A stretch of 64,000 nucleotides of DNA, from the IMG/VR virus record IMGVR_UViG_3300023202_000247, positions 257,462 through 321,461 of that record. One strand, 5' to 3'. The notes beneath the pieces are model-generated. The model made no database searches. It was not told where the DNA came from and was given only the letters and a program-made list of their open reading frames with translations. Below are positions 1-64,000 of the stretch, piece by piece. Positions within the stretch are counted from its first letter, which is position 1; each line of letters opens with the position of its first letter. The position numbers were made by a program, and so were the translations under genes.

Positions 1-2
1 AT

Positions 3-845
3 GTAACTGACGTTGCTCATAACTTTGGCTGGAATTCATTTTATACAACAACATTGACACTAAAATATGGTCACAAACCTGGAATATATATTCCAACTAT
101 ATTGGATATCGTTGGAAAAATATTGTATAATAGTAGAGAATCTTTTGGATACTTTAGAAATTCTAGATTTGATCATGCAAATTGTGATATACCAATCGGA
201 TCTTTGATATTTGACAATCATCCAACACAAGATGCTGGTATTGATCAGTTGCTCAATGGTACAGCTGGACAACAAAATCAAACTGTTTTAAACAATTTAC
301 TTCTTAGTGTTAGTGGCGCACTAAACCCTGTTGGTTTTAGAAATGTTCAACCAAAGTTGGAGTTGAGGGTTTATTATAGCGGAAATGTTACTGGAGTTTC
401 AAATGATGCTTTGGTAGACACCGCTGAGTCAGTTATAGAGTGGTTGAAAAATCCTGAACAAAAAGCTATAAATCCTGGTATACAATTGATGCCGGAAAAG
501 AAAGATGAGTCTCAAGGATCATTTGGAATCAACGATGGAGAGGCTTCTGTTGTTACTGTGAACATATCTGAAAATGGCGAAAGAAGTCCTTCGAGCACTG
601 CTTGGAACTCTGTAAGAAAACTTTTACGATCGAACGCTGCCCCTGGTTCTTTTGATTTTCCTGGTCAACCATCCAGGGCTCAGGATGAAATTTTGTCGAG
701 ACATGTTATCGATTTATGGATTACATTTGAAAGTGTTATAGATACTCCTGAGACACGTGCTCCGGGACAAAGCGCTTTGTCTGAATATGAGCAAGGCATT
801 CAAGAGCAGATTGACGATGCTAGAAAGAATAGAGCTGATACATAA
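3..845 (+). CDS. Baseplate hub / late-control-D (gp27-like) protein, C-terminal part; 5'-truncated by window edge
   Basis: Frame is open from position 3 (VTDVAHNFGWNSFYTTTLTLKYG...), resembling the 'V..V.H.F....F.T.L.L..G' end of gpD/gp27 hubs; lies directly upstream of the spike gene. Confidence 0.55.
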   Translation, partial: VTDVAHNFGWNSFYTTTLTLKYGHKPGIYIPTILDIVGKILYNSRESFGYFRNSRFDHANCDIPIGSLIFDNHPTQDAGIDQLLNGTAGQQNQTVLNNLLLSVSGALNPVGFRNVQPKLELRVYYSGNVTGVSNDALVDTAESVIEWLKNPEQKAINPGIQLMPEKKDESQGSFGINDGEASVVTVNISENGERSPSSTAWNSVRKLLRSNAAPGSFDFPGQPSRAQDEILSRHVIDLWITFESVIDTPETRAPGQSALSEYEQGIQEQIDDARKNRADT

Positions 846-2893
846 TGGCATATGATTCTGACAGTTTTAGCGTCGGTCCCATTCCGGGATTTGCCCGCGA
901 GGGCACCGTAACTGGTGTCAACCTCAATCGCGGCACGATGAATATCAAACTCAATCTTGCAAAAAGTGATAAACAAACTTTTCGTGATATAGAGGTTGAA
1001 ATTCCCGCGGCGTGGACGGGTCCAAATGGAGAATGGGCCGGCGGTTGTCCAGCTAGAGGAAGTACTGTTTGGGCTGTACTAGCTACGGGTGGCAGGTGGA
1101 CTGTTTTAAATTATGTTCCAAGCGATGGTGCATTTGGAAATCGTAACACACCAGATAGTGGTTTTTCAACATCTAAAAACATTTTATCCTCCCTGAAGCC
1201 TGGTAGATATGTTTCACAGGTAAAAAATAATGTAAGGCATTTACTTGACCCCAACATTGGAATCCAGTTTGGGTCTCCTGTTGATTTCGTTCATGCTGAT
1301 CCTACAACACCAGTTTCTAAACGTAGTATTTATTCATACAAGTTCAAGCAAAGTTTTGCATTTACTGATGCATCTAGAAAAATTGAAGGACCGGTAAAAA
1401 GAGACAAAGGTTCCAATAGCCTAAGAGATATTTCAGGTTCAGCTCTTACATCACACTCTTATGATTCGTCTTTAACAACTATAGGGTTGGATCCTGTTAC
1501 AGCAGCAGGACCAGCATTTATAAGAAACCCACCTTTCATCGAAAGCAGAAAAGTTGTTTATGAGTACTCTTTTAGTTATGGCTATACAACCGATAGTGAA
1601 GAGGCAGTTGAATACGATACAAATATTCCACCAGATATAAGTGAAACGTTTAAAAGGCGTGATAGCAGGGCTGATGCTTTGAGTCTTTCTTTGGTTGAGC
1701 CAAATCAACTGATGGAAAGGATAGCTGGAACAGTTGTTGATATTTATGGAAACATTTTGGATATCAACAGAAACAAACTGCCCAACGGTTTGATTGATGA
1801 ATTGAATTTAAAGTCCAATGCTGAAAACCAATCGGCAACATTTGTCAATTTGCTTGCGCAAACGCGAAAGAGCATTGCTTATCATTTTGAATTGAATGCA
1901 AGAAAGAGCGAAGTTCCAAGCAGAGGAAGTTATTTCCCGGAATCAGACTCTCTGATAGATTACGCTAGAGACAGAAGTAGATTATCATTCGATGTAGATA
2001 AGGAAGGTCAGTTCAAGCTCAATGTTCCAGCGTCAAGCGAGACGGGCAATGTTGGTTTGTTAACACGTTATGAAAATTATAGTACGTTAAAAGCATTTGA
2101 AGATGATACAGACCCTAGAAATTTTGTTAGAAATAGTACCGAAACTGATATTTTTTTGGAAAGTTATGGTGTTGGAGTTGTAAGTTTGACGGGCGATGAT
2201 CAGGCTTTAGAAGGTTTTGCAGCTCCTGTTGATCGTATCACGGATACACCAATAAAACTTGGTACTGCTTATCATAACTTACAAGATACTTTACAAATTC
2301 ACAATAGAAGCTTGGAAGGTGATGATCTTCTACCTGTTCAGGTTTATGCAGATAGTTTGTTGAATGACACTTCATTGATTCCACCACCTGGAGACGTTGT
2401 AACTCCAAACATCACCGTCTCTGGTCCAAACGCAAATGCTGGTGGTAGAAGTGGAACAATTAATTTTGATGGAATGATTAGTTGTAATGTTGGTGCAAAC
2501 ACGGTTGATCGACAGTCTTTGTGGTTCGATACGGCTGGAGGTATCGTTGCAAACGTTGGCAGAGATGTTTTTGATAGAAGCTTGGCGGCTCGTTTTGATG
2601 GAGATATATTGGTTCAAATAGGTGGAACCACCGTATCAAACGATTCCAGATTTCAGAATTTGAACAATGGTGTTAAAGATGGTGTTTTAGATATAAGAGT
2701 TGTAAATAATGCTCAGATGCACATTGTAAGAATAGATAAAACCGGAGTGTCTATAGCATCGTCTGGTCGTTTGGATATTTTCTCAGCACAGGATATGAAG
2801 TTTACAGCTTTGGGTGATATGATATTTGACGCTGAAGGTATTTATATGTATGGCAAGAGATGGATTAAGCGTGAAGGAACGAAGACTATTTGA
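845..2893 (+). CDS. Baseplate central spike (gp5/VgrG/gpV-like)
   Basis: N-terminal OB-fold-like segment (REGTVTGVNLNRGTMNIKL...PARGSTVWAVL), C-terminal short beta-strand repeats (IVANVGRD, ILVQIGG, LDIFSAQDMKF), baseplate context. Confidence 0.6.
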   Translation: MAYDSDSFSVGPIPGFAREGTVTGVNLNRGTMNIKLNLAKSDKQTFRDIEVEIPAAWTGPNGEWAGGCPARGSTVWAVLATGGRWTVLNYVPSDGAFGNRNTPDSGFSTSKNILSSLKPGRYVSQVKNNVRHLLDPNIGIQFGSPVDFVHADPTTPVSKRSIYSYKFKQSFAFTDASRKIEGPVKRDKGSNSLRDISGSALTSHSYDSSLTTIGLDPVTAAGPAFIRNPPFIESRKVVYEYSFSYGYTTDSEEAVEYDTNIPPDISETFKRRDSRADALSLSLVEPNQLMERIAGTVVDIYGNILDINRNKLPNGLIDELNLKSNAENQSATFVNLLAQTRKSIAYHFELNARKSEVPSRGSYFPESDSLIDYARDRSRLSFDVDKEGQFKLNVPASSETGNVGLLTRYENYSTLKAFEDDTDPRNFVRNSTETDIFLESYGVGVVSLTGDDQALEGFAAPVDRITDTPIKLGTAYHNLQDTLQIHNRSLEGDDLLPVQVYADSLLNDTSLIPPPGDVVTPNITVSGPNANAGGRSGTINFDGMISCNVGANTVDRQSLWFDTAGGIVANVGRDVFDRSLAARFDGDILVQIGGTTVSNDSRFQNLNNGVKDGVLDIRVVNNAQMHIVRIDKTGVSIASSGRLDIFSAQDMKFTALGDMIFDAEGIYMYGKRWIKREGTKTI

Positions 2894-2907
2894 TATATTG
2901 GTAATGT

Positions 2908-3822
2908 ATGAACCGAAATGAACGCAAAATTCGTCAACGTTTTCGTGAAGATTGTAAAAAGTTTAAACCAAACTATGTTCCATCAGATTATGATTATCTA
3001 AAGTTTAAGGTTTGTAATATTTGTTTTAATTTCTTTTCAAGAAAAAAATTAACATATAGATGCGATAGTTGCAGGTACAAAAAAAGAAAACATAATGAAC
3101 GCATTGCTCACTTAAATAAGATGAAATTAAAATATAAAAAGCAATGCAAAAAGCTTTATGGAGAAAATTATATACCATCAGATGACGAATATCTATTTCA
3201 TAAATTTTGTAAAAAATGTAATAGCATAAAAAACTTAAAATGCTTTAGTTTTAAACGTGCAAACATGTGTTTAAATTGTAGCAACAAATCAAGACGTTTA
3301 TCTCAAAAAAAATTTCATGAAAATAATCCAGATGCTTCTTCTATATATAGAAGAAAAACTTATTTAAAAAATAAGAAAAAAATTCTTGAAAAGCAAAGAA
3401 AAGACCGTAAAAAGCCAGAAAATTTAGTAAAAGAACGAGAGCGAAAAAGAAAATATAGAATGAGAAGACCGGACCCTCGCAAAACAAATATATGTTTGAG
3501 ACTTCATCATAGTATTTCTGTTATAATACGTTCTGCTATTAAAAAAGATAGAGAATCTATAAAACATAAACTTGATTATACTATATATGAACTTAAAAAG
3601 CATTTAGAAGCACAATTTGAACCATGGATGAGCTGGGATAATTGGGGTATATATGATCCATCAACATGGACATGGCAAATTGATCATATTATACCACGGA
3701 GTAATCTACAATATAAAACAATGGATGATGAAAATTTTAAAAAATGCTGGGCCTTAGATAATTTACGACCTCTTAACTCTAAAGTTAATATAATGGATGG
3801 TGTAAATAGAAGGAGGCATTAA
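2908..3822 (+). CDS. Free-standing HNH-type endonuclease with N-terminal Cys-rich zinc-finger repeats
   Basis: C-terminal PWMSWDNWG...WQIDHIIP...CWALDNLRPL..N motif; four CxxC pairs; very basic; visibly more AT-rich than flanking genes. Confidence 0.7.
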   Translation: MNRNERKIRQRFREDCKKFKPNYVPSDYDYLKFKVCNICFNFFSRKKLTYRCDSCRYKKRKHNERIAHLNKMKLKYKKQCKKLYGENYIPSDDEYLFHKFCKKCNSIKNLKCFSFKRANMCLNCSNKSRRLSQKKFHENNPDASSIYRRKTYLKNKKKILEKQRKDRKKPENLVKERERKRKYRMRRPDPRKTNICLRLHHSISVIIRSAIKKDRESIKHKLDYTIYELKKHLEAQFEPWMSWDNWGIYDPSTWTWQIDHIIPRSNLQYKTMDDENFKKCWALDNLRPLNSKVNIMDGVNRRRH

Positions 3823-3823
3823 A

Positions 3824-5905
3824 ATGCCGTGCGACCCCGGAGCTAACACCCTTAACCCTTTGGCGCTAGGCCCACCGCCCGCAGTGCCTGGGTTTGGTTT
3901 GCCTTTTGGACCCATTCAAATACCATTTCCCGACGTTCAGCTTCCGGATGGAATTCCCGAAGACCTCTTACAGCTCATAGAAGACTTCTTAACAAATTTC
4001 CCCGGTGGACCATTTCGTCCAAATTTTGATAATTTTGCAAAAGATGTACTCGACGCCTTGGCTAGTCTGTTCAATCAACTAGCGCCATACCTCGGTTTAT
4101 ACAGATTTCTTCAAGCATTACTAAATATCATTCTTTGTATCATTGACATTCTTTGTGCAGCAACGAATCCATTTAGCATGTTACGTGCACTTCGTCGTTT
4201 GTTCAAACGATGCTTACCAGACTTTCTTAATCTTTTTCCATGGTTAGCTTTGATAGCAATGATTATAGCATTGCTACTTTTGTTATTGGCACTCATACAA
4301 TATCTCATAGAGCAAATCATTGCTTTGATTCAAGACATCATTGAAAACTTGCTGTTGTTATCTGAAGCTGTTCTGTTTGATGACTCTGAGAGACAGCTTG
4401 CAGCTGCTAGAAAAATTGCACAAGTTCTTTGCATCATAGAGCAATTGTTTGCGATACTGATTGCGTTTCAAGCTATACTTGCAATTATTAGTGCACTTGC
4501 TGATCTCGGTGGACGTACTGTGTGTGGAAAGCAAGGTTCCACTGGCGGTGATGATTTCGAGTGTTGTCCAGATGATGTGTGTCCACCATTCATTTTTAAC
4601 AATCCAGATGGTTTAACCGGTACACTTGGACAGCTTGTTTACTATCGAGAGATTGATAACAATGTATCACTGCTACCAGTTGGTATCGAACTGCCGCCAA
4701 TACGAAACGAAAGTTGGCAATTCTTTGATGCTGAAACTCAAACGTATAACTTTAGTGACATCATAACAAAAATTGATGATAATATATTTTGGCCTGAAGG
4801 TCAAACTTATGATGCTGATGCAACTGTAAAGAGAATACCTTATATTTTGGATATGCGTCTAACAGTTGATCCGGCAACATTCAACCTGCCAGATCCGGTT
4901 GGTGGCAGTCGTGAGTTTTTCATCAAAGATGTTGTTGTTATACGAAAACCAACACTTACTGTTACTGATTATGATGGCACCACCACTCCAGAAACAAACG
5001 GAGTATTGCGCTTGGAAGGTGGTCTCGTTTATGAAAGTGATGAAACAACACCATTCGATGTAGGTGGCAGTCAAGCAACTCTAAATGATTTCATACATTT
5101 AACTTCAGGCATTGGATTGCCTTCTAGTGATGATGGTTATGTTATCTCTAATATTTCTTATACATTGAGAATCAACCATCCGGTGCTCATACAAGAGGCA
5201 TTGATTACGATGGGATGTGATCCTGATTTGCAAATCGAGACCACTGCTCTCAATAGCACATTGGAAATTACTAGTGTGTTGAGCAGAATTGGAGAGTTGC
5301 CAGATGTAGCTGGCACAGTTGATTGTTTGAATGATACTATCGCTTCTATTAGAAGTGATGTATCACCAACAAATGTTGCTACTCAAAGCGCAAACCTTCA
5401 AACATGTTTGAATGATTTGAGAGAACAAACGTTAACAACATATGAAAATGCAGTTACTGCTGGAACCAATGTCTACTCTAGCACGATTGAGTTGGATACC
5501 GATGTTCAATTCATCAACAATCCTATAAATGTTAAAGTTACATTAAAAGATGCTGGTGGTACTACACTAAGCTTTAGAGTTCCAAATGACGTTGAAAACT
5601 CACTATCTTCTAAGATTGTAGGAGATCCATCTCTGGGAACGATAACAAACTTTGCATTTGACGGCTATGAATCTTTTGTTGCAGAGCTTACATCGCCGAC
5701 ACCTGGCGATGGATATTTGGGAGTATCATTCGATAATCAGGTATTTAGTAGTATAATCAATCGAGATAACGATGATTTGCCAACAACTATAATAGAAAAT
5801 AAGGTTCCATATACGTTTGTTGGCACTCCAGTATCTGCTGTTTCTGATGAAAATGGTCTGGAGCGTCGTGATGAGGTTGATATCGGAATTGATGGAAGCT
5901 CATAA
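3824..5905 (+). CDS. Putative tail/baseplate-associated protein with hydrophobic N-terminal helices
   Basis: 693-aa ORF, RBS AGGAGG, translationally coupled to next gene, long Leu/Ile/Ala stretches at about aa 135-230. Confidence 0.5.
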   Translation: MPCDPGANTLNPLALGPPPAVPGFGLPFGPIQIPFPDVQLPDGIPEDLLQLIEDFLTNFPGGPFRPNFDNFAKDVLDALASLFNQLAPYLGLYRFLQALLNIILCIIDILCAATNPFSMLRALRRLFKRCLPDFLNLFPWLALIAMIIALLLLLLALIQYLIEQIIALIQDIIENLLLLSEAVLFDDSERQLAAARKIAQVLCIIEQLFAILIAFQAILAIISALADLGGRTVCGKQGSTGGDDFECCPDDVCPPFIFNNPDGLTGTLGQLVYYREIDNNVSLLPVGIELPPIRNESWQFFDAETQTYNFSDIITKIDDNIFWPEGQTYDADATVKRIPYILDMRLTVDPATFNLPDPVGGSREFFIKDVVVIRKPTLTVTDYDGTTTPETNGVLRLEGGLVYESDETTPFDVGGSQATLNDFIHLTSGIGLPSSDDGYVISNISYTLRINHPVLIQEALITMGCDPDLQIETTALNSTLEITSVLSRIGELPDVAGTVDCLNDTIASIRSDVSPTNVATQSANLQTCLNDLREQTLTTYENAVTAGTNVYSSTIELDTDVQFINNPINVKVTLKDAGGTTLSFRVPNDVENSLSSKIVGDPSLGTITNFAFDGYESFVAELTSPTPGDGYLGVSFDNQVFSSIINRDNDDLPTTIIENKVPYTFVGTPVSAVSDENGLERRDEVDIGIDGSS

Positions 5906-7593
5906 TGGCCCTACCTGAAGAAATAAAAGAAAACGATATAGAAGATATCCAAACAATTGAGCTCGATCTTCAAGCTCTCGTGGACAAGTATGTCAAACCC
6001 ATTGAGCAATTCAGGAGTGCTGCGGCACCAGCTCAATTGTTAGCTCGTTCCGTACGCAGGAATGACTTTACTGTCACCGGGATAACTCAGGCTTTGAGTG
6101 ATGAGTTGAACAGAGCAAGTTTTGATCCATCAGAGGCTCAAGAAAGCCGAGCGCATTGTTTTTATAGAATGATTGGCTTGCCAGTAATGGATAGTAATGG
6201 TCTTTTTTACAATCCGGGTTTCAATCCGAGACAGACTGACAAAGAACTAATAGCAAATGCTAGAATTGCTAATGGTGTGCCAACAGCTGTAACTGAGTTA
6301 CAAACACGAAGAGAGTTTAGCGCTAGAAATAGAAAGGCTTATTTCAAAAGGGCCGGTCTTGACGCTTCAATTTTCGCAGTTGCGATGTCTCTCATTCCAA
6401 AAACTACATTTCAAATCATAGATACGGCTTTGGGACCTCAAGATTTGGATCCTCAGACGTATACTTTAACCGACAGAAAACAGATTCAAACCAGATATAC
6501 TGATTTGAATGGTAATGAATTGACAAAGTTTTTCGAAAGTGGAACTCATATATTGAGACCATTTTTAGTTGATCCAACTATTGCTGAAACTGTGATGCCA
6601 GAGCAACGACTTATCTGTCAACCATTTTTGAATGAAGCGGCTACCAGAATAGAGAAAAATAAAGAACTTCTCAGGCCGGTAATTGAATTCGTATTAAGGC
6701 TTAGACTGAGACAATCTCCAACAGATGCTAGCAATATTGCTGGGCAAGTTATTTTAAGCCTTGATAATAATGCTGATATTACCGGTTTGTCACAAGCAGA
6801 GTTAAAGCAATTATCGTTAGCTTTGCTAGATGAAAACAAGGTTGATGGGCAACAGGTAAACAGACTGTACACTACGCCGTTTGACATCGTTCAGTTGAAT
6901 AAATTTGTTAAAACTATAAAAGGTTTAATTAAAAAACTGGTTGATGCTGTTGAAGAAATTTTTGATATAAGCAGAAACATACCTTGGACACCATTGCCTG
7001 GCGATCGTGGGCCCGAGTTTCCATCTGATTTGACATTTAACGGATTGCTCATTGATAAGGTAAAAAATTCTGAATTAGAAAAAAGAATTCAAAGTTTGAC
7101 AATCAAAGCGCAAAACTCTGAAAGACAGGGAAATGCTCGTATTGCAACTGAAAAATTTGCTCTAAGCATGTATGAAAACGTAGAAAAAAACTTTCAGGCG
7201 GATTTAGATGAGGCAAAAGATCAAAGAAATGACTTCGTGACGAGAGGTGCGCAGGCTCTTGCCACGATTGAATACATTACAGGCGAGGTAAGTGGACTAG
7301 GATTGATAGACATTTTGTCAATTTATACTGCATTGTGGGCCATAGATTTGAACGTTTTGATTAGTTTATTAGATAATTCTGCTTTTGAAAGGCTATATGA
7401 GTTTAATCCTGATTTGAGAAATACTCAGGTACAAATTCGAAGAGATGGTGGTCCAGCATTTGGCGGTCTTGATGCCTTAGATCGTTTCGAATCACAAGTT
7501 ATCAGCATACTATCTTTTGCAGAAAGTGAATTCGAAAAACAGCTATCCAACCCAGTTGTTGGTGAGGGTGGCGAGCCTCCGAGGGAACAATGA
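5905..7593 (+). CDS. Hypothetical protein (putative virion/baseplate)
   Basis: 562-aa ORF coupled (TAATG) between structural genes; no recognisable motif. Confidence 0.45.
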   Translation: MALPEEIKENDIEDIQTIELDLQALVDKYVKPIEQFRSAAAPAQLLARSVRRNDFTVTGITQALSDELNRASFDPSEAQESRAHCFYRMIGLPVMDSNGLFYNPGFNPRQTDKELIANARIANGVPTAVTELQTRREFSARNRKAYFKRAGLDASIFAVAMSLIPKTTFQIIDTALGPQDLDPQTYTLTDRKQIQTRYTDLNGNELTKFFESGTHILRPFLVDPTIAETVMPEQRLICQPFLNEAATRIEKNKELLRPVIEFVLRLRLRQSPTDASNIAGQVILSLDNNADITGLSQAELKQLSLALLDENKVDGQQVNRLYTTPFDIVQLNKFVKTIKGLIKKLVDAVEEIFDISRNIPWTPLPGDRGPEFPSDLTFNGLLIDKVKNSELEKRIQSLTIKAQNSERQGNARIATEKFALSMYENVEKNFQADLDEAKDQRNDFVTRGAQALATIEYITGEVSGLGLIDILSIYTALWAIDLNVLISLLDNSAFERLYEFNPDLRNTQVQIRRDGGPAFGGLDALDRFESQVISILSFAESEFEKQLSNPVVGEGGEPPREQ

Positions 7594-8021
7594 GTTTTGA
7601 TTTGAAATTGAAACAGGGTGATTTAGCTATAGGTTCAGATGGTGATTTAGCCATAGTTGAAAATTCAGAGAAATTGACACAAGAGGTTTTGAAGATATTA
7701 ACAACTAGAATAGGAGCCAATCCATTTTTTCCATGGTATGGTTCACCCATTGATAAATCTTTAATTGGAAATGCGTTCGAGGAACGTTTCGTGGCGGCAG
7801 TTGCCTCCAATCAAGTTCGAGGCTCTTTAGAAAATTTGCAACGTCTTCAAGAAGAAGAGTTAAAAAAAGGTGTTCTAATAACACCTCAAGAGCAAATAGC
7901 TGCGATACAAGACATAGATGTTAGAAGAAATACCGTAGACCCTCGTTTTTATTCACTCACACTAACCGTACTTAGCAAAGCATTTACCAGGGTAAATACC
8001 AATCTTACAGTTTCTCTTTGA
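7590..8021 (+). CDS. Baseplate wedge subunit, gp25/GPW family
   Basis: DLKL..GDLAIG.DGDL...KLTQEV.KIL.T..G.NPFFPWYGS...LIG pattern; 143 aa; directly before baseplate J. Confidence 0.85.
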   Translation: MSFDLKLKQGDLAIGSDGDLAIVENSEKLTQEVLKILTTRIGANPFFPWYGSPIDKSLIGNAFEERFVAAVASNQVRGSLENLQRLQEEELKKGVLITPQEQIAAIQDIDVRRNTVDPRFYSLTLTVLSKAFTRVNTNLTVSL

Positions 8022-8065
8022 TTATCGACAAAAGCCTTGTGGTATGCATTGTTTTGCATATCGAT

Positions 8066-8077
8066 GATATATAAATA
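8066..8077 (+). promoter_or_regulatory. Putative late promoter GATATATAAATA
   Basis: Identical 12-mer also at 40812-40823; contains the T4 late-promoter consensus TATAAATA; intergenic, upstream of baseplate J. Confidence 0.55.
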
Positions 8078-8098
8078 CCTGGATTAACAAGGCTTTAA

Positions 8099-11000
8099 AT
8101 GGTTCGCATACGCAAAGTAAATGATATTATATTAAGCTCTCTAGATTTCTATCGTTCAGCTCAACCGCGCCTAGATACGAAGCCTGGAACCATATCCAGA
8201 GATATTCTGGTGGATGGCCCATCTGCGCAAATAGCTAGATTGTATGAAGAGTTGGCGCGCATCAAAGATTCTCAGTCAATTAGAACGGCTCTCGGTGTCG
8301 ATCTTGATAGGCTTGGAGCAAACTTTGGCAAGAGTAGAAAACAGGGTAGCAAGGCTAGCGGGCAAGCTTTAGTTACTTTCAACGAGATAGATGCTGATAT
8401 TCCAATTAGTCGTGGTGATATCGTAACAGCAAATAATGGTGCAACATTTACAGTAACAACAAATACGACTGTTGCGGCAAATAATATAAATGTTTATAGA
8501 GCTACTGCCTCTAAGTTTAGAAGCGATTTAGATTTTGTTGGAATAACGGATCAATATGCTGTTGAGGTTTCGGTTGAGGCAACAGCCATCGGTCGATTGG
8601 GAAATGTTAGCAAATATTCCCTTGCTACCATCAGCACCCCTGGAGCCAGCAATGTTACAAATGCATCTTCTTTTGGTGGTGGCACTGATGCTCAAGACGA
8701 TGCAGCTTTCCGTAGTAATATTTTAGGCGTTTTTGGTGGTGCTGCGGCAGGAACAGAAGAGGGTTATCGACAAAAGGCCAGAGAAGACAATGCTGTTCTG
8801 GACGCAATAGTTGTTGGTCCTGGTAATCCTTTGATGACTCGTGATGGTACACAGGTATTTACGGCCGAAGACGGAACTCAAACCATCATAAGTGAAGGTA
8901 CTGGTGGAAAAGTAGATATTTATATTTTTGGTATCAGGCTTGTTGAAATATTAGACAGTTATATTTACAGAGATCAAAGTAACACTGGTGATCCAACTAA
9001 TACAGCAAACGATTTTGTATTGGGACAAATAGAAGCTGATGAGGGTAAAACTGTTGCTCGCAAGCGTTTGGATGATTTGCAAACTGGAGTTTTACCAAAT
9101 CAACCGGCTAACGACATCATTGAGGTTAGTGGGTCCAGCAGCGGCTCTAATTTCACAGCAAAGAGCACTGATATTTTGGGAAGAGTGACGGGAAACTACG
9201 AATTGGTTCGTGATACCGGTGCGTTTGCAGGAAGCCCATGGGGCTTTGACAAGCTCAGGTGGATTGATGATAGAATAAGAGATTTTAATGAATCACAAAC
9301 AAAGGGTAGATTCAACGGACAAGACGCCTTGTCTTTCTCTGATGTCACGAGAGTTGGAGCTATAACTCAAGATATTACTGTTGTAAATGAAAATAGCAGG
9401 GTTTCTAGTAGTGACAGAACAAGCATACAATTGAGCCATTCTCCAGTAGTTACAGTTAGTCGTGTTTTCAACCTAACAACTGGTGAGCGTTATGTTGTCT
9501 CCAGCCAAAATCCCGATGGTGATGGCAGTTTGAATGAAACTGGTCGTATTACCATAAGCGGCAATACATTACCAGCAACTAGTGATACATTGCAGGTTGA
9601 TTATACTTGGCGCTTGGAATATGATCCTAACTTTGATTATGATAATATAGACAAAAGCTCCAACCCGAGAAGCGCCGTTGATAGTGTTGATTGGGGATTC
9701 AACAATGCTGTTCGCAGAGAGCAACAAAATGTTGTTGTTAATGGTAGTCAAAAAACAGTTACTGTTACACATCCAATTACATCTGTAATAAGCGTAAACA
9801 CATTTGTAAGTGAGGCGAGCACTGTAACGTTGGTACAGGGTCGTTTGGCTGTCGTTGTATCAAATACAGTTGCGAATGTTGTTAGTATAGAAAAAGTGTC
9901 TGATGGTGCAGAACTATTTGATACCAGCAATGATGATGGAAGTATCAGTGGTCTAACCATATTTTTGCCAACAGACACAGTCGGCGTAGTTGGAAATTCA
10001 GTTACAGTAATTTATAATGCCGAAGACGTTTATACTTCTGATGGTATTAGTGGAAGTTTTAATGGTAACGTTATAACATTGAGTCAATCAGCATCAGTTA
10101 CTGCTGGCACCATTGTAGAATGTAATTATATAGCAAATGTAAGAACAATTTTGAGCACCACTCTTTTGCCTGCGTTGCCAGCAGTGCGAAACGGTAACGC
10201 ATTCAATACAACGTCACAAAACAATATCGGTACACAACCATATACTTTCGTGTTCAGTGGCAATGTCGTTGAACAAAACTTGAGATTGTCACCGTCCAGA
10301 CTCGGATTAACGATTGCTGGTAACATTTCTGCCGGTGTAATTACCGTCTCTGGAACGACGTTTAGCGGTGTATTTGACGGTGTGTTTACTGTTGGAACCG
10401 CCGGTTTAACGCAAAACCTATCTTCACTCGTCAAAAATGCAATAGGCATAAGTAGCTCTTCTTCAATATCATCCAACTATGAAGTTGTTAGAGTAATAAG
10501 CTGTAGTAAAGTTACAGCAACTGATTCTAACGATGTTTTGAGCGTAGATCATGACTATGACATCAAAGGTTATGAGCTTAGAAACAATACGTTTGTTAAA
10601 GAGGAAGCTATTGTTGATTCAACATTATCAACAACAGAGTTTACACTTCCATCAACTGAAGGTAATATAGATGAAACACCAGAGGTTGGTGACAAGTTAC
10701 AAGTAACTTTTTACATAGCAAATACAGATGCCAGTGAAAACGTTTCATTTAGCAAATCTGGAACATTGTACACTGACAATATATTTGCAATTGTGGACAC
10801 TATTGCAATTTCTAGTGGATTTACGAGTGGCGATTCACAAACAGCAAGTTTGTCCGTTACAGCTCAGAACCAGCCACAGGCTGGAACGAGGTATAATGTT
10901 GCATATGATTACATTGCTCCAAAAAGCAATGAGCGTATATCTATCAGATATAACGAAAACAAGTTGGTAGCGGATACTACTTTAAATATTGAAAATGTTA

Positions 11001-11338
11001 GAACAATAAGTTCTGATGTTTTGGTTAAATCTGCATCTCCAATTTTAGTAGACGCAACTCTCAATATAGTTGTTTCACAGGGATTTGAAAGCTCTTCTAC
11101 TTTGGTACAACAAAATGTGCAAGATGCTGTTACTAGTGCTTTGAATGCAACTAATCTTGGAACTATAGTTGATGCATCTGATTTGATAGAAGTTGCATAT
11201 ACTGTAGATGGTGTTGATCGTATAAGGGTTATATATTTTAATATCAATGGTCTAAATGGTAGTGCACTAAGTATAGAGGCAGAAGACAATGAATATTTGC
11301 AAGCAAATATTGTAACAGTTAATGTAGAGACTAGATAA
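8099..11338 (+). CDS. Baseplate J/gp6-like wedge protein with large insertions
   Basis: KPGTISRDIL, ALGVDLDRLGANFG, VEATAIGRLGNV, GGTDAQDDAAFR motifs; C-terminal V..AL..TNLG..V..SDLI..AY.VDGV. Confidence 0.85.
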   Translation: MVRIRKVNDIILSSLDFYRSAQPRLDTKPGTISRDILVDGPSAQIARLYEELARIKDSQSIRTALGVDLDRLGANFGKSRKQGSKASGQALVTFNEIDADIPISRGDIVTANNGATFTVTTNTTVAANNINVYRATASKFRSDLDFVGITDQYAVEVSVEATAIGRLGNVSKYSLATISTPGASNVTNASSFGGGTDAQDDAAFRSNILGVFGGAAAGTEEGYRQKAREDNAVLDAIVVGPGNPLMTRDGTQVFTAEDGTQTIISEGTGGKVDIYIFGIRLVEILDSYIYRDQSNTGDPTNTANDFVLGQIEADEGKTVARKRLDDLQTGVLPNQPANDIIEVSGSSSGSNFTAKSTDILGRVTGNYELVRDTGAFAGSPWGFDKLRWIDDRIRDFNESQTKGRFNGQDALSFSDVTRVGAITQDITVVNENSRVSSSDRTSIQLSHSPVVTVSRVFNLTTGERYVVSSQNPDGDGSLNETGRITISGNTLPATSDTLQVDYTWRLEYDPNFDYDNIDKSSNPRSAVDSVDWGFNNAVRREQQNVVVNGSQKTVTVTHPITSVISVNTFVSEASTVTLVQGRLAVVVSNTVANVVSIEKVSDGAELFDTSNDDGSISGLTIFLPTDTVGVVGNSVTVIYNAEDVYTSDGISGSFNGNVITLSQSASVTAGTIVECNYIANVRTILSTTLLPALPAVRNGNAFNTTSQNNIGTQPYTFVFSGNVVEQNLRLSPSRLGLTIAGNISAGVITVSGTTFSGVFDGVFTVGTAGLTQNLSSLVKNAIGISSSSSISSNYEVVRVISCSKVTATDSNDVLSVDHDYDIKGYELRNNTFVKEEAIVDSTLSTTEFTLPSTEGNIDETPEVGDKLQVTFYIANTDASENVSFSKSGTLYTDNIFAIVDTIAISSGFTSGDSQTASLSVTAQNQPQAGTRYNVAYDYIAPKSNERISIRYNENKLVADTTLNIENVRTISSDVLVKSASPILVDATLNIVVSQGFESSSTLVQQNVQDAVTSALNATNLGTIVDASDLIEVAYTVDGVDRIRVIYFNINGLNGSALSIEAEDNEYLQANIVTVNVETR

Positions 11339-14300
11339 TGGCTAATTTGCGTGTCATAAAAGTAGGTGCATCGGACTCCAGAACTATTTTTGCGTCATTT
11401 ACAGACGATCTTGATCCGTTTCTAACCAAAAGTAATGTGACTGTGGAGTCACAAACTGTTGGTGTACCTGATGCTGCGGTTATCTCTCTGGATATCCAAG
11501 AAAACATCATGCGTATAACTACGCAACCAATGACACCAAATGCAGCGTATTTGCTCAAATTTCAAAGCACAGATGGTTCACCGTTCAGAAATGTAAATGG
11601 CACTTCAACACTGTTTCAAGATGGAAAGACAAATGTCTTTTTCATAAGAGGACCGGAAGAGCCTGAGAACTCTATTAGAAACACTCTCATCACATATCTT
11701 TCTCCCAATGAGACTCCATATAACCCAGCGCGTGGAACGCTCATTCGAACTGTTTTGAATGTTTTGAGCACGAATTTTTCACGTGCATTGTTTGATATTC
11801 GTCAAACAAAGAATGAAAGCTATCTCAACGCACGTGTTACTGATGAAAGAAAGGTTCGTGGAAGAGGCCCAACGGATCGTTTGAATCAAGAGGGTGCATT
11901 TGATGTTATTCGTGTGGGCAAAACTCAAACTGATGCAACTATTGATGGAATTTTACAATTTGACAGTTTCCCATTCGATCCGATTACATTGCAGACGGTG
12001 TCCATATCAGCGGAAGATTTGGAGGCCGGTGCCGATGGTGATGCTGGAACTTTTGATCGTTTTGTTTTAACAGTAGATAACGGTCCGATTACCAAGTTAA
12101 AATCTCTTCAAATAGAATACTCTGATGGATATGTTTATCAATATGACATAACTACACTTGGTTATCAGCTAAAAAACCCAAGATATGATACAAAATTTGC
12201 TTCAACATTTGTATTGCTTGATGACAATCAGATAAAGATAAATGAAGATATTTTAGACGATCCTGGTTTCCCACGCATACCCGTGGCTGGCGATACTATG
12301 ACTGTATCGTATGAATACAAAAATCTTGGTATTATTGTTGATGAAGACAGTGTTTCAGTTACAAAGGTTTTGGAGGCCATACGTGAGCCAACACCTGCTT
12401 TGCTAAATGTTTTTAGCTTGGAATTTGCACCAGTGGTAACAAGTTCTGGCAACGTTGCAACTTCTGGCGGCGTTGAATTTTTAGATCCAAATAGCACCAC
12501 GCCATTTTTAACAACTCATCCAGCATTTACAAAAGAAATACCATTTAAGCTCGAAGGGTTACCAAAAGCTATTGGTGAATATGCTGTTGATTATGATAAC
12601 GGTCGTGTATATGTTTACGGAGCAACTTCTGAAAAAGAAGGAACTGGAAACTATCCGCCTGCGGCAACATATAAATACCGAAAGTCTTTTGTTGCAAATT
12701 TAGACTACACGTATGACCCCGAAAGCTTCGAGCTTGTTTCTAGCCCTTTGCGTGATCTAAGCACACAAACGGCTAATATCAACTATGAATATGAAAATAC
12801 GTTAGTTCCTGGAACTGATTTTGAGCCAAAAGTTCATAAAGAAATATTGAATGAAAGAATTGAAAATAGACTTTTAGGAACAAACTCTCTTCAAACCTTG
12901 AATGGTCCAATCACAAATGCATTCAAGGTGTTTAATGAAACAACCAGCGAAGAGTATGGAATTACTAGGTTTAATGATAATAAGGTTTATTTCACATCAA
13001 ATAACTCTCCAAAAATTGTTGATAAGACAGCTGAACGTGTAAACTTTACCAATGTTACAAATGAATCTTTGATTGTCAATAGTGAGTTTAGAAACTCTTC
13101 GAATGTTCGCATTCTAGAAATTCAGCTGCTGAACAACAGGGTAATGTCAATTACGGATGACGTTATAGGAAGCAGCTATAATAGTAGTGTTAGTTTTAGC
13201 AGGAGTGGCATATTCGAACAAGAACTATATTATGATTGGCAGTTATTAACCGTAACTACAAATACTGATAGGTTGACTGTTGGAAAATACCAAGTTGATT
13301 ACAGAAATGGAATAGTATATGTAGGCGTTTCAGAATCCCAAAATTTTGACGTTGGAACTGTCAACTATAAAAAACCTGTAATAAATCCAGTCAATCCTCA
13401 TGTACTTGCTGTAAGTGATATTTATTATAGCACAAATCTAAACCTTGGTCCGACTTTGAGACTAAACTATATCAGCTTTGGTGAAGATGAAATTACACCA
13501 TCGTCATTCAACCTTTCAAATGAAAGATTTTTGAACGGTGATGAAACGATGCAGTATCAAGTTATATCAGATCAAATAACTGTAACTAATGATATACTTG
13601 TTCTTCGTCATCTATACGATGCGTATGATTTAAACAACAATATTGAGCCGGTTAATTTCGCTGATGTTACAACAACCAGTGGCAATGTAATTACTTTGGA
13701 CGGAACTGGTGTTCAAAGGCAAGAAACGTTGGTTGTTGGCGCTGGACTGACGCTGACCACTAGCTTTATAAGTCCTGGAATAAAAATTGGAATGGCGATA
13801 AGTGCCATTAGGGTTTCTGATGGTGCAGAGTTGATTGATGGTTATGAAACTGTAGTTGACAATACCATTACTTTATCTGGAGCAAGTGGCGCTGCTCCTG
13901 GTGATGTTGTAGATTTAATTTACACCGTCATATTGACGGGTGCTGCTACGCCAGTGGTTGATTATGACCGTGGTGGATATTATATAGACTACACGTATCT
14001 TGCAGATGAGATACTGATAACATATGAGTATGGTGACAACTCACTAGATTTTAGTCAAAGTTCTAGTGTAGAAGAGGGTGATGAATACTTTGTTACTTAC
14101 AGATTTGGTGCGCTACGTGATACACTTTTACCAAACTTTGGAAGTTATACTGGTATTCCAGAGGTGTTGGCTTTTGATACCAACCTCAATAGAGAGCGTT
14201 ACAGAGATGCATTGATAGGTATTTTACAATCATTTATCAATGGTCCAACGATTCCATCAATGGAAACACTTGTAAGCAGTATAACTAAAATTGAACCAGA

Positions 14301-17300
14301 GATTTTAGAGAGCATATTTGAGGTATGGTCTCTTGGTATCAGCTATCTTTATAGAGAGCCAATTCGTGTCATAGGCGACCCGGCGTTAGTTCCTGGTAAG
14401 TTTGACAATGGTTTATTGATTAAAGAAGATGGATATGGAGTCACATTCCCGGTTTCTAGCAATTTGAGATTGGAAGAAGGAACGCTTGAATTCTGGGTCA
14501 TTCCTGAGTGGAATGGTTTGGATAATGATGCTACTTTGACATTTAGCAATTTAAAGAAAGATGGCTATGCTGTTTCAGCATCAAATATTTTCATCGGATC
14601 TGGAAGCTATAATCCAACGCTGTCTGATGGTAAGTTTTCGATAAACAGAACGGATGAGTTGAGCCCGGTGGGACTTCCATCTAAGATATTTACAGAAACA
14701 GGATTTTTTATTTATTATGATAGTGATGTTTCTGAGTGGAAAGTCTTAGCAAAAGATAAACCAGATGGCTATACATATAGTGGTCAAATTCTTTCCAGTG
14801 GAGAGGTTTATCATGTTCGCTCTATAGATGGTTTAACTGAGCTTGGTGATGTCATCAGATCCGGTGTAGATAAGATTGATTTTTCTTTTAGTATCGATGC
14901 GTCTGATGCAAGCAGTCCTGATGGATACAAAACTGGAGATGGCTATGTGCCGGGTTACTCATTTGATGGTCTTCAGTTCATGGCAGATGATGTTCACTAC
15001 TTGTTTGATTTTGCGGATAAATCCGACAAAAATAGGTTCAGTGTATTTAAAGATGGCCGCGGTTATATAAATTTCAGAGTTTGGGATCGTGGCGGTGGTT
15101 ACGTTCAAAAAGACACCCGACGTACAGACTACATGGTTAGCGCCGATATTCAAGATTGGCTTGCTGGACAAAAACATCACGTTGCCGTCTCTTGGTCACT
15201 CAACAGCAAAGATCGTAGAGATGAAATGCATCTTTACATAGACGGTTTCGAAGTTCCAAACATATTGTTTTATGGAGGTAGGCCGATTGGTACTACATCT
15301 GATAGGTTCAGAACTGTAAAGCCTGAAATAGTTGCTGGTACTGTTCCAAAAAATGCTGTTACTGGAGATGCTTTGAGTACAACTCAAGGTTCAGCCGTTG
15401 TCTCTACCAATGAATTCAATTTTTCTTCTTTGGGCGTATCGCCCGGAGATACAATTTTAATATTGGAAACAGGATTTACATCTTATACTATTTTGAGCGT
15501 AAGTGGAGGAACATTGACTCTTGATACATCAATGCCTGCAACGCTTGGAGACGCTAGGTTTAGTGTAAATCCATTTACATCAATTGTTTCAACAAACATG
15601 GATATGTTTACCAATGTTGCAGTCTCATACCTGAGAGGTGGGGAAGAGACGGAACTGCCTGGATTGCGGGCTGAACTACCCGGATATTCCATAAACAGAA
15701 ATGCATTGAACCAAAATGTATTAACCATTTTGGGTGATGTTGAAACCGGAGATCAGATTCTCATTCGCACGCTAGGTTTGAATCATCGCAGATGCAGAGA
15801 AGATGTATACATATGGGGCAATACGCAGTCCGTATTGAAAACAGCATTGCCTCCGCCGATAAACTTAGACGAAGTTTCTATCAAGAAGATTGTTTTTCCA
15901 CTTACATCAATTGGACCAGCAAACTCTTCAATTATCGCTGGAGAGTTCGTTGCTACTGGTTTGAGCGCAACTCAACCAACAAACTCGACTGAAGGGCGAC
16001 AGCTTACCGTTAGAGTTACTGGTGGAAATGTAGACTTTACAACTCCTACATCAGTAACAATAAATGGTACGACGGCTGGTGGACCAACGAGTGAGACGTT
16101 GACGTTCTCATCAGCTGAATCTCAAACTACCACTGAAAAATTTCTAACTATTAGTGGTGTTGATGTAACAACTAAGCCGTTGTCAACTTCCAGTGTTGGT
16201 TTGGCAGTAGAAATTAAAGAGACTTATAGTATAACTATGCCAAATGGTAATAGTTCATATCCAGTTATTCGTTTTGCATACAAGACACAGCAAGGTGTTT
16301 CTCTGGAGGGCAACGGTGGTGTGGTAGTTAGCGACCCGAACGGATTTTTCCCGTTGAGCGAAGTTGGTAATTTGATGGTTATCACTTCGCCGCCGGCTGT
16401 CACTGGAACTTATACCATACAAGATAGGCTTGATAATACAACGGTTAGAATATCACCAGCACCGGGCGTGGCATTTAGTGGAGCAGCCTATGAGCTTTAT
16501 AATATAAACATTGGGCGCAGCGGGTTCCAAAACGGATTCTTTTTCCTCAACGAAGCTGGTACGACAAATGATCCATATCCGTTAAGTGAGGGCTTTTATG
16601 AGTTTGATTACCAAGCATACTTGGAAGTTCCATTTGATCCAATTAACCAAGATGCGTATGTTGGAACAGATTTTACCATGTCTCATCCTTCTAAAGCTGT
16701 TATTGATGAATTGAGAATATCAAATTATCAGTTAACAGATACGAGAGTTGGTGAGACTCTTAGCGTTAATGAAGAAAGTGTTACCACTAGCTACCAGTCT
16801 CTAAATCCATTTGTTAAAAATCAAAATACATTGATGTTGCTTCATTTTGATGAATATCCTCTAGAAAATGATAGTGATTTTTACAAGTTTGCAAATCGCG
16901 AATATGTTCAAAGTGGCACGAGTGTAAATGCTAACTTTGATCAATCCATATGTTTTGTTAATAGAGGATTATCATTTGATAATAAGGGGACGCTAACAAC
17001 ACGTAGTGAGGGAACGATAGAATTCTGGGTTAGTCCTCGATTTGATACGTATAACGATCCCGTTCCTCGATTCTACTTTGACGCTATAGCTTCGGTATTG
17101 GAAGAGGTTGTAAGTACTACGACAGGAATGGTAAAAGTTTCTGGTAGAATCGGAGAAGTTTTAAGTGTTCGATTGCAGTCTGACGAACAAAATCAGGGCG
17201 AGGAATACTTTGATGGCGGCAGTGTTGTTGATGATAGACAAACGATAATATTGAAGCGAGCATTGCCTTATCAAAGAACACCTGTAAAAGTTGCGTATGT

Positions 17301-18018
17301 TCCAACCGGTGTAAAGGGAGACAGGATTAGTATACTGAAAGATTCGTCTGGTTTCATTGCATTCAACGTTCGCGCCAACGAACAAGAGTTTCAGGTTAGA
17401 ACACCTGTGTTTTGGCCACGTGATACGTGGCACAGAGTACGTGCCACTTTCAAATTCAATAGACCAGACAATTTGGATCAGATTAGATTGTTTGTTGATG
17501 GAGAAGAGCGCGGAATATTAACATTTGGAAGCGGAATTCTTTTCGGCGGGGGCGCTATTTTTGGACAAACAACCGTTGGAGTTACCAATCAAATCTTGAT
17601 AACTAATATTGATTTTACGGATACTATGACTAGATATCACATTGGTCAAGATTTCACCGGATCGAATGTCGCTGAAGCTAGAATGGATAATTTCCGTCTC
17701 AGCAACATATCCAGGGATCCGATTACAATTGCTGGTCAACCATTTGATACAAATTACTCTTCCAATAACAATGTAGTATTTCCTGTCATAGAGGATGCTT
17801 TTACGACATTTTTGCTCAATTTTGATAGATTGATTGAAAAAGTTGATGATTTTGCTATATTAAGAGATGAGAACTTTGGTATATTCAACTTCACTTTAAA
17901 TATCATTGATTCTTTCCGCATACTTCTAGATAACCCGCGTTCAGAAGAAATATTGCGTTCAGCTATAAATAGGTTGAAACCAGCAAATGCAAAGGTCGAA
18001 ATCAACATAGTTAGATAA
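11338..18018 (+). CDS. Giant baseplate wedge protein (gp7/P2 gpI-like scaffold) with Ig-like and two LamG/ConA-like domains
   Basis: RERYRDAL...GPTIPSM (gpI-like), terminal LKPAN; LamG motifs EGTLEFWV, HHVAVSW, HLYIDG, IDELRISN and EGTIEFWV, WHRVRATF, RLFVDG, MDNFRLSN. Confidence 0.65.
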   Translation: MANLRVIKVGASDSRTIFASFTDDLDPFLTKSNVTVESQTVGVPDAAVISLDIQENIMRITTQPMTPNAAYLLKFQSTDGSPFRNVNGTSTLFQDGKTNVFFIRGPEEPENSIRNTLITYLSPNETPYNPARGTLIRTVLNVLSTNFSRALFDIRQTKNESYLNARVTDERKVRGRGPTDRLNQEGAFDVIRVGKTQTDATIDGILQFDSFPFDPITLQTVSISAEDLEAGADGDAGTFDRFVLTVDNGPITKLKSLQIEYSDGYVYQYDITTLGYQLKNPRYDTKFASTFVLLDDNQIKINEDILDDPGFPRIPVAGDTMTVSYEYKNLGIIVDEDSVSVTKVLEAIREPTPALLNVFSLEFAPVVTSSGNVATSGGVEFLDPNSTTPFLTTHPAFTKEIPFKLEGLPKAIGEYAVDYDNGRVYVYGATSEKEGTGNYPPAATYKYRKSFVANLDYTYDPESFELVSSPLRDLSTQTANINYEYENTLVPGTDFEPKVHKEILNERIENRLLGTNSLQTLNGPITNAFKVFNETTSEEYGITRFNDNKVYFTSNNSPKIVDKTAERVNFTNVTNESLIVNSEFRNSSNVRILEIQLLNNRVMSITDDVIGSSYNSSVSFSRSGIFEQELYYDWQLLTVTTNTDRLTVGKYQVDYRNGIVYVGVSESQNFDVGTVNYKKPVINPVNPHVLAVSDIYYSTNLNLGPTLRLNYISFGEDEITPSSFNLSNERFLNGDETMQYQVISDQITVTNDILVLRHLYDAYDLNNNIEPVNFADVTTTSGNVITLDGTGVQRQETLVVGAGLTLTTSFISPGIKIGMAISAIRVSDGAELIDGYETVVDNTITLSGASGAAPGDVVDLIYTVILTGAATPVVDYDRGGYYIDYTYLADEILITYEYGDNSLDFSQSSSVEEGDEYFVTYRFGALRDTLLPNFGSYTGIPEVLAFDTNLNRERYRDALIGILQSFINGPTIPSMETLVSSITKIEPEILESIFEVWSLGISYLYREPIRVIGDPALVPGKFDNGLLIKEDGYGVTFPVSSNLRLEEGTLEFWVIPEWNGLDNDATLTFSNLKKDGYAVSASNIFIGSGSYNPTLSDGKFSINRTDELSPVGLPSKIFTETGFFIYYDSDVSEWKVLAKDKPDGYTYSGQILSSGEVYHVRSIDGLTELGDVIRSGVDKIDFSFSIDASDASSPDGYKTGDGYVPGYSFDGLQFMADDVHYLFDFADKSDKNRFSVFKDGRGYINFRVWDRGGGYVQKDTRRTDYMVSADIQDWLAGQKHHVAVSWSLNSKDRRDEMHLYIDGFEVPNILFYGGRPIGTTSDRFRTVKPEIVAGTVPKNAVTGDALSTTQGSAVVSTNEFNFSSLGVSPGDTILILETGFTSYTILSVSGGTLTLDTSMPATLGDARFSVNPFTSIVSTNMDMFTNVAVSYLRGGEETELPGLRAELPGYSINRNALNQNVLTILGDVETGDQILIRTLGLNHRRCREDVYIWGNTQSVLKTALPPPINLDEVSIKKIVFPLTSIGPANSSIIAGEFVATGLSATQPTNSTEGRQLTVRVTGGNVDFTTPTSVTINGTTAGGPTSETLTFSSAESQTTTEKFLTISGVDVTTKPLSTSSVGLAVEIKETYSITMPNGNSSYPVIRFAYKTQQGVSLEGNGGVVVSDPNGFFPLSEVGNLMVITSPPAVTGTYTIQDRLDNTTVRISPAPGVAFSGAAYELYNINIGRSGFQNGFFFLNEAGTTNDPYPLSEGFYEFDYQAYLEVPFDPINQDAYVGTDFTMSHPSKAVIDELRISNYQLTDTRVGETLSVNEESVTTSYQSLNPFVKNQNTLMLLHFDEYPLENDSDFYKFANREYVQSGTSVNANFDQSICFVNRGLSFDNKGTLTTRSEGTIEFWVSPRFDTYNDPVPRFYFDAIASVLEEVVSTTTGMVKVSGRIGEVLSVRLQSDEQNQGEEYFDGGSVVDDRQTIILKRALPYQRTPVKVAYVPTGVKGDRISILKDSSGFIAFNVRANEQEFQVRTPVFWPRDTWHRVRATFKFNRPDNLDQIRLFVDGEERGILTFGSGILFGGGAIFGQTTVGVTNQILITNIDFTDTMTRYHIGQDFTGSNVAEARMDNFRLSNISRDPITIAGQPFDTNYSSNNNVVFPVIEDAFTTFLLNFDRLIEKVDDFAILRDENFGIFNFTLNIIDSFRILLDNPRSEEILRSAINRLKPANAKVEINIVR

Positions 18019-18020
18019 TT

Positions 18021-20945
18021 ATGACTAAAAGAATACCAGTATCAACAACAGAAGTTTTGTGGCACGATGCTCAGCGCGTTGATCGCGGTGACATGAATAC
18101 CGAGCAACTAAGCAAAAACCAAAATGACGCATCTATAATCAATAATCATTTTGGCTCAGGGGTATTGCCTTCAACTCCCATACAAACAGTTTTATTCGAT
18201 TCTGATAATTTAAGCCAAATTCAAGCAGCAACTCTTGCCGCTGGTGATTTTGATGGTACCGGCTTTCAACCGGCCCAACAGCCAAGTGATAACAGTCTTG
18301 GCAATCAGCTAGAGGTTGAGCTTACGGGAAGTAGTGTTTTTGGAAGGCTTAGTGTAAAAGTTTTAATAGTTGGTGTAGACTTTGATGGTAATCCCCAATA
18401 TGATAGATTTGTTTTTCATAGAAATGAAAAGCAAGTTACTGGAAAACACTATGCAAGAATTTTAGGATTGTTTTTCAATGACTTTAAAGGAAACAATAAT
18501 TGTTCTCGTAATCAAGGTGGTCGAATAGTCATTCGTGAAGCTGCAAGTTTTCAGCTGAGCAGAGACCCGATAATGGTAGCTCAAGATGTGGAGCCAAACC
18601 TTTTCTTTAGAGATTTCAAGGTTCCGAATCCATCGGTAACGTTGTATAATACCATTCAAACTGGTATAGGTTCTGAATACAGTGTTGACTCTCTTGATAT
18701 AAATACTACAGTTAAAGTAAATAGAATTTTATCAGCTGGAGATGTAACAACTAAAATTGGACAAAAATTTCAAGCTGTTACAAACAACATTCAAAAAATC
18801 ACGCTGTTGTTGGGTGCTCAAAGAGATGATGCTGCTAGTGTAGAAAACCGTTATAATTGGGCCGGGCAGCTTGTAATTAGTGTTTATGAGTTACAAACCA
18901 GTGTTAGTTGTCCAACAGATATAAGCCCAGAGTTACAAATAGAATTTGATCCAACTGCAAACCCAATTGCACAGATAAGTGTAAGTCAATCGGAGTTACG
19001 TGCACTTGGGTATGTTTTAACTGATGTTCTACAACCAGTAGATTTCGTTTTCAGTGATACGCAACTGGGTTCAACAACAAATCCGATAATAGTTCCAAAT
19101 AGATATTACGCTGTTACCATAAACCGAGCCGGGGCGGCATCATCGGGAGCGGTATTTACCGGTGTTGGAAACGATGTATTAGACAATAGTAGACTTACGA
19201 CATATTCTGGTACATGGGTTGATGTTGTTGAAGAAGATATGTGGTTCCAGGTTTGGGATGACGCTGCTAAGGTGGCTGATGGTCAAGCTTATGATTGTGG
19301 TAATGGTATGGAAATTTCCAAGACCATTGAAAACGATCTTGGTGCCGAGATAGATTATTCGTTTGATGATAACGCTTTTGTTGATAGCGGTGAAGGCATC
19401 TTAAATATAGCAGTTGTTGAGGCTATACAAGAAGAAAGTGTTGAAGAGCAAGACGAACGTACTGGAAATCCAGTTAACTCTAGGCAAAAATTCGAACCAA
19501 GCTTTAGCTTTGTAACTGAGTCTGGTTTAGCTACGTTGCGAGAAACCACCGAACCGTTGATTATCGGGTGTGGTGAAGACATCAATCCAAAGCAAAATAC
19601 TGATTTGGAAAAGATGCAACTTTTGCCAGGTCTTGCAAAGGGAGATACGTTTACAGTAGTTAATCCTGATGCTGATTTATTGTCTAACAACTTGGTTGGA
19701 AGCAAGCTCATTCCGAACAACGGCTGTGCTGCAAAAGAATACAGGATATTCAAAGTCATATCTTGTACGGATGGATATGGTGATGTAAATGGTGATGGAT
19801 ACATTAACGACGCAGATATATCTAGAGTGGCAGAGCTTATTGGAGAAAGCGTATATTCAGCATCAACTCAACAAAAGATAGTTGACGGTTACATCAGCAC
19901 ACTAGAGTTGTTGAGGGCCGATGTAGATGGTGATGGATACATTACATCAACAGATGTATCTTTGATTACACAATATGTAAATAGAGATATCAATGCGTTT
20001 CCAGTTGGTTCTACGTTCCAACACATGGATATTCGTGTCCAGCAATCAATTGGAAGAAATGATGGTTATTTTGATTGTGATGGATACATAAGACTTGACG
20101 GTTATCTTGGTCAAAATATCGTTTCGCCAAGCTCTTTGGATCCATATGAGTTGATTTATGATGGATACATAACTACACCAAGTATCGACGGTGATGATCC
20201 TATATTTAGCACAGTGCCATTTCCAGGTGTAACATATGAAATTCTAGCACAACCATTTTGGCAAGATTACTTTTTGCCGTTTAGTAGTGATGTTCGAGTT
20301 GTACCAGCGGCGTTTACGTTTGACGAATCAGTTGTGATACCAGACTGCTCTCCACCCTCATTCTTCTCTTGTTTTGACAGGGCGAGTGTGGATCTGGACT
20401 GTGAGCCTGGACGAAATGACATTCTCATACCAGACAATTTGATAATGCGTCGAGGGCAAATTCTCAACCCTGATGGAACACATTACAAAGTCGATTTCGA
20501 GTTAAAGACAATAATATTGCAATTGCCAGAAGTACCATTTGAAGAGCAGAGTATAAATGTGTTTGGCAAGTTGGTTGCTGATGCTGGTGACGGCAGAACG
20601 TCCGCCGGTTATGATGCTGCAAGATTTGCCGACTGTACGACGGTAAAACCTGATGCATTAGCAAAAAATCAGGTAAGGTTTGGCGTCTCGGTTCAAGCTT
20701 TCGTACCGAATCTTGATGGATACGATTCGGATGGGTATGGTGTTATCGTAGATGACATAATCGGCGTTTACATGGATCAGGTAAATGGAATTTTGACACT
20801 GTCAATTCAAGATTTAGAAGTTGATGATATTTACAGAACTCTTGTTACAAAGATTGAAATTCAAGTATTTTTGAAAAAGGCTGGCTGGAATAACAGCGTG
20901 CTCACCATCGAGCCGAGCCAGGTGCCTGGATTGTTGAGTACATAG
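18021..20945 (+). CDS. Virion protein with a dockerin type I-like paired EF-hand domain
   Basis: GDVNGDGYINDAD and ADVDGDGYITSTD loops each followed by a helix; N-terminal LWHDAQRVDRGDMNTEQ resembles the start of baseplate/tail proteins. Confidence 0.6.
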   Translation: MTKRIPVSTTEVLWHDAQRVDRGDMNTEQLSKNQNDASIINNHFGSGVLPSTPIQTVLFDSDNLSQIQAATLAAGDFDGTGFQPAQQPSDNSLGNQLEVELTGSSVFGRLSVKVLIVGVDFDGNPQYDRFVFHRNEKQVTGKHYARILGLFFNDFKGNNNCSRNQGGRIVIREAASFQLSRDPIMVAQDVEPNLFFRDFKVPNPSVTLYNTIQTGIGSEYSVDSLDINTTVKVNRILSAGDVTTKIGQKFQAVTNNIQKITLLLGAQRDDAASVENRYNWAGQLVISVYELQTSVSCPTDISPELQIEFDPTANPIAQISVSQSELRALGYVLTDVLQPVDFVFSDTQLGSTTNPIIVPNRYYAVTINRAGAASSGAVFTGVGNDVLDNSRLTTYSGTWVDVVEEDMWFQVWDDAAKVADGQAYDCGNGMEISKTIENDLGAEIDYSFDDNAFVDSGEGILNIAVVEAIQEESVEEQDERTGNPVNSRQKFEPSFSFVTESGLATLRETTEPLIIGCGEDINPKQNTDLEKMQLLPGLAKGDTFTVVNPDADLLSNNLVGSKLIPNNGCAAKEYRIFKVISCTDGYGDVNGDGYINDADISRVAELIGESVYSASTQQKIVDGYISTLELLRADVDGDGYITSTDVSLITQYVNRDINAFPVGSTFQHMDIRVQQSIGRNDGYFDCDGYIRLDGYLGQNIVSPSSLDPYELIYDGYITTPSIDGDDPIFSTVPFPGVTYEILAQPFWQDYFLPFSSDVRVVPAAFTFDESVVIPDCSPPSFFSCFDRASVDLDCEPGRNDILIPDNLIMRRGQILNPDGTHYKVDFELKTIILQLPEVPFEEQSINVFGKLVADAGDGRTSAGYDAARFADCTTVKPDALAKNQVRFGVSVQAFVPNLDGYDSDGYGVIVDDIIGVYMDQVNGILTLSIQDLEVDDIYRTLVTKIEIQVFLKKAGWNNSVLTIEPSQVPGLLST

Positions 20946-21505
20946 TGGCAATGATATCAATACCGGTTTCTAGCGATGTTGGAAAATTGTTTAGAGGATT
21001 GGATGTTCCCGGTAATCGGGATCCATCTGATCACATCACGATGTTCTATTTTGACAAAGAGCTTCCGATAAAAAAGTTAGTAAAAGCAGTATCAATAATT
21101 TATGAAGTTTTATTGGAACAAGAGCCATTTTCTGTTTGTACCAAAAAAGTAAAATCTTTTCCAAAAGGAAAAGATGGGTATCCAATCATAGTAGAAATAG
21201 ACTCTAAAGAGCTGGTAAAATTAAGAAACAAAATGGCAAAAGCTTTAGATGCTAACAAAATTAGATACTCTAAAAAGTTTCCTGTATATTCTCCACATTT
21301 AACTTTGAGCTATAGTAAAGAAGACATCAAAAGTTTTGATTTAGATGTTAGCTGGCTCGTTAATGAAATTAAACTATATGGTGGCGATAGATACCGTGAA
21401 AGATTGTTGGTTAGTTTTCCCTTGATAATAAAAAGTATGGAAAAAAAGGCAGCATATGCAAATATGTTAGCTGACATTTGGATTAATGAAATCAATCGAG
21501 TTTGA
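20945..21505 (+). CDS. 2H phosphoesterase (2'-5' RNA ligase superfamily; Acb1/T4 gp57B-like)
   Basis: Two HxT motifs: DHITMFY and YSPHLTLSY. Confidence 0.8.
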   Translation: MAMISIPVSSDVGKLFRGLDVPGNRDPSDHITMFYFDKELPIKKLVKAVSIIYEVLLEQEPFSVCTKKVKSFPKGKDGYPIIVEIDSKELVKLRNKMAKALDANKIRYSKKFPVYSPHLTLSYSKEDIKSFDLDVSWLVNEIKLYGGDRYRERLLVSFPLIIKSMEKKAAYANMLADIWINEINRV

Positions 21506-21529
21506 CTTGCTGTTATATATTTCATGTAA

Positions 21530-22684
21530 ATGAAAGTCAAAATACAAGGATTTCTTGGTACCAATCATAGTTGGAGTATAGTTCAGCAAAATATAGCTCG
21601 TGGTTTGCTAGCTAATGGCCATGATGTACATTTACAGTCAACTAATGGTTATGATAAATTTCCAAAAGATTTAGAGCCATATAAAAGGCGTGTCTTAGAA
21701 AAAGAATATGATATGCAGTTATCTTATACTGCAATGAAAAACTTTCACGCCTATTTGAGTAATGGTCAAAAAAATCGTTTTGGCATTTGGAATTTTGAGA
21801 GCACGGTATTACCAAAAGGTTTTGCCAAGTATCATAAGTTTGCAGATAAAATGTTGCCATCATCTGAGTTTGCAAAGAGTGTTTTTGTCAGAAATGGTGT
21901 TCCAGATGATAAGTTGGTTGTTATTCCGCATGGTATCAATGTAGAAGAGTATTCTACTGATGATGTTTATCAGTTGCAAACTGATAAGAAAACAAAGATA
22001 CTTACTAACATAGCTCAACCACATGTTCGCAAAAACCTTCCTGGTTTGTTTGAAGCTTATGGTATGGCATTTGATAAAAACGATGATGTATGCTTAGTTG
22101 CAAAAGTATCGGTGAAAAATTTTGATAATAACCATCAAAAGTCATTCAAAAACAGACGCGCTCAAAAAAGAGCGCAGCCAAAAGATAAAAATGATATTCA
22201 ATACTTTGATGTTGACTTTTGGAAAATATATAAGTCTTTCAAAAACAAATTTCCTAATCATGCTGAAGTTGAAATCATAACGGATTTTTTACCAACTATG
22301 GCTCCATTGTATAATGCAACCGACATAGTTTATTCCATGACGCATGCTGAATGCTTTTGGCTTCCTGGTTTAGAGGCTCTTGCAACGGATAATTTAGTAA
22401 TTGCTCCTCGTTATGGTGGGCAGCTTGACTTTTTGAACGATGAAAATTCTCTTTTAGTCGAGGGGAAGATTGTTCGAGCACCTAGAAACATGCAGTATTG
22501 GGTACCAAGCCCTTACGCTGAAATGTTCGAACCATCACTTGATGATGCCGCTGATAAGCTAAAACAAGCAGTATCACAATATGATGTTCTCATGAAAGAC
22601 TTTCGCCCAAAAATGAAGGAACAAACTGATAGGTTGACATGGAAAAATGTTGCTCGTATGATATTGGATTTGTGTGATGAGTAA
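21530..22684 (+). CDS. Glycosyltransferase, GT4 (GT-B fold)
   Basis: PSSEFAKSVF, VIPHGIN, RKNLPGLFEAY, ECFWLPGLEALA...GGQLDFL. Confidence 0.9.
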   Translation: MKVKIQGFLGTNHSWSIVQQNIARGLLANGHDVHLQSTNGYDKFPKDLEPYKRRVLEKEYDMQLSYTAMKNFHAYLSNGQKNRFGIWNFESTVLPKGFAKYHKFADKMLPSSEFAKSVFVRNGVPDDKLVVIPHGINVEEYSTDDVYQLQTDKKTKILTNIAQPHVRKNLPGLFEAYGMAFDKNDDVCLVAKVSVKNFDNNHQKSFKNRRAQKRAQPKDKNDIQYFDVDFWKIYKSFKNKFPNHAEVEIITDFLPTMAPLYNATDIVYSMTHAECFWLPGLEALATDNLVIAPRYGGQLDFLNDENSLLVEGKIVRAPRNMQYWVPSPYAEMFEPSLDDAADKLKQAVSQYDVLMKDFRPKMKEQTDRLTWKNVARMILDLCDE

Positions 22685-22955
22685 AAAGAAATCAAAAGTT
22701 TTACAAAAGCAAGAGTTACTGTATTATGCTTTGGAATCGGAAACGGGATACTCTTCTAATACACGTGAAATTTTCAAATCCATTGACTCTAGCTTTTTGG
22801 AGCGAAAATTGAAGGAAGGAAGTTGCCTTCTCGTTCCTGCCATGGAAGAGGTTTTTGACAAGAAAATACCATATGAGCGTGGCAATTTTGAAGAAGGTCG
22901 ATTAAAATGGGTGGAGTATCTGAATGATATCAATAGTAATACCAGTTCTAAATAA
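22674..22955 (+). CDS. Hypothetical protein
   Basis: 93-aa ORF overlapping both neighbours in the operon. Confidence 0.5.
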   Translation: MMSKKKSKVLQKQELLYYALESETGYSSNTREIFKSIDSSFLERKLKEGSCLLVPAMEEVFDKKIPYERGNFEEGRLKWVEYLNDINSNTSSK

Positions 22956-23625
22956 TTGGAATTTTACCAAAGCTTGCTTGCAAGACCTTCAAAAATTAAC
23001 GGTTCCAAATGAAATCATTGTTGTTGACAATGGTAGTGATGATAAAACTACACAGGAAATTGTGAATTTTGAAGGTATAATACATCATCGTTTTGAAGAA
23101 AACACTGGGTTTGCTCATGCTTGCAACAAAGGATTTACGATTACCAAAGGTAAATATGTGTTGTTTTTAAACAATGATGTTCGTGTTCGTTCTCAACATT
23201 CCAACTGGGTTGAGCCGCTGATGAAAGCAGCTGATGGGCGAAAGCTCGTGGGTCCGACAGTTGGCGTCCTTACCAATGACTTCAATTTTGTCAAAGAAAG
23301 TGATTGTTTCATTGGTGATGACTATCAGTATTATATGAGTGGTTGGAATTTGACTGCTCTACGCTCTGTATTTGAAGACTTAACCTTGGAAGAATATGAT
23401 GGGCCTTTTACCGAGGAGATGGGCAAGGCTTATTTTGAGGATACTGATTTGGGTTTTCGAGCGCGAGAACGAGGCATTGGTTTCGAGATTGTGAACGTAC
23501 CCGTTCACCACTTTGGCAAAATGACCAGTAAAAAGCTAAATACTTTATCATTGTATCAACCTGCAAAAATGAAATTCATACAAAAATGGAAAAACCGAGC
23601 TGGAAATATTACCTTAAAACACTGA
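22924..23625 (+). CDS. Glycosyltransferase, GT2
   Basis: ISIVIPVLN, IIVVDNGSDD, NTGFAHACNKG, VLFLNNDV, YFEDTDLGFR. Confidence 0.9.
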   Translation: MISIVIPVLNNWNFTKACLQDLQKLTVPNEIIVVDNGSDDKTTQEIVNFEGIIHHRFEENTGFAHACNKGFTITKGKYVLFLNNDVRVRSQHSNWVEPLMKAADGRKLVGPTVGVLTNDFNFVKESDCFIGDDYQYYMSGWNLTALRSVFEDLTLEEYDGPFTEEMGKAYFEDTDLGFRARERGIGFEIVNVPVHHFGKMTSKKLNTLSLYQPAKMKFIQKWKNRAGNITLKH

Positions 23626-23792
23626 TAGTAGTAGCCATAGTATTGATTCTACCATACATATCAGTGTTATTTACTTTTGCCATTACAACATTTTTTGGTG
23701 CTAGTGCCATTGTTTGCATCAAACTTTCGTTATTTGTCGGTATTACAGTTGCAATATTGCTTGGATTTTTAATCATAAAAGGACAATTATGA
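23586..23792 (+). CDS. Small two-TM membrane protein
   Basis: 68 aa with two hydrophobic stretches; ATGA-type overlap with next gene. Confidence 0.45.
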   Translation: MEKPSWKYYLKTLIVVAIVLILPYISVLFTFAITTFFGASAIVCIKLSLFVGITVAILLGFLIIKGQL

Positions 23793-24580
23793 AGATTCAT
23801 GTGTTAACACTAACCTGGAATGCTCTTAATAAATTGCGTGCAAATAGCGAACACTTGTTTATCGCCATGAATGATTTTGATTGGACATGGCATTTGAGAG
23901 ATAATGGTTCCAAGGATGAAACCGTGGCTGAATTCTCTGATAAGCAAAACGTATGTTTATACGATATTGGACATAATCGTGATACGTTTGCAATGGGCAT
24001 GAATTATCTATTTAAAAAAGCATCGCCGGCTAAAGATGATGTGCTATTACTATTGAACAATGATGTTTCTGTTGGACGAGAAAGTATCAAGCAAATGCAT
24101 TCTCTCATGACAAAAACAAAAGCAGATGTTGTTGGTTGTCGTTTGTTGTATAATGGTACAAACAAACTTCAACATGCTGGAGTTATCTTTGGACCCAGGT
24201 ATAACAATTTACCATTTCATTTTCGGCCAGGAGAAGTTTCCGACTCGAATGCTGAAAAGGACCGTTATTTTCAAGCCGTTACAGCTGCTTGTTGTTTGGT
24301 AAAGGCATCTGCGTGGGAAGCAGTTGGAGGTATGGATGAAGATTTCAAATGGGCTTTTGATGACGTAACACTTTGTTTGAGTATAAAAAACAATGGAGGT
24401 AAAATTGCCTATTGTGGCAAAACCAAGTCATTCCATGAAGAGAGCGCATCTTTAAAGAAAAATCCCGTAAATAAGATGTTCATTCAGCATAATGTATCAA
24501 AGTTTAAAGAAAAATGGTCTGGTCGTTATGATATAGATCATGATAAATATCTAAAAGATTCTAACTATAATGTAATATGA
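23789..24580 (+). CDS. Glycosyltransferase, GT2
   Basis: Start refined to ATG 23789 after AAAGGA; RDNGSKD, LLLLNND, LQHAGV, AVTAAC, GGMDEDF...FDDV. Confidence 0.9.
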   Translation: MKIHVLTLTWNALNKLRANSEHLFIAMNDFDWTWHLRDNGSKDETVAEFSDKQNVCLYDIGHNRDTFAMGMNYLFKKASPAKDDVLLLLNNDVSVGRESIKQMHSLMTKTKADVVGCRLLYNGTNKLQHAGVIFGPRYNNLPFHFRPGEVSDSNAEKDRYFQAVTAACCLVKASAWEAVGGMDEDFKWAFDDVTLCLSIKNNGGKIAYCGKTKSFHEESASLKKNPVNKMFIQHNVSKFKEKWSGRYDIDHDKYLKDSNYNVI

Positions 24581-25488
24581 TTATCAGTACTAAATACTTT
24601 CCATTTTCTCCAGGAATACCGTGGAAGATGCGTAAAGGAAAGTATTTGATTCCAGAAATTGAACAGGGTGTTTGGGAACGTGCTGTTAAAAATAAAGATG
24701 GAGTTGTGCTTTGCTATGGTGGCTTTCTAGAGAGTTTATTTTCTTTAGCATATGGTGAGATGCTGGTGCGCGTAAAGCCTCAGATGAAACTGTTTTGGGC
24801 CGGCAATCCAGCATTTCATGCAATGATAAAAGAGCATGGGTTATTCAAACCAATAGATTTTCCAAATATTAGTCATAAATATCCCGTGCCTTTATTTATG
24901 AATGATCATTTTGTGTATTTTAACTGCTTGAATAATTATTTGATTAGGTCACCATGGTATGGTGAGCCGAAAAAAATTAATAGAAACTTGATATCCAAAC
25001 AGTTATTTTGCAATTCATTGGTTGAATGGTCGTCACGATATGTTCCAAATATTCGTCATGGCTCTGATAAAACTGGAAAGTATGTACTCATAATACTAAA
25101 TGAGCACAATCACGATTTTGACACATTAAATTGGGATTGGCAATATGTTAGAGAATTTGCATCCATGATGCATGGCTCGATACCAGTTGTTGTAATGGCT
25201 GAAAAAGATATGCCTCACTACTCTAAACATTATGAGTTTCAAAAATTGCAACAGCATCATATAACACTCAACATGTTAAATAATGCTTGGATGGTTTTGT
25301 CAAACGATGTGCATTTTTTAATAGCTGCAATACTATTACAACGCCCACATATACTATCTTTACCGTTTAAAGATAACAGATTTCACTTGTTAAAAAATGC
25401 AGAATTTTTGGACAATGAGAGCGTTATATTAGTAACTGAAGATTTAAAACCATACTACGTATATCAAATTTGTGAAGGAATGAAATGA
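24577..25488 (+). CDS. Putative glycosyltransferase, degenerate GT9-like
   Basis: GGFLESLFS...RVKPQMKLFW and VLSNDVHFLIAAIL loosely match GT9 motifs; context. Confidence 0.4.
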   Translation: MIISTKYFPFSPGIPWKMRKGKYLIPEIEQGVWERAVKNKDGVVLCYGGFLESLFSLAYGEMLVRVKPQMKLFWAGNPAFHAMIKEHGLFKPIDFPNISHKYPVPLFMNDHFVYFNCLNNYLIRSPWYGEPKKINRNLISKQLFCNSLVEWSSRYVPNIRHGSDKTGKYVLIILNEHNHDFDTLNWDWQYVREFASMMHGSIPVVVMAEKDMPHYSKHYEFQKLQQHHITLNMLNNAWMVLSNDVHFLIAAILLQRPHILSLPFKDNRFHLLKNAEFLDNESVILVTEDLKPYYVYQICEGMK

Positions 25489-26243
25489 GTCAAGAAGAAG
25501 CAACAATAATGATGGTAACATATAATCGATTAGAACTTACTAAAAGGATGTTGGATTCATTGTTTCAAAAAACAAAATATCCATTTAACATTGTTATCGT
25601 TGATAATGGTTCTACAGATGGAACCGTTGAATTTTTAACTGATTATTTTGAAAACAGCAAAGCTGATGTTGTTGCAGCTACACTCTTCTTTAATAATAAA
25701 AACAAAGGAATAGCTGTTGGTCGTAATCAAGCTATGAAAATTGCTGATGAAAATTTTCCAAACACAAAGTGGTATTGTACGATAGACAATGATGTAGAGT
25801 TACCATCTGGTTGGCTTACCGAATGTATAGACATCATGTCGAAAAATCCAAAGTATGGAATGATTGGTGTCAATATGGAGACCAAACCATACCCACTCGT
25901 TACTAAAAATGGAAAGACATTTCAAAATAAACCAGCGGGAAACCTGGGAACAGCATGCATGGTATTTCCAAAATCCATACACCAAATGCTCGGGTTTTTC
26001 AATACAGAATATGGTTTGTATGGAGAAGAAGATGCTGATTGGGGTATGAGGGGACGAGTGCTCGGAATTTCCATGGGTTATGTTGAAGAGATGGGAAATC
26101 ATTTTGGCGTAGGAGAAAATGATCAGGGTGAATATCGAGAGTGGAAGACTGAAAAACATAGTGAAAACTTAACGCAGTTTAATCAAAATTGCGCGGCATA
26201 CGCTTCCAAGCACAAGCAACTTTACATTCCATACAAGGAGTAA
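25485..26243 (+). CDS. Glycosyltransferase, GT2
   Basis: IMMVTYNR, VIVDNGSTDGT, NKGIAVGRNQ, TIDND, YGEEDADWG. Confidence 0.9.
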   Translation: MSQEEATIMMVTYNRLELTKRMLDSLFQKTKYPFNIVIVDNGSTDGTVEFLTDYFENSKADVVAATLFFNNKNKGIAVGRNQAMKIADENFPNTKWYCTIDNDVELPSGWLTECIDIMSKNPKYGMIGVNMETKPYPLVTKNGKTFQNKPAGNLGTACMVFPKSIHQMLGFFNTEYGLYGEEDADWGMRGRVLGISMGYVEEMGNHFGVGENDQGEYREWKTEKHSENLTQFNQNCAAYASKHKQLYIPYKE

Positions 26244-26244
26244 C

Positions 26245-28347
26245 GTGGGATCAAATCTCATAAAAGAGATTCCTGGGAAGGAGCTGCGAGACTATGTAAA
26301 ATCTTCTCGTGCATGTAACTTTACCAATGCTGGTGCGGCTTTGGAAGCAAAATTTGGACTATTGGATTTGGAGTTTGATAGCGTTGAAGGAGCAGAGCGC
26401 GTTGCTTTGAAATTACGTCGTCAAGGTGGTAATGGTAAAGTAGCAATAGTTTGTGGCTCAAATGTGGTTGAACAAAATGTTATAAGCAATAAAAGCCAAT
26501 TTCTATCTATAGAGTTGGATAAAAGTTTTGTTAGTATAAAACGCCCAGTTAAAAGCTCTGGAGTTTTAGAAGTCTTATCTGTTTTAGTTTATTCAGATAA
26601 AGACATTGGTATCGTTGAACAAAAAAACTGGAAGTCTATTTTAAGTGGTTGTAAGTACCGTAATATGAAGATAGTAGGCAATAGGTTGCTTGCATCAGAA
26701 GGGGCAAAAATAGAATCGAAAGGTATTGATTTTATCGATACCAACCCTCCCAATTGTGCGCGTATTGATGAATCCGGGGCACAATTTGTATCCAGTTGTG
26801 AAATTTTTGATATCGGAATTTCTAGAATTGGAGGTAAAAAGAAGTCCATTAACATTCCACATTTTGATGCTCCCCTTGATATCGGACCTCCGGTTGAGAC
26901 GATGGATGCGGAACCCAAAGTTATACCAAGCAAGATAAATATCAAAGCACCGGTTAAAAACCCCACTCCTTCATCCAAAGGCGCTAGTGTTTTGTTTGAT
27001 TCCGGTAAAACTGGTTTCTCTATGGAGGCTGTCAAAACAGCTGGTGGTGCAAGTATACTAAACTCTAAATCTATAAAAATTGGTCATCGAGGATGTATAT
27101 CTCTTCCTGTTAGTACTATAGAGGCCAATACACCTTATATAATTATCGCCGAGGCTGTAAGTTCCCGTGGCAATGGTAAGATGATTGCTTATATAGGTGA
27201 AGAAGCTTATAAGGCTGCATTTGGAGTTGCCAATGCAATGAAGAGAAATGTCCACTTCAATGTAAAAAGCGGTGCGCCTCCGGCTCAGGGTTCGTTTCGT
27301 TTGTTTATAGAAAGGCCACAGTCTTCAACTGGAGAAATAATTATAACAAGAATAATGTTGATAAATGCTCCGGCAACTGAGGAGAAGACAACTCAAATCC
27401 TTAGAAGAACTTTGCCACAAAACAACATAAATCTAAATCGTTCTTCGCGGAGTTTGTATACTGATGATATTGCTGACAAAACCATGGCGGCTTTGAAGAG
27501 GTATGCTAGGTTTGCCAATGATGTAAACCCACCAGCAAAATTTGGTGTGTCTGGAACAATTGACATTTCAACAGCTTGTGGAATGAGTTGGTTTAGCAAA
27601 GTGAAAACATTTTTTCCGGACATCAAGCACATTCAAGGCGGCAAACCCGATTTGTTCATAGGAAGACCGGGCGCTTTGCGCCCAGCAAAAAACCTTCTCG
27701 TGGAAGAATTTTTCGGTGAGCTTTCAGATGAAGATATAAAACATGTAAAAAATGCTAATCATGTTTTTACTACATCAGAAAGTAATATTATGTTTTTATC
27801 AAAACATAATAAAAATGTAGAGATTATTAGCAAAGTGTGGCCGGTTATTACTGCTCAAAGGGTTCTTCCAGTAAACTTTAAATATGTTTTAGTTTTCAAC
27901 AGAAGTTTCAAGAACACCGGCATTGTAGTGAAGTCACATATAGATGGAATGCCTAAATTTGTTGTTGCTGGCGCACGAGGTGTACTTCCACCATTTTGTT
28001 TTTTAACCAACGAATATCTCAACTATTCTAATCTGATAGATTTAATTGGGCGCGCTTCTTGTATCGTTGATTTACCACAAATGAATGATTACAACAGCGC
28101 TGTGTTGAATTTGGCACATAATATCGGTGTACCCATAGTTACTACAAATTGGTGGGGTATGCACAAAGATAATGTTCAATATATTTCCTCTGAAGTGCAT
28201 AAAGGAATAGCATGCCCAAATCCAAAAGAGTTGAGGGAAGCCATTGAAAAAGCTTTAACTCAAGAGAAAAAACCTACTGCTTTGATTGCAAATCAAAACA
28301 AATTATTGCATCAAACCATGGCTAAGCTTCTAAAAACTCAACTATAA
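26245..28347 (+). CDS. Large hypothetical protein; beta-rich N-terminal part, C-terminal degenerate GT-B-like region
   Basis: 700-aa ORF; C-terminal LIDLIGRASCIVDL...AHNIGVPIVTT resembles the GT-B second domain. Confidence 0.4.
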   Translation: MGSNLIKEIPGKELRDYVKSSRACNFTNAGAALEAKFGLLDLEFDSVEGAERVALKLRRQGGNGKVAIVCGSNVVEQNVISNKSQFLSIELDKSFVSIKRPVKSSGVLEVLSVLVYSDKDIGIVEQKNWKSILSGCKYRNMKIVGNRLLASEGAKIESKGIDFIDTNPPNCARIDESGAQFVSSCEIFDIGISRIGGKKKSINIPHFDAPLDIGPPVETMDAEPKVIPSKINIKAPVKNPTPSSKGASVLFDSGKTGFSMEAVKTAGGASILNSKSIKIGHRGCISLPVSTIEANTPYIIIAEAVSSRGNGKMIAYIGEEAYKAAFGVANAMKRNVHFNVKSGAPPAQGSFRLFIERPQSSTGEIIITRIMLINAPATEEKTTQILRRTLPQNNINLNRSSRSLYTDDIADKTMAALKRYARFANDVNPPAKFGVSGTIDISTACGMSWFSKVKTFFPDIKHIQGGKPDLFIGRPGALRPAKNLLVEEFFGELSDEDIKHVKNANHVFTTSESNIMFLSKHNKNVEIISKVWPVITAQRVLPVNFKYVLVFNRSFKNTGIVVKSHIDGMPKFVVAGARGVLPPFCFLTNEYLNYSNLIDLIGRASCIVDLPQMNDYNSAVLNLAHNIGVPIVTTNWWGMHKDNVQYISSEVHKGIACPNPKELREAIEKALTQEKKPTALIANQNKLLHQTMAKLLKTQL

Positions 28348-29273
28348 GCTTCTATCATTTTGCGATACATTCTGTCGTAAGATATGACATGGAAAAGACC
28401 GTCAGGTTTTTCTAGATTTTCCAATACAGATGTTTTCATGGCCTCATATTTTTGGCCGTTGAACTCATTCATTACTTTTGTTAAAGCATGCCAATTAACC
28501 TTGATATTTTTGCCATTCTTTTGAACGAATTGTCGTAAGTCAATGTATGAGTTTGGAGCAAAGCCTAAGTCGTTTATATTGTAACAGCCGATGTATAAAG
28601 GGCAAGCCCCTCCAAACCAAGCCTCTGGCAGTTTCTCTGTAAAGTAGTTATGAGAAAATTGTTGATGATAACAGTTTTCAGTACATATGGTAAATTTGGC
28701 ATCTTTCAATATTGACATTTTGTTTGGTACGGAACCTTTATAATAAGGTTTTTTCATGGGAATTTGTCCATACCATGACACATTCCAATCTTTGTGGCGA
28801 TGAAACATGTCCGCAAGCATGGTTCTCAGCGTGTATATTTCCGAGATGTGCTTGGATGATTTTCTGCTTGCTATAAATACTATTTCATTTTTTCGTTGAT
28901 TCCAGGGCTTGGACCAATTTTGAGCTATAGCATCCTTAGATGGTGGAAATTTACAACTTGGATGATTAATTTCAATAACTTTTTGTTTTATGCTGTGGCT
29001 TGTAATAGCTTTTGACGCCCATGTGAATATGTATTTGAATCGTTTCAAATATTCTACACGGTAATCTGGTTCATGAACACAGCGCGGCTCTATTACCAAC
29101 GCAGAGTCATCAGGTTGAGGATTCCGCAAATAATACCAACTCATTGTAATATTGTGTTTTTTACCATCACGTCTATTTGATAACCACACGATGCCATTTT
29201 CATCTTCATAATGGACTACTGGAGATTTTTTGTGGGGCCCGTAAATAAGGTTAATCTCTACTTTTTTGCTCAT
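28338..29273 (-). CDS. Glycosyltransferase family 10 (alpha-1,3/4-fucosyltransferase-like)
   Basis: KFTICTENC...NYFTEKLPEAWFGGACPLYIG matches the GT10 alpha-3-FucT motif. Confidence 0.8.
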   Translation of the reverse strand: MSKKVEINLIYGPHKKSPVVHYEDENGIVWLSNRRDGKKHNITMSWYYLRNPQPDDSALVIEPRCVHEPDYRVEYLKRFKYIFTWASKAITSHSIKQKVIEINHPSCKFPPSKDAIAQNWSKPWNQRKNEIVFIASRKSSKHISEIYTLRTMLADMFHRHKDWNVSWYGQIPMKKPYYKGSVPNKMSILKDAKFTICTENCYHQQFSHNYFTEKLPEAWFGGACPLYIGCYNINDLGFAPNSYIDLRQFVQKNGKNIKVNWHALTKVMNEFNGQKYEAMKTSVLENLEKPDGLFHVISYDRMYRKMIEAYS

Positions 29274-29279
29274 CTATTT

Positions 29280-29288
29280 GATATATAA
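29280..29288. promoter_or_regulatory. Putative bidirectional late promoter core (GATATATAA)
   Basis: Centre of a 21-bp gap between divergent ATGs at 29273(-) and 29295(+). Confidence 0.5.
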
Positions 29289-29294
29289 CTAGTT

Positions 29295-30047
29295 ATGGTA
29301 TCTGGTGCAAAAATTGTTGTCATGATTCCAAGTTACAACAATTGTAAATGGTATGACAAAAATCTGATGTCGGTTTTGTCTCAAGATTATGACAACTTTC
29401 GTATTATTTATACTGACGATTGCTCGACAGATAAAACCGGTGAGTTGGTTAAGAGTTTTCTGGAAAAGAAAAACTATTTTGATAAAGTAACTTTTATTCA
29501 AAATACTGAACGTTTGGGGGCATTGGCTAATCAATATAATATGGTTCATTCTTGTGATGATGATGAGATAGTTATTACTTTAGATGGTGATGATTGGTTT
29601 GCCAACGCACAAGTTTTACGTCGAGTTGAACAAGCTTATGCAGATGGCAAAACTTGGATCACATATGGGCAATACAAAGATTGGCCGTCTGGAGGGCGCG
29701 GATGTTCCAGGCCCATACCAAAAGAGATAATTGATAAAAATTGTTATCGTACATCACCATGGTGTACTTCTCACTTGAGAACATTTTACGCATGGCTGTT
29801 CAAGAAAATCAAGCGAGAAGATTTGATGGATGGCAATGGTCAGTTTTACCAAATGACTGGTGACTTGTTTACAATGTTTCCCATGATTGAAATGGCTGGG
29901 TATCATTCTAAATACATTGATGATATTTTGTATATTTACAATGTGTCAAATCCTATAAATGATAGTAAAGTTAATAGGACGAGGCAGATAGATTTAGAAC
30001 GAATTGCTCGTTACAAACCACGTTATACACCTCTAAAAGAAAAATGA
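29295..30047 (+). CDS. Glycosyltransferase, GT2
   Basis: VMIPSYN, IIYTDDCSTD, ITLDGDDW. Confidence 0.9.
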   Translation: MVSGAKIVVMIPSYNNCKWYDKNLMSVLSQDYDNFRIIYTDDCSTDKTGELVKSFLEKKNYFDKVTFIQNTERLGALANQYNMVHSCDDDEIVITLDGDDWFANAQVLRRVEQAYADGKTWITYGQYKDWPSGGRGCSRPIPKEIIDKNCYRTSPWCTSHLRTFYAWLFKKIKREDLMDGNGQFYQMTGDLFTMFPMIEMAGYHSKYIDDILYIYNVSNPINDSKVNRTRQIDLERIARYKPRYTPLKEK

Positions 30048-30757
30048 TCACATTTTTGGAATTGGGAAAATATGGACGTATGGGAAATGCCATGTTTCAA
30101 ATGGCCGCAGCTATTGGCTTAGCTACGAAACATAATGATTCATATATATTTCCCAAATGGGAATATGAAAATTTTTTCAACATAAATTCTTTTGATGACA
30201 ATGTTCGTGCAAGGGTACGTTCAAAATATGAAGAGTCACATTATGTTTACAAAGAGATACCTTACAAAGAAAACTTGAATATTCATGGTTATTTTCAAAG
30301 TTATAAATATTTTAATCACTGTGAAGGTGTTATCAAAAAAGAACTTTCTCCAAATTTGACTTTTCCAAAATTTGAGCGTGTTTGCAGCGTTCATGTTAGA
30401 AGAGGTGACTACTTAAAATTTCCACGGCATCATCCATTATGTTCAATTGATTATTACAAAAAAGCTATGCAACAAATGGATGTAGAAAAGTTCATGATTT
30501 TCAGTGATGATATTCCGTGGTGCAAACAACATTTTCATGGAAACGTGGAATTTGTTGAGGGAAATCCGTGTTACACCGATCTTGCCCTCATGATGAGTTG
30601 TGATCATCACATCATTGCAAACTCATCATTTTCGTGGTGGGGTGCATGGCTTGCTGGTTCGAAAAAAGTTATTGCTCCTGCCAGATGGTTTGGAGTTGCA
30701 TTGGAACGTACACACCCAACTCATGATTTGATTCCTTCAAAGTGGGTGAGACTATGA
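30044..30757 (+). CDS. Alpha-1,2-fucosyltransferase, GT11
   Basis: GRMGNAMFQMAA, HGYFQSYKYF, SVHVRRGDY, HHIIANSSFSWWGAWL. Confidence 0.92.
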   Translation: MITFLELGKYGRMGNAMFQMAAAIGLATKHNDSYIFPKWEYENFFNINSFDDNVRARVRSKYEESHYVYKEIPYKENLNIHGYFQSYKYFNHCEGVIKKELSPNLTFPKFERVCSVHVRRGDYLKFPRHHPLCSIDYYKKAMQQMDVEKFMIFSDDIPWCKQHFHGNVEFVEGNPCYTDLALMMSCDHHIIANSSFSWWGAWLAGSKKVIAPARWFGVALERTHPTHDLIPSKWVRL

Positions 30758-31137
30758 CAAACGTTAAATATAGCATTAATGAAACTTTTTTTAGTGAAAT
30801 TAATTCAAAAGATAAAGCATATATTCTTGGTTTTATATGGGGCGACGGTTGCATTACTACTAAGCTGTATAGGTTAAGTATTGAACTAGCCTCTTCTGAT
30901 CTTGAAATATTATATTGCAAAAAACATAAAAATAGCACTAAGAAAAAGCTTAGGGAGGCGAATTTAGGTGAAAAATGCGGCAATTCAAAGCTTAAAGATA
31001 AAGATGTTGGCTTTATCAAAAGACATCCTAATCATAAAGCATCAGAGTTGGCCAAAATGTTTAATATCTCTCCAGGAACTGTCAGATCCATAAGACGGGG
31101 AGACACATGGTCTCATGTGAAAGTTAAGGAGGTTTAA
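30754..31137 (+). CDS. Truncated/chimeric homing-endonuclease remnant (LAGLIDADG N-half + NUMOD3-like + HTH)
   Basis: KAYILGFIWGDGCI, then KHKNSTKKKLREANLG, then ELAKMFNISPGTVRSIRRGDTW; only 127 aa. Confidence 0.6.
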   Translation: MTNVKYSINETFFSEINSKDKAYILGFIWGDGCITTKLYRLSIELASSDLEILYCKKHKNSTKKKLREANLGEKCGNSKLKDKDVGFIKRHPNHKASELAKMFNISPGTVRSIRRGDTWSHVKVKEV

Positions 31138-31138
31138 A

Positions 31139-32117
31139 ATGGTTAAGGTTTTGTTTTTGCCCCTTAACTATGGTTAGCGATGTTGTCCAACAAGGCGTTT
31201 ACGATGCTTTTGAAGAGGCTGGATGTGCACTAGAGGTGTTTGATTATTTCAAAAAATATCATCAAACTAAAAACATTCAAACAACACGCCAATCATTAAT
31301 TAACATTGCAAAACGATTCAAGCCTCACTTGATTCATTTGCAAATACAGCATACATCAATCATAGATTATAAAACCATTCAAAGATTGAAAGCTGAGAAC
31401 CCACGCACAATTGTTACAAATTGGACGGGTGATGTGCGCAACTACGTCCCCCCAACTTACAAGAAAATATCTGAAGTTGCTGATTTTAATTTAATATCAT
31501 CTACTGGGCAAATCTCTATGTTTGAAAACTCTCTTGGTAAGAGGGTTAACTATTGGCAAATTGGATTCAATCCAAAGTTGTATTTTCCCAAAAACAAAGG
31601 TGGTCAATTCAAGCACGATTGTGTATTCATAGGACATCACAATTCACGCGAAAACTATCCCGGTGCAGCTCAGCGTTTGAAGGCATGTACGCTTTTACGT
31701 CGTGCATTCAATGATAGGTTTTTATTGCATGGCTCTCATTGGCCAAAAAGCCTGAGAAGCCGTGGTGCATTGGATCAAAGAAAAGTTAATGAGGCGTATT
31801 CCAACTCTCTTTGTAATATAAGCATCAGCCATTATAATGATTTAGAAAACTATTTTTCTGATAGACTTTTGATGTGTATGGCTTCTGGAAGGCCAACCAT
31901 TGCATTGAAATTTCCAGGCTGGCAATCTTTTTTCGCAGATATGGGAGATATAGTTATTGCACGAAGTATAGATGAAATTCCAAACAAAGTGCGTATGTTG
32001 GTAGACAATCCCGATCTGGCTAATTACATCGGTCAAAACGGGGCTGCCAAGGTTATGGCAGAGCATACATACTATAGTCGCATAATAGAACTTTTAGAAA
32101 TGGTCAACTTGAGATAA
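31139..32117 (+). CDS. CgeB/DUF3880-like glycosyltransferase with an apparent +1 frameshift near 31175
   Basis: AAGGAGG RBS then ATG 31139 (MVKVLFLPLNYG*); main frame 31170-32117 has YFSDRLLMCMASG and GAAKVMAEHTYYSRI. Confidence 0.75.
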
Positions 32118-32847
32118 TAGCCTCAAACTCATCTTTTAGCTTTTCGTTCAAAGTCTTTTTCTCATCCCTGGTGAGCAAAGACATATCCATATTTGCTTTA
32201 GCTATCTTTGTGCTGTTGTTTGCTTGTGGATTGCCATATTTAAAGTTTGGCTTTCTCAAAACAAAATCACCTTTGATACGCCACATATCTTTTGCTCTTT
32301 CATTAAAATAAGCAATCGATTTGGCGTTGCCAGCATTGCATAGCTTTTCTAGACCAAGAACTATTTTATCTTTATTCGTATTTTTAACAGCATTAAGTAG
32401 CTGGTTATAATCCGCTAGAAACTTGTCCATTGGCATAAAGTTTCTATTATGTTGTTTGCTTAACAATTTGTAACTGTTGTATAAAGCTTTTGGTTCTCTA
32501 AATACAAATACCAATACGTTAGATTTATTCATCATTTTGCTGATGTATGGTTTCATCTTTCCATCATCTGGACGAAATGTCTCTTTAATACCACCAATGC
32601 TAAATGTATCATCATTGTTTAGCCTTTGTCGAGTTGCTCTAAAAACACTATCTGCATTGTTACAGTTTAAGTTTTTTAATTTATCAAATGTTATAGATTT
32701 GGGATTTGTTAAGTATATCCATTGTGGTTCACACAGGCAAAATCCATTGTCGAGTGAGTTCAAAATGTTACACACTATAGTTGTACCACCACGTGGTAAA
32801 CCGAGTACTGAAAAAAGTTGCTTGTTTTTTTGAGTTTCAATCTTCAT
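32104..32847 (-). CDS. Sulfotransferase (P-loop family)
   Basis: GLPRGGTT 5'-PSB loop; FVFREPKALYNS 3'-PB motif; start refined to 32847. Confidence 0.7.
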   Translation of the reverse strand: MKIETQKNKQLFSVLGLPRGGTTIVCNILNSLDNGFCLCEPQWIYLTNPKSITFDKLKNLNCNNADSVFRATRQRLNNDDTFSIGGIKETFRPDDGKMKPYISKMMNKSNVLVFVFREPKALYNSYKLLSKQHNRNFMPMDKFLADYNQLLNAVKNTNKDKIVLGLEKLCNAGNAKSIAYFNERAKDMWRIKGDFVLRKPNFKYGNPQANNSTKIAKANMDMSLLTRDEKKTLNEKLKDEFEAIISS

Positions 32848-32853
32848 ATTGAG

Positions 32854-32861
32854 TATATATA
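32854..32861. promoter_or_regulatory. Putative bidirectional late promoter core (TATATATA)
   Basis: Lies within a 16-bp gap between divergent ATGs at 32847(-) and 32864(+). Confidence 0.5.
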
Positions 32862-32863
32862 CC

Positions 32864-33505
32864 ATGGATAAATATAAGATAATAGCAGATCACTATGACG
32901 AATGCTTTAAAAAACACGGTGATACGGCTCAGGGGGCTGACTGGCCCAATGAAGAAGACCTGCAAGAGCGTTTTAAGGTTTTATCAGCAAATGTAAAACA
33001 ACAGTCAAGTTTAACAACGATATTAGACTTTGGGTGCGGCACTGGCCGTCTGTTATCTTATCTTTTGAATAATAAAAACTTTTTGTTTTTATATTATGGT
33101 GTTGATATAAATCAAGCAGTCATTGACGCTGCTGAGAAAAAATTTGATAATATAAATTTAGTAAAGTTTTATTGTCACGATTTAAGAGAAGATAATTTAT
33201 CATTGGCGCAAGATGCATCAACGACATTTGGTCATGTTATAGCCAATGGTGTTTTTACTGAAAAGCTTTCATTATCTGAAGATGACATGTGGGATTTTTT
33301 CACACAAAAAGTCGGTCTTCTTTGGAAACTTACCAAAAACTCTTTAGCATTCAATGTCATGAGTAAACACGTTGATTATGAACGAGATGACTTGTTTCAC
33401 GTGTCTTATGATAAAATGGCTTCTTTTGTTAGAACCATGACTAATGAATATGCATTTCGTTGTGATTATGGTTTATATGAATACACTGTGTACATGTATA
33501 GGTAA
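32864..33505 (+). CDS. Class I SAM-dependent methyltransferase
   Basis: ILDFGCGTG, YYGVDIN, VIANGVF; start refined to ATG 32864. Confidence 0.88.
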   Translation: MDKYKIIADHYDECFKKHGDTAQGADWPNEEDLQERFKVLSANVKQQSSLTTILDFGCGTGRLLSYLLNNKNFLFLYYGVDINQAVIDAAEKKFDNINLVKFYCHDLREDNLSLAQDASTTFGHVIANGVFTEKLSLSEDDMWDFFTQKVGLLWKLTKNSLAFNVMSKHVDYERDDLFHVSYDKMASFVRTMTNEYAFRCDYGLYEYTVYMYR

Positions 33506-33507
33506 AA

Positions 33508-34188
33508 ATGAATAAAGGTATTGTTATATTTGGAAACAAAGATTTTGCAGAATTAGCAAAGTTTTACATTGAAAATGATCCACCACATTATCATCATGTA
33601 TTTTATAATTCGCGAGTTTGTGCTTTTACAGTTGATGATGAATATGTGACAGAAAATTCGTTCAATGGTCTTCCAGTAATTCCGCTGAGTGAACTGGAAA
33701 AGCACCATCCGCCTGATGAATATCATATGTTTGCACCAATGAGCCATTCTAACATGAATGGTGACCGAAAATCAGTTGTTGAACGTTTGGAGAGCAAAAA
33801 CTATAAGATGATTAACTATGTTAGTTCTAAAGCAACTGTTCTATCCAAACTTCCATCGTTTTCCAATCTATTCATTTTAGAAGATAACACCATTCAGCCA
33901 TTTGTTAAAGTTGGAAAGAATATTGTTATGTGGAGTGGTAATCATATTGGACATCATAGTACAATAGGTGACGACGTTTTTTTCACATCACATGTTGTTT
34001 TGAGTGGTCATTGTAAAGTTGGCAACGGATCGTTTTTTGGCGTCAACTCTACGATTCGAGATGGTGTGAAAATTGGAGAAAAATCCTTGGTATCTATGGG
34101 GGCTTTAATTACCAAAGATACGGATTCTTGTGGTGTTTATATGGGAGTTCCAGCTAAGAAAATAAAAACTATCGATGAAGTGGGTTAA
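33508..34188 (+). CDS. NeuD/PglD-family sugar acetyltransferase (left-handed beta-helix)
   Basis: Hexapeptide repeats (IQPFVKVGKNIVMWSGNHIGHHSTIGDDVF), terminal YMGVPAKKI. Confidence 0.9.
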   Translation: MNKGIVIFGNKDFAELAKFYIENDPPHYHHVFYNSRVCAFTVDDEYVTENSFNGLPVIPLSELEKHHPPDEYHMFAPMSHSNMNGDRKSVVERLESKNYKMINYVSSKATVLSKLPSFSNLFILEDNTIQPFVKVGKNIVMWSGNHIGHHSTIGDDVFFTSHVVLSGHCKVGNGSFFGVNSTIRDGVKIGEKSLVSMGALITKDTDSCGVYMGVPAKKIKTIDEVG

Positions 34189-35095
34189 GCAAGGAAATAT
34201 ATTTTCGCGTCGACATGCACAAGTTCCAACGGTTGATGTGCTCGGAAAGACTTGGCGTGTGTACTATGCTTCTAGAGATTCTAGAAATAGAAGTTATACT
34301 ACATTTGTAGATTTAGATGCTGAGAACCCAAGACTCGTTTTGAATGATTTCAAAAAACCAATTTTGGATCTTGGAGCACCTGGGTGTTTTGATGACTGTG
34401 GTATAATGCCGAGTCATGTTATAAACATTGGTTCAGTTAAAAGAATGTATTATGTTGGATGGACCAAAAGACAGACGGTACCATATCACAATGGTATTGG
34501 TGTTGCCGAAAGTTATGACAATGGACTTACATATCACAAACTTTTTGATGGTCCTATCCTAACAACTACGGCGGAAGAACCATATTTTTGCGGAACATCA
34601 TGGGTAATTTTCGATGAAGAAGATGTGACATTTAAAATGTATTACATGTCTACTACTGAGTGGAGAGAAGTGGATGGTAAAATGGAGCCTCGATATCATA
34701 TTAAATATGCTGAAAGTATGGATGGTATCAAATGGGTTAGGGCTGGACACATTGCTGTCGATTATGCCAATGAAAATGAAGGTGGTCTGGTAAAGGCGAC
34801 CATCTTACGCAAAAAACACTATCACATGTGGTTTTCTCATAGAAGCATAAACGATTATAGACGCAATAAAGATAATACATATAAGATAGGTTACGCTACT
34901 AGTGAGACGGGGTTTTACTGGGAACGTAACGACGCGCAGGCAGGAATATCTCTTGGAGAAAATTCCTGGGATGATGAAATGATTTGCTACCCACATGTAT
35001 TTGAGCACAAAGGTAAAATACATATGTTGTATAATGGTAATGGTTTTGGAGCCACAGGTTTTGGCTGGGCTACGTTGGAGGACTTTAATGTCTGA
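34175..35095 (+). CDS. Five-bladed beta-propeller glycosidase-like protein (GH43/GH130 clan)
   Basis: Repeating blades: AQVPTV, PILDLG.PG.FDD.G, RMYYVG, IGVAES.D.G..W, MICYPHV, LYNGNGFG. Confidence 0.7.
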   Translation: MKWVKQGNIFSRRHAQVPTVDVLGKTWRVYYASRDSRNRSYTTFVDLDAENPRLVLNDFKKPILDLGAPGCFDDCGIMPSHVINIGSVKRMYYVGWTKRQTVPYHNGIGVAESYDNGLTYHKLFDGPILTTTAEEPYFCGTSWVIFDEEDVTFKMYYMSTTEWREVDGKMEPRYHIKYAESMDGIKWVRAGHIAVDYANENEGGLVKATILRKKHYHMWFSHRSINDYRRNKDNTYKIGYATSETGFYWERNDAQAGISLGENSWDDEMICYPHVFEHKGKIHMLYNGNGFGATGFGWATLEDFNV

Positions 35096-35966
35096 TTTTG
35101 TTAATGATTTTTTTAACTTTGTTGATGTTCATTCGGATGAATTTTGTGAAAATGGTTACGTGTTATTAAAACAAGTAATTGATGAAACAATATTAGATAT
35201 AATACGTACAGATGCTCAAACAGTATTTATAAATGCAGCACAGCATTCTGATATCATAGATACTGAAGAGCTATGGGATGACTCTGAAAAATTTGAAGAA
35301 AACGTTACGAGTTGGATGACACAACTCTTTCAAAAAGATTTTGAGTATTTTCTCAATTGTGGAAAGCTTGTTCAAAATTTACCAGAGCTGCACAAATTGG
35401 GATCATCTGATGCGCTAACGAATGCGATGCTTTCAATTGGAAATTATTTTCCTGTCATTTGTACTAGACCAGTTCTATATTTCAATATGAAACAGTTAGC
35501 TAAGGATGAGGTGTTTTATAAAAGCCCACCACATCAAGATTGGAGAAGCATGCAGGGAAGTTTGAATTCAGCAATTGCCTGGGTTCCTCTTTGCAACATC
35601 GATGATGATATGGGACCACTAGAAATTATTCCAAAGAGTCACAAGTGGGGATTACAAGAGACAGTTGAAGACAAGTGGTTCCGACACATTGATGGACTGG
35701 ACGATGATCAATTTGAAAAAGTTAATGTAGAAAAAGGCGATCTTCTTCTCTTCTCATCATTTTTGATTCATCGAAGCGGTAATAACACGTCCGACAAAAT
35801 TAGGTGGTCCTGTCATTTTCGTTACAATGATGCAAGTGAACCAACATTCATGGAACGAAAGCTTCCAACTCCTTATGTTTATAAACCACAACAAGAGTTG
35901 ATTACACCTGAGTTTCCTTCAGGTGAAGATATTAAAAGAATATTCACTCCAAGTAAAAAGAATTAA
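35088..35966 (+). CDS. Phytanoyl-CoA dioxygenase (PhyH) family 2OG-Fe(II) oxygenase
   Basis: PPHQDW (HxD), AWVPL, GPLEIIPKSH, IHRSGNN...R; start refined to 35088 after GGAGGA. Confidence 0.85.
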   Translation: MSDFVNDFFNFVDVHSDEFCENGYVLLKQVIDETILDIIRTDAQTVFINAAQHSDIIDTEELWDDSEKFEENVTSWMTQLFQKDFEYFLNCGKLVQNLPELHKLGSSDALTNAMLSIGNYFPVICTRPVLYFNMKQLAKDEVFYKSPPHQDWRSMQGSLNSAIAWVPLCNIDDDMGPLEIIPKSHKWGLQETVEDKWFRHIDGLDDDQFEKVNVEKGDLLLFSSFLIHRSGNNTSDKIRWSCHFRYNDASEPTFMERKLPTPYVYKPQQELITPEFPSGEDIKRIFTPSKKN

Positions 35967-36615
35967 GCCATCCATATATATCTGATTTACTATAAGTCAT
36001 CATTTGATGGATTATAGAAAGATAAGGAAAGTTTGATGGTATTTGTTTCATGTGAATAAATTTCAAGTCTATGTCGCCGAAATTTTTTTGGTCATATAAA
36101 TGTTTTCCGCCGGGTGCATTGATGTAACATTTGGCGGATTTCTTTTTGCAAATGTCTATAATGCGTTTACTCCCATGTAAATCACTTGTTTCCAACTCTG
36201 AAGACTTTGTAATTTTAGTTGTGATATCTAGATAATCACAAATCATTTTGATGCCCAACTCATTGAGCTGGGCAATTGTTTTGCTATCTGAGTTCAAACA
36301 ATCTGCCACCAAACTAAAAACTTTTACAAAGTATGGTGATCTTTTATAATTTAGGTCTATTGTTTTTAGTATTGAATTTTTCCATTTCCTGTCAGAATGA
36401 ATATAAGTTTCATTTATTTTTTTGTTTTGACTTGGTTTGTTAATAGAACATGAAATGTATTTCGGTTCATTACCGATCAATATTTGATTTCGATGCACCC
36501 AGCCACGTTTGATATAGTTGACATCATCGTATAAAACAAATTCATCAACTGCGTTTATCATTTGAAAATACCCAATATATGGAAAGAAATATGGTTGCAT
36601 TATAGCAAGTTTCAA
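35944..36615 (-). CDS. wbqC: WbqC-like family protein
   Basis: MKLAIMQPYFFPYIGYFQMI..VDEFVLYDDVNY; YINAPGG..LY. Confidence 0.9.
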   Translation of the reverse strand: MKLAIMQPYFFPYIGYFQMINAVDEFVLYDDVNYIKRGWVHRNQILIGNEPKYISCSINKPSQNKKINETYIHSDRKWKNSILKTIDLNYKRSPYFVKVFSLVADCLNSDSKTIAQLNELGIKMICDYLDITTKITKSSELETSDLHGSKRIIDICKKKSAKCYINAPGGKHLYDQKNFGDIDLKFIHMKQIPSNFPYLSIIHQMMTYSKSDIYGWLNSFYLE

Positions 36616-37628
36616 TTTATCCTCGCGAATTCTTTTATTGCGTTTATTATAGTTTCAATTTGATTTTTTGTCATAGAATCATTTAACGGAAAGTTTACTA
36701 TTCTGTTGTAGATATCGTTTGCGATGATATCATCTTCCAATAGCGGTTTATAGTATTTGCCGGTTATTATTCCAAGATTAGTAAAATACATATTATCAAC
36801 ATTATTGTTGAATAATACTGGTAGGTTGCCATATACTATTCCATCACTATAATTAAATAAATTTATGTTATCAGGTATGTTGTTTATTATTTGACTCTGA
36901 TTATAAATGTGCTTATCTTTGTTATATTTTTCGAGATGGGACAATATGTATGCGGCAGTTATATCGCTCATCTTGAAATTTGAAGACATAACATTAAAGT
37001 CTCTACTATGACGAAATCCGAAATTAGTTATCGACTCAACCGCTTCGTATTCATCTTTTGGTACAACTATGAAGCCACCTTCTCCGACACCAAGGTATTT
37101 GGTATGATGTAAGCTACCAAAACTATACTTTCCATAGTTACACATATTTCTACCATTTATGATAGATAGCGGTGAACTAGCATTATCAAATATGACAACT
37201 TTGTTTTTTAATGATGACCAATGTTCTATATTTGCATTTGACCCAAATGTATTTGTTATAATGATACCGTCATAATGATTACCAATATCAACAGGCAGTG
37301 TTTTCGTATCCGGATCTATTTTCTCGATGGAAACATCAAATGAATTTGATACAACTGATGATGGGAATGTGAACGATGGAGTAACCCATCGTAACTTACG
37401 TGCAGCATTTTGCTCTGCTAAAAACATCAAAACGTGTAATGCAGCTGTTCCGTTGGAAACGCATAGTATATCCTTATGATCGGAAAGTTCCAAAACATTA
37501 CGAAGTTCATTTTCTAGCATCCGTTTTACCGGACCACCATTAGTAAAATGATTCAGTTTGTTAGAGATGGAAAGCAGTTTACTAACCCGTTGGTTTTTCC
37601 AATGTTTTTTAGCTACAAAGTTAATCAT
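36612..37628 (-). CDS. DegT/DnrJ/EryC1/StrS PLP-dependent sugar aminotransferase
   Basis: FTNGGP, SNGTAALH, IFDNASS, SLHHTKYLGVGEGG (PLP Lys), NFKMSDITAA. Confidence 0.9.
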   Translation of the reverse strand: MINFVAKKHWKNQRVSKLLSISNKLNHFTNGGPVKRMLENELRNVLELSDHKDILCVSNGTAALHVLMFLAEQNAARKLRWVTPSFTFPSSVVSNSFDVSIEKIDPDTKTLPVDIGNHYDGIIITNTFGSNANIEHWSSLKNKVVIFDNASSPLSIINGRNMCNYGKYSFGSLHHTKYLGVGEGGFIVVPKDEYEAVESITNFGFRHSRDFNVMSSNFKMSDITAAYILSHLEKYNKDKHIYNQSQIINNIPDNINLFNYSDGIVYGNLPVLFNNNVDNMYFTNLGIITGKYYKPLLEDDIIANDIYNRIVNFPLNDSMTKNQIETIINAIKEFARIN

Positions 37629-37663
37629 GTTCTACAAATATGCATTCTGTGCCATATATTTTG

Positions 37664-38569
37664 ATGTTTCCAATTGTTTTAGCTAGTCATTTGGTAAGGT
37701 CTTCTAAGCCGGGGGAAATCCATGGTGGATTGTATCTTGCCAATTTTAACAATAAAAAATACGAATGTGTCATGGATTGGAGCGATCCAATAAATTGGCA
37801 AGGTCGTGGAGCAGATAGAGGTCTTCGCGGTGTATCTGTCGTTGATAAAAACACAATTTATGTACTTACATCACGCTCATTGCTTTTATTAGATGGCAAA
37901 TTTAGAGTTGTTAAAAGATTTGAAAATGAATATCTTTTGTTTTGTCATGAAACTTGTAGATTCAATAACAAGTTATTTATAGCTTCTACAGGATATGACT
38001 CGATTATTTCATTCAATTTAAATACTAAGAAGTTTGATGAGGGGTTTTGTGTTCGTGGTAAACGATTGAAAATATTCAATCCAAATCAAAAGGGACAATT
38101 GAAAGATAATGACACGATGCATATCAACAACGTTTATGCTGATGAGCGAGGTATTTTCTTTTGTGGGACAAGTTTGGACAAGTTGTATCGTATAAAAAAC
38201 AACAATGTTGAAATATACTGTAATTCTCCAAAAGGTACTCACAATTGTAGACCATTTAATAGTAGTGAGATAATATATAATGATACTAAAAGAAACTGTA
38301 CCGTAATTCGTAAAAACGGTGGGGGCGGTGAGTTCAAATTTCCAATAAAAGCAATTCCTCGTCAAAACATGACTAGTCTTCAAGGTAATGATGCCATTGC
38401 AAAACAGCCATTTGCTCGCGGATTAGTTGTTGACAAAGGTTACATCATAAATGGTTCATCTCCAGCATTACTTTCTTGTTATGACATATCTAGCAAGAAA
38501 AAGGTTAAAGAGATAAAAATGTCTAACGACATTAGGGTTACCATTCATGGTATGGCGGTGTATGAGTGA
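37664..38569 (+). CDS. Beta-propeller protein, function unknown
   Basis: Blade-like repeats (GLRGV, CHET..FNNKLFIASTGYD, MHINNV, FARGL); alternative start at 37640. Confidence 0.5.
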   Translation: MFPIVLASHLVRSSKPGEIHGGLYLANFNNKKYECVMDWSDPINWQGRGADRGLRGVSVVDKNTIYVLTSRSLLLLDGKFRVVKRFENEYLLFCHETCRFNNKLFIASTGYDSIISFNLNTKKFDEGFCVRGKRLKIFNPNQKGQLKDNDTMHINNVYADERGIFFCGTSLDKLYRIKNNNVEIYCNSPKGTHNCRPFNSSEIIYNDTKRNCTVIRKNGGGGEFKFPIKAIPRQNMTSLQGNDAIAKQPFARGLVVDKGYIINGSSPALLSCYDISSKKKVKEIKMSNDIRVTIHGMAVYE

Positions 38570-39324
38570 AAGCTTTGATTCTCACATATGATCGTCAAAT
38601 TTCTTTTGCAAATTTGGTAATAGAATCTTACAATCATTTATGGCCCGACAATGGTTTTGAGTGGATAGTACCATTCAATAATAAAAAACCAAACTTTACA
38701 ACAACCAAAAATATAAATTTTATTCAATCTCCAAGTATGATTCGTTCCACCGTAGAACGATTGCTTCACGGTTTGCCAAATGATGAATTTGTATTTTGGG
38801 CTTTTGACGATGTATATCCTCGCAAAATTGCCGACATAGATACGTTAAAAGCATCTAGAGATTTGATATACAATGGTAAACCAAACAGGTTTGATTCTAT
38901 TAGAATAGCTCATAGTATAGCAAACCCAAATGCTTGGAAAGGTGAAAAGGTTGATATCAATGGTACGAAGTACATTCATAAGAATGGTTTTGGTTCATTT
39001 TGGTTTCACCAATTCATAAATGTAAAAACACTGAAAAAGATATTTTTAAATAACAGGCTGAAACATAATTATTCTATTAGGCAGGTTAATTCGTTCCCAC
39101 CACATAAAGTGTTCATGCCCACCAAAAAGATTTGTTTCTTTGGTGAGACAGCTAGACACTCAGCAATGACGAAAAACGCTTACGATGATTTGAAGAAATA
39201 TGGTATAAAAATACCAAAAATACCATTTATGAAAACTGTAGTAATAGTTGACAATCATACTAAAGCTGGAAAAAACGAGCTACGTCTCGTAGCTCGTGGT
39301 CATAAACCACCGGTGATATCATGA
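38566..39324 (+). CDS. Putative GT-A-like glycosyltransferase
   Basis: ALILTYD..., FVFWAFDD (DxD-like); context. Confidence 0.4.
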   Translation: MKALILTYDRQISFANLVIESYNHLWPDNGFEWIVPFNNKKPNFTTTKNINFIQSPSMIRSTVERLLHGLPNDEFVFWAFDDVYPRKIADIDTLKASRDLIYNGKPNRFDSIRIAHSIANPNAWKGEKVDINGTKYIHKNGFGSFWFHQFINVKTLKKIFLNNRLKHNYSIRQVNSFPPHKVFMPTKKICFFGETARHSAMTKNAYDDLKKYGIKIPKIPFMKTVVIVDNHTKAGKNELRLVARGHKPPVIS

Positions 39325-40244
39325 CAAATTTGAGAAAAATGAAGCTGCATATGCAAAGCCCGGTACAAATGTATTACCCAGAACCGGAGTTTTTTATAGA
39401 AAAGATAAAGAATAAAGAGAGTTTTTATTTCATTCGTTTTCAAATTGAATGGTGGTTGATATTGCGTTTTGGTCTCTGGGCCATGGGGTACAAGGACAAA
39501 CCCGTTCCGAGGCATCTGTTCAAAGACAAACAGTTTCTAAAACGTTGGGGTAAAGAAGTTGTTAGGGCTTGGGATACAAAACGCAAGGGTAAAAAACGAA
39601 AATACAAATTTGATCCCAATGTATTTGCTGACTTGATTGAAATATCAGTTTCACCCAAACCTAAGGATTTTTACTTTGCATATAGTGATCGTGCATTTAG
39701 CAAGCACTTGCCGCCAAAAGCTTGGGATCATAGATGGAAGTGGACATCTGAATTTTTTCAACAATTGTTCCCGCCAGGTGAGATCAATTACTGTTCTTTA
39801 ATATTTAGAAACTGGGCACAATCTGGCAAAATTCATAAAATAATGGAAAGTGTGAAAAATGAAAACGTCTTAATCATCGGACCTTATTATTATAAAAATT
39901 TTGCTAATAAACTCGGCTTCAAGAATGCTAAATACATAGAGATACATCATACACATGCTACTATAAATATAGATAAAAAACTAAAAGAGATTCGGCGTAA
40001 GCGTCAAGAATGGTTTGGCGATGAATATGTATTTGGATTGGTGGTTGGCGGGGCTGCTGGCGCATGGCTAATTCGAAACATGTATGGAATGAAAAATACA
40101 TCTTTCATAGAGTTTGGCAGAGCTTTAGATGTTTACTACTATTATGATAAAGTTTATAAACAAATTCCACAATGGATTTGGGGAACATGGATGGAAAACC
40201 ACAAACCCAAATGGGTTGCAGAGCACAAGGAGTTGATACGATGA
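39321..40244 (+). CDS. Putative GT-D-fold-like glycosyltransferase
   Basis: YFIRF..E, NVLIIGP, LVVGGAAG, FIEFGRALD resemble GT-D-fold (DUF1792-like) proteins. Confidence 0.45.
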   Translation: MTNLRKMKLHMQSPVQMYYPEPEFFIEKIKNKESFYFIRFQIEWWLILRFGLWAMGYKDKPVPRHLFKDKQFLKRWGKEVVRAWDTKRKGKKRKYKFDPNVFADLIEISVSPKPKDFYFAYSDRAFSKHLPPKAWDHRWKWTSEFFQQLFPPGEINYCSLIFRNWAQSGKIHKIMESVKNENVLIIGPYYYKNFANKLGFKNAKYIEIHHTHATINIDKKLKEIRRKRQEWFGDEYVFGLVVGGAAGAWLIRNMYGMKNTSFIEFGRALDVYYYYDKVYKQIPQWIWGTWMENHKPKWVAEHKELIR

Positions 40245-40807
40245 GTTTAGTTATTGCTGCTATGGGTAGATGTGGTTCTACCATGCTTTTTTCTACACTA
40301 AAGAGAAAGTTTTACAAAGCCATATTTGAAAAAGATTTAGCATCATCGTATGCTGATGGTTTAATCATCAAGACTCACGACTTTGCACCTAAACAATTGA
40401 AAAACTGTAAAGTTATTTATCTATTTGGAGATCCTAGAAATATAGTTCTTTCAGCTCATACTAAAGGTAAAATTGATAGGAGAAGACATTATAGAAACAT
40501 GCATGCTCCTTTCAAAGAAGAATTTTTGCAGAATGATACATTTGTAATTAAAGATACTTTGAGGCTGGAAGATAATTTTGATTCATGGTATAAAAAACAA
40601 TCATTTCCTTTGTTGACTCTTAGATACGAAACTCTTTATGATAATCGAGACGTGTTGAAACAATTTTTGGGATTTCCTCCTATGTTGCCAAAACCCAGAA
40701 ACAGAACGACGAACTGGGAAAAGTTTCCCAGAGCTAACAGGTTGGACAAAACATATGCAGGTCTTTTGAAAAAAATAGAAGAGGCTGAAGATGCAAAAAT
40801 TTGGTAA
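40241..40807 (+). CDS. Sulfotransferase-like protein (P-loop)
   Basis: GRCGSTML, IKTHD, YLFGDPRNIVLS, LRYETL; start refined to 40241 after AAGGAG. Confidence 0.7.
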   Translation: MSLVIAAMGRCGSTMLFSTLKRKFYKAIFEKDLASSYADGLIIKTHDFAPKQLKNCKVIYLFGDPRNIVLSAHTKGKIDRRRHYRNMHAPFKEEFLQNDTFVIKDTLRLEDNFDSWYKKQSFPLLTLRYETLYDNRDVLKQFLGFPPMLPKPRNRTTNWEKFPRANRLDKTYAGLLKKIEEAEDAKIW

Positions 40808-40811
40808 CGCT

Positions 40812-40823
40812 GATATATAAATA
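40812..40823 (+). promoter_or_regulatory. Putative late promoter GATATATAAATA
   Basis: Identical to 8066-8077; ends 3 nt before the gmd ATG; no RBS present. Confidence 0.55.
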
Positions 40824-40826
40824 AGC

Positions 40827-41825
40827 ATGCAAAATGCTATTATCACTGGTATAACTGGGCAAACCGGTTCATACCTAGCCAAAATTTTATTAGATAAAAA
40901 TTACAAAGTGTATGGTGTTGTTAGAAGAAGTAGTAACTTCAATACTCAACGCATAGACGATGTCTATGACCACCATAATTTAGAGTTGGTATATGGAGAC
41001 CTAGCTGATTATTCTTCGATTACCAGTATAGTAAATGATGTTAAACCGGATTTATTTTTCAACATGGCGGCAATGAGCCATGTGAGAGTATCATTCGACA
41101 TTCCAGAATACACAATGGATGTTACTGGAACTGGTGTGATTAGATGTTTGGAAGCGATACGTCGCAATAGTCCTAATACACGTTTTTTGCAGGCATCATC
41201 ATCCGAAATGTTTGGTAGCTCTCCACCTCCTCAAAATGAAGAAACTCCTTTTCATCCTCGTTCACCGTACGCCGTTGCAAAAGTTGCTGGATATCATGCT
41301 ACTGTAAATTATAGAGAAGCATATGATATGTTTGCAAGCAATGCAATAAGTTACAATCATGAGAGTCCATTTCGAGGGGAGACATTTGTAACTCGTAAAA
41401 TAACAAGAGCCGCTACTAGAATAAAATGTGGGTTACAAGATAAATTGTATCTTGGAAACTTATCGGCAAAAAGAGATTGGTCTCATGCTAAAGATGTTGC
41501 AAATGCCATGTATATGATTTTAACTTCTGATAAGCCAGATGATTATTGTATAGCTTCTGGTTATATGTACAGCGTCGAGGAATTTGTCGAGAAGGTATTT
41601 TCTAGTTTAGAGTTAAATTGGAAAGATTATGTAGAAATTGATCCTCGTTATTTTCGCCCGACTGAGGTTGATGCTTTGTGTGGAGATTCCAGTAAATTGC
41701 GAAAAAATCTAGGATGGGAACTGGAGTATGATTTTGATTCTCTGGTCAAAGAGATGGTTGATGAGGATATGAAATCTGCACAGAAAGAAAAACTCGTATT
41801 AGATTATGAGAAAGGTGACGGTTGA
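40827..41825 (+). CDS. gmd: GDP-mannose 4,6-dehydratase
   Basis: ITGITGQTGSYLA, AAMSHVRVSF, QASSSEMFG, RSPYAVAK, NHESPFRGETFVTRKIT. Confidence 0.97.
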   Translation: MQNAIITGITGQTGSYLAKILLDKNYKVYGVVRRSSNFNTQRIDDVYDHHNLELVYGDLADYSSITSIVNDVKPDLFFNMAAMSHVRVSFDIPEYTMDVTGTGVIRCLEAIRRNSPNTRFLQASSSEMFGSSPPPQNEETPFHPRSPYAVAKVAGYHATVNYREAYDMFASNAISYNHESPFRGETFVTRKITRAATRIKCGLQDKLYLGNLSAKRDWSHAKDVANAMYMILTSDKPDDYCIASGYMYSVEEFVEKVFSSLELNWKDYVEIDPRYFRPTEVDALCGDSSKLRKNLGWELEYDFDSLVKEMVDEDMKSAQKEKLVLDYEKGDG

Positions 41826-42745
41826 GATTACTGATAACTGGAAGTGGCGGATTTCTTGGTAAAAATGTCGTACCAAAATTTGCCAAAGAACAAAGTGTAA
41901 CGCTATTGACACCTCGTAGCCGGGAACTCGATCTTCTCGACCAAAGCTCTACGATGGTGTATTTCGAGCGTGAGCGGCCTGATGTAGTTTTGCACATGGC
42001 GGCTGTTTGCGGTGGTATCAAAGCAAATATGAAAGCGCCCGCGGACTTCATTCATCTCAATTCAGAGATGACTATAAATATATTTAACGCAATTAAAAAA
42101 TTTGATGTAAAATCTCTCTACACTTTAGGTTCAGTTTGCTCTTATCCTTGTCATACACCGGTTCCATTTAAAGAGAAAAACATTTGGAATGGTTATCCTG
42201 AAGCAACAAATGCTCCATATGGAATTGCAAAGAGATTGCAAATGGAGATGCAAAAGCAGTATGCAGATCAATATGGGTTGAAAGGTGCACATCTCATACC
42301 TGTTAACTTGTTTGGGCCTCAGGACCTATTCGATTTAGAAAATAGTCACGTTATTCCAGCTTTGATAAACAAATTCGTTACAGCTGTTAAAAATAACAAA
42401 CAGTCTGTAGAGTTGTGGGGTAGTGGGCAGGCGACTAGAGAGTTTTTGTATGTCGAAGATTGTGCACATGCGCTTCATAAAGCTGTCATGCTAGAATTAG
42501 ATTATCCAGAACCAATAAACCTCGGAACTGGAGAATCAATAAAAATAATTGATCTGGCAAATATAATAGCTGATATAGTAAAATATAGGGGTAATATAGT
42601 TACTACTGGTGATGTTAATGACGGGCAGCCTTTGAGGCAGCTCGACGTTTCACGTGCATATGAAACATTTGGTTTTCGTGCGCGAACCAGTTTGAGAGAA
42701 GGTTTGGAAAAAACCATAAAATGGTATGAGGAAAATTATGAGTGA
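41822..42745 (+). CDS. fcl: GDP-L-fucose synthase (epimerase-reductase)
   Basis: GSGGFLG, HMAAVCGGI.AN...P, YGIAK, NLFGP.D.FD...SHVIPALI, REFLYVED. Confidence 0.93.
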   Translation: MRLLITGSGGFLGKNVVPKFAKEQSVTLLTPRSRELDLLDQSSTMVYFERERPDVVLHMAAVCGGIKANMKAPADFIHLNSEMTINIFNAIKKFDVKSLYTLGSVCSYPCHTPVPFKEKNIWNGYPEATNAPYGIAKRLQMEMQKQYADQYGLKGAHLIPVNLFGPQDLFDLENSHVIPALINKFVTAVKNNKQSVELWGSGQATREFLYVEDCAHALHKAVMLELDYPEPINLGTGESIKIIDLANIIADIVKYRGNIVTTGDVNDGQPLRQLDVSRAYETFGFRARTSLREGLEKTIKWYEENYE

Positions 42746-44237
42746 TGATAAAAATAAGACCTTGGCGGATAAATTGGCAGCTAAGATGCTTGAAAAGGAC
42801 ATTATAACAAAGTCAAAGTTTGAAGAGCAGGTTGTTGCTTTTTCTAGTTGGCCAAAAGAAACGTTGCAAAAAATTGAATCTTTTTTGTTTGACGGTAAGT
42901 CTAGTGATACCGGTGGAGTGGTAATCAATACAGGAACAGATGATAAAGATAAAGCATCTTTAAAAGTTTCTGATTCTGGTGCCACTGTAGAGGCCGACAA
43001 AATTGATTTTTTTACCATCAAATTTGATTCGGATGGAAACATAGTATCTAAATTTCCAGTTATGAGCAGGGAACAAGAATACAAGCTCATAGAGCGTTTC
43101 AAAAATGCATTAAGAGAACAACAAGAGTTACATTATGGTTCATCGGTTGAAGATGGCAGTTCTTTAAAAGATGTAGATATTCCAAAGCGTATAAAAAATT
43201 TGGTAAAAGATTCTTCTAGGAAGGCTGAGTTTAAAAATGATGACGAACTATATGATAAGTTTTCTTTAGCTGAGTTGAAAGATTTAAAAGAGAAACTTTC
43301 TTTAGCTGAGTTGAAAGGTTTAAAAGAGAAACTTTCTTTGAATGATTTGAAAGAGATGAAAGATCCTGAACTTACTGAAACGCCTCTTGGCGATGCTAAA
43401 AAATACTTGGGTGATAAATCTTATACGCTTAAAGATGTTGATGATGGTAGAGTTATCAAACGAACTCTCAATTGGGAGTCTGATGCCAAGTGGTTCAAAA
43501 ATCAATACCCTGGAGCATTCAGACGTTCCGATAATGGTGTTGCAAAAACTAGTAGCGAAGCAGTTGCTGGTATCGCCATTAAACCCGGTGAGCCATCACG
43601 ATATGTAGTTGTTAATGGTGAAAAGAAAAGGGAAATTAAACTAACGCCTGATAAAATGAAAGAGTCAAAATCGAAAACAATTGGTAAAAGCCGTGGTAGT
43701 TTGAGAAATGTTCAATCTGAAAGCGAATATAAAAAACGTGAAAATGAGCTAAAACAATCACTATCACAATGTGACGTTAAAGAGGTACAAGACGCTATTG
43801 ATGACTTAAACCAAGTCGACCCTGTTCAAAAACATATTCAATCAGTATCAAACGGAAATAATCTTACTGATATTCTAGAAAGTGATGAAGACTTTAAAGA
43901 TTTGTTGAAAGATTATTCATTTTTAGATGAGCAGAAAAATACAACTAATCTTTTAGAAAAGCTTGAAGAGAAGATTGTTGAAGCAACTCGTGTTGAACTA
44001 AAGGCGAAACGTGAGTTATTTTTGTTAAATCGTGCATTGGAAGCCTCTTATGTTGCGGCTGAAAAAGAACCAGTTACGCTTGAGTTGCCCAAGCCTGTTG
44101 AAGTAAAACCAACATCTAAACAGTTTTTGGATACTTTCAAAGACATAACTGAAAGCGTTTTGGGTAAAGAATATCATTCTGGAGATGATTGGGAAAAGAT
44201 TTATAATAGAAACAGATTAAGGCATATCAGAAAATAA
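42738..44237 (+). CDS. Hypothetical charged, low-complexity protein with a 12-aa tandem repeat
   Basis: 500-codon ORF after GAGGA; D/E/K-rich; contains SLAELKDLKEKL repeat. Confidence 0.7.
   Translation: MSDDKNKTLADKLAAKMLEKDIITKSKFEEQVVAFSSWPKETLQKIESFLFDGKSSDTGGVVINTGTDDKDKASLKVSDSGATVEADKIDFFTIKFDSDGNIVSKFPVMSREQEYKLIERFKNALREQQELHYGSSVEDGSSLKDVDIPKRIKNLVKDSSRKAEFKNDDELYDKFSLAELKDLKEKLSLAELKGLKEKLSLNDLKEMKDPELTETPLGDAKKYLGDKSYTLKDVDDGRVIKRTLNWESDAKWFKNQYPGAFRRSDNGVAKTSSEAVAGIAIKPGEPSRYVVVNGEKKREIKLTPDKMKESKSKTIGKSRGSLRNVQSESEYKKRENELKQSLSQCDVKEVQDAIDDLNQVDPVQKHIQSVSNGNNLTDILESDEDFKDLLKDYSFLDEQKNTTNLLEKLEEKIVEATRVELKAKRELFLLNRALEASYVAAEKEPVTLELPKPVEVKPTSKQFLDTFKDITESVLGKEYHSGDDWEKIYNRNRLRHIRK
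43261..43362 (+). repeat. 36-bp coding tandem repeat, two near-perfect copies plus one degenerate copy
   Basis: TTTCTTTAGCTGAGTTGAAAG(A/G)TTTAAAAGAGAAAC at 43261 and 43297; degenerate copy from 43333. Confidence 0.9.
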
Positions 44238-44257
44238 TAGACTCAAGTAAATAATTA

Positions 44258-45226
44258 ATGAGTAAGAAAAAGAAAATACTAGTAACTGGTTCGTGTGGTT
44301 TCATATTTAGTAACTTTATGCGATATGCAATCACACAACATGATGTGAATTACAAATTCATAAGCGTTGACAAAGTTAAAAGTTCACGTGTGATGTACAA
44401 TGTATTCTCAAATAAAAATCACACGTTCCACATTGGTGATGTTGCGGATTCGCACTTCATGGATGTAGTATTTCAAGTTGAAGAACCTGATATAGTAATT
44501 CACGCGGCAGCTGAAAGTTTCGTGGATAGTTCTATAAAAAATGCGGACCCGTTTATTCATTCCAATGTTCGTGGAACACAAACTGTTATCGATGCTTGTG
44601 TAAAGTGGGGCGTGGAACGTTTAGTATATATTTCATCAGATGAGATATATGGACAACTAACTAGTGAAGACGATCCTCCATGGCCCGAAACTGCACCAAT
44701 GAATCCACGAAATCCATATAGTGCAACAAAAGCCGCAGGAGAGTTGTTGGTCAAAGCGGCTCATCAAACACATGGATTGAATTATAATATAACTCGTTGT
44801 TGTAATAATTATGGTCCAAGACAAGATCCTGAAAAGTTTCTTCCAAAGATAATTAAATGTGTTATCAACAATGAAAAGATACCAGTTTATGGTCAAGGTA
44901 GACAGGTAAGAGATTGGCTATATGTAAGTGATAATTGTAGGGCTGTTCTTGATATATTAGAAAAAGGAGCTATAAACGAAACTTATAATATTGCAGCTAA
45001 TCAAGAATATTCTAATATAGAAATCTGTCAACTAGTATGCAATGCGCTTGGTAAAGGACATGATTTGATTGAATTTGTCGAGGATAGACCAGGACATGAC
45101 TTTCGTTATAGTGTTGATTGTACAAAATTGAAAGGTATCGGTTGGGAGCCTGAATTCAAGTTCAAACAGGGATTGGAAGAGACTGCCAAGTGGTATATAA
45201 ATAACAAAAGTTGGTTTTTGAAGTGA
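44258..45226 (+). CDS. rmlB: dTDP-glucose 4,6-dehydratase
   Basis: VTGSCGFIFSNF, HAAAESFVDSSI, SSDEIYG, PRNPYSATK, RCCNNYGPRQDPEKFLP. Confidence 0.93.
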   Translation: MSKKKKILVTGSCGFIFSNFMRYAITQHDVNYKFISVDKVKSSRVMYNVFSNKNHTFHIGDVADSHFMDVVFQVEEPDIVIHAAAESFVDSSIKNADPFIHSNVRGTQTVIDACVKWGVERLVYISSDEIYGQLTSEDDPPWPETAPMNPRNPYSATKAAGELLVKAAHQTHGLNYNITRCCNNYGPRQDPEKFLPKIIKCVINNEKIPVYGQGRQVRDWLYVSDNCRAVLDILEKGAINETYNIAANQEYSNIEICQLVCNALGKGHDLIEFVEDRPGHDFRYSVDCTKLKGIGWEPEFKFKQGLEETAKWYINNKSWFLK

Positions 45227-45245
45227 CCTTAAAAATGGAGAATGA

Positions 45246-46625
45246 ATGTCAACAAAAAGTGAAAAAGTAAAATCTGATGAGTCTTTGGTTGATGATGTTT
45301 CTGACGAGAACATCGAGGTCAGCGATGATGACTTAGAACAGCAGAAAATGGAAAAGTTAAAAGCAAAATTAAAAGCAAAAGAAGACAGTGAAAAGAAAAC
45401 AGAAGAGGGTACAGTGCCACCAAAAATAGTTGAGCCAAAAAAGCAAAGCATACGATTTGGAATTATCGGATCGGGTCAAGGTGGCTCCAGACTCGCAGAA
45501 GTATTTTATAAACTTGGTTATGATTCAATTGCTGTAAACACAGCTTCACAAGATTTACAAGGCATTGAAATGCCAGACTCCAATAAGCTTTTGCTTTCAT
45601 ATGGTCTGGGTGGTGCCGGCAAAGAGCTTGATATTGGATATGAGGCCGCTGAAGCTCATCGTGCGGCTATCAATGAGCTTGTCTATAACAAACTAAACGA
45701 TGCAGAACTTTTGGTATTTTGCACCTCATTGGGTGGTGGTTCTGGTGCGGGTTCTGCTGAAGTTATCGTTGATATTTTATCCAAATTGGATCGTCCAGTT
45801 TGTGTAATTACCATTTTACCAATGAGCACGGATGACCCTCAAACTAAAGACAACGCAATCAAGACGTTGACAAAGTTTACAAATATGGTTAATTCTAGTG
45901 CAATTGATAATCTAATTGTTGTGGATAATGCAAGAATTGAAACTATATATAGTGATGTTGGTCCATTGAATTTCTTCAATGTTTCTAATAAAGCTATTGT
46001 TGAGCCAATTGATAAGTTCAATACCCTGTCTCACATGGCATCTTCAGTAAAGCCATTGGATCCAACTGAGTTTGGAAAATTATTTACCGATGGTCGCGGG
46101 TTGACTATTTACGGTATGATGAAGGTTTATGATTTTGAAGAAGATACAGCTATTGCTGAGGCGGTGGTCGAAAACATGAGCGGAAGCTTACTGGCAAGTG
46201 GTTTTGATTTAAAGCAGGCTCGTTATGCTGGGGCAATTTTTACAGCACCGCGCAGAGTATGGGATAAGATTCCAAATGCTAGTGTTAACTATGCAAAAAG
46301 TATGGTTAATGATGTTTGCGGAAATCCAATTGGAACGTTCCATGGAATCTATGAGGTAGATGATGATGAAGATTGTGTCCGAGTATACTCTATGTTTTCG
46401 GGTCTCGGTCTGCCCGATGACCGTATCAAACAGCTTCGAGAAGATGCTAAAGAACGCATGGCTCAGGCAGCTGAAAAGGATGAGCATCGCAAGTTGACAT
46501 TGAAAATTGATGCTCAAGAAGAAACTGTTAGTGCAGCAGATGCTATAAAGAAAAAGATTGAGCGTAAAAAGAGCAAGTTTGGTAAGTTGCACAGTCGGGC
46601 TGTACAAGATAGACGAAAGAAGTAA
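45246..46625 (+). CDS. Tubulin/FtsZ-family GTPase (PhuZ/TubZ/CetZ-like)
   Basis: GSGQGGSRLA (T1), AVNTA.QDL, GGAGK, SLGGGSGAG (signature loop), LIVVDNARI (T7). Confidence 0.9.
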   Translation: MSTKSEKVKSDESLVDDVSDENIEVSDDDLEQQKMEKLKAKLKAKEDSEKKTEEGTVPPKIVEPKKQSIRFGIIGSGQGGSRLAEVFYKLGYDSIAVNTASQDLQGIEMPDSNKLLLSYGLGGAGKELDIGYEAAEAHRAAINELVYNKLNDAELLVFCTSLGGGSGAGSAEVIVDILSKLDRPVCVITILPMSTDDPQTKDNAIKTLTKFTNMVNSSAIDNLIVVDNARIETIYSDVGPLNFFNVSNKAIVEPIDKFNTLSHMASSVKPLDPTEFGKLFTDGRGLTIYGMMKVYDFEEDTAIAEAVVENMSGSLLASGFDLKQARYAGAIFTAPRRVWDKIPNASVNYAKSMVNDVCGNPIGTFHGIYEVDDDEDCVRVYSMFSGLGLPDDRIKQLREDAKERMAQAAEKDEHRKLTLKIDAQEETVSAADAIKKKIERKKSKFGKLHSRAVQDRRKK

Positions 46626-46631
46626 TTTGTC

Positions 46632-48113
46632 ATGACTGTTACTATCATTCACGGTAGAAGCAGTTGCCAGGTGCGAGGGCTCGATGATTACGATATAATC
46701 AAAGAACTGGAAGAAGAGCTGTCGTTTGTGCTTCAAGGTGCTGAGCACATGAACCTTTTTAAAGGTTTTGAAAAGGACGGTAAATTCACGAAGTGGGACG
46801 GGGTTGTCAGCTTATTGAGCGGCAACCTTCGTTTTGCTCCGGGACTATTGTCACGAGTTGAAAGGTTTTTTCGAGAACGTGATATAGATTATGTCGTTGA
46901 GGACAACCGTCCGCGACTGACAACTGGACAAAGAATAGACATATTACCGAAGCTGAAGGCTAGTGGTAAAACGCCTTATCCTTATCAATTAGATGCAGTA
47001 AAAAAAGCTGTCTCTGTTGAGCGTGGAATTATTCGTATCGGAACTGGGGGCGGCAAAACTGTCGTAGCCGCCCTTATCGTAGCGGAGATTGGTAAGCCGG
47101 CAGTTGTTTATGTTATTGGCAAAGATCTCTTATATCAAATTCGATCTTTATTTCAGTCGTTGTTTGATGAGCCAATTGGAATCATTGGTGATGGCAAATG
47201 TGAGATTCACAGAATAAACATTGCAACGATTTGGTCGATAGGCACCGCTCTCGGGTTGCGCAAACAAAAACGGGTCGAGGGCGAGGAAAAAGAGAAGCCT
47301 CCTCCGAAGGAGCATCATAAAGATATCAAGAAAATGTTGGCTCATACTGGCGTTCACATTCTAGATGAATGTCATCTTGCAGCTTGTGATACGGTACAGG
47401 GTATTTTTAAAACAGTTTGTACCGAACATATTTACGGTATGAGCGCTTCTCCTTGGAGAGATGATGGTGCGGATCTCTTGATTGAGAATTATCTTGGGGA
47501 GAAGATTGTAGATATTGGGGCAAAATATCTTATAGATAACGGGTATTTGGTTAAACCAACGATACGATTTCTCCCAGTAAAACCTCATCCATATAAATCA
47601 ACCAAAAGTTACAAGAGGATATACTCGCAATATATCGTAAATAATCCTCATAGAAATGCGATGGTTATAAAGGCCGCTCAGAGGCTCGTAGAACAGGGTT
47701 TCAAGACTTTGGTACTCTTTCACACCATAAGCCACGGAAAAGCTTTATATAATGAACTGTCCAAGACTATACCGTGTGAAATTCTAAGTGGAAAAGATAA
47801 TTCTGACGAACGTGAGCGTGTGAAGAAGCGTTTGGAAGATGGGGAGATAAGTTTAGTACTTGCTTCTAAGATTTTCGATATTGGAGTTGATCTTCCCATC
47901 TTGAACGCACTCGTTACAGCTGGAGGCGGCAAGTCTTCCGTAAGAGCGCTTCAACGAATCGGTCGAGTAATCCGCCGCGCGCCGAATAAAGAAATGGCGG
48001 CTGTGATCGATTTTGCCGATCAAGCTCCATATTTGTTCTCGCATAGCGAGGCACGAAGAGATATTTACTCGCAGGAATTTGAAGTCAAATGGCCAAAAAA
48101 ACAAGAACCTTAA
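46632..48113 (+). CDS. Superfamily 2 DNA helicase (UvsW-like)
   Basis: YPYQ, GTGGGKT, DECH, SASP, IFDIGVDLP, QRIGRVIR. Confidence 0.9.
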   Translation: MTVTIIHGRSSCQVRGLDDYDIIKELEEELSFVLQGAEHMNLFKGFEKDGKFTKWDGVVSLLSGNLRFAPGLLSRVERFFRERDIDYVVEDNRPRLTTGQRIDILPKLKASGKTPYPYQLDAVKKAVSVERGIIRIGTGGGKTVVAALIVAEIGKPAVVYVIGKDLLYQIRSLFQSLFDEPIGIIGDGKCEIHRINIATIWSIGTALGLRKQKRVEGEEKEKPPPKEHHKDIKKMLAHTGVHILDECHLAACDTVQGIFKTVCTEHIYGMSASPWRDDGADLLIENYLGEKIVDIGAKYLIDNGYLVKPTIRFLPVKPHPYKSTKSYKRIYSQYIVNNPHRNAMVIKAAQRLVEQGFKTLVLFHTISHGKALYNELSKTIPCEILSGKDNSDERERVKKRLEDGEISLVLASKIFDIGVDLPILNALVTAGGGKSSVRALQRIGRVIRRAPNKEMAAVIDFADQAPYLFSHSEARRDIYSQEFEVKWPKKQEP

Positions 48114-48730
48114 CACTCGTCCCCGATAAAGTAAAAAGGCCCAGCGGGCTCAAAAAAGATGGTACACCAAACTTACATTGGAAAAAGTTTGAAAACCGAT
48201 TGCGCACTTACTCTAAAGTTCCGCTAGAAGATTGGAAAGAGACAGAAGTACTAGCCTATATTCTTGATCGTTACGAAAAAGAATACGAAATTAATTTTAC
48301 ATTGTCATATAGCGGACCACCAACCAAATGTGGTGAAATGTATTGCACACGGCGCATGATTGCAACTTTGGGAACTGAAGACCCAACCATTCTCAAAGAA
48401 TACATAGATTGGGTCTATGATGATGTTATCAAAGTTCAAAAGTTACAACTTGAAAGTTTAGCCTTCTTTTTTACAGCTTCTCTTTGTAGAAAGTTCAAAA
48501 CCGTTTACAGACAACGTAACAAGATTACAAAAGATACAAAGCTCAAAGATGAGTTTGTAAGTATCGTAACTGATAATGGTTTTGATGCCGAAACGTATGG
48601 AGACTTGGCATTTATGAAAATGGCCGTCGATACGGATTCAGAACGAGATGACGCTGAACAAATTACGATGTTACTCGATCAGCTGAAACAAAATGGATTG
48701 AATATAGATGTTTTAGATAGATTGGAATAA
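48089..48730 (+). CDS. Hypothetical protein (replication module)
   Basis: 213-aa ORF between helicase and DnaC-like genes. Confidence 0.6.
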   Translation: MAKKTRTLTLVPDKVKRPSGLKKDGTPNLHWKKFENRLRTYSKVPLEDWKETEVLAYILDRYEKEYEINFTLSYSGPPTKCGEMYCTRRMIATLGTEDPTILKEYIDWVYDDVIKVQKLQLESLAFFFTASLCRKFKTVYRQRNKITKDTKLKDEFVSIVTDNGFDAETYGDLAFMKMAVDTDSERDDAEQITMLLDQLKQNGLNIDVLDRLE

Positions 48731-48732
48731 TT

Positions 48733-49209
48733 ATGACACCTAGTGAAAATGATCATGTAAAGATATTATTCAAAAATGGTGTAACATACAGCGGCATCGT
48801 TTTGTCCTGGTCGAAAGATGAAGCAGTTTTACGTGATTTTCACAGCAAGGATATTTCAATCATACACAATCCTCATATAAAAGCTCTTATTATAAAAATA
48901 GTAAGAGAAACGCCTGAAGAGGCAAAACAAATTTTTATCGATAAGCCGCTGGAGCTGGATGAACCAGAACGAGATCCTGGTCTTCGTGGAAAGAAATTGG
49001 CCGACTTGTATATGGCAAAGGCCGAAGCTGAGCGAGAACGTTTTCGTAAAAAAATGAATTCGTTTGATAATACAGGAGCACAGGAAGTAAATTATGCAAT
49101 ACCAACAAGCCTTCAAAAACCCACTTTTGAACATTCCGAAGACCAAAACTACAGCAATGATTCAGAAGGTAATCAACTCTTTTCCGGAAGCGAATGGTTT
49201 AAAGATTAG
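48733..49209 (+). CDS. Hypothetical protein
   Basis: 158-aa ORF; 3' end overlaps the DnaC-like gene. Confidence 0.6.
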   Translation: MTPSENDHVKILFKNGVTYSGIVLSWSKDEAVLRDFHSKDISIIHNPHIKALIIKIVRETPEEAKQIFIDKPLELDEPERDPGLRGKKLADLYMAKAEAERERFRKKMNSFDNTGAQEVNYAIPTSLQKPTFEHSEDQNYSNDSEGNQLFSGSEWFKD

Positions 49210-49816
49210 TGATGGATTGCCTGATGAGTGCCTTGTCGCAATTGATGGGTTGAATCGTTATGCTGAGGCAAACATACCCGTTGATTATTGGTTTTTGGAT
49301 ATGGAAGAGTTTAAGGGCGATTCCAATATAAAGAAGCATTACGATAATATCACATCAGATTTTCGCAAGTCTTATGTTGATGGTATTCGCTACTGTTTCG
49401 CAGGTAAGCACGGGCGTGGTAAGACGATGGTTTGCGCGTGTGTTCTCAAAAAGGCTGTTGAAAAAGGTTACAGTGGACTTTACACAACTTTAAGTGACAT
49501 AGTTGCTTTGATGGCATCACATGATGCTGATGGTAAGTATACAGCAAGACAAGATTTATTGCAAGTAGACTTTCTCGTTATTGATGAATTCGACCCTCGT
49601 TTCATGGGTTCTACAAATTCTGCTGATTTGTTTGGTAGAATTTTGGAATCAATTATCAGAGGTAGATTACAGAACAGAATGCCTACTATGCTTTGTACAA
49701 ATAGTAAAGACGCAACATCAGCGTTTAGTGGTCCTCTCAAAGAGAGCATAGGAAGTTTGATGTATATGTTCAAAATAGTTCCGGTTCTAGGGAAGGATTT
49801 TAGAAAGGTTGATTGA
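49094..49816 (+). CDS. DnaC/IstB-like AAA+ ATPase (helicase loader)
   Basis: GKHGRGKT (Walker A), FLVIDEF (Walker B), PTMLCTN; adjacent to DnaB-like gene. Confidence 0.85.
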   Translation: MQYQQAFKNPLLNIPKTKTTAMIQKVINSFPEANGLKISDGLPDECLVAIDGLNRYAEANIPVDYWFLDMEEFKGDSNIKKHYDNITSDFRKSYVDGIRYCFAGKHGRGKTMVCACVLKKAVEKGYSGLYTTLSDIVALMASHDADGKYTARQDLLQVDFLVIDEFDPRFMGSTNSADLFGRILESIIRGRLQNRMPTMLCTNSKDATSAFSGPLKESIGSLMYMFKIVPVLGKDFRKVD

Positions 49817-51282
49817 TGAGCGATGAAATTGATTTGAGAATATTCCGAACGATGATATCGGAGAGAAGCAAAGGGGTAGAGTTTGCTCTAACATATGATC
49901 ATGACATGTTTTCTCCGGACTATCAACTCGTTGCAAAAATGTGTATCGAGTATTTGAGAAAATATAGGGAAAGCCCTACTAAACGAACATTATCGGAATT
50001 TGCTGGAAGATCATATAAGCCGCGCATAGAGGAAGTTTGGGGAAAAGCAGAGGAAATTGATTATAGCGACAAAGAATTTGTATTCGATTTAAACAGACTC
50101 AAGTCCCGATATGAACAATTCATCATAAAAAAGATTTCGGATATAAGTGCTAACCCTGGAGAAAACGCAGAACGTGATATCAAGCTTTTGCTTCAAAAAC
50201 TGAAAACTGTTAAAGATGGTCGCAAGTTTATTCAAAAAACAGTTTCAGAAGGGTTGGACCAAGCTTCGCACGATTACGATCTCAAAAAGAAAAATCCGAA
50301 GTCAAACAAGAAAATACCTTGTGGCTTTTCGGCAATTGACTTTGCCATGTCTGGCGGTCTTGCTCCGGGTGAGTTGTTTGTCGTTGGTGGAGAGACTGGT
50401 TCTGGTAAGTCCATGTTTCTGTTGAACATGGCAATTCAAATATGGTTACAGGGAAACTCGATAGATACACCACCCGATGAAATGGTGGAGGGAAAGAATG
50501 TAACTTATTATAGTTTGGAAATGCCTTGGGAAGAATGTTTTGGAAGGCTCATTGCAAGATTGGCTCAAGTTCCAGAGGAAGATTATTCCAATGGTGATTT
50601 GAATATAGATCAAGAAATGCGCGTGGATAAAGCAAAGGCATTTATTGAAAATTATCATTGGCAATTTGAAATTGTAGATATGCCACGAGGTATGACTCCT
50701 GATGAATTGGAATTGCGGCACGAGGATGCAAACTTGAAATATGAGCCGCACGTCGTAGCTGTTGATTATCTGACCCTGATGAATTTGCCATCCAGCGAAC
50801 AAGATTGGCTCAAAATGGGCACGTTGGCTGGAGCGTTGCATGAATTTGCGCGCGCAAACAAGGTCATTGCCTTGAGTGGTGTTCAATTGAATGATGTTCA
50901 AAGAGGTGAAAAGAAAGATATCAAGAAAAAGGGAGAGAAGGGTGTGTTGGTTGGTGGTCATAGAATTGGACGTTCGAGTCAAATGCTTCACCATATCAAC
51001 GCTTTCGTTCAAATAGAAACACGCCCTGATGAAGATATGTATGGAGATTTCAAATTTCACTACATCAAAAACCGTCGTGGTCCAAAACCACAGAACTGTA
51101 CTTTGAAAAAGAATTTTACCAACAGTACTCTTACAGATATTCCATATGTCTATAAAAAGCAAGAAACTAGCGATAATTCCGCATATAATGACGATCAAGA
51201 TGATAATCTAAACAATGATATTTCTGAAAGTTTCAAAAAAGTAAAAGTAAAGATAGATAAAGATGAGCAAGAACCCGAATAA
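49813..51282 (+). CDS. dnaB: DnaB-like replicative helicase
   Basis: GGETGSGKS, YYSLEM, VDYLTLM, QLN, IKNRRGP. Confidence 0.9.
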   Translation: MMSDEIDLRIFRTMISERSKGVEFALTYDHDMFSPDYQLVAKMCIEYLRKYRESPTKRTLSEFAGRSYKPRIEEVWGKAEEIDYSDKEFVFDLNRLKSRYEQFIIKKISDISANPGENAERDIKLLLQKLKTVKDGRKFIQKTVSEGLDQASHDYDLKKKNPKSNKKIPCGFSAIDFAMSGGLAPGELFVVGGETGSGKSMFLLNMAIQIWLQGNSIDTPPDEMVEGKNVTYYSLEMPWEECFGRLIARLAQVPEEDYSNGDLNIDQEMRVDKAKAFIENYHWQFEIVDMPRGMTPDELELRHEDANLKYEPHVVAVDYLTLMNLPSSEQDWLKMGTLAGALHEFARANKVIALSGVQLNDVQRGEKKDIKKKGEKGVLVGGHRIGRSSQMLHHINAFVQIETRPDEDMYGDFKFHYIKNRRGPKPQNCTLKKNFTNSTLTDIPYVYKKQETSDNSAYNDDQDDNLNNDISESFKKVKVKIDKDEQEPE

Positions 51283-51460
51283 CAAAGATGTTGCAGAAGC
51301 AATTAGGGTTGAAGTGAATGAGGAAACTGATGACATGTTCATAGTTTTTAAGGTTGTTGATAATCACTTCAAACAAAAAATACGAGATCACTGGTTGGAT
51401 GATTCTATAGAGTTGAAAGTTACGGGAAGAAAAACTCTCGAAGAAATTGATTCTACCTAA
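51263..51460 (+). CDS. Hypothetical protein
   Basis: 65-aa ORF in operon. Confidence 0.55.
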   Translation: MSKNPNNKDVAEAIRVEVNEETDDMFIVFKVVDNHFKQKIRDHWLDDSIELKVTGRKTLEEIDST

Positions 51461-51468
51461 GGAGAAAC

Positions 51469-51762
51469 ATGCCCATATACGAACACGGTTGTAGCAAATG
51501 CAATTATACATGGGAAGACATTTATAAAATGTCTGACCCAGTTCCATCCAAGTGTCCAAAGTGCAAGAAAAACAATTGTGTCAAAAGACTGATTTCTGAT
51601 TGTATAGTAAAGGTTGAACTTTCTGGTCGAGAGTTATTCAACAAAAACTGGCAAGAAGGAAAAAAGATGCTTAGAGATGCACAAAAAGATGAAAATCTTG
51701 CAGCCAATTTAGTTGGTGAAGAAAAGTATCACAAACAAGAATTGGCAAAAAATAAAAAGTGA
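51469..51762 (+). CDS. FmdB-family zinc-ribbon protein
   Basis: MPIYEHGCSKC...CPKC...KRLIS; RBS AAGGAG. Confidence 0.85.
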   Translation: MPIYEHGCSKCNYTWEDIYKMSDPVPSKCPKCKKNNCVKRLISDCIVKVELSGRELFNKNWQEGKKMLRDAQKDENLAANLVGEEKYHKQELAKNKK

Positions 51763-51914
51763 CGAACTCTGAGAGAGACAGAATTATCAATATATTGCGT
51801 GAGATTTTATTCGTTGATGATATCGAAATAAAAGATTGTGCAATAGAATCTCTCATAGATATGTTACAAGATTTGGAAACTAAGGATATGAATGAAAAGA
51901 TTGACGGAGACTGA
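51759..51914 (+). CDS. Small hypothetical protein (51 aa, absent from ORF track)
   Basis: GTG overlapping the upstream stop; MTNSERDRIINILREILFVDDIEIKDCAIESLIDMLQDL...; fills the gap before sigma. Confidence 0.5.
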   Translation: MTNSERDRIINILREILFVDDIEIKDCAIESLIDMLQDLETKDMNEKIDGD

Positions 51915-52566
51915 GGCGAATGAAATTCTACAGAAATTAGTTGATCTTCGCAATAAACGTGATAGCTGTAAACGTAAGACTTCCAATAAGTGGAAGTTGC
52001 TCAATGAACAATATACGAAATATGAAGGATATTGTTTAAAGAAGTTTGATTACTTGGTTGTAAGCAAAACAAAAAAATACTCTAGATTTGCTAATTATAA
52101 AGACTTACAACAGGATGGTCGGCTTGCATTGATGTTGGCATTGAGAAGTTTCGATTTGGAAAAGGGAAGTTTCTTTTGGTGGGCGGAAAAATATATACAG
52201 ACCAAAATCAGTCGAGAGGCCAATCGACACAGCACTATAAAGATCCCGATAAAGCAGACGAAAAATTTTCAACCGTTCAAAGTTAGCGATATGCCAGTCA
52301 TCATAGATGATGAACCTGATGCTTTTGAAACAATTGAGAATAATCAATTAAAAGAGTCTGTTAACAGGGCAATTGATAAGCTGCCAGAAGATCAAAGGCA
52401 AATTATCAAACTTAATGGCATAAAGTCATATTCGATAAGTAAAATTGCTCGAGAGATGAAAATTGCTCGTCCTACATGCATAAAATTGCTACAAGAAGCA
52501 AAACAAAATTTAAAGAACAACTTGGAAAATGCTCGCTACTGCGAGATGGAAAACCAGAACATTTAA
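51892..52566 (+). CDS. Sigma-70-family RNA polymerase sigma factor
   Basis: DLQQDGRLALMLALRSFDLEKGSFFWWA (region 2); AIDKLPEDQRQII...SISKIAREM...LLQEAKQNLK (region 4). Confidence 0.88.
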   Translation: MKRLTETEANEILQKLVDLRNKRDSCKRKTSNKWKLLNEQYTKYEGYCLKKFDYLVVSKTKKYSRFANYKDLQQDGRLALMLALRSFDLEKGSFFWWAEKYIQTKISREANRHSTIKIPIKQTKNFQPFKVSDMPVIIDDEPDAFETIENNQLKESVNRAIDKLPEDQRQIIKLNGIKSYSISKIAREMKIARPTCIKLLQEAKQNLKNNLENARYCEMENQNI

Positions 52567-52578
52567 TAGGAGTTTAGT

Positions 52579-55500
52579 ATGGGAACCGATGACGCTCGCG
52601 ATCCTGAGGGACAGGTGTCCCCAAATTATTCATACTCAGAGGCTTATAATGCTTCACTTGAATATTTTCATGGTAATGATTTAGCTGCAAAAGTTTTTGT
52701 TGATAAGTATGCGGTTCGTGATAAAAACGATCGGTTCGTAGAGAAAACTCCCGATGATATGCATTTGAGACTTGCGCAAGAATTTGCACGAGTCGATGAG
52801 AGCTATGGTATGGATTATGAAAAAAGTTTTAATGATACCTATAACGCTATCAAAAACTTTTCCAGAATAGTTCCACAAGGTTCTCCCATGGCTGCCGTGG
52901 GTAACTCTCATCAACTGATGAGTGCAAGTAATTGTGTTGTTGTAGAGAGTCCAGATGATAGTATTGCTGGAATTTTTCGTACAGCTACAGAACTTGCTCA
53001 GCTTTACAAAAGACGTTGCGGAGTTGGAACGGACATCAGCACTTTACGTCCTGATGGAATGCAGGTAAACAACGCAGCGCGCACAACCAGTGGTGCATGG
53101 AGCTTTGCCGATTTTTTTAGTTATGTAACTAGAATGATTGGGCAGTGTATTGCGAAGGGGGAGCGTGTCCTAACCAAAGATGGTCTAAAAGCTATTGAAG
53201 ATGTATCTTCCCAGGATTCAGTTTGGACCAAAAAAGGATGGGTGAGTGTCACTCGTTTGGTGAATAATGGAACGAAAAACATACTGAAGCTCCAGACCTC
53301 GGAAGGGTTCTCCATTCGAGCATCCAAAGATCATGTTTTCTTGACAGAAGATGACGGAACTCTTCTTGAGAAGAAGTTGGGTGATTTTGAACCAGGGGAT
53401 TCAATCGTTTTGATTCCTGGTAACTTTATTACAAAGCCCAATCAGGAATTGATTCCACCAAAATATATAAAGAAGTTACATAACAATTCCAACAAACTTA
53501 ATGAAGATGTATTTACACCTCTGAAGCTAAATGATGATTTAGCATATCTTCTCGGACAAATGTATGGTGATGGTAGTGTTGAATATGATAAGTTTGGAGA
53601 ACCAACTGTTATTTCAATTGCTTGTTCTCATGGTCACCCTCTGATTAGAGAGAAGGTGTGTAATATAGTCAGGTCTTTGTTTGGGTATGAACCGGTCGTA
53701 AAACCCGGCGATGGCGCAGTAGATAAGGTTGAAATTCATAGCAAGGTAATCTGTCATTGGTTACAGCTCAATGGAATCCTAAAGAGTCTTTCTAGTGATA
53801 TTCGCGTGCCATCTAGTATTATCTCTAGCCCATCATCTGTTCAGATGTCTTTTTTGGCTGGGTTTTTTGATGCAGATGGTACAAATGGAAGGTCTAAGAA
53901 GGGGTATGCTTTTAATACTACCTCATTGCCTTTTGCACGTGATCTGCAAGTTCTGTTAATGGCAAACGGGATTGTTAGTAAGCGACATGAAGAAGACAGA
54001 TCCCATAACGGTTGGAAGACGCTTTATTCAGTTATGGTTACCGGAACACATGCGCAAGAAGAGTTAATTCAACATCTTGAAGGTGGAGTATTTGGAGCTG
54101 TAAAGATATACGAGAAGTTTATTTCCAAGCGGGATAACTGCCTCACACCTTACAAGGCCAAAACACTTGGAGTTAGTCACAATAAGTATTCTTATATCCC
54201 GGATAACTCACAATATGTATCAGCTAGCGCATACAATAAGTTGAAAAAAGCGGAAGAGAACTGTGCAAATGATGAGTTGTTAATAACTGCTTCGATTCAA
54301 TCAATTGTTGAGGATGGAGAAGAGGAGACGTTTGATCTTGTGCTTCCAGAAGAGCATCTCTTCTGGTGCGAAGGATTTTATGTTCATAACAGCGGCAGGC
54401 GTGGCGCTCTCATGATCACTATGGATGTACATCATCCAGACATTGTCAAGTTTTCAACCATGAAACAAGACTTGACGAAAGTTACCGGCGCAAATGTTTC
54501 AGTTCGCTTGAGTAACGAATTCTTACAGGCTGTAGAAAACGGTAGTACTTATGAACAAAGGTGGCCATGCGAAGGGACACCTGTTTATAGTAAACAAGTT
54601 GATGCATGTACAGTTTGGAAAACCATCATTGATTCGGCAACAAACACAGCAGAACCAGGGCTAATTATTTGGGATAATATGCTGAATAATTTGCCTGCGC
54701 ATTGCTATCCAGAATTCAAAACTATAAGTACGAATCCTTGTAGTGAAATTGCTCTGAGCGCATATGATAGTTGTCGTTTAATTAGTCTAAATTTAACCGC
54801 ATATGTTAAAAATCCATTTGAATTATCATCGAGCTTTGATTGGGATCTCTTTGTCAAAGATGTTCAATTAGCTATGAGAATGGCTGATAACTTGGTTGAC
54901 ATAGAATTAGGATTAATTTCTAAAATTATAGATATTTGTAAAGATGACGATGAAAAAGCTCTTTGGCAAAAGTTACGAGATGCTGGTGCAAATGGTAGAA
55001 GAACGGGTCTCGGCACTCATGGTCTTGCAGATTGCTTGGCTATGTTGTGTTTAAAATATGATTCTGATCAGGCGGTTCAAATGGTTGATGCTATATATGA
55101 AAGGCTTAGAAATACTGCATATGAGACTAGTACCTTTCTAGCTGAAACCCGAGGGCCATTTCCTTTGTTTGATTATGAGAAAGAAAAGAATTGTAATTTT
55201 ATCAAAAGATTGCCCGTTCACATATTGGATCAAATGAAGAAACATGGGCGCAGAAATATTGCAATTCTAACACAAGCTCCTACTGGTAGCATTTCACTTT
55301 TGAGTAAAGTTGGATGCTTTAATAGATACAGTGTTTCGTCTGGAGTTGAATCAGTATGGCGACTCATGATGACGCGAAGAAAAAAGATTAATTCTGGAGA
55401 TGATGATGTCCGTGTTGACTTTGTCGATCAGCTTGGTGATAAGTGGCAAGAATTTGATGTTTTCCATAACAATGTATTAAATTACTTGGATGTCAAAGGT

Positions 55501-56286
55501 CATGATGTAACACCCGATGATATCGTTTCTGGAAAATATACATTGCCATCGTTTTTTGTTACCAGTGATCAAATTGATTGGAAACAAAGAATTGCCATTC
55601 AAGCAGCCGAGCAGCAATATATAGATCATTCTATCAGCTCAACTATCAACTTGCCGAAAAATACTAGCTCAGCGGTTGTTGGTGAGTTGTACTTAAGTGC
55701 CTGGAAAAAGGGTTTAAAAGGTGTTACGGTTTATGTAGATGGTTGTAGAGATGGTGTTTTGATTTCCAAAGAGGATGAAAAAGATGAACAAGTTGATACT
55801 CCCACGTTAAATGCTCCACGCCGACCGGAAACTCTCATTTCCGAAACTCACAAAATCAAGGTTGATTTTGGCGATGGTGAGTTGAAAAACACATATATTA
55901 CCGTTTCGTTCTTTCCAGAATCTAGACGCCCATATGAGATTTTTATTCAAGCGCCACATCAGTGTTTGTCAGACGAAAAAGACCTTCAGATATTGGAACT
56001 GACTGCAAGAAATACAAGTATGAATTTGCGACACGGAGTGCCAATTCTATATATTTGTGAGCAGTTGGATAAGGTTGGTGGCCAATATATTTTCTCTATT
56101 CCTACCAATGTAAGTAGGATACTAAGAAAGTATATAAATGAACCTGAAGAAAACGTAACTTCCACAGATATGGAACGGCATGATTTACCAGGGGCTATGA
56201 AGTGTCCTAGTTGCAGTGCTAGAACATATATTCTTTCAGAAGGATGTGGTACTTGCTCGTCCTGTGGATATTCAGGTTGTTCATGA
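52579..56286 (+). CDS. nrdJ: Class II (adenosylcobalamin-dependent) ribonucleotide reductase containing an intein
   Basis: VPQGSP, SNCVV, GVGTDISTLRP, RRGALM, TNPCSE, RRTGLG, APTGSIS, C-terminal TSCPD-like domain and Zn ribbon. Confidence 0.95.
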   Translation: MGTDDARDPEGQVSPNYSYSEAYNASLEYFHGNDLAAKVFVDKYAVRDKNDRFVEKTPDDMHLRLAQEFARVDESYGMDYEKSFNDTYNAIKNFSRIVPQGSPMAAVGNSHQLMSASNCVVVESPDDSIAGIFRTATELAQLYKRRCGVGTDISTLRPDGMQVNNAARTTSGAWSFADFFSYVTRMIGQCIAKGERVLTKDGLKAIEDVSSQDSVWTKKGWVSVTRLVNNGTKNILKLQTSEGFSIRASKDHVFLTEDDGTLLEKKLGDFEPGDSIVLIPGNFITKPNQELIPPKYIKKLHNNSNKLNEDVFTPLKLNDDLAYLLGQMYGDGSVEYDKFGEPTVISIACSHGHPLIREKVCNIVRSLFGYEPVVKPGDGAVDKVEIHSKVICHWLQLNGILKSLSSDIRVPSSIISSPSSVQMSFLAGFFDADGTNGRSKKGYAFNTTSLPFARDLQVLLMANGIVSKRHEEDRSHNGWKTLYSVMVTGTHAQEELIQHLEGGVFGAVKIYEKFISKRDNCLTPYKAKTLGVSHNKYSYIPDNSQYVSASAYNKLKKAEENCANDELLITASIQSIVEDGEEETFDLVLPEEHLFWCEGFYVHNSGRRGALMITMDVHHPDIVKFSTMKQDLTKVTGANVSVRLSNEFLQAVENGSTYEQRWPCEGTPVYSKQVDACTVWKTIIDSATNTAEPGLIIWDNMLNNLPAHCYPEFKTISTNPCSEIALSAYDSCRLISLNLTAYVKNPFELSSSFDWDLFVKDVQLAMRMADNLVDIELGLISKIIDICKDDDEKALWQKLRDAGANGRRTGLGTHGLADCLAMLCLKYDSDQAVQMVDAIYERLRNTAYETSTFLAETRGPFPLFDYEKEKNCNFIKRLPVHILDQMKKHGRRNIAILTQAPTGSISLLSKVGCFNRYSVSSGVESVWRLMMTRRKKINSGDDDVRVDFVDQLGDKWQEFDVFHNNVLNYLDVKGHDVTPDDIVSGKYTLPSFFVTSDQIDWKQRIAIQAAEQQYIDHSISSTINLPKNTSSAVVGELYLSAWKKGLKGVTVYVDGCRDGVLISKEDEKDEQVDTPTLNAPRRPETLISETHKIKVDFGDGELKNTYITVSFFPESRRPYEIFIQAPHQCLSDEKDLQILELTARNTSMNLRHGVPILYICEQLDKVGGQYIFSIPTNVSRILRKYINEPEENVTSTDMERHDLPGAMKCPSCSARTYILSEGCGTCSSCGYSGCS
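53146..54390 (+). mobile_element. Intein (415 aa) with LAGLIDADG homing endonuclease
   Basis: Q|CIAKGERVLT ... FYVHN|SGRRGA; LAYLLGQMYGDG and FLAGFFDADG motifs. Confidence 0.95.
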
Positions 56287-56287
56287 T

Positions 56288-56668
56288 ATGCCTGAATATA
56301 GTGTTTACATAGATAAAGAAGATGCTTTTGCCGCTGAAGAAGAGGAAAGGGATCGTTTCATACGAGACACGCTAATTCAGATGGGTCTTCCAATAGAAGA
56401 AATATGGGAAGAAGAATCATTGTCAGTAGAAGAAAAAATAGAACTTCGTAAAGTATTGAGAAAGTTTGATGTAGAAATTATAACTGATAATGATAGATGT
56501 TTTGAAATTTACTATAATAAAGAAGTTGTTAGCAGGTGGTATAAACCTAGATTTATTTTGCGTCGAGACATGTCTGAAATCAGACCATCGAAGCAGATAT
56601 ATTATGAAATGATCGTCCAATACGAAAGTATGTTTGACGAAGACCATCAAGAGGAAGAAGATGAGTGA
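56288..56668 (+). CDS. Hypothetical acidic protein
   Basis: Start refined to ATG 56288 just after the nrdJ stop. Confidence 0.65.
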   Translation: MPEYSVYIDKEDAFAAEEEERDRFIRDTLIQMGLPIEEIWEEESLSVEEKIELRKVLRKFDVEIITDNDRCFEIYYNKEVVSRWYKPRFILRRDMSEIRPSKQIYYEMIVQYESMFDEDHQEEEDE

Positions 56669-56966
56669 AGAAAATAGTGAAGATAAAGATGTGGAACGCA
56701 TCAAACCAGAAGACCTTTTCAAACTAAAGGAAATGGAATCAGATGTAAAACTACTGGTTACTCAAGCAGAACTTGCCGCAGCGCAGGCTAAGAATGCTGA
56801 TTTGGCAAGAGCGTCATTCATATCTCATATATTTATCAAATATGGTATGTCATTTGGAGATACTTTCGAGCCGGATGGTAAAATTGTCAGACAGCAAAAA
56901 GACTCAGATGAAGAGTCGACACCGTTAAAGAAGCGAACTTCCAAAAAAGTAACTGACAAAAAGTAA
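56661..56966 (+). CDS. Hypothetical protein
   Basis: Start refined to ATG 56661; basic C-terminus. Confidence 0.6.
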   Translation: MSEENSEDKDVERIKPEDLFKLKEMESDVKLLVTQAELAAAQAKNADLARASFISHIFIKYGMSFGDTFEPDGKIVRQQKDSDEESTPLKKRTSKKVTDKK

Positions 56967-56974
56967 GGAAAACA

Positions 56975-57598
56975 ATGAAAATAACTGATAGTGTAGAATC
57001 AATATCCGCATTGGTTTTGGTTAGAAATCATTTAGAGGTGTTAGGCCAAAACAGGAACCGTTCCAACCCAAACGAATATAAACAAATACGTGAGTTTATC
57101 AGACAAGCAGATAAAGTCATTATTGAAAGTTGTATTGGTGAAGTTGATGAGGGAATTCAGTTCTCTGATGTTTCTAGAAATTATATCACAGTCTCACCAA
57201 CTGTAAGAGTTATGGAAGATGACTCCGATGACGATAGTGTATTAGAATACGATCATGAAACGATTGCAGAATTGCAAACCAAGATGCGAAAGTATAAGAT
57301 AAACAAAATCGTTGAAGATTCAGAGGTTGATGATTTAGTTAAAATTGATAAAATCACAGAACCCATAAATGTTGATGAGAAAAAGGCGTCTGAGAAGACA
57401 CCAAAGAAGACTACGAAAAAGGCTGCGAAGAAAAAGTCTTCAAAAAAGAAAGCTTCAAAGAAGAAGAGTAAGACTGATGAACAAAAAGAGCTTGACGAAA
57501 TAGCTAAAAAAGTAGCAGCTGCGAAGAAAGAAGTTGCAACTCGTAAGGAAAACACGGGAACGGGCACGTTTTCACCCCTTCACCATGTAGAAGAATGA
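56975..57598 (+). CDS. Hypothetical protein with a histone-H1-like Lys/Ala-rich segment
   Basis: KKASEKTPKKTTKKAAKKKSSKKKASKKKSK; RBS AAGGA. Confidence 0.7.
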   Translation: MKITDSVESISALVLVRNHLEVLGQNRNRSNPNEYKQIREFIRQADKVIIESCIGEVDEGIQFSDVSRNYITVSPTVRVMEDDSDDDSVLEYDHETIAELQTKMRKYKINKIVEDSEVDDLVKIDKITEPINVDEKKASEKTPKKTTKKAAKKKSSKKKASKKKSKTDEQKELDEIAKKVAAAKKEVATRKENTGTGTFSPLHHVEE

Positions 57599-58401
57599 AT
57601 TTTTCAACAAGAAGTGAGTTAATAAATCTAAAAGATGAACAATGGCTTCGTCGGCAAAAAGTTGCTGGTGAAACTGTTGCTGCCGTGTTGAAACGATGTG
57701 GAGAGTTAATCAACTCTGAGTCAAAACTTTCTTTACAATATCTGAATGAAGAAGCTGATTTTCTCATTCGTTCTCGCGATTGCACACCGACATTTTTGAA
57801 TTACAAAGGCGGTGGCAACATTCCGTTTCCAGGGTCCGTTTGTACTTCGGTAAATGAAAATGTTGTTCATGGTATTCCAAATGATTATGTTTTGAAACAT
57901 GGTGATTTGATAACTATCGATTTGGGTGCAACGTATGAGGGAGCAATAGCTGATGCCGCATATACATTTGTATATGGTGAAACCGCACCTATTGTGGTGG
58001 ATATGTTGAAGATGTGTCAGGGTTCGCTTCATGCCGCAATAGATGCTGTAAAAGTTGGTAATAGGCTTGGTAAAGTATCTCACGCGATACATTCTCACGT
58101 AAAAAATTCTTCCTATGGTCTCATCATTCAATATGGTGGACATGGTATCGATTATAATAAACCACATGCAAGTCCATTTGTTGCAAATAAAGGTAGGCCC
58201 GATGAAGGCATTCGTATTCAAAATGGCCTTGCAATTGCAATTGAACCAATGTTAACTCTTCTTAAAGATACATCTACCAAAGTTTTGGATGATAATTGGA
58301 CGGTAAAGGCCAGCTCTTTGAGCTGTCACTTCGAACATTCAGTTTTTGTTTGGAAAGATGAAGCTATAATAATAACCGATCACGGTATGAAATATGATTA
58401 A
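57595..58401 (+). CDS. map: Methionine aminopeptidase type I
   Basis: CTSVNE.VVHGIP, IDLG, ADAAYT, GGHGI, AIEPML, HFEHSV. Confidence 0.95.
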   Translation: MNFSTRSELINLKDEQWLRRQKVAGETVAAVLKRCGELINSESKLSLQYLNEEADFLIRSRDCTPTFLNYKGGGNIPFPGSVCTSVNENVVHGIPNDYVLKHGDLITIDLGATYEGAIADAAYTFVYGETAPIVVDMLKMCQGSLHAAIDAVKVGNRLGKVSHAIHSHVKNSSYGLIIQYGGHGIDYNKPHASPFVANKGRPDEGIRIQNGLAIAIEPMLTLLKDTSTKVLDDNWTVKASSLSCHFEHSVFVWKDEAIIITDHGMKYD

Positions 58402-58753
58402 TGATTCTAAAGAAAACTATTTGATGGGTCTGATACTAGATGGTTCTACCAAGGTAGGAACATATGATGTTTATAACTCATTTCCAGAGCGTGGCATATT
58501 AAGCAATGTTGAAATTAATTATATATATATTAATGTTGCTATAAATATGACAAAGAGAAAGCTGAGAGTTATGCAAGCTGTAACATCATCACCTGATAAA
58601 GAGCATGATGCTTTTGTTAGAATAAAAGAGGTTCAGAAAAATTTTGGGTGTTACCATTTGAATTTTGATAATATATTTTATTCTGAACCAACTACAAAGT
58701 GTGGAAACGTTCGTTTGATGGGGTTTTACAAAGAGGGTTTGCATGCGAATTGA
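58394..58753 (+). CDS. Hypothetical protein
   Basis: 119-aa ORF overlapping both neighbours. Confidence 0.55.
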   Translation: MINDSKENYLMGLILDGSTKVGTYDVYNSFPERGILSNVEINYIYINVAINMTKRKLRVMQAVTSSPDKEHDAFVRIKEVQKNFGCYHLNFDNIFYSEPTTKCGNVRLMGFYKEGLHAN

Positions 58754-59141
58754 TTTCGAAGATGGTGGCTATATAGAGTTTACCCGCAGTAAAGAGCCAA
58801 AAAAATACTTCATTATCGTTGCAGCTAAAGATGTTAGTAGCGGTGATGTTCAAATTAACAGTGCGGATGTAACAGATGATGAATTTCAGAAGCTCATATC
58901 GGAATTTACTGATAAAATCATCGTAGAACCAGTAAAGAAAAAAGCTACGAAGAAAAAAGCAAAGAAGAAAACAGCAAGGAAAAAGACTACTAAAAAGAAA
59001 ACAACGGCAAAGAAAATGGCAAAAGAAAAAGTCGAGAAGGTGTCGAATTCGATTCATTTAGACGAAGAAGATATTCTTCAAGATAAATTAGGAGATATAG
59101 ATGAACAAAACGACGGTACAAAAGACATTGAGCAGGGTTAA
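58743..59141 (+). CDS. Hypothetical protein with a histone-H1-like Lys-rich segment
   Basis: KKKATKKKAKKKTARKKTTKKKTTAKK. Confidence 0.7.
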   Translation: MRIDFEDGGYIEFTRSKEPKKYFIIVAAKDVSSGDVQINSADVTDDEFQKLISEFTDKIIVEPVKKKATKKKAKKKTARKKTTKKKTTAKKMAKEKVEKVSNSIHLDEEDILQDKLGDIDEQNDGTKDIEQG

Positions 59142-59418
59142 TGCTCGTCAGTTTACGAATCAGACGCAAAAGGTTGCCTTCAAGCTTTTGAAGGCCACTG
59201 GTGAGTGGGTTTCAATAGGAGATTTGGGGCGTGTAGCTGGTAGCCCAGCTGCAAGAGTGCGCGATTTGCGCAAGGATCAATTTGGCAATTTCCCGGTTGA
59301 ATGTTGCTCAGCAACGGAGCTTTCTAAACGTGGAGGCAATCACAAATTCTTTTATAGAATTCCAGTTGGAAAGATTAAAAAAGATCAGTTAACAACTCTT
59401 TTTAGATCCAGCGTCTAA
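59101..59418 (+). CDS. Putative winged-HTH DNA-binding protein
   Basis: FKLL...GEWVSIGDL......AARVRDLRK..FG.F.V pattern. Confidence 0.55.
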   Translation: MNKTTVQKTLSRVNARQFTNQTQKVAFKLLKATGEWVSIGDLGRVAGSPAARVRDLRKDQFGNFPVECCSATELSKRGGNHKFFYRIPVGKIKKDQLTTLFRSSV

Positions 59419-59438
59419 GTAAAATACTTATCATTCTC

Positions 59439-59467
59439 AAAATCCCGCCTTTGGCGGGATTTTTTTT
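59439..59467 (+). terminator. Intrinsic (rho-independent) terminator, possibly bidirectional
   Basis: AAAATCCCGCC-TTT-GGCGGGATTTT stem-loop followed by a T8 tract at 59460-59467. Confidence 0.9.
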
Positions 59468-59538
59468 GTCTTCGTAAAAGCCCCTGATGGCGCTGCATAA
59501 TACGAGATATACAGTGTACTTACTAACTCGAGGACAAA

Positions 59539-61638
59539 TTGAGCTTCACTGTATATCCAAACGCTATTGACGGCTCAGATCAGCTACCAGTTGTTACAGA
59601 CAACGTAACACCGGTAAAAGCTGAAGTTGTCAATAGATATAGAGATGCCATAATAGCAATTGAATCTGAGCTTGGTATAGAGCCATCTGGAACTTATACC
59701 ACAGTTCGCGCACGTCTTGATGCCCTTGAAGGGCTGATAGGGCAAATCGGAACCGATTCTGGTAAAATTGCAGCCGTTTTAGACGAAGGCTCCATTGTTA
59801 GAACAAATGTTAGCCGTTTAAACTTCAAAGGAAGTGCAGTTACTGCAACCGCATCTGGAACTGCCGGCCAAGTCGATATAACGATAACTGGTACTGGCGG
59901 TGGTGGCGGAACTATCGTTCAAGAACAAGAAACTATTGCTGTTACCATTCTTGGACAAACTATTTTTGTACTTACCCAAAGTCCCGCTGATGCAACAGCT
60001 GTGCAAATGTATGTCAATGGACAAAAGCAAGAGTATGGCTCAGATTATACGGCACTTGGAACTACGATAACATATGCTGGCAGTTTAACGCTCCAAACTA
60101 CCGATATTGTTGAGTTTTGGTACATCGTTTCCGGAGGTGGCGGCGGTGGAGGCGGCGGTGGTGAAGACCTAGCCACCACATTGACGCTTGGTAATGCAAC
60201 GGGTGGTACAGATATAATTTTAAATGGTGGCTCTAACATCAATGCTGCTGGTAGCACTATTACATTAGATGATGATACTGATGTAAATGGTAATTTAGAA
60301 GTTACTGGTAAGCTTACCGTTACTGGTCTCATCGATCCAACTGGAATGGTTTTTGATGAGCAGGCAACGGTACCTGGCGGCGCGCCAGGTGCAGCAAAGG
60401 GAACCATTTGGGTAAGAAATGATGCACCAAATGTTTTGATATTTACTGATGACAGCGGTACTGATAATGAGCTGGCATTTGTATCTGCATTTAGCCCAAC
60501 ACTTGCAAATGTTTTGAGCAATGGTAGTATTACTGGTGGAACAGATATTACATTAACATCGGGTGATGAAGTTGTTGCCGCTGCTGGTTCTGGAAGTAAT
60601 GGCGCAGATGCTGTTTTGAGAGGTGGAGCTGCTTCAGGAGCGTTTCAGGGTGGAGATGCATCCGTCATCGGTGGTTCAGCGGCCTCTGGAACAGCCGGTC
60701 AGGTAAGCATAACGGGCGGATTGTCTGTAAGTGGCACGGGTGGTGATGTAGTTATAACATCTGGATTTGGTACGAGCACGGCAGGGGCTATCAGTTTTGT
60801 TGATGGAAATGCTGGAACACACGCATCATTTCCCGCGGCAGATGCCGGACATTTTCAGTTTGATTCAGCTGTTACCGCACGTATTACACAAGAACAATCT
60901 TCTGGAACATCAAATGGTGGTGACTTGACGGTTACGGCCCAACAAGGTGGAAGTGGTGGTGGCGCAAGGGCCGGTGGAGATTTATTGCTTAATGGTGGTA
61001 ATGGAGTTTCTGGCGGTGATGGTGGTGATATTCAGCTTACAGCTGGCAGTGGCGCTTCATCTGGAGCAATATTGTTGAATAATGATACAACTATTTCTGG
61101 CAAACTGACAGTTACTGGATTGATTGATCCAACCGGAATGGTTTTTGATGAACAAGCAACTGTTCCGGGAGGAGCACCAGGCTCTGCAAAGGGAACCATT
61201 TGGGTTAGAAATGATAGTCCTAATGTTCTAATGTTTACAGATGATGCTGGAACTGATTTTGAAATAATTCAACAATCAGCTAATCAAGAGATATCATTTA
61301 GCCTAGTAGGTGTTTTTAGCGGAGCAGCTGTACCCGGAACATTCGAGTCACCATATCACATGTTGTCAGCTAGAACTATTTCGAGTGTTAGTTTGATAAG
61401 AAGAGTTGCTGGTGACTCTGGAACTACTAGGGTTGATGTATTGAAAAACGGAGTAAGCATTTTTGCAAATGACGCAGTGAAACCACAAGTAACATCAGCC
61501 TCTGGCGATGAGTCAATAAGTACAAAAAACACATTTACCAGTTCATCTTTTTCAATCAATGATATTTTAGATATAGAATTAGAAACTGCCGAAACTGGTG
61601 GTGCACAAGATTTGAGAGTTATAGTGAGGTTTTCATAA
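59539..61638 (+). CDS. Gly/Thr-rich fibre-like virion protein with a duplicated 53-aa module
   Basis: TTG start after GAGGA; N-terminal YPNAID...AEVVN..RDAIIAIESELG segment; poly-Gly linker; internal repeats. Confidence 0.65.
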   Translation: MSFTVYPNAIDGSDQLPVVTDNVTPVKAEVVNRYRDAIIAIESELGIEPSGTYTTVRARLDALEGLIGQIGTDSGKIAAVLDEGSIVRTNVSRLNFKGSAVTATASGTAGQVDITITGTGGGGGTIVQEQETIAVTILGQTIFVLTQSPADATAVQMYVNGQKQEYGSDYTALGTTITYAGSLTLQTTDIVEFWYIVSGGGGGGGGGGEDLATTLTLGNATGGTDIILNGGSNINAAGSTITLDDDTDVNGNLEVTGKLTVTGLIDPTGMVFDEQATVPGGAPGAAKGTIWVRNDAPNVLIFTDDSGTDNELAFVSAFSPTLANVLSNGSITGGTDITLTSGDEVVAAAGSGSNGADAVLRGGAASGAFQGGDASVIGGSAASGTAGQVSITGGLSVSGTGGDVVITSGFGTSTAGAISFVDGNAGTHASFPAADAGHFQFDSAVTARITQEQSSGTSNGGDLTVTAQQGGSGGGARAGGDLLLNGGNGVSGGDGGDIQLTAGSGASSGAILLNNDTTISGKLTVTGLIDPTGMVFDEQATVPGGAPGSAKGTIWVRNDSPNVLMFTDDAGTDFEIIQQSANQEISFSLVGVFSGAAVPGTFESPYHMLSARTISSVSLIRRVAGDSGTTRVDVLKNGVSIFANDAVKPQVTSASGDESISTKNTFTSSSFSINDILDIELETAETGGAQDLRVIVRFS
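60307..61257 (+). repeat. Dispersed 159-bp coding repeat (60307-60465 and 61099-61257)
   Basis: GKLTVTGLIDPTGMVFDEQATVPGGAPG(A/S)AKGTIWVRND(A/S)PNVL(I/M)FTDD(S/A)GTD, 49/53 aa identical. Confidence 0.9.
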
Positions 61639-62528
61639 TGGCTACTATTTTTAGGGCTTTGGGTCCGAGAACACAGTTAAATTTCCCAGTTAGAACTGCG
61701 ATTATCTATTCCGGTGATGTTGATTATTCTAACATTCCGGCTGATTCATTTAGCGTAGAGTTTTCCTCTGGAGGAGTGGTAACGGTAACATTGAGCCCTC
61801 CTTATTCTGATGTTAATGATTTGGCATCAGACATACAATCACAAATAGATTCACAAGCTGGCGCTGGTGTTGGTCAATGCACACAAGTATTAGATTCTAT
61901 ATTTTTGAGAGACGTAGCAAACCAATCAGTTGAAGTAAGTGGAATGACTAATGATTTGTTTCAAATATTGCCGTTACCAAATGTATCGGTTGATATTTCT
62001 ACTTCTCCAATAACAGAAATACCATGTGCTACTAACAATCAAGATATAGCAAGTTTTTTTAACATTGCATTAAACACTTTTTCAAATTTATATGAAATAC
62101 CGGCCGGAGCGAATGAATTAACAATTTGGTCTCAGGTAACTGATAATGACGGTGAAATGGACGGATATCAACAATCAGCATTTTACTCTGTAAATTGGAC
62201 AAACGGAACCGATGGCTATATTACCGATGGTTATCTGAGTGAATCTTTTAGGGATAGTATTGTAAATACAACGCAATATCCTTTAGATGGCAATGACCCT
62301 GTTCAAAGTGCAATATTTTATCCAAGGCCAGTTGGTTTAAATGTTACAACGTCTGTAAAATCTGATGGTGTTACAACTGCTAATGATGTTGTAAAAATTC
62401 CAATACCAATGGGTGCAACTGGTATGTATATAAATGTACTTGGATATGGACAAAACTCAACAGGTGGCTCTGGTAAAACAGCCAATCCATTAACTATAAG
62501 TTTTACTATAACTTCTGGTACTAGGTGA
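61638..62528 (+). CDS. Hypothetical virion protein
   Basis: 296-aa beta-rich ORF coupled (TAATG) to the fibre gene. Confidence 0.55.
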   Translation: MATIFRALGPRTQLNFPVRTAIIYSGDVDYSNIPADSFSVEFSSGGVVTVTLSPPYSDVNDLASDIQSQIDSQAGAGVGQCTQVLDSIFLRDVANQSVEVSGMTNDLFQILPLPNVSVDISTSPITEIPCATNNQDIASFFNIALNTFSNLYEIPAGANELTIWSQVTDNDGEMDGYQQSAFYSVNWTNGTDGYITDGYLSESFRDSIVNTTQYPLDGNDPVQSAIFYPRPVGLNVTTSVKSDGVTTANDVVKIPIPMGATGMYINVLGYGQNSTGGSGKTANPLTISFTITSGTR

Positions 62529-62531
62529 TAA

Positions 62532-64000
62532 ATGGTACAGACTAGAAAAGAACAAATAAATATACTTAGGGCTTTCTGGAGTAAATACACATATACTGCT
62601 ACAGGTGGTGCTTCGTCTGACAACATTGCCGGCGCAACGTTGAATGCTGCAAGTGTAACCGGAACCGATGGTGGTGAAACGTCTACGCCTACCCGCGGTA
62701 TCGTTACAACAGGAGCATCAAACCTCGTTCGATTGCGAACTGAAAGTGACGGATATTATATTTTTGATAATACCAATGATTTAATATTTGGACGTTTAAC
62801 TTATAGTGCTCCAAACTATGTTGTAAGTTATTATAAAATTTCTGGAGGTTCAGAAATTTCAACCACATTGCCTGGTAGCATTGGCGATGTAGAAATGCTT
62901 TATCCAGAGGTAATGAACTTTGGAGAAATACCGGCAAATGCTCATATAATTGATGAAGCTGGGTTCGGTTTTCAAGATACCGCCATTGGTGGTGGAGGTG
63001 GTGGAGGAGGTGGCGGATCTCTTACGCCGCCAAACGATCCAGCCGATGATAATAAAGTAGCTTATGCATCAGGTGGAGACCTTGCTTATGCAACAAATGT
63101 ATTAACAGATGGATCATCTTATGTATCTATTGGTGCAACCCCTGCATCGGGTGGTCAATTAAGGTTAGCAAATACAGCGACAATTACAGCAAGAGATAAT
63201 GGAGATAGTGCGGATTTAACATTAATAGATAGTGGAACTAATGATTATGTAAGAGTTGGTGGCGATGGTTCTAATGTCCTTGGGGCGTCTCTTTACAGTA
63301 ATAGTTCCGAGATTTTTAGAGTTCAATCCGCTGGTGTAACAATTCAAAACACCAGTTTAATGCAATTTTCTGGATCTAGCTCCAACAATCCAACGATAAG
63401 ACAAGCAAATACGGGCTCAGGTGATGGTGATACATTTACAATTCAGGCTCAGAATGCTACTGGTGGTGGAACAGATGGTGGTGATTTAGTACTTAATTCC
63501 GGAACTGGCACAAATGATGATGGATATGTATATATACAAAATGGCGGCACCGATACTATGGAAATCGGTTCTGGTAATGTTACAATTAACGGAAAACTAA
63601 CTGTTACTGGTCTAATCGATCCTACCGGTCTTCAATTAGACCCACAAGGTTCTTCACCGGCCAATAACTCAATTTGGATTGAAAATACATCACCAACTGT
63701 TTTAAAATTTACAAATAATGCAGGCTCGACTATAACATTGGGTTCAGGGGGAGGATTGACGCCTCCAAACGATCCGGCTGATGATAATAAAGTTTCTTAT
63801 GCATCTGGCGGCGATCTTGCTTATGCTACGAATGTGTTTACTGACGGATCTTATGTATCTATTGGTGCAACCACTGCAACTGCTGGTAGTTTGAGACTTG
63901 CTAATGCCGGATCTATTACCGCAAGAAACAACGCCGATAGTGCTGATGTGTCGTTGATTACTCTGAACTCATCTGACCAAACGGAAATACAGGGCGCTAC
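62532..64000 (+). CDS. Gly-rich modular fibre-like virion protein, 3'-truncated by window edge (absent from ORF track)
   Basis: Frame open from ATG 62532 to the end (MVQTRKEQINILRAFWSK...); poly-Gly linker; repeated LTPPNDPADDNKV modules at 63021 and 63756. Confidence 0.8.
   Translation, partial: MVQTRKEQINILRAFWSKYTYTATGGASSDNIAGATLNAASVTGTDGGETSTPTRGIVTTGASNLVRLRTESDGYYIFDNTNDLIFGRLTYSAPNYVVSYYKISGGSEISTTLPGSIGDVEMLYPEVMNFGEIPANAHIIDEAGFGFQDTAIGGGGGGGGGGSLTPPNDPADDNKVAYASGGDLAYATNVLTDGSSYVSIGATPASGGQLRLANTATITARDNGDSADLTLIDSGTNDYVRVGGDGSNVLGASLYSNSSEIFRVQSAGVTIQNTSLMQFSGSSSNNPTIRQANTGSGDGDTFTIQAQNATGGGTDGGDLVLNSGTGTNDDGYVYIQNGGTDTMEIGSGNVTINGKLTVTGLIDPTGLQLDPQGSSPANNSIWIENTSPTVLKFTNNAGSTITLGSGGGLTPPNDPADDNKVSYASGGDLAYATNVFTDGSYVSIGATTATAGSLRLANAGSITARNNADSADVSLITLNSSDQTEIQGA

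What the first reader, a model, noticed from the sequence alone, without database searches (positions are those of the whole stretch)
21530..45226. About 24-kb phage-encoded glycan factory between baseplate and replication genes: candidate virion glycosylation/sulfation system
Seen: about 10 glycosyltransferase-like genes (GT4, four GT2, GT9-like, GT10, GT11, CgeB-like, GT-D-like), nucleotide-sugar enzymes (gmd, fcl, rmlB, DegT), decorating enzymes (NeuD-type acetyltransferase, WbqC, SAM methyltransferase, PhyH dioxygenase, two sulfotransferases) and a glycosidase-like propeller. They are contiguous with myovirus structural genes. I recognised no Wzx/Wzy/ABC exporter or polyprenyl-phosphate initiating transferase, so this does not look like a membrane O-antigen cluster. 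Known: self-encoded virion glycosylation is established in chloroviruses and mimiviruses, and a locus of this completeness is unusual in a tailed phage. Inference: it builds a fucosylated, acylated, possibly sulfated glycan on virion proteins in the cytoplasm, for shielding from host defences or altering adsorption.
Basis: partly seen in the sequence, partly recalled or inferred. Interest (0 to 1): 0.88.

Follow-up and report, generated by a model that had tools for sequence, protein, structure and literature searches.

The report
Huge-phage sugar-chain gene island
A 24-kb block of about 20 soluble sugar-building genes really does sit between the tail and replication genes of an uncultured 321-kb phage; it is an expanded version of a small glycosyltransferase cassette that the whole phage clade keeps at that spot, and what the sugars are attached to (virion, host surface or DNA) is still unproven.

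Summary
Window 21530-45226 carries 27 ORFs with no predicted membrane segment. Ten are glycosyltransferase-like: GT4, four GT2, GT9-like, a CBM-like+GT-B protein, GT10-like, GT11 and CgeB-like. The rest include Gmd, Fcl-like, RmlB-like, DegT, a NeuD/VioB-type acyltransferase, WbqC, a SAM methyltransferase, a PhyH dioxygenase and two weak sulfotransferase-like genes. "GT-D-like" was not confirmed, and four ORFs are near-orphans.

It is not a chimera: window 8021-56622 is 100% identical to stretches fetched from four independently named assemblies.

The new finding is comparative. More than 60 related huge-phage loci keep GT4 + GT2 + GT2 + RmlB-like at the same place, after the 974-aa tail-module protein and before TubZ. 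The island measures 4.9-9.5 kb wherever both anchors fell within one fetched locus, about 10 and 21 kb in two other contigs, and 24.3 kb here. Extra genes in relatives are methyl-, pyruvyl- and sulfotransferases, and none of 481 island ORFs has four or more membrane segments.

The target is unresolved. My estimates are a phage-encoded, probably virion, protein (0.40), host envelope glycan (0.27) and DNA (0.12). Large sugar clusters in cyanophages and virion glycosylation in mycobacteriophages are already known, so this is a new variant of a known kind.

The parts
8099..11338 (+). Baseplate wedge gp6-like protein (upstream anchor of the structural module)
   Evidence: PHROG 6 baseplate wedge, E 2e-33. 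Distant match to phage G gp188. 48-66% identical in relatives.
11338..18018 (+). 2226-aa tail/baseplate-module protein with a ConA-like lectin (Laminin_G_3) domain; candidate glycan acceptor or receptor binder
   Evidence: Pfam PF13385, E 1e-12. Syntenic in all L005-L018. One Ser/Thr-rich 30-aa stretch at residue 1568.
18021..20945 (+). 974-aa tail-module protein with a dockerin-like Ca-binding repeat; left anchor of the island across the clade
   Evidence: Pfam PF00404, E 3.5e-10. 40-68% identical homologues in 14 other contigs.
20945..21505 (+). 2H phosphoesterase (Acb1/LigT-like); not a sugar gene
   Evidence: Pfam PF13563 E 1.3e-9, PF23474 Acb1 E 1.4e-5. Present in only 3 relatives.
21530..22684 (+). 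Core GT4-type GT-B glycosyltransferase
   Evidence: PF13439, E 2e-7. 42 distinct orthologues; 40 of them aligned with the window protein (A4) show a conserved E-x7-E segment. PDB profile hits include chlorovirus GT B736L, 3oy2.
22674..22955 (+). 93-aa ORF of unknown status filling the GT4/GT2 gap
   Evidence: No Pfam or NCBIfam hit. In relatives GT4 and GT2a abut directly.
22924..23625 (+). Core GT2 (GT2a), GT-A fold
   Evidence: PF00535, E 1e-19. 35 distinct orthologues with conserved VDNGS.D and NND motifs. Generic GT2 PDB hits, including TarS, TarP and SpsA.
23714..24580 (+). Core GT2 (GT2b); the true start is probably the ATG at 23789
   Evidence: PF00535, E 3e-7. 37 distinct orthologues, and the alignment begins at residue ~26 of the window ORF.
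24577..25488 (+). GT9-like GT-B glycosyltransferase (sub-clade specific)
   Evidence: No Pfam hit. AF2 pLDDT 86. Foldseek top hit WaaC heptosyltransferase, E 4e-6, TM 0.54; TibC also hit.
25485..26243 (+). GT2
   Evidence: PF00535, E 4e-23. 49-64% identical in 8 relatives.
26245..28347 (+). 700-aa protein: two CBM-like beta-sandwich domains plus a C-terminal GT-B glycosyltransferase
   Evidence: AF2 pLDDT 71.5 with three folded blocks. Foldseek matches CBM-bearing proteins for the N-terminal part and SenB/GumK GT-B for the C-terminal part.
28338..29273 (-). GT10-like alpha1,3/4-fucosyltransferase
   Evidence: Profile of 4 orthologues hits H. pylori FucT 5zoi/2nzw, E 5e-7, over the conserved motif segment.
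29295..30047 (+). GT2
   Evidence: PF00535, E 1e-19.
30044..30757 (+). GT11 alpha1,2-fucosyltransferase
   Evidence: PF01531, E 5.6e-27.
30742..31137 (+). Remnant of a LAGLIDADG homing endonuclease (winged-helix part)
   Evidence: Weak HTH hits. Homologous to the cluster-9 ORFs of relatives that carry PF14528.
31170..32117 (+). Glyco_trans_1_2 (CgeB-like) glycosyltransferase
   Evidence: PF13524, E 1.7e-21. 41-51% identical in 4+ relatives.
32104..32865 (-). Sulfotransferase-like protein (weak)
   Evidence: PF13469, E 0.0075, below cut-off. PRGGTT P-loop at residue 24 and REP at residue 123.
32849..33505 (+). Class I SAM-dependent methyltransferase
   Evidence: PF08242, PF13649 and PF08241, E 1e-7 to 5e-10.
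33508..34188 (+). NeuD/PglB/VioB-type sugar N-acyltransferase (left-handed beta-helix)
   Evidence: TIGR03570, E 1.4e-41 (142 bits against cut-off 160.8). Hexapep.
34175..35095 (+). Possible GH130-like beta-propeller (weak)
   Evidence: Partial NF052550 match, E 1.4e-9, residues 207-290 only. GINT1_N, E 0.003.
34995..35966 (+). PhyH-family 2OG/Fe(II) dioxygenase (gene call in the Logan assembly starts at 35088)
   Evidence: PF05721, E 3e-22. Weak match to the 'sporadic carbohydrate cluster 2OG-Fe(II) oxygenase' model. Gene call.
35944..36615 (-). WbqC-like protein
   Evidence: PF08889, E 1e-60. Bacterial homologues are at most 48% identical and spread over many phyla.
36612..37628 (-). DegT/DnrJ/EryC1-type sugar aminotransferase
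   Evidence: PF01041, E 2e-26. Best NCBIfam models are dTDP-4-keto-6-deoxyhexose aminotransferases, well below cut-off.
37640..40244 (+). Three consecutive ORFs without assignable family (37640-38569, 38566-39324, 39321-40244)
   Evidence: No Pfam, NCBIfam or PDB hit. 39321 has 3 and 38566 has 0 other relatives in 5.8 billion proteins.
40172..40807 (+). Sulfotransferase-like protein (weak)
   Evidence: PF00685, E 2e-4 (21.3 bits against cut-off 22). GRCGST P-loop and GDPRNIVLS element.
40827..41825 (+). GDP-mannose 4,6-dehydratase (Gmd)
   Evidence: TIGR01472, 443.8 bits, above the equivalog cut-off of 415.
41822..42745 (+). GDP-L-fucose synthase-like SDR (Fcl-like)
   Evidence: Best NCBIfam model is NF047922, E 4e-78, below cut-off. 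Adjacent to gmd here and in L020 and L073.
42726..44237 (+). 503-aa near-orphan
   Evidence: No family hit. One relative at 55% identity.
44258..45226 (+). Core RmlB-like NDP-hexose 4,6-dehydratase, always immediately before TubZ
   Evidence: TIGR01181, 371.7 bits, above cut-off 365.1. 43 distinct orthologues, mostly 46-66% identical. Distances track TubZ, rho 0.77.
45246..46625 (+). TubZ/PhuZ-like tubulin; right anchor of the island across the clade
   Evidence: PF00091 E 1e-15, PF22453 E 4e-6. 60 related loci.

Best explanation
The island is a phage-intrinsic glycosylation system made only of soluble enzymes that work in the infected cell's cytoplasm.

Core. A small set is inherited with the phage backbone: GT4, two GT2 and an RmlB-like NDP-hexose 4,6-dehydratase. 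I infer that it lays down a conserved inner glycan containing a 6-deoxyhexose on a phage-encoded acceptor.

Expansion in this phage. Further genes extend and decorate that glycan:
- Gmd and Fcl-like turn host GDP-mannose into GDP-fucose. A GT11 (alpha1,2) and a GT10-like (alpha1,3/4) fucosyltransferase add it.
- The 4-keto-6-deoxy sugar made by the dehydratase is aminated by DegT and N-acylated by the NeuD/VioB-type enzyme.
- A methyltransferase, a 2OG dioxygenase and two sulfotransferase-like proteins add further groups.
- No nucleotidyltransferase is encoded, so dTDP-glucose, GDP-mannose and PAPS must come from the host.

Acceptor. The most likely acceptor is a surface-exposed virion protein (tail fibre or baseplate proteins encoded just upstream, or a capsid decoration). 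The variable outer sugars would then be under diversifying selection, as in O-antigens.

Shown: gene content, solubility, clade-wide conservation and position.
Inferred: sugar identities, order of steps, acceptor and benefit.
For: - All 27 ORFs lack membrane segments. No island ORF of 481 in relatives has four or more such segments.
- Among the 25 families listed of 33 found in the relatives' extra island genes, there is no exporter, polymerase or phosphoglycosyl transferase.
- The core of GT4 + GT2 + GT2 + RmlB-like sits at the same position in more than 60 loci from contigs up to 480 kb.
- Catalytic motifs are conserved in the core enzymes.
- Pairwise distances track the backbone protein TubZ: rho 0.79 for GT2b, 0.77 for RmlB, 0.44 for GT4. 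A conserved inner enzyme set across phages from many samples fits a phage-encoded acceptor better than host-specific lipid intermediates.
- The island starts within 0-2.5 kb of the last tail-module gene on the same strand.
- The variable add-ons are typical of exposed glycans: methyl-, pyruvyl- and sulfotransferases, and fucosyltransferases.
- One GT carries two CBM-like modules.
- The GT9-like fold also matches the protein heptosyltransferase TibC.
- Precedent: phage-encoded glycosylation of capsid and tail tube in mycobacteriophages (cited in PMC12619734, and PMC10877033). From my own knowledge: chlorovirus and mimivirus cytoplasmic glycan machineries, the latter with the same logic of 4,6-dehydratase, aminotransferase and N-acetyltransferase.
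Against: - No acceptor was identified, and no virion data exist. There is no cultured relative closer than Bacillus phage G, which lacks the cassette.
- The island borders the replication module as closely as it borders the tail module.
- No class-specific promoter and no strong plus-strand terminator-like site separates it from either module.
- In many relatives unrelated genes are interleaved with the core: an intact-looking Fpg/Nei DNA glycosylase, a membrane-anchored protein and homing endonucleases. The block is therefore not a pure single-purpose operon.
- Soluble GT2 and GT4 enzymes also act on lipid-linked intermediates at the inner face of the membrane.
- The basic pI of the GTs (median 7.7-8.9) fits membrane or DNA binding as well as acidic protein substrates.
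Confidence: 0.4

Rival explanations
1. Host-envelope remodelling. The phage enzymes work on the host's own undecaprenyl-linked intermediates (O-antigen, capsule, teichoic acid or S-layer glycan) at the cytoplasmic face. They rely on the host's initiating transferase, flippase and ligase. The infected or carrier-state cell then displays an altered surface that blocks superinfection or stops progeny adsorbing to debris.
For: - The gene set looks like an O-antigen or CPS cluster minus its membrane parts.
- This is the published reading of large sugar clusters in jumbo cyanophages such as P-SSM2 (PMC7824862).
- GT2a is as close to the wall-teichoic-acid glycosyltransferases TarS and TarP as to anything else.
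- A TubZ-type tubulin next door is compatible with plasmid-like carriage (PMC7824862).
- The basic pI of the GTs suits membrane association.
Against: - No initiating transferase, flippase, polymerase or ligase occurs in any of more than 60 islands.
- The inner enzyme set is conserved and co-inherited with the backbone across phages from many samples. That is unexpected if the acceptor is a host-specific lipid intermediate.
- No integrase or lysogeny gene was seen in the 64-kb window.
- A ten-GT pathway would need the host flippase to accept a foreign glycan.
Confidence: 0.27
2. DNA hypermodification. The glycosyltransferases build an oligosaccharide on a hydroxylated or hydroxymethylated base of phage DNA, protecting it from restriction and CRISPR nucleases.
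For: - The core cassette lies immediately upstream of TubZ, UvsW, DnaC and DnaB.
- 23 relatives' loci (14 distinct sequences) carry an Fpg/Nei-family DNA glycosylase with the N-terminal PE catalytic motif inside the cassette.
- DNA glycan clusters with several GT4-like enzymes plus sugar-activation genes are documented for RB69, DLP3 and RL38J1 (PMC13326640) and for 5hmC glycans (bioRxiv 10.1101/2023.12.21.572611).
Against: - No thymidylate-synthase homologue, TET/JBP-type dioxygenase, C5-cytosine methyltransferase, dNMP kinase or dCTPase is found anywhere in the 64-kb window. Such genes usually cluster with DNA glycosyltransferases.
- Relatives' flanks were compared only with the window's own proteins, and their extra island genes gave none of these among the 25 families listed.
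- Ten GTs, two fucosyltransferases of types that act on glycan acceptors, and sulfate, pyruvate and methyl decoration far exceed the DNA glycans described in the papers read here (up to a trisaccharide).
- The PhyH and class I methyltransferase genes belong to the variable part, not the core.
Confidence: 0.12
3. Another product. The enzymes glycosylate a non-virion phage protein, or make a free or lipid-bound glycoconjugate or glycosylated small molecule with a role in takeover or competition.
For: - Four ORFs in the island are near-orphans of unknown function.
- The DegT, WbqC, methyltransferase and 2OG-dioxygenase combination also occurs in natural-product sugar tailoring (my own knowledge).
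- Jumbo cyanophages carry a second cluster that is read as secondary-metabolite-like (PMC7824862).
Against: - No scaffold-building enzymes (PKS, NRPS, terpene) are in the window.
- Clade-wide conservation of three GTs and a dehydratase at one structural-module border suggests a constant macromolecular acceptor.
Confidence: 0.15
4. Assembly artefact: a bacterial polysaccharide locus joined to phage sequence.
For: - G+C is slightly lower in the variable part (0.31-0.36) than in the flanks (0.37-0.43).
- Four genes lie on the opposite strand.
Against: - Window 8021-56622, covering both junctions, is 100% identical to stretches fetched from four independently named assemblies.
- The same architecture recurs in more than 60 related phage loci.
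Confidence: 0.01

Closest known systems
Virion glycosylation of mycobacteriophages (Freeman et al. 2023, Cell Host Microbe; known to me through citations in PMC12619734 and PMC10877033)
   Same: Tailed phages whose own soluble glycosyltransferases modify structural proteins (capsid and tail tube) inside the host cytoplasm, with no exporter.
   Different: From my own knowledge, those phages carry about one to four GT genes and no large nucleotide-sugar or decoration set. Here there are ten GTs plus about ten sugar-pathway and decorating genes. No sequence relationship was found, and glycosylation of virions is unproven here.
Chlorovirus (PBCV-1 family) and mimivirus glycan machineries (my own knowledge; the chlorovirus GT B736L is a PDB hit of the core GT4)
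   Same: Virus-encoded cytoplasmic GTs plus nucleotide-sugar enzymes. These include GDP-mannose 4,6-dehydratase and fucose synthesis in chloroviruses, and a 4,6-dehydratase, aminotransferase and N-acetyltransferase route to an N-acetylated 4-amino-4,6-dideoxyhexose in mimivirus. The glycans have a conserved core and variable outer parts.
   Different: Those are eukaryotic giant viruses. Homology here is only at the family level (E 2.6e-5 to B736L), and the acceptor here is unknown.
'LPS/capsular polysaccharide' sugar clusters of jumbo cyanomyoviruses such as P-SSM2 (PMC7824862)
   Same: Large clusters in tailed jumbo phages that are polymorphic between relatives. They hold several SDR epimerase/dehydratases and GTs of many families. 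Their target has never been shown experimentally.
   Different: Those clusters include sugar kinases and nucleotidyltransferases and are sporadic accessory genes. Here no nucleotidyltransferase is present, a four-gene core is fixed at one position in the whole clade, and the phages are unrelated to T4-like cyanophages.
Phage DNA glycan clusters (RB69, DLP3, RL38J1 arabinosyl/hexosyl-5-hydroxycytosine, PMC13326640; 5hmC glycans, bioRxiv 10.1101/2023.12.21.572611)
   Same: Several GT-B or GT-A glycosyltransferases together with sugar-activation genes in a lytic phage, near DNA-metabolism genes.
   Different: Those clusters contain a thymidylate-synthase homologue or 5mC dioxygenase, nucleotide kinases and a dCTPase, and make at most a trisaccharide. 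None of these genes is in the window, and the decoration set is far larger.
Wzx/Wzy-dependent O-antigen clusters with Lewis-type fucosylation (for example the H. pylori FucT enzymes; PDB 2nzw/5zoi hit)
   Same: Gmd + Fcl + alpha1,2- and alpha1,3/4-fucosyltransferases, amino-deoxyhexose branch, acyl and methyl decoration.
   Different: No initiating transferase, flippase, polymerase, ligase or chain-length regulator.
Bacillus subtilis spore-crust polysaccharide genes sps/cge (my own knowledge; SpsA is a PDB hit of GT2a; the CgeB-type family is PF13524)
   Same: Soluble GT2 and CgeB-type GTs, a DegT-type aminotransferase, an acetyltransferase and rml-type enzymes decorate a protein shell assembled inside another cell's cytoplasm, without a lipid carrier or flippase. 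This is the closest cellular analogue of how a virion could be glycosylated.
   Different: That is a cellular developmental system. The similarity here is only at the family level.

Membership tests
Wzx/Wzy- or ABC-dependent surface polysaccharide (O-antigen/CPS) gene cluster | Initiating polyprenyl-phosphate sugar transferase (WecA/WbaP/PglC type) | tested here: not met
   No Bac_transf or Glycos_transf_4 hit, and no membrane segment in any of the 27 ORFs. None among the 25 listed families of relatives' extra island genes.
Wzx/Wzy- or ABC-dependent surface polysaccharide (O-antigen/CPS) gene cluster | Polytopic flippase/polymerase/ligase or ABC exporter | tested here: not met
   0 of 27 window ORFs and 0 of 481 island ORFs in relatives have four or more hydrophobic segments.
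Wzx/Wzy- or ABC-dependent surface polysaccharide (O-antigen/CPS) gene cluster | Nucleotide-sugar synthesis genes plus several GTs in one block | tested here: met
   Gmd, Fcl-like, RmlB-like, DegT and ten GT-like genes.
Virus-encoded virion glycosylation system (mycobacteriophage / chlorovirus / mimivirus type) | Virus-encoded soluble glycosyltransferases, independent of membrane export | tested here: met
   Ten GT-like ORFs, all without membrane segments, on a phage contig confirmed in four assemblies.
Virus-encoded virion glycosylation system (mycobacteriophage / chlorovirus / mimivirus type) | Glycan covalently attached to structural proteins of the virion | not testable with these tools
   No cultured member. 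The nearest isolate is phage G, at 23-31% identity for single proteins, and it lacks the cassette.
Virus-encoded virion glycosylation system (mycobacteriophage / chlorovirus / mimivirus type) | Recognisable acceptor segment in structural proteins (for example a Ser/Thr-rich extension) | tested here: inconclusive
   Only one Ser/Thr-rich 30-aa stretch, in the 2226-aa protein, among the structural ORFs of the window. Capsid and tail-tube genes lie outside the window.
Phage DNA glycosylation (hypermodification) cluster | Adjacent enzyme that creates the hydroxyl acceptor on a base (ThyA homologue/dCMP hydroxymethylase, 5mC/T dioxygenase with C5-MTase) | tested here: not met
   None in any ORF of the 64-kb window. 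Relatives' flanks were compared only with the window's own proteins. The rest of the 321-kb genome was not examined.
Phage DNA glycosylation (hypermodification) cluster | Modified nucleosides in packaged DNA | not testable with these tools
   Needs LC-MS, or raw long-read signal from the source samples.
CAZy GT10 (alpha1,3/4-fucosyltransferase), for ORF 28338-29273(-) | C-terminal nucleotide-binding motif segment shared with solved FucT enzymes | tested here: met
   Profile alignment to 5zoi/2nzw covers ...F.iCtEN....y.TEK.......P.Y.G..., E 5e-7. Pfam PF00852 itself gave no hit.
CAZy GT9 (heptosyltransferase), for ORF 24577-25488 | GT-B fold closest to WaaC/WaaF; ADP-heptose donor | tested here: inconclusive
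   Fold match E 4e-6, TM 0.54, 12% identity. No sequence-family hit. The donor is unknown and no heptose pathway genes are present.
Sulfotransferases, for ORFs 32104-32865(-) and 40172-40807 | Family-model score above threshold, and both PAPS-binding motifs | tested here: inconclusive
   Scores are below Pfam cut-offs (17.0 against 27; 21.3 against 22). P-loop-type 5'-PSB motifs and plausible 3'-PB elements are present. A relative's island has a clear Sulfotransfer_2 gene, E 4e-13.
   No ORF of the island hits this family. The candidate ORFs 38566 and 39321 gave no PDB or family hit.

The most novel reading that the evidence does not exclude
A whole clade of uncultured huge phages (contigs of 200-480 kb, distant sisters of Bacillus phage G) coats its virions with a self-made glycan. 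The glycan would have a conserved inner core (GT4, GT2, GT2, 6-deoxyhexose) and an outer part that diversifies like an O-antigen. In this phage the outer part would reach Lewis-like di-fucosylated, N-acyl-amino-deoxyhexose-containing, methylated and sulfated structures. That would be a phage 'glycocalyx' evolving under selection from host receptors, defences or grazers.
Probability: 0.3. Interest if true: 0.85.

Novelty: new variant of a known kind. Interest (0 to 1): 0.6.

Why it matters
If the acceptor is the virion, this would extend self-encoded virion glycosylation from small actinophages and eukaryotic giant viruses to a large environmental clade of huge phages. It would also show the conserved-core, variable-periphery logic known from LPS and chlorovirus glycans. 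That bears on adsorption, colloidal behaviour, immune or grazer recognition, and on how huge phages spend their extra coding capacity.

If instead the target is the host surface or DNA, the fixed four-gene core gives a defined minimal cassette of about 5 kb (L017) with which the long-standing question of what jumbo-phage sugar clusters do can be tested directly.

The locus is also a source of unusual soluble enzymes: two fucosyltransferases, a CBM-fused GT-B and sulfotransferase-like proteins.

Tried and rejected
- Megablast of the whole island against 50,697 phage records: no match.
- tblastn of the core GT4, GT2b and TubZ against isolates gave only weak Streptomyces, Listeria or Enterococcus phage GTs and phage G TubZ. 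No cultured model exists. The context of the Streptomyces phage GT was uninformative.
- Phage G downstream of its gp6-like gene has no sugar genes.
- Host or donor inference from the WbqC gene in 185,579 species genomes: best hits at most 48% identical and spread over Bacillota, Bacteroidota and Proteobacteria, so no host call.
- Promoter approach: TGATATAT (extended -10-like) is strongly strand-biased (102 against 29). It precedes TubZ, GT4 and the gp6-like gene alike, so it does not assign the island to a late or early class. TATAAATA is enriched (16 against 6), but its sites are mostly inside genes.
- Consensus promoter and terminator scans were at background, and no strong plus-strand terminator-like site lies at either junction.
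- PDB sequence and profile searches of 24577, 26245, GT2b, 38566 and 39321: nothing usable.
- NCBIfam on ten unassigned ORFs: nothing.
- Large-database searches of 38566, 39321 and 42726: near-orphans.
- The membrane-anchored 'cluster 4' protein of relatives was tested as a distant GT9-like homologue (hhalign probability 0.2%) and against the PDB: unrelated. Its family has 599 representatives. In one distant contig it lies beside a phage lysozyme and not beside GTs, so it is probably an independent, perhaps lysis-related, gene.
- I could not decide whether this clade is the 'moraphage' lineage, which has four core GT orthogroups (PMC12619734). That paper does not mention tubulin, and its genomes reach only 307 kb.

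Full report
**What the window is.** The 64-kb window is part of IMG/VR contig IMGVR_UViG_3300023202_000247 (321,461 bp). G+C is 0.33-0.43, there is no tRNA, and almost all genes are on the + strand. Upstream of the finding lie gp25-like and gp6-like baseplate genes. They are followed by a 2226-aa protein with a ConA-like lectin domain and a 974-aa protein with a dockerin-like repeat. Downstream lie a TubZ/PhuZ-like tubulin, a UvsW-type helicase, DnaC- and DnaB-like proteins, a sigma factor and an intein-bearing ribonucleotide reductase. The only cultured relative is Bacillus phage G, at 23-31% identity for single proteins. Window 8021-56622 is 100% identical to stretches fetched from two IMG/VR contigs and two Logan assemblies, covering both junctions of the island. 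A host/phage chimera is therefore excluded.

**Observation.** The 27 ORFs of 21530-45226 were scanned with Pfam, NCBIfam and PHROGs.
- Pfam-level glycosyltransferase calls are GT4 (21530), GT2 (22924, 23714, 25485, 29295), GT11 (30044) and Glyco_trans_1_2/CgeB-like (31170).
- Three further GTs needed profiles or models. ORF 24577 folds with pLDDT 86 into a GT-B closest to WaaC (GT9), E 4e-6.
- The 700-aa ORF 26245 is two CBM-like beta-sandwiches plus a GT-B resembling SenB and GumK.
- ORF 28338(-) matches H. pylori alpha1,3-fucosyltransferase over its conserved motif segment, E 5e-7.
The 'GT-D-like' label found no support.
- Gmd and the RmlB-like dehydratase pass NCBIfam equivalog cut-offs. 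Fcl-like and the NeuD/VioB-type acyltransferase are best hits below cut-off. DegT, WbqC, a class I methyltransferase and PhyH are clear at Pfam level.
- The two sulfotransferase calls are sub-threshold but carry PAPS-type P-loops.
- The 'propeller' is a partial GH130-like match.
- ORF 30742 is a homing-endonuclease remnant.
- Four ORFs (37640, 38566, 39321, 42726) have no family hit, and the three searched are near-orphans.
- No ORF has a membrane segment.

**Comparative result (the main addition).**
- The 974-aa tail-module protein retrieves 14 further contigs at 40-68% identity, and a TubZ profile retrieves 60 loci at 47-63%. The contigs reach 480 kb.
- In nearly all of them the order is gp6-like, 2226-aa homologue, 974-aa homologue, island, TubZ, UvsW, DnaC, DnaB, sigma.
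- The island always contains homologues of four window genes: GT4 (42 distinct sequences), GT2a (35), GT2b (37) and the RmlB-like dehydratase (43). The dehydratase always lies immediately before TubZ.
- The smallest version (L017) is GT4, GT2a, a 328-aa membrane-anchored protein, GT2b and RmlB-like, 4.9 kb from tail-gene end to TubZ.
- Island length is 4.9-9.5 kb in the 37 loci where both anchors fell within one fetched locus. That set cannot include islands longer than the 10-kb flank.
- From contig coordinates the island is about 10.3 kb and about 21.0 kb in two other contigs. It is 24.3 kb here. At least eleven relatives of the window's sub-clade exceed 10 kb.
- That sub-clade shares the GT9-like gene, the third GT2, the 700-aa GT, the GT10-like, GT11 and CgeB-like genes, and gmd/fcl in varying combinations.
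- Catalytic motifs of the core enzymes are conserved.
- Pairwise distances correlate with those of TubZ: rho 0.79 for GT2b, 0.77 for RmlB-like and 0.44 for GT4. The core is old and mostly vertically inherited.
- Extra genes in relatives' islands are methyltransferases (6 of 48 sampled), GT2 (4), SDR enzymes (3), polysaccharide pyruvyl transferases (2) and a clear sulfotransferase. Unrelated passengers are also present: glutamine synthetase, a TnpB-like gene and homing endonucleases.
- None of 481 island ORFs has four or more hydrophobic segments.

**Complications.**
- In 23 relatives' loci (14 distinct sequences) an Fpg/Nei DNA glycosylase with the catalytic N-terminal Pro-Glu lies between GT2a and GT2b.
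- In 41 loci a protein with one strong N-terminal membrane helix, a coiled coil, a Pro/Asn/Ser/Thr-rich linker and a beta-rich domain lies before GT2b.
- This family has 599 representatives. It is unrelated to the GT9-like protein. In one distant contig it sits beside a phage lysozyme instead of GTs.
- I therefore treat both genes as neighbours rather than pathway members, with low certainty. They show that this inter-module region is a general insertion site.

**Inferred chemistry** (from established family functions).
- Gmd converts GDP-mannose to GDP-4-keto-6-deoxymannose and the Fcl-like SDR converts that to GDP-L-fucose. GT11 and the GT10-like enzyme would add alpha1,2- and alpha1,3/4-fucose, a Lewis-type pairing.
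- The RmlB-like enzyme makes an NDP-4-keto-6-deoxyhexose. DegT would aminate it and the NeuD/VioB-type enzyme would N-acylate it, giving a viosamine- or Fuc4NAc-like sugar. The role of WbqC is unknown.
- The methyltransferase, the 2OG dioxygenase and the sulfotransferase-like proteins would decorate the product.
- No nucleotidyltransferase is encoded, so the host must supply dTDP- or UDP-glucose, GDP-mannose and PAPS.

**What is the acceptor?** Three readings remain.
- Phage-encoded, probably virion, protein (0.40). This is favoured by solubility, the absence of any export or initiation gene in more than 60 islands, a conserved inner enzyme set with a variable periphery, the position after the tail genes, decorations typical of exposed glycans, and precedents in mycobacteriophages and giant viruses.
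- Host envelope glycan (0.27). This is the published reading for jumbo-cyanophage sugar clusters (PMC7824862). It fits peripheral GTs acting on lipid-linked intermediates and possible TubZ-based carriage. It requires host initiation and export, and it is hard to reconcile with a backbone-linked conserved core.
- DNA glycan (0.12). It has real precedents with several GT4-like enzymes and sugar-activation genes (PMC13326640; bioRxiv 10.1101/2023.12.21.572611). It is hinted at by the adjacent replication genes and by the Fpg/Nei gene. But no base-hydroxylating enzyme, nucleotide kinase or dCTPase is present in the window, and the size and chemistry of the gene set exceed the DNA glycans described in those papers.
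- Promoter and terminator analysis did not assign the island to either neighbouring module.

**Novelty and verdict.** Three things are new. First, a fixed four-gene glycosylation core defines a large uncultured huge-phage clade. Second, it expands in an O-antigen-like manner to 24 kb. Third, the gene set combines two fucosyltransferases with amino-sugar, methyl and probable sulfate decoration. I rate it a new variant of a known kind, with interest 0.6.

Noticed in passing
window 20945-21505: A 2H phosphoesterase with a sub-threshold match to the anti-CBASS protein Acb1 (PF23474, E 1.4e-5) sits between the last tail-module gene and the island. Only three relatives have it at this position.
   Followed up: partly
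window 45246-46625 and L020-L077: A TubZ/PhuZ-like tubulin is conserved (47-63% identity) in all 60 related loci, directly after the RmlB-like gene. Its nearest cultured homologue is phage G gp138 (23.5%). Whether it serves plasmid-like segregation or a PhuZ-type spindle is open.
   Followed up: partly
L076:6268-7107 and homologues in 23 loci (14 distinct sequences): An Fpg/Nei-family DNA glycosylase with the catalytic N-terminal PE motif and a C-terminal WCP..Q element lies inside the glycosyltransferase cassette, between GT2a and GT2b. It is absent from the window. Nei enzymes excise oxidised pyrimidines, so its placement next to GTs is unexplained.
   Followed up: partly
L017:15047-16033 and homologues in 41 loci: A ~330-aa protein with one strong N-terminal membrane helix, a coiled coil, a Pro/Asn/Ser/Thr-rich linker and a beta-rich C-terminal domain is embedded in the core cassette of most relatives but missing from the window's sub-clade. 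The family has 599 representatives and no annotation. In one distant contig it neighbours a phage lysozyme.
   Followed up: partly
window 52579-56286: The ribonucleotide reductase large subunit is 1235 aa, with an endonuclease-like insert (residues ~303-499). This is probably an intein with a homing endonuclease.
   Followed up: no
window 2908-3822; L006, L025, L027, L030, L031, L066: An HNH/endonuclease VII-like gene lies inside the structural module and has paralogues scattered through relatives' islands. LAGLIDADG, GIY-YIG/NUMOD3 and treble-clef (DUF4379) endonuclease genes also occur there. The clade is heavily colonised by homing endonucleases.
   Followed up: partly
window 2891, 8065, 29279, 40811, 44950; all related loci: The motif TGATATAT (extended -10-like) occurs 102 times on the coding strand against 29 on the other in 1.3 Mb of clade sequence. 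It often lies 10-60 nt before start codons (TubZ in 16 loci, GT4 in 8). It is likely a clade-wide promoter element.
   Followed up: partly
window 3824-5905: A 693-aa, very acidic (pI 4.05) structural-module protein has four hydrophobic segments (residues 89-215). It may be an ejection or tape-measure-associated protein.
   Followed up: no
window 59419-59538: The only intergenic stem-loop with a T run that I saw by eye in the gaps printed (GC-rich stem followed by T8) lies here, well downstream of the island. This stretch was outside the terminator scans.
   Followed up: no
L007:16090-17157; L061:292-1071; L029:137-2533: Relatives carry unexpected passengers next to the island: a glutamine synthetase-like gene, an FGE-sulfatase-like (formylglycine-generating enzyme fold) gene, and a 798-aa protein with eight Big_3_5 Ig-like repeats just before GT4.
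   Followed up: no
window 57595-58401: A methionine-aminopeptidase-type M24 peptidase (PF00557, E 4e-33) is encoded in the replication-side module and is conserved in L020 (50% identity).
   Followed up: no

What the first reader, a model, noticed from the sequence alone, without database searches (positions are those of the whole stretch)
28338..42745. Complete GDP-L-fucose route plus both alpha-1,2 (GT11) and alpha-1,3/4 (GT10) fucosyltransferase types
Seen: gmd-fcl (40827-42745), GT10 (28338-29273) and GT11 (30044-30757). Known: Gmd plus Fcl convert GDP-mannose to GDP-L-fucose; GT11 plus GT10 together build H/Lewis-type epitopes in Helicobacter; chlorovirus PBCV-1 encodes the same Gmd/Fcl pair (A118R, A295L). 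Inference: the phage can make doubly fucosylated, Lewis-like structures, possibly mimicking host or environmental glycans.
Basis: partly seen in the sequence, partly recalled or inferred. Interest (0 to 1): 0.68.

Follow-up and report, generated by a model that had tools for sequence, protein, structure and literature searches.

The report
Fucose-glycan gene island in jumbo phage
A huge uncultured phage carries the two enzymes that make GDP-fucose, two probable fucose-adding enzymes and about ten other sugar-adding enzymes in one conserved 24-kb island; this is real and tidy, but similar fucose sets are already annotated in cyanophages and nothing shows that the product resembles Lewis antigens.

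Summary
Gmd (40827-41825) passes NCBI's equivalog cut-off. Fcl (41822-42745) matches only GDP-fucose synthases at the top and keeps all five catalytic residues. The GT11 gene (30044-30757) passes Pfam's cut-off and has the HxRRxD motif. The "GT10" gene (28338-29273, minus strand) gets no Pfam hit itself, but 28 of 31 orthologues do, its family profile hits only GT10 fucosyltransferases in the PDB, and the donor-binding residues are invariant.

The window is the last 64 kb of a 321-kb virus record. The four genes lie in a 24-kb island of about 26 genes, with 10 glycosyltransferase-type genes and a second route to an amino-deoxy sugar like Mimivirus viosamine.

Fourteen related 40-409 kb phage records carry the GT10-like gene. 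All 14 have GT11, 11 have gmd and 12 have fcl. In one, GT10-like, gmd and fcl form a single co-directional block.

No island protein has a membrane segment, and no flippase, priming transferase or sugar nucleotidyltransferase was found. I infer cytoplasmic assembly of a fucosylated glycan, most likely on virion proteins.

Lewis-type mimicry is unsupported. Cyanophages already show gmd, fcl and fucosyltransferases together, so this is a new member of a known kind.

The parts
21530..22684 (+). GT4/GT1-type glycosyltransferase; first gene of the conserved core
   Evidence: PF13439 at 31.6 bits, above the 28.5 cut-off. Orthologues at 40-51% identity in 16 of 17 related loci.
22924..23625 (+). GT2 glycosyltransferase (a)
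   Evidence: PF00535 at 71.4 bits; conserved at 34-48% identity.
23714..24580 (+). GT2 glycosyltransferase (b)
   Evidence: PF00535 at 30.9 bits and PF13641 at 29.6 bits; conserved at 41-57% identity.
24577..25488 (+). GT9-like (heptosyltransferase-like) GT-B protein with no Pfam hit
   Evidence: ESM Atlas: feature score 0.96 with 193 shared features, and TM 0.65 to GT9 clusters. Conserved at 24-36% identity in relatives. This is a lead, not a proof.
25485..26243 (+). GT2 glycosyltransferase (c)
   Evidence: PF00535 at 82.5 bits; conserved at 50-62% identity.
26245..28347 (+). 700-aa core protein: two beta-sandwich, carbohydrate-binding-module-like domains plus a C-terminal GT-B-like half
   Evidence: AF2 model with mean pLDDT 72.3; domains at residues 1-192, 249-374 and 437-700. 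Foldseek hits tandem CBM51 and CBM22, the CBM-like domains of Cry/Vip3, and SenB for the C-terminal part. Weak PF00534 hit at residues 624-685. Orthologues at 24-29% identity. No PDB sequence hit.
28338..29273 (-). Divergent GT10-family (alpha-1,3/4-fucosyltransferase-type) glycosyltransferase, P0001, 311 aa
   Evidence: Sequence and family evidence. AF2 pLDDT 94.6. Foldseek's top hits are the H. pylori FucT entries 2nzx and 2nzy. VIA-align gives Z 16.4 to human FUT9. N200, Y210, E213 and K214 align with H. pylori N240, Y246, E249 and K250 and are invariant or nearly so in the family.
29295..30047 (+). GT2 glycosyltransferase (d)
   Evidence: PF00535 at 71.3 bits; conserved at 49-58% identity.
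30044..30757 (+). Compact GT11 (alpha-1,2-fucosyltransferase-type) enzyme, P0002, 237 aa
   Evidence: PF01531 at 95.2 bits against a 23.9 cut-off, covering model positions 115-273. Motifs GRMGN, HVRRGD, FSDD and SSFSWWGAWL are present. It is the only GT11 in the record. A GT11 is present in 14 of 14 related records. It is 38% identical to cyanomyovirus GT11s.
31170..32117 (+). Glyco_trans_1_2 glycosyltransferase-like protein; last gene of the conserved core
   Evidence: PF13524 at 77.1 bits; conserved at 50-59% identity.
32849..33505 (+). SAM-dependent methyltransferase (variable cassette)
   Evidence: PF08242, PF13649 and PF08241. Found only in the near-identical contig L007 among relatives.
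33508..34188 (+). Hexapeptide-repeat amino-sugar N-acetyltransferase (PglD/PerB/VioB-like)
   Evidence: PF00132. Best PDB hits are PglD (1.3e-13), perosamine N-acetyltransferase and VioB.
34995..35966 (+). PhyH-type Fe(II)/2-oxoglutarate dioxygenase (variable cassette)
   Evidence: PF05721 at 80.4 bits.
35944..36615 (-). WbqC-family protein (O-antigen-cluster family; chemistry unknown)
   Evidence: PF08889 at 205.8 bits.
36612..37628 (-). PLP-dependent sugar 4-aminotransferase, closest to Mimivirus L136 (viosamine route)
   Evidence: PF01041 at 93.4 bits. PDB 7mfo, L136 aminotransferase, at E 8.1e-49; the next hit is only 1e-15. L136 function as described in PMC9614988.
40827..41825 (+). GDP-mannose 4,6-dehydratase (Gmd)
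   Evidence: TIGR01472 at 443.8 bits, above the 415 cut-off; PF16363 at 2e-123.
41822..42745 (+). GDP-L-fucose synthase (Fcl/GMER); overlaps gmd by 4 bases
   Evidence: NF047922 at 262.9 bits is the best model. The top PDB hits are all GDP-fucose synthases. E. coli residues S107, C109, Y136, K140 and H179 are all conserved in the printed alignment.
44258..45226 (+). dTDP-glucose 4,6-dehydratase (RmlB-type); entry to the second, amino-dideoxyhexose route
   Evidence: TIGR01181 at 371.7 bits, above the 365.1 cut-off.
37640..40807 (+). Four ORFs of unknown function in the variable cassette (309, 252, 307 and 211 aa); the last has a weak sulfotransferase signal
   Evidence: No Pfam or NCBIfam hits, except PF00685 at 21.3 bits against a 22 cut-off for 40172-40807.
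42726..44237 (+). 503-aa ORF of unknown function between fcl and rmlB
   Evidence: No hit in Pfam, NCBIfam, PHROGs or the Atlas.

Best explanation
The four genes are the fucose module of a phage-encoded glycan assembly line.

Proposed steps:
1. Gmd dehydrates host-supplied GDP-mannose to GDP-4-keto-6-deoxymannose.
2. Fcl epimerises and reduces that to GDP-L-fucose.
3. The GT11 enzyme and the divergent GT10-family enzyme each transfer fucose onto a growing glycan.
4. The rest of that glycan is built by the other glycosyltransferase-type proteins of a conserved, syntenic core: GT4, four GT2, a GT9-like protein, a CBM-CBM-GT-B fusion and a Glyco_trans_1_2 protein.
5. A variable cassette adds a second donor. 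An RmlB-type dehydratase, a Mimivirus-L136-like aminotransferase and a PglD/VioB-like N-acetyltransferase would give an N-acyl-4-amino-4,6-dideoxyhexose. A methyltransferase, a dioxygenase and WbqC sit alongside.

All island proteins are predicted soluble, and the phage clade encodes no priming transferase or flippase. Assembly is therefore cytoplasmic.

The acceptor I think most likely is one or more virion proteins. The giant LamG- and dockerin-bearing fibre-like proteins are encoded immediately upstream. This would parallel the self-encoded capsid and fibril glycosylation of chloroviruses and Mimivirus, and the virion glycosylation of mycobacteriophages.

Shown: gene identities, catalytic residues, clade-wide co-occurrence and linkage, and the absence of membrane and export parts.
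Inferred: GDP-fucose as the donor for both transferases, the linkages, and the acceptor.

My confidence differs by part. The fucose module works as described: about 0.8. The acceptor is a virion protein: about 0.4.
For: Gene identities:
- Gmd is above the equivalog cut-off.
- Fcl's top PDB hits are all GDP-fucose synthases, and the Ser-Tyr-Lys triad and the Cys/His epimerase pair are conserved.
- GT11 is above Pfam's gathering score and carries the motifs.
- For the GT10-like gene, the profile hits only GT10 enzymes, 28 of 31 orthologues hit PF00852, the donor-site residues are invariant, and the model is a confident GT-B fold with FUT9 and H. pylori FucT among the top matches.

Linkage across relatives:
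- Of 14 related virus records (40-409 kb) with the GT10-like gene, 14 have GT11, 11 have a strong gmd hit and 12 have an fcl-like gene.
- In G007 the GT10-like gene has left the glycosyltransferase core and sits in a co-directional run of hexapeptide transferase, methyltransferase, DegT, SDR, GT10-like, gmd and fcl.
- The core order is conserved across 16 of 17 related loci, while the cassette between Glyco_trans_1_2 and gmd varies.

Cytoplasmic assembly:
- None of the 26 island proteins has a TM-like segment, and the 321-kb record has no polytopic Wzx/Wzy-like ORF.
- Bac_transf is absent from the record held and from the four relatives searched. Wzx (Polysacc_synt, PF01943) was searched only in those four relatives and is absent there. 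Two of the four are 96% and 91% complete.

Placement and precedent:
- The island directly follows Baseplate_J, a 2226-aa LamG protein and a 974-aa dockerin protein.
- The aminotransferase's nearest solved relative is Mimivirus L136, from the fibril-glycan pathway.
Against: - No biochemical or expression data exist. No RNA run holds the locus.
- P0001 itself fails Pfam GT10.
- Fold alone does not separate it from other GT-B enzymes. T4 DNA alpha-glucosyltransferase ties at Z 16.3.
- Fcl is below NCBI's strict cut-off.
- Two relatives (G010 and G011, 91% and 50% complete) have GT10-like, GT11 and fcl-like genes but no gmd.
- Most O-antigen glycosyltransferases are also soluble or peripheral. The lack of membrane parts therefore does not exclude use of the host's lipid-carrier machinery.
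- Adjacency to fibre-like genes is weak evidence for the acceptor.
- The record held is only about 75% complete.
Confidence: 0.45

Rival explanations
1. Host-envelope remodelling. The island's soluble glycosyltransferases act on host undecaprenyl-linked intermediates. The host's own priming enzyme, flippase, polymerase and ligase then export a new fucosylated O-antigen or capsule during a long infection or pseudolysogeny. This would block superinfection by other phages or change the cell surface.
For: This is the standard proposal for comparable clusters in jumbo cyanophages: at least eight glycosyltransferase families, sporadic and polymorphic between related phages (PMC7824862; PMC9602691). 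Cyanomyovirus ACG-2014f has a cluster of SDR, SDR, aminotransferase, GT11 and methyltransferase. WbqC and DegT are typical O-antigen-cluster families. The variable cassette resembles O-antigen locus diversity.
Against: The phage clade encodes no priming transferase or flippase, so it would depend wholly on host machinery accepting a foreign glycan. A glycosyltransferase core of about 10 genes kept in order down to 24-60% identity suggests a conserved phage-side acceptor rather than variable host O-antigens. No integrase or lysogeny evidence was sought or seen in the window.
Confidence: 0.3
2. GT11 and GT10 act together on a LacNAc-type acceptor to build H/Lewis-type (for example Lewis Y or Lewis b-like) epitopes that mimic host or environmental glycans, as in Helicobacter pylori.
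For: Both transferase families involved in H. pylori Lewis synthesis are present next to a GDP-fucose supply. The two genes are 770 bp apart and co-occur in 14 of 14 relatives.
Against: Nothing identifies a Gal-GlcNAc acceptor. No GT25 galactosyltransferase is present. P0001 shares only 14-18% identity with characterised GT10 enzymes, and its N-terminal acceptor domain has no sequence match to them. Linkage specificity cannot be read from sequence. The only habitat label seen is microbial mat, where Lewis mimicry has no obvious target.
Confidence: 0.05
3. One or both 'fucosyltransferases' use a different donor, or the Gmd product is diverted. GDP-4-keto-6-deoxymannose could go to the aminotransferase (a perosamine-type sugar) or to a reductase (GDP-rhamnose or 6-deoxytalose) rather than mainly to fucose.
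For: P0001 is a divergent subfamily with a 4-residue insertion inside the GT10 motif and Thr in place of Phe before the Glu-Asn pair. PBCV-1 Gmd also makes GDP-D-rhamnose (PMC9614988). A DegT aminotransferase and a PerB-like N-acetyltransferase are present. In cyanophage ACG-2014f an aminotransferase sits right after the two SDR genes.
Against: Fcl keeps the complete epimerase-reductase residue set and is translationally coupled to gmd, overlapping it by 4 bases. The aminotransferase's closest relative, L136, works on UDP/dTDP-4-keto-6-deoxyglucose, and a matching RmlB-type dehydratase is present. As far as I know, all characterised GT10 and nearly all GT11 enzymes use GDP-fucose (my own knowledge). 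In G007 the GT10-like, gmd and fcl genes are contiguous.
Confidence: 0.1
4. DNA hypermodification. The glycosyltransferases decorate modified bases in phage DNA with a multi-sugar glycan to evade restriction.
For: T4 DNA alpha-glucosyltransferase structures tie with FUT9 as the best structural match of P0001, Z 16.2-16.3. Virus-encoded glycosyltransferases that hypermodify DNA are documented (cited in PMC12619734).
Against: Sequence identity to the T4 enzyme is only 10%, and no sequence-level hit exists, whereas the profile hits are all GT10. No thymidylate-synthase-like hydroxymethylase is present in the 321 kb held. Ten glycosyltransferase-type genes plus deoxy-amino-sugar tailoring is far beyond known DNA glycans.
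Confidence: 0.03

Closest known systems
Cyanomyovirus envelope-glycan gene clusters (Synechococcus phage S-SCSM1; ACG-2014f, genus Atlauavirus)
   Same: They are phage-encoded and pair gmd and fcl with a GT11 alpha-1,2-fucosyltransferase-type gene. They also carry an aminotransferase, a methyltransferase, a sulfotransferase and several glycosyltransferases (PMC9602691). The GT11s are 38% identical to P0002.
   Different: No GT10-type gene. P0001 has no tblastn match in 50,697 GenBank phage records. S-SCSM1 instead has NodZ- and POFUT-type enzymes. The phages are T4-like, about 200-230 kb, and the clusters are smaller and do not share this core order. DNA similarity is nil.
Chlorovirus PBCV-1 capsid glycosylation (A118R Gmd, A295L GMER, A111/114R with a fucosyltransferase domain)
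   Same: The virus makes GDP-fucose from host GDP-mannose with its own Gmd and GMER. It builds a fucose-containing glycan with its own soluble, cytoplasmic glycosyltransferases (PMC9614988).
   Different: PBCV-1 is a eukaryotic algal virus. Its fucosyltransferase domain is not GT10 or GT11, and its genes are scattered rather than in one island. Attachment to a capsid protein is proven there and only inferred here.
Mimivirus fibril-glycan cluster (R141 dehydratase, L136 aminotransferase, L142 N-acetyltransferase, plus glycosyltransferases)
   Same: The same three-step logic leads to an N-acetyl-4-amino-4,6-dideoxyhexose. The phage aminotransferase's nearest solved relative is L136, at E 8e-49. 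Both sit in a gene cluster with several glycosyltransferases.
   Different: There is no fucose route in the Mimivirus cluster. The phage dehydratase is RmlB-type (TIGR01181), not R141-like as far as tested. The nucleotide carrier (UDP or dTDP) is unknown here.
Helicobacter pylori Lewis-antigen fucosyltransferases (FutA/FutB of GT10, FutC of GT11)
   Same: The same two CAZy families occur in one genome. The GT10 donor-site residues N240, Y246, E249 and K250 are conserved as N200, Y210, E213 and K214. The GT11 HxRRxD motif is present.
   Different: Identity is only 14-16%. There is no heptad-repeat or amphipathic C-terminal tail (311 aa against about 425-478). The acceptor domain has no sequence match. 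No LacNAc-forming GT25 is present. The context is a phage, not LPS genes.
Mycobacteriophage virion O-glycosylation (Freeman et al. 2023, cited in PMC12619734)
   Same: Phage-encoded soluble glycosyltransferases lie beside structural genes and modify capsid and tail proteins.
   Different: Only one to a few glycosyltransferases, no nucleotide-sugar synthesis genes, no fucose module, and small siphoviruses.

Membership tests
GDP-mannose 4,6-dehydratase (Gmd, TIGR01472) | Full-length match above NCBI's equivalog cut-off | tested here: met
   443.8 bits against 415, model positions 2-341 of 342. The six-frame search gave 443.3 bits.
GDP-mannose 4,6-dehydratase (Gmd, TIGR01472) | [quoted passage not shown] | not testable with these tools
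   Needs an enzyme assay.
GDP-L-fucose synthase (Fcl/GMER, NF047922) | Match above NCBI's equivalog cut-off (500 bits) | tested here: not met
   262.9 bits. It is still the best model by 180 bits over the next. Orthologues in relatives score 211-478 bits.
GDP-L-fucose synthase (Fcl/GMER, NF047922) | The closest characterised relatives are GDP-fucose synthases, not other SDR sugar enzymes | tested here: met
   The top 18 PDB sequences are all GDP-L-fucose synthases (3e-56 to 2.6e-30). The first named enzyme of another class is GDP-mannose 3,5-epimerase at 1.1e-17.
GDP-L-fucose synthase (Fcl/GMER, NF047922) | SDR triad Ser107, Tyr136 and Lys140 plus the epimerisation pair Cys109 and His179 (E. 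coli numbering; roles from my own knowledge of the 1bws/1e6u literature) | tested here: met
   All five are identical in the printed alignment to 1bws, at query positions S104, C106, YxxxK and the H in NSHVIPAL.
Glycosyltransferase family 11 (alpha-1,2-fucosyltransferase type, PF01531) | Pfam match above the gathering score | tested here: met
   95.2 bits against 23.9. Only model positions 115-273 of 298 align. The protein is short, at 237 aa.
Glycosyltransferase family 11 (alpha-1,2-fucosyltransferase type, PF01531) | Conserved peptide motifs: N-terminal G-x-x-G-N-x-M-F-Q, HxRRxD, and S-F-S-W-W (motif definitions from my own knowledge and Martinez-Duncker et al. 2003, cited in PMC9602691) | tested here: met
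   GRMGNAMFQ at residues 11-19, HVRRGD at 117-122 and SSFSWWGAWL at 194-203 in the translation.
Glycosyltransferase family 11 (alpha-1,2-fucosyltransferase type, PF01531) | Alpha-1,2 linkage with GDP-fucose as donor | not testable with these tools
   Needs an assay. No solved GT11 relative was found by sequence.
Glycosyltransferase family 10 (alpha-1,3/4-fucosyltransferase type, PF00852) | Pfam match above the gathering score for this protein | tested here: not met
   No PF00852 hit for P0001 even at E<=10.
Glycosyltransferase family 10 (alpha-1,3/4-fucosyltransferase type, PF00852) | The orthologous family as a whole belongs to GT10 | tested here: met
   28 of 31 aligned orthologues (35-52% identical to P0001) match PF00852, best E 1.3e-13. 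The family profile hits only GT10 chains in the PDB: 9s6a, 2nzw, 5zoi, 7yro and 8d0o, at 4.5e-10 to 2.4e-4.
Glycosyltransferase family 10 (alpha-1,3/4-fucosyltransferase type, PF00852) | Alpha-1,3-FucT motif with the donor-binding Asn, Tyr, Glu and Lys residues (H. pylori N240, Y246, E249, K250) | tested here: met
   They align to N200, Y210, E213 and K214. E199, N200, E213 and K214 are invariant, and Y210 and T212 at least 90% conserved, in 31 sequences. Variations: Thr replaces Phe before the Glu-Asn pair, and there is a 4-residue insertion.
Glycosyltransferase family 10 (alpha-1,3/4-fucosyltransferase type, PF00852) | GT-B fold closest to solved GT10 enzymes | tested here: inconclusive
   The GT-B fold is confident (pLDDT 94.6). 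Foldseek ranks H. pylori FucT first. VIA-align ranks FUT9 first at Z 16.4, but T4 AGT ties at 16.3 and many GT-B enzymes lie at Z 13.5-15.
Glycosyltransferase family 10 (alpha-1,3/4-fucosyltransferase type, PF00852) | N-terminal-domain catalytic base (H. pylori Glu95) and Arg195 | tested here: inconclusive
   E62 and R150 are invariant in the family. R150 aligns with the Arg of FUT11 in the profile alignment. The E62 to Glu95 match is inferred from position only, and no residue-level structural alignment was available.
Helicobacter-type Lewis-antigen synthesis system | LacNAc acceptor synthesis (GT25 beta-1,4-galactosyltransferase) alongside the two fucosyltransferases | tested here: not met
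   No PF01755 match in the 321-kb record. The GT2 enzymes present could in principle supply other acceptors.
Wzx/Wzy- or ABC-dependent O-antigen/capsule locus | Priming phosphoglycosyltransferase, flippase or transporter, and polymerase or ligase, all of which are membrane proteins | tested here: not met
   No TM-like segment in any island protein, and no polytopic ORF of that kind in the record. Bac_transf was searched in the record held and in four relatives and is absent from both. Polysacc_synt (PF01943) was searched only in those four relatives and is absent there. Two of the four are 96% and 91% complete.

The most novel reading that the evidence does not exclude
A clade of 300-400 kb bacteriophages carries a self-contained, cytoplasmic virion-glycosylation machinery. 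It would combine a conserved core of about 10 glycosyltransferase-type genes, two own nucleotide-sugar routes (fucose and a viosamine-like sugar) and a swappable tailoring cassette. It would coat tail fibres or other virion proteins with a complex fucosylated heteroglycan. That would be the bacterial-virus counterpart of the autonomous glycosylation of chloroviruses and Mimivirus, using a GT10 subfamily not seen in any cultured phage.
Probability: 0.35. Interest if true: 0.75.

Novelty: new member of a known kind. Interest (0 to 1): 0.42.

Why it matters
Virus-encoded routes to GDP-fucose with matching fucosyltransferases are already known from chloroviruses and annotated in cyanophages. The bare finding is therefore an addition to a known kind, not a surprise.

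Two things are worth keeping. First, the GT10-type enzyme belongs to a subfamily of about 76 metagenomic proteins found in the word search, many on contigs of 100-340 kb. This subfamily is absent from all 50,697 GenBank phage records. Pfam's GT10 model gives no hit for this protein, although it matches 28 of 31 orthologues.

Second, the island has a rigidly conserved multi-glycosyltransferase core, a variable tailoring cassette and no export machinery, and it sits beside fibre-like genes. That makes the clade a concrete test case for whether very large phages glycosylate their own virions as giant eukaryotic viruses do. The compact soluble fucosyltransferases (237 and 311 aa) might also interest glyco-engineers.

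Tried and rejected
Searches that gave nothing:
- Megablast of 28000-46000 against GenBank phages: no match.
- tblastn of P0001 against the same set: no match.
- Direct Pfam and NCBIfam scans of P0001, and a six-frame PF00852 search of the genome: nothing. Membership had to be tested through orthologues.
- phmmer of the GT11 protein against the PDB: only chance-level hits.
- WbqC against the PDB: nothing.
- Word search for the 700-aa protein: found only itself. I took orthologues from the related loci instead. Their profile hit nothing in the PDB.
- Atlas search for the 503-aa ORF at 42726-44237: no usable hit.
- O-FucT (PF10250): nothing, but the control genomes were silent too, so this says little.

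Donor-lineage question: cellular Gmd relatives are at most 60% identical and scattered over many phyla (Solirubrobacterales, archaea, CPR, Planctomycetes). Phage-clade relatives are 58-69% identical. No donor lineage can be named.

Expression: no RNA run holds the locus, so I did not use read laying.

Tools left unused: complex prediction, because no specific binding claim is made; and the large representative protein search, because the word search and family scans settled the identities.

The 'moraphage' lineage (PMC12619734) was considered as the clade's name. It could not be tied to this phage: those genomes reach at most 307 kb and the paper does not mention tubulin.

The Foldseek matches of the 700-aa protein to Cry and Vip3 entries concern only generic carbohydrate-binding-type beta-sandwich domains. 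I do not read them as toxin homology.

Full report
**Context**

The window is the last 64 kb (257462-321461) of a 321,461-bp IMG/VR virus record. The record is classed as linear, and CheckV estimates it at 75% complete. It is clearly a large tailed phage:
- Of ORFs of at least 200 aa in the whole record, 162 of 179 lie on one strand.
- The window encodes a Baseplate_J/gp6-like protein at 8099-11338, a 2226-aa LamG-domain protein and a 974-aa dockerin-domain protein.
- It also encodes a TubZ/PhuZ-like tubulin, UvsW- and DnaB-type helicases and a ribonucleotide reductase.
- There is no nucleotide-level match among 50,697 GenBank phage records.

**Checking the observation**

All four ORFs are present exactly as stated.

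*Gmd (40827-41825).* It scores 443.8 bits on the TIGR01472 equivalog model, above the 415 cut-off.

*Fcl (41822-42745).* It overlaps gmd by four bases.
- Its best model is NF047922 GDP-L-fucose synthase at 262.9 bits. This is below NCBI's strict 500-bit cut-off but 180 bits above any other family.
- Its top 18 PDB matches are all GDP-fucose synthases, led by E. coli 1bws at 3e-56. The first named enzyme of another class, GDP-mannose 3,5-epimerase, appears only at 1e-17.
- In the printed alignment the SDR triad (Ser107, Tyr136, Lys140) and the epimerisation pair (Cys109, His179) are all identical.

*GT11 (30044-30757, P0002).* It scores 95.2 bits on PF01531 against a 23.9 cut-off. It shows the GRMGN, HVRRGD, FSDD and SSFSWWGAWL motifs. 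It is a compact 237-aa version.

*GT10 (28338-29273, minus strand, P0001).* This was the weakest claim.
- The protein has no Pfam or NCBIfam hit, even at E<=10.
- phmmer nevertheless finds three GT10 alpha-1,3-fucosyltransferases as its only meaningful PDB hits, at E about 1e-3, over the classic motif region. There H. pylori N240, Y246, E249 and K250 align with N200, Y210, E213 and K214.
- The word search returned 76 full-length relatives at 35-51% identity, many on contigs of 100-340 kb.
- A 31-sequence alignment shows E62, R150, E199, N200, E213 and K214 invariant.
- Its profile hits only GT10 enzymes in the PDB: Arabidopsis FUT11 at 4.5e-10, H. pylori FucT at 3.9e-9, mango FUT13 and human FUT9.
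- 28 of the 31 members match PF00852 individually, best 1.3e-13.
- The AlphaFold model is confident (pLDDT 94.6, pTM 0.90) and has a GT-B fold. Foldseek ranks H. pylori FucT first.
- VIA-align ranks human FUT9 first (Z 16.4, rmsd 3.5 over 250 residues). T4 DNA alpha-glucosyltransferase ties at Z 16.3, and many GT-B enzymes lie at Z 13.5-15. Fold alone therefore does not decide.

I accept P0001 as a divergent GT10-family enzyme on profile and motif evidence.

**What is really there: a 24-kb glycan island**

The four genes are not a free-standing set. They belong to an island of about 26 genes from about 21530 to 45226. It has three parts.

*Conserved core (21530-32117):*
- GT4
- GT2
- GT2
- a GT9-like protein (Atlas lead)
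- GT2
- a 700-aa protein
- the GT10-like gene on the opposite strand
- GT2
- GT11
- a small ORF
- Glyco_trans_1_2

The 700-aa protein's model shows two beta-sandwich, carbohydrate-binding-module-like domains and a C-terminal GT-B-like half.

*Tailoring cassette (32104-40807):*
- a methyltransferase
- a PglD/PerB/VioB-like N-acetyltransferase
- a PhyH dioxygenase
- WbqC
- a DegT aminotransferase
- several unknown ORFs, two of them with faint sulfotransferase signals

*Donor-supply genes:* gmd, fcl, an unknown 503-aa ORF, and an RmlB-type dTDP-glucose 4,6-dehydratase that passes its cut-off at 371.7 against 365.1 bits.

All four GT2 genes and the single GT11 gene of the 321-kb record lie in this island.

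The aminotransferase's nearest solved relative is Mimivirus L136 (E 8e-49; the next hit is 1e-15). L136 makes viosamine for the Mimivirus fibril glycans (PMC9614988). The island thus encodes a second, viosamine-like route: dehydratase, then 4-aminotransferase, then N-acetyltransferase.

**Comparative evidence**

A scan of IMG/VR with the GT10-like alignment returned 14 records (40-409 kb) with full-length orthologues. One is a 113-kb contig from another sample that is 99-100% identical to the window.
- All 14 have a GT11 gene.
- 11 have a strong gmd hit.
- 12 have an fcl-like gene.
- Misses include a 40-kb fragment. They also include two records (91% and 50% complete) that have fcl-like but no gmd.

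The core order is kept in 16 of 17 related loci, at 24-62% amino-acid identity. That order is the 974-aa dockerin protein, GT4, GT2, GT2, GT9-like, GT2, the 700-aa protein, GT10-like, GT2, GT11 and Glyco_trans_1_2. The cassette between Glyco_trans_1_2 and gmd differs from phage to phage.

The exception is informative. In G007 the GT10-like gene has left the core. It sits in a co-directional run of hexapeptide transferase, methyltransferase, DegT, SDR, GT10-like, gmd and fcl. This is a natural rearrangement that preserves the link between the GT10-like enzyme and GDP-fucose synthesis.

Cellular Gmd relatives are at most 60% identical and spread over many phyla. The phage gene is therefore not a recent host pick-up, and no donor lineage can be named.

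**How it most likely works**

*Shown:*
- The enzyme identities above.
- The record held has no NTP_transferase, and neither do the 96%- and 91%-complete relatives.
- GDP-mannose, and the dTDP- or UDP-glucose for the second route, must therefore come from the host. PBCV-1 depends on its host for GDP-mannose in the same way.

*Inferred:*
- Gmd and Fcl raise the GDP-fucose pool.
- GT11 and the GT10-like enzyme each add fucose to a glycan made by the other core transferases.

*On the acceptor:*
- None of the island proteins has a hydrophobic segment, and the record has no Wzx/Wzy-like polytopic protein.
- Bac_transf is absent from the record held and from four relatives. Polysacc_synt (Wzx, PF01943) was searched only in those four relatives and is absent there too.
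- No hydroxymethylase for DNA modification is present.
- Assembly is therefore cytoplasmic.

I favour virion proteins as the acceptor, at about 0.4, for three reasons:
- The core is rigidly conserved.
- The island sits directly after the baseplate and fibre-like genes.
- Giant viruses and mycobacteriophages offer precedents.

The main rival, at about 0.3, is remodelling of host lipid-linked envelope glycans using host export machinery. This is the usual proposal for cyanophage clusters (PMC7824862). These data cannot separate the two.

**Comparison with what is known, and novelty**

Phage precedents exist as well:
- Cyanophage S-SCSM1 is annotated with gmd, fcl, an alpha-1,2-fucosyltransferase, NodZ and a protein O-fucosyltransferase (PMC9602691).
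- 103 GenBank phage records, nearly all Synechococcus or Prochlorococcus myoviruses, carry a GT11 up to 38.6% identical to P0002.
- In ACG-2014f that GT11 lies next to two SDR genes, an aminotransferase and a methyltransferase.

What is new here is the GT10-type partner, which is absent from all GenBank phages, and the large conserved core in a clade of 300-400 kb phages.

The Lewis-mimicry reading has no support. There is no LacNAc-forming GT25. Identity to characterised GT10 enzymes is only 14-18%, and the acceptor domain has no sequence match to them. The linkages are unknowable from sequence. The only habitat label seen is microbial mat.

**Verdict**

The find is a new member of a known kind and is of moderate interest. 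A more interesting possibility, still untested, is that these very large phages glycosylate their own virions.

Noticed in passing
window 36612-37628 (-), with 33508-34188 and 44258-45226: A second nucleotide-sugar route. It combines an RmlB-type 4,6-dehydratase, an aminotransferase whose nearest solved relative is Mimivirus L136 (E 8e-49), and a PglD/VioB-like N-acetyltransferase. Together these would give a viosamine-like N-acetyl-4-amino-4,6-dideoxyhexose, as in Mimivirus fibril glycans.
   Followed up: partly
window 26245-28347 (+): A conserved 700-aa core protein with no family hit. The AF2 model shows two CBM-like beta-sandwich domains plus a C-terminal GT-B-like half, which suggests a glycan-binding glycosyltransferase. 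Its end overlaps the end of the convergent GT10-like gene by 10 bases.
   Followed up: partly
window 45246-46625 (+): A TubZ/PhuZ-like tubulin lies directly after the glycan island (PF00091 at 59 bits; PF22453; phrog_4733 'tubulin PhuZ'). It is 57% identical in relatives L016 and L017.
   Followed up: no
window 52579-56286 (+): The ribonucleotide reductase large subunit is 1235 aa long. It has an endonuclease-like insert at about residues 303-499 (phrog_4645), probably an intein or homing endonuclease.
   Followed up: no
window 20945-21505 (+): A 2H phosphoesterase lies between the fibre-like genes and the island (PF13563 at 38.7 bits). It has a sub-threshold match to the anti-CBASS protein Acb1 (25.3 bits against 27), so it is a possible cyclic-nucleotide-degrading counter-defence gene.
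   Followed up: no
window 11338-18018 and 18021-20945 (+): Giant proteins follow Baseplate_J: 2226 aa with a LamG/ConA-like lectin domain, and 974 aa with a dockerin/EF-hand-like calcium-binding domain. The 974-aa protein is 53-61% conserved in relatives and always lies next to the glycosyltransferase core.
   Followed up: partly
L005 8370-9212 and L006 68-838: In two related contigs a LAGLIDADG-type ORF is inserted between the GT2d and GT11 genes.
   Followed up: no
G010 and G011 (records holding loci L016 and L017): Two relatives (392 kb at 91% complete; 216 kb at 50%) keep GT10-like, GT11 and an fcl-like gene but show no gmd. Either they depend on host Gmd or the fcl-like enzyme has another substrate there.
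   Followed up: no
L007 (IMGVR_UViG_3300023214_000528, 113 kb): A contig from a different IMG sample is 99-100% identical in protein across the whole island. Public DNA runs from three studies also hold all or part of the locus. The same phage therefore recurs in nature.
   Followed up: no
window 32104-32865 (-) and 40172-40807 (+): Two ORFs have faint sulfotransferase signals (PF13469 at 17 bits; PF00685 at 21.3 bits against a 22 cut-off). Cyanophage ACG-2014f has an annotated galactose-3-O-sulfotransferase in its cluster, so glycan sulfation is possible.
   Followed up: no

What the first reader, a model, noticed from the sequence alone, without database searches (positions are those of the whole stretch)
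32864..45226. Mimivirus-like amino-deoxysugar pathway: RmlB, DegT, acetyltransferase, WbqC, methyltransferase and PhyH
Known: an NDP-glucose 4,6-dehydratase followed by a DegT aminotransferase gives a 4-amino-4,6-dideoxyhexose (viosamine-type), which can be N-acylated and O-methylated. Mimivirus uses an analogous set (R141, L136, L142, R132) for fibril glycans. WbqC-family genes accompany amino-sugar acylation in O-antigen loci. Seen: all these types are present here, plus a 2OG-Fe(II) dioxygenase that could hydroxylate the sugar or acyl group. No RmlA, RmlC or RmlD is in the window, which argues against rhamnose as the product. Inference: convergent evolution of a decorated amino-sugar in a tailed phage.
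Basis: partly seen in the sequence, partly recalled or inferred. Interest (0 to 1): 0.6.

Follow-up and report, generated by a model that had tools for sequence, protein, structure and literature searches.

The report
Jumbo-phage glycan island with decorated viosamine
A giant tailed phage carries a roughly 24-kb block of soluble sugar-making enzymes that probably makes GDP-fucose and an amino-acid-decorated 4-amino-6-deoxy sugar; its aminotransferase is a true relative of the Mimivirus enzyme, and the rest of the sugar cassette is a bacterial O-antigen-type cassette.

Summary
No rmlA, rmlC or rmlD was found in the window or in the whole 321-kb phage record (about 75% complete).

- A second dehydratase arm, Gmd plus a GDP-fucose synthase, with fucosyltransferase-family genes nearby.
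- The true size of the island, about 21.5-45.2 kb, with roughly ten glycosyltransferases and no membrane protein.

The DegT enzyme is homologous to Mimivirus L136, not convergent with it. L136 is its best solved relative (E 8e-49); the next is 1e-15.

The block aminotransferase-WbqC-(methyltransferase)-LbH acetyltransferase-beta-propeller-PhyH recurs in the same order in other large phage contigs and in many bacterial polysaccharide loci.

A confident WbqC model is closest to BshC (Z 15.5) and then to class I aminoacyl-tRNA synthetases. In E. coli O121, whose O-antigen carries N-acetylglycine, the gene order is rfbB-rfbA-DegT-WbqC-GNAT.

Best reading: RmlB and the L136-like enzyme make NDP-viosamine. 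WbqC adds an amino acid to N-4. The product is then acetylated, hydroxylated and methylated, and the glycan is assembled in the cytoplasm, probably on virion proteins. The chemistry and the target are inferred, not shown.

The parts
21530..22684 (+). GT4-like glycosyltransferase; upstream edge of the island
   Evidence: PF13439, 31.6 bits against a cut-off of 28.5
22924..23625 (+). GT2 glycosyltransferase
   Evidence: PF00535, 71.4 bits
23714..24580 (+). GT2 glycosyltransferase
   Evidence: PF00535, 30.9 bits
24577..25488 (+). 303-aa ORF with no family match
   Evidence: No Pfam or NCBIfam hit
25485..26243 (+). GT2 glycosyltransferase
   Evidence: PF00535, 82.5 bits; 59% identical to a gene in L021
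26245..28347 (+). 700-aa ORF with a weak GT1-like C-terminus
   Evidence: PF00534, E 0.009, below cut-off; conserved in L021 and L006
28338..29273 (-). GT10-like (fucosyltransferase family) candidate
   Evidence: No direct Pfam hit, but 46% identical over its full length to the L006 gene that has PF00852 on record
29295..30047 (+). GT2 glycosyltransferase
   Evidence: PF00535, 71.3 bits
30044..30757 (+). GT11-family (alpha-1,2-fucosyltransferase family) glycosyltransferase
   Evidence: PF01531, 95.2 bits
31170..32117 (+). GT1-like glycosyltransferase
   Evidence: PF13524, 77.1 bits
32104..32865 (-). Sulfotransferase-like ORF (a lead only)
   Evidence: PF13469, E 0.0075, below cut-off; PSB-loop-like PRGGTT at residue 24
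32849..33505 (+). Class I SAM methyltransferase
   Evidence: PF08242, 40.6 bits. Orthologues follow WbqC in phage loci L015, L022 and L027 and in bacterial L054, L083, L052 and L046
33508..34188 (+). NeuD/PglB/VioB-type left-handed beta-helix N-acetyltransferase
   Evidence: TIGR03570, 142.3 bits (cut-off 160.8). Best PDB match is PglD, 1.3e-13, and His149 aligns with what I take, from my own knowledge, to be PglD's catalytic His. About 50% identical to the genes next to WbqC in bacteria
34175..35095 (+). Five-bladed beta-propeller, glycoside hydrolase/phosphorylase-like; role unknown
   Evidence: AlphaFold model pLDDT 91.4. Foldseek: GH137 5mui 6.6e-13, then GH43 and GH130. Found in 11 of 27 viral and 31 of 80 bacterial loci beside WbqC/LbH
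35088..35966 (+). PhyH-family Fe(II)/2-oxoglutarate dioxygenase (ORF opens at 34995; likely start at 35088)
   Evidence: PF05721, 80.4 bits. HQD...H motif conserved, GGAGGA before the ATG at 35088, and homologues align from residue 50
35944..36615 (-). WbqC-family protein; proposed amino-acid:aminosugar amide ligase
   Evidence: PF08889, 205.8 bits. Model pLDDT 92.9. BshC Z 15.5 with 215 of 223 residues aligned, class I LysRS Z 12.5. O121 context
36612..37628 (-). L136-like PLP sugar 4-aminotransferase
   Evidence: PDB 7mfo L136, E 8.1e-49 over residues 7-336. HHTK with Lys177 invariant in 20 homologues. The only DegT in the record
37640..38569 (+). 309-aa conserved ORF, distantly DUF4915-like
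   Evidence: 77 homologues, the most distant carrying PF16261; conserved in L006 and L021
38566..39324 (+). 252-aa conserved ORF with no family match
   Evidence: No Pfam, NCBIfam or PHROG hit; conserved in L006 and L021
39321..40244 (+). GT-D-fold-like glycosyltransferase candidate
   Evidence: ESM Atlas: feature scores 0.93-0.95 and TM 0.63-0.67 to GT-D / GT-D-like clusters, mostly phage; conserved next to the aminotransferase in L005, L006 and L021
40172..40807 (+). Sulfotransferase-like ORF (likely start at 40241)
   Evidence: PF00685, 21.3 bits against a cut-off of 22; GRCGST loop; equivalent weak hits in L005 and L006
40827..41825 (+). GDP-mannose 4,6-dehydratase (Gmd)
   Evidence: TIGR01472, 443.8 bits against a cut-off of 415
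41822..42745 (+). GDP-L-fucose synthase-like epimerase/reductase
   Evidence: NF047922, 262.9 bits (cut-off 500). Best PDB hits are all GDP-fucose synthases, with E. coli GMER at 3e-56 over the full length. Its start overlaps the Gmd stop
42726..44237 (+). 503-aa highly charged, repeat- and coil-rich protein; not enzyme-like
   Evidence: No family hit; GRAVY -0.84 and visible LSLAELK repeats
44258..45226 (+). NDP-glucose 4,6-dehydratase (RmlB)
   Evidence: TIGR01181, 371.7 bits against a cut-off of 365.1; PDB 2hun 7e-82; YSATK at residue 154

Best explanation
This is a glycan-biosynthesis island of about 24 kb (roughly 21530-45226) in a jumbo contractile-tailed phage. Every protein in it is soluble. 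It supplies two activated sugars from host nucleotide-sugar pools.

Arm 1. Gmd and the Fcl-like enzyme convert host GDP-mannose to GDP-L-fucose. The GT11 and GT10-like transferases would use it.

Arm 2.
- RmlB converts host dTDP- or UDP-glucose to NDP-4-keto-6-deoxy-D-glucose.
- The L136-like PLP aminotransferase makes NDP-4-amino-4,6-dideoxyhexose (viosamine type).
- WbqC has a class I aminoacyl-tRNA-synthetase/BshC-like fold. It attaches an amino acid to the 4-amino group as an amide, either through an ATP-made acyl-adenylate (as in MshC/BshC) or from aminoacyl-tRNA.
- The PglD/VioB-type acetyltransferase then caps the free amine.
- The PhyH dioxygenase and the SAM methyltransferase hydroxylate and methylate the acyl group or the sugar.

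About ten glycosyltransferases (GT2, GT4, GT1-like, GT-D-like), perhaps with sulfotransferases, then build the glycan in the cytoplasm on a non-lipid acceptor, most likely virion proteins.

Shown: gene identities, homology to L136, the conserved cassette, the WbqC fold, and the absence of rmlACD and membrane components from the record.

Inferred: substrates, order of steps, the identity of the acyl group, and the target.
For: Gene identities:
- Family scores above the curated cut-off for RmlB and Gmd.
- The Fcl-like protein matches only GDP-fucose synthases at the top of the PDB list.
- The aminotransferase matches L136 at 8.1e-49 over its full length, with the Schiff-base lysine conserved.
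- L136 converts UDP- and dTDP-4-keto-6-deoxyglucose to viosamine (PMC9614988).

Dehydratase partner: RmlB-type dehydratases lie within 10 kb of the L136-like gene in 18 of 27 viral loci. Nine of ten scanned have TIGR01181 as their best family.

Conserved cassette: the order AT-WbqC-(MTase)-LbH-propeller-PhyH occurs in phage loci (L015 9998-14639, L027) and in bacteria (L054 8927-13758 and many others).

WbqC:
- BshC Z 15.5 (rmsd 2.9, 215 of 223 residues), class I LysRS Z 12.5, MshC Z 7.1. Foldseek also puts BshC first.
- E. coli O121 has rfbB-rfbA-DegT-WbqC-GNAT, and its O-antigen carries N-acetylglycine (PMC7685785).
- WbqC-GNAT fusion clusters exist.

Acetyltransferase: it keeps a His that aligns with what I take, from my own knowledge, to be PglD's catalytic His.

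Cytoplasmic assembly: no predicted transmembrane segment in any island protein, and no Bac_transf or WecA-type initiating transferase in the record.

Phage identity: a baseplate gene lies just upstream.
Against: - No biochemical data exist for any protein here.
- WbqC shows no sequence-profile similarity to BshC (hhalign probability 0.3). BshC's own activity has, to my knowledge, not been reconstituted.
- The acetyltransferase belongs to a family that normally acetylates the sugar 4-amine directly. That would compete with WbqC for the same nitrogen.
- Gmd in the same island could feed the aminotransferase instead, giving perosamine.
- The Fcl-like and LbH proteins score below their NCBIfam cut-offs.
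- The record is only about 75% complete, so missing genes (rmlA, transporters) could lie in the unseen part.
- No RNA data were found.
- The phage is uncultured and its host is unknown, so virion glycosylation is untested.
Confidence: 0.55

Rival explanations
1. A plain Mimivirus- or VioA/VioB-type pathway. RmlB, the L136-like aminotransferase and the LbH acetyltransferase make NDP-N-acetylviosamine, and the methyltransferase O-methylates it (as proposed for R132). WbqC, PhyH and the propeller act on something else, such as another residue of the glycan or the acceptor.
For: - The LbH protein belongs to the NeuD/PglB/VioB family and keeps a His aligned with what I take to be PglD's catalytic His.
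- N-L142 was modelled on PglB and acetylates UDP-Vio4N, and R132 is a proposed 2-O-methyltransferase (PMC9614988).
- Seven viral loci have the aminotransferase followed directly by an LbH gene with no WbqC (L010, L012, L013, L017, L019, L025, L029).
Against: - The LbH genes in those WbqC-less loci are a different, distant type (26-34% identity). The window's LbH type (about 50% identity) travels with WbqC in phages and bacteria.
- WbqC directly follows and often overlaps the aminotransferase gene in 16 viral loci and in most of the 80 bacterial loci.
- The O121 cluster has no other candidate for adding glycine.
Confidence: 0.2
2. The aminotransferase works on the Gmd product (GDP-4-keto-6-deoxymannose) to give a GDP-perosamine derivative, as in E. 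coli O157 or Vibrio cholerae O1. RmlB serves another purpose.
For: - Gmd is in the island, and strongly similar Gmd genes (47-68% identity) lie near the aminotransferase in L006, L007, L011, L015 and L017.
- In L006 no RmlB orthologue is visible within the 10 kb fetched.
- Bacterial loci L078 and L083 have Gmd next to or near the cassette.
Against: - Perosamine synthases match the phage enzyme only at 3e-4, against 8e-49 for L136, which uses UDP/dTDP-4-keto-6-deoxyglucose.
- Gmd is translationally coupled to an Fcl-like gene, and fucosyltransferase-family genes are present, which accounts for Gmd.
- RmlB-type genes accompany the aminotransferase far more often than Gmd does.
Confidence: 0.1
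3. Same chemistry, different target. The island remodels the host cell surface polysaccharide during infection (for superinfection exclusion, receptor masking or mimicry), using host lipid carriers and exporters, and does not glycosylate virions.
For: - In bacteria the same cassette sits in surface-polysaccharide loci with ABC-2 transporter genes and rml genes (L054) or wzx/wzy (O121).
- Serotype-converting phage glycosyltransferases are established (my own knowledge; also cited in PMC12619734).
Against: - No initiating phosphoglycosyltransferase, flippase, polymerase or any predicted membrane protein is in the island or, where searched, in the record.
- The island lies directly after baseplate and large structural-type genes on the same strand.
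- Glycosylated virions are known for mycobacteriophages and giant viruses (PMC12619734; PMC9614988).
Confidence: 0.25
4. The glycosyltransferases and sugars hypermodify phage DNA with glycans to evade restriction.
For: Virus-encoded glycosyltransferases that decorate DNA with diverse glycans have been reported (Pyle et al. 2024, cited in PMC12619734). A UvsW-like helicase and replication genes lie downstream.
Against: - No thymidylate-synthase-family pyrimidine hydroxymethylase was found in the 321-kb record.
- Fucosyltransferase-family and GT-D-like enzymes and an O-antigen-type amino-sugar cassette are typical of protein or polysaccharide glycans.
Confidence: 0.05

Closest known systems
Mimivirus fibril-glycan cluster (R132-L143: R141 dehydratase, L136 aminotransferase, N-L142 acetyltransferase, R132 methyltransferase)
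   Same: - The same pathway logic: 4,6-dehydratase, then 4-aminotransferase, then N-acetyltransferase of the PglB/PglD type, with a SAM methyltransferase.
- The aminotransferase is a true homologue of L136 (E 8.1e-49).
- The genes are clustered with many glycosyltransferases in a virus genome.
- The machinery looks soluble and independent of host membranes.
   Different: - RmlB is nearer to prokaryotic enzymes than to R141.
- There is no L780-type rhamnose synthase.
- The phage adds WbqC, a beta-propeller and PhyH, which are not among the cluster genes the review lists. I did not search Mimivirus for them.
- The phage adds a GDP-fucose arm.
- The acetyltransferase is a stand-alone protein, not fused to a glycosyltransferase.
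- The host is a bacterium.
E. coli O121 / Shigella dysenteriae 7 O-antigen genes for Qui4N(N-acetylglycyl): rfbB-rfbA-vioA-wbqC-GNAT
   Same: Dehydratase, DegT aminotransferase and WbqC occur as consecutive genes, followed by an N-acetyltransferase. The O121 O-antigen carries amide-linked N-acetylglycine; that it sits on the 4-amino sugar Qui4N is my own knowledge.
   Different: - The O121 aminotransferase is a classical DegT of about 370 aa. Bacterial neighbours of WbqC are only 22-30% identical to the phage enzyme.
- The acetyltransferase is GNAT, not LbH.
- O121 has rmlA, wzx and wzy, and has no PhyH, propeller or methyltransferase.
- WbqC's role there is also unproven.
Bacterial six-gene cassette DegT-WbqC-MTase-LbH-beta-propeller-PhyH (for example Flavobacterium resistens, L054 8927-13758)
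   Same: The same gene order and 40-50% identity for WbqC, the methyltransferase, LbH, the propeller and PhyH.
   Different: - The bacterial copy has a classical DegT rather than an L136-like enzyme.
- It sits with rmlA, rmlD, a PglF-like dehydratase and an ABC-2 exporter.
- I found no description of this cassette's product in the held literature.
Mycothiol and bacillithiol biosynthesis (MshC or BshC ligase, then MshD acetyltransferase)
   Same: An enzyme with the class I aminoacyl-tRNA-synthetase fold joins an amino acid to the amine of an amino sugar, and in mycothiol an acetyltransferase then caps the amino acid (my own knowledge). WbqC's model is closest to BshC (Z 15.5), and MshC also appears (Z 7.1).
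   Different: - No detectable sequence similarity.
- WbqC is only 223 aa and lacks the extra domains.
- Its substrate would be a nucleotide-linked 4-amino sugar, not GlcN-malate or GlcN-inositol.
Chlorovirus PBCV-1 GMD (A118R) and GMER (A295L)
   Same: A virus-encoded Gmd plus GDP-fucose synthase pair (listed in PMC9614988).
   Different: The phage genes sit in one operon-like pair next to fucosyltransferase-family genes, and the host is bacterial.

Membership tests
L136-like sugar 4-aminotransferases (a DegT/DnrJ/EryC1 subgroup) | Full-length similarity to L136 clearly above that to other characterised sugar aminotransferases | tested here: met
   7mfo E 8.1e-49 over residues 7-336. The next match is 3ju7 (uncharacterised) at 1e-15, then QdtB 3.5e-6 and perosamine synthase 3e-4
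L136-like sugar 4-aminotransferases (a DegT/DnrJ/EryC1 subgroup) | PLP Schiff-base lysine in the HHTK motif | tested here: met
   Lys177 is invariant in 20 homologues and aligns with the HHTK of L136
L136-like sugar 4-aminotransferases (a DegT/DnrJ/EryC1 subgroup) | Converts UDP/dTDP-4-keto-6-deoxy-D-glucose to viosamine with glutamate as the donor | not testable with these tools
   Needs an enzyme assay. The activity is known for L136 only (PMC9614988)
dTDP-glucose 4,6-dehydratase (TIGR01181 equivalog) | Score above the curated cut-off, plus the YxxxK catalytic motif | tested here: met
   371.7 bits against 365.1; YSATK at residue 154; PDB RmlB 7e-82
GDP-mannose 4,6-dehydratase (TIGR01472 equivalog) | Score above the curated cut-off | tested here: met
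   443.8 bits against 415
GDP-L-fucose synthase (NF047922 equivalog) | Score above the curated cut-off | tested here: not met
   262.9 bits against 500. However, the 18 best PDB matches are all GDP-fucose synthases, with E. coli GMER at 3e-56 over the full length. It works like one, but membership at equivalog level is not shown
NeuD/PglB/VioB sugar N-acetyltransferases (TIGR03570) | Score above the cut-off; N-terminal domain plus a left-handed beta-helix with a catalytic His | tested here: inconclusive
   142.3 bits against 160.8, covering profile positions 23-202 of 202. His149 aligns with what I take, from my own knowledge, to be PglD's catalytic His
WbqC family (PF08889) | Pfam gathering score | tested here: met
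   205.8 bits against 21.3, covering profile positions 1-215 of 218
BshC family (PF10079) | Sequence-profile similarity to BshC | tested here: not met
   hhalign probability 0.3 against a Bacillus BshC. Only the fold is shared (Z 15.5)
PhyH Fe(II)/2OG dioxygenases (PF05721) | Gathering score and the HxD...H iron-binding residues | tested here: met
   80.4 bits against 22; HQD and the distal His are conserved in five homologues
Mimivirus clade-A 12-gene glycan cluster | An R141-type dehydratase, an L780-type UDP-rhamnose synthase, and an L142 fusion of acetyltransferase with a glycosyltransferase | tested here: not met
   - RmlB is closer to prokaryotic RmlB than to R141.
- The only other SDRs are Gmd and an Fcl-like protein.
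- The acetyltransferase is a stand-alone protein of 226 aa.
- Only the L136 homologue is shared specifically.
Wzx/Wzy- or ABC-dependent surface polysaccharide locus | An initiating phosphoglycosyltransferase and membrane export or polymerase proteins | tested here: not met
   No PF02397 or PF00953 match in the record. No transmembrane-like segment in the 26 island proteins. The record is about 75% complete

The most novel reading that the evidence does not exclude
A lineage of jumbo phages carries a self-contained, membrane-independent glycosylation machinery of the kind so far documented in detail only for giant eukaryotic viruses. It would make GDP-fucose and an aminoacylated, hydroxylated and methylated viosamine, and would build a complex and possibly sulfated glycan on its own virion proteins.

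Its aminotransferase belongs to a subfamily shared by large phages and Mimivirus. That subfamily was not found in 301 sampled genomes of the phylum holding L054 (Flavobacterium), which points to exchange between phages and giant viruses.

The same analysis assigns the orphan WbqC family as the long-missing enzyme that puts amino acids on 4-amino sugars of O-antigens, using an aminoacyl-tRNA-synthetase-like fold.
Probability: 0.3. Interest if true: 0.8.

Novelty: new variant of a known kind. Interest (0 to 1): 0.62.

Why it matters
**Phage glycans.** Virion glycans change how phages are seen by hosts and immune systems, but detailed phage sugar pathways are rare. In GenBank phage records the L136-like enzyme was found only in one 735-kb uncultured huge phage, deposited as two records. 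This island shows that large phages can carry giant-virus-scale glycan machinery.

**Link to Mimivirus.** It connects the Mimivirus viosamine enzyme to a family that is widespread in large phage contigs.

**WbqC.** It gives a concrete, cheaply testable function for WbqC. WbqC is common in bacterial O-antigen and capsule loci (at least 593 loci in species-representative genomes), and I found no experimental characterisation in the literature held. The proposal is that WbqC is an aminoacyl-tRNA-synthetase-fold ligase that makes N-aminoacyl amino sugars such as the N-acetylglycyl-Qui4N of E. coli O121.

**An uncharacterised cassette.** It also flags a six-gene cassette shared by bacteria and phages whose product has not been described.

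Tried and rejected
- Megablast of the 12.4-kb region against 50,697 phage records found no match.
- A close-relative scan of viral contigs found only the same phage on a second contig (L004, 100% identity). An alignment-based scan was needed to reach relatives.
- PHROGs gave nothing useful for the unknown ORFs. NCBIfam gave nothing for unk309, unk252, unk307, either sulfotransferase-like ORF, unk303 or unk311.
- WbqC has no sequence match in the PDB even at E 1.
- hhalign of the WbqC alignment against a Bacillus BshC was negative (probability 0.3), so the BshC link rests on structure only.
- All-against-all BLASTP of the island proteins showed no paralogy among the unknown ORFs apart from a weak link between the 253-aa sulfotransferase-like ORF and unk252 (E 0.003).
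- A search for L136-like enzymes (E 1e-40 or better) in 301 genomes sampled from the phylum of Flavobacterium resistens found none. This is a sample, not proof of absence.
- Literature searches for WbqC, for phage plus viosamine, and for Qui4N/glycyl/BshC found no paper on WbqC function or on phage viosamine. The paper on the Qui4N pathway (PMC2168959) is not held.
- The sequencing-run search found only DNA metagenomes, so expression could not be checked and read laying was not used.
- The ESM Atlas structure library was unavailable for the propeller model.
- Rhamnose synthesis was considered and rejected: no rmlA, rmlC or rmlD, and the third SDR matches GDP-fucose synthases, not an L780-type enzyme.
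- The large representative-protein search, complex prediction and alternative genetic codes were not used, because nothing called for them.

Full report
**Setting**

The window is the last 64 kb of a 321,461-bp IMG/VR virus record that CheckV rates about 75% complete. A gp6-like baseplate wedge gene lies at 8099-11338 (phrog_6, E 2e-33). A DnaB-like helicase, a ribonucleotide reductase, a UvsW-like helicase and a TubZ/PhuZ-like tubulin are also present. GC content is about 34-43% and nearly all genes are on the + strand.

**Checking the observation**

- A class I SAM methyltransferase (32849-33505).
- A NeuD/PglB/VioB-type hexapeptide acetyltransferase (33508-34188).
- PhyH (the ORF opens at 34995; the probable start is 35088).
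- WbqC (35944-36615, minus strand).
- DegT (36612-37628, minus strand).
- RmlB (44258-45226), which scores above NCBIfam's equivalog cut-off.

There was no TIGR01207, PF00483 or PF00908 match, and only three SDR genes were found. The caveat is that a quarter of the genome is unseen.

- Inside its own coordinates lies a bona fide Gmd (40827-41825; TIGR01472, 443.8 bits against a cut-off of 415). Its stop overlaps the start of an epimerase/reductase whose best solved relatives are all GDP-L-fucose synthases (E. coli GMER 3e-56 over the full length).
- Upstream there is a GT11-family gene (30044-30757). There is also a gene (28338-29273) 46% identical to a relative's gene that has a GT10 hit on record. 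A GDP-fucose arm therefore exists beside the amino-sugar arm.
- The island really runs from about 21530 to 45226 and holds about ten glycosyltransferase-type genes: one GT4-like, four GT2, one GT11, one GT10-like, GT1-like genes, and a GT-D-like candidate.
- It also holds two weak sulfotransferase-like ORFs with P-loop-like motifs.
- None of the 26 island proteins has a hydrophobic segment typical of a membrane span. The record has no Bac_transf or WecA-type initiating transferase.

**The aminotransferase**

Its best solved relative by far is Mimivirus L136 (7mfo, E 8.1e-49, residues 7-336 against 17-354). The next is an uncharacterised protein at 1e-15. QdtB, perosamine synthase and the others are at 3.5e-6 or worse.

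The HHTK lysine is invariant in 20 homologues. L136 makes viosamine from UDP- or dTDP-4-keto-6-deoxyglucose (PMC9614988). The key enzyme is therefore homologous to the Mimivirus one, not convergent with it.

The subfamily is large:
- 509 proteins at E 1e-5 or better were found in metagenomes. The best 120 listed are 42-54% identical (one at 95%), many on contigs of 100-340 kb.
- 24 IMG/VR loci carry it.
- In GenBank phages it appears only in one 735-kb uncultured huge phage, deposited as two records.
- It was not found at E 1e-40 or better in 301 sampled genomes of one bacterial phylum.

RmlB, by contrast, is nearer to prokaryotic RmlB (7e-82) than to Mimivirus R141 (4e-53).

**A conserved cassette**

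I ran tblastn with the island proteins against the viral loci. Within 10 kb of the L136-like gene I found:

| Neighbour | Viral loci (of 27) |
|---|---|
| WbqC | 16 |
| LbH | 17 |
| RmlB-type SDR | 18 |
| The 306-aa ORF | 11 |
| PhyH | 9 |

Nine of ten of the RmlB-type SDRs I scanned have dTDP-glucose 4,6-dehydratase as their best family.

The recurrent order is AT-WbqC-(MTase)-LbH-306-aa ORF-PhyH, for example L015 9998-14639. Scanning species-representative bacterial genomes with the WbqC alignment found at least 593 loci. In the 80 kept, the same order recurs:
- DegT-WbqC-(MTase)-LbH-306-aa ORF-PhyH, for example Flavobacterium resistens L054 8927-13758.
- LbH is about 50% identical to the phage protein and the 306-aa ORF about 40%.
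- The bacterial DegT is only 22-30% identical to the phage enzyme.

In L054 the cassette sits with rmlD, rmlA, a PglF-like dehydratase, an ABC-2 exporter pair and GT2 genes. The phage block is therefore a bacterial polysaccharide cassette in which the aminotransferase is of the L136 type.

In the window and its nearest relatives (L005, L006), the AT-WbqC pair is inverted relative to the rest of the cassette.

**WbqC**

No solved structure matches WbqC by sequence. A model built from 11 phage homologues is confident (pLDDT 92.9).

Foldseek puts BshC first (E 1.7e-3, probability 1.0). An exhaustive structural comparison with 48,161 chains gives:

| Match | Z |
|---|---|
| BshC (rmsd 2.9, 215 of 223 residues aligned) | 15.5 |
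| Class I lysyl-tRNA synthetase | 12.5 |
| Glutamyl-, tyrosyl-, cysteinyl- and arginyl-tRNA synthetases | about 7-9 |
| MshC | 7.1 |

From my own knowledge, BshC and MshC join cysteine to the amine of a glucosamine derivative, and in mycothiol synthesis an acetyltransferase then caps the cysteine.

In E. coli O121 the annotated order is rfbB-rfbA-DegT-WbqC-GNAT-wzx. The O121 O-antigen carries amide-linked N-acetylglycine (PMC7685785). From my own knowledge it sits on Qui4N, and Pfam's note on the family mentions a proposed glycine transferase. Clusters of WbqC fused to GNAT exist, many of them from phages.

Together these make WbqC the best candidate for an amino-acid:4-aminosugar amide ligase. 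Two cautions apply:
- hhalign finds no sequence similarity to BshC.
- At 223 aa the protein could work from aminoacyl-tRNA, as cyclodipeptide synthases do, rather than by adenylation.

**Other parts**

- The 306-aa ORF folds confidently (pLDDT 91.4) as a five-bladed beta-propeller. It is closest to GH137, GH43, GH32 and GH130 enzymes. D73, E171 and D266 are invariant in nine homologues. Whether it hydrolyses, phosphorolyses or transfers is open.
- PhyH keeps its HxD...H residues.
- The LbH protein keeps a His that aligns with what I take, from my own knowledge, to be PglD's catalytic His.
- Relatives L005 and L006 carry a Methyltransf_24-type enzyme in place of the window's Methyltransf_12/25 type. 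Methylation therefore seems to be retained through different genes.
- The 503-aa ORF between Fcl and RmlB is highly charged and repetitive, and looks non-enzymatic.

**Most likely mechanism**

Host GDP-mannose and dTDP/UDP-glucose are tapped; the record has no nucleotidyltransferase.
1. Gmd and the Fcl-like enzyme give GDP-fucose.
2. RmlB and the L136-like enzyme give NDP-viosamine.
3. WbqC aminoacylates N-4.
4. LbH acetylates, PhyH hydroxylates and the methyltransferase methylates.
5. The glycosyltransferases assemble a glycan on a soluble acceptor.

Several observations make virion proteins the most likely target: the lack of any membrane or lipid-carrier component, the position right after baseplate and large structural-type genes, and the precedents of Mimivirus fibrils and mycobacteriophage virions. 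This is an inference.

Three alternatives remain and are scored as rivals:
- Host-surface remodelling.
- A plain N-acetylviosamine pathway.
- A perosamine route from the Gmd product.

DNA glycosylation is unlikely, because no pyrimidine hydroxymethylase was found.

**Novelty and verdict**

The pathway type is known from O-antigens and from Mimivirus. Three things are new:
- Its presence, with an L136 homologue and a fucose arm, in a large all-soluble island of a jumbo-phage lineage.
- The recognition of a six-gene cassette shared by bacteria and phages.
- The structural assignment of WbqC.

I found no paper in the held library that describes any of these. Everything about chemistry and target is inferred from sequence, synteny and predicted structure. 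The phage is uncultured, its host is unknown, and no RNA data were found.

- No other genetic code was used.
- Read laying and the large representative-protein search were not used.

Noticed in passing
window 20945-21505 (+): A 186-aa 2H phosphoesterase sits just before the glycan island. PF13563 scores 38.7 bits. The anti-CBASS Acb1 family PF23474 scores 25.3 bits, just under its cut-off of 27. It may be a cyclic-nucleotide-degrading counter-defence enzyme.
   Followed up: no
window 45246-46625 (+): A TubZ/PhuZ-like tubulin (PF00091 59 bits, TubZ-like_C 27.4 bits) lies directly after RmlB. This type of protein is typical of some jumbo phages.
   Followed up: no
window 52579-56286 (+): A 1235-aa ribonucleotide reductase large subunit has an endonuclease-like segment (phrog_4645) at residues 303-499 between RNR-matching parts. 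This suggests an intein or homing-endonuclease insertion.
   Followed up: no
window 11338-20945 (+): A 2226-aa ORF and a 974-aa ORF follow the baseplate wedge gene. The 974-aa protein has a dockerin type I / EF-hand-like calcium-binding segment at residues 586-654. These are possible fibre or adhesin proteins and possible glycan acceptors.
   Followed up: no
window 35944-37640: The aminotransferase-WbqC pair is inverted relative to the rest of the cassette. It overlaps the PhyH 3' end convergently by 23 nt, and only 11 nt separate it from the divergent next gene, so any promoters must lie inside coding sequence. The same inversion is seen in L005 and L006 but not in L015, L027 or the bacteria.
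   Followed up: partly
L006 5154-6850 and 17376-18197: The closest relative that carries the full island has two extras absent from the window. One is an AMP-binding (adenylating) enzyme of 487 aa beside a 78-aa ORF, which may be a carrier protein and would point to a different acyl decoration. The other is a LAGLIDADG-like ORF among the glycosyltransferases.
   Followed up: no
L005 8657-10165: A related phage contig encodes a 502-aa protein with WGR, PARP regulatory and PARP catalytic domains next to the sugar cassette.
   Followed up: no
LR756501.1 300184-301179: The 735-kb uncultured huge phage is the only GenBank phage with an L136-like aminotransferase (37% identity, E 1e-47). It is deposited as two records, LR756501.1 and LR756503.1.
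   Followed up: no
window 32849-33505 versus L005 5931-6554 and L006 12485-13102: The methyltransferase of the cassette is a Methyltransf_12/25 type here and in L015, L021, L022 and L027. In L005 and L006 it is replaced by a Methyltransf_24 type at a different position. This is an apparent non-orthologous replacement.
   Followed up: partly
window 37640-38569 (+): The 309-aa ORF belongs to a family of at least 77 proteins found in phage-like contigs and in bacterial and archaeal MAGs, all labelled hypothetical. Only its most distant members carry DUF4915 (PF16261).
   Followed up: partly
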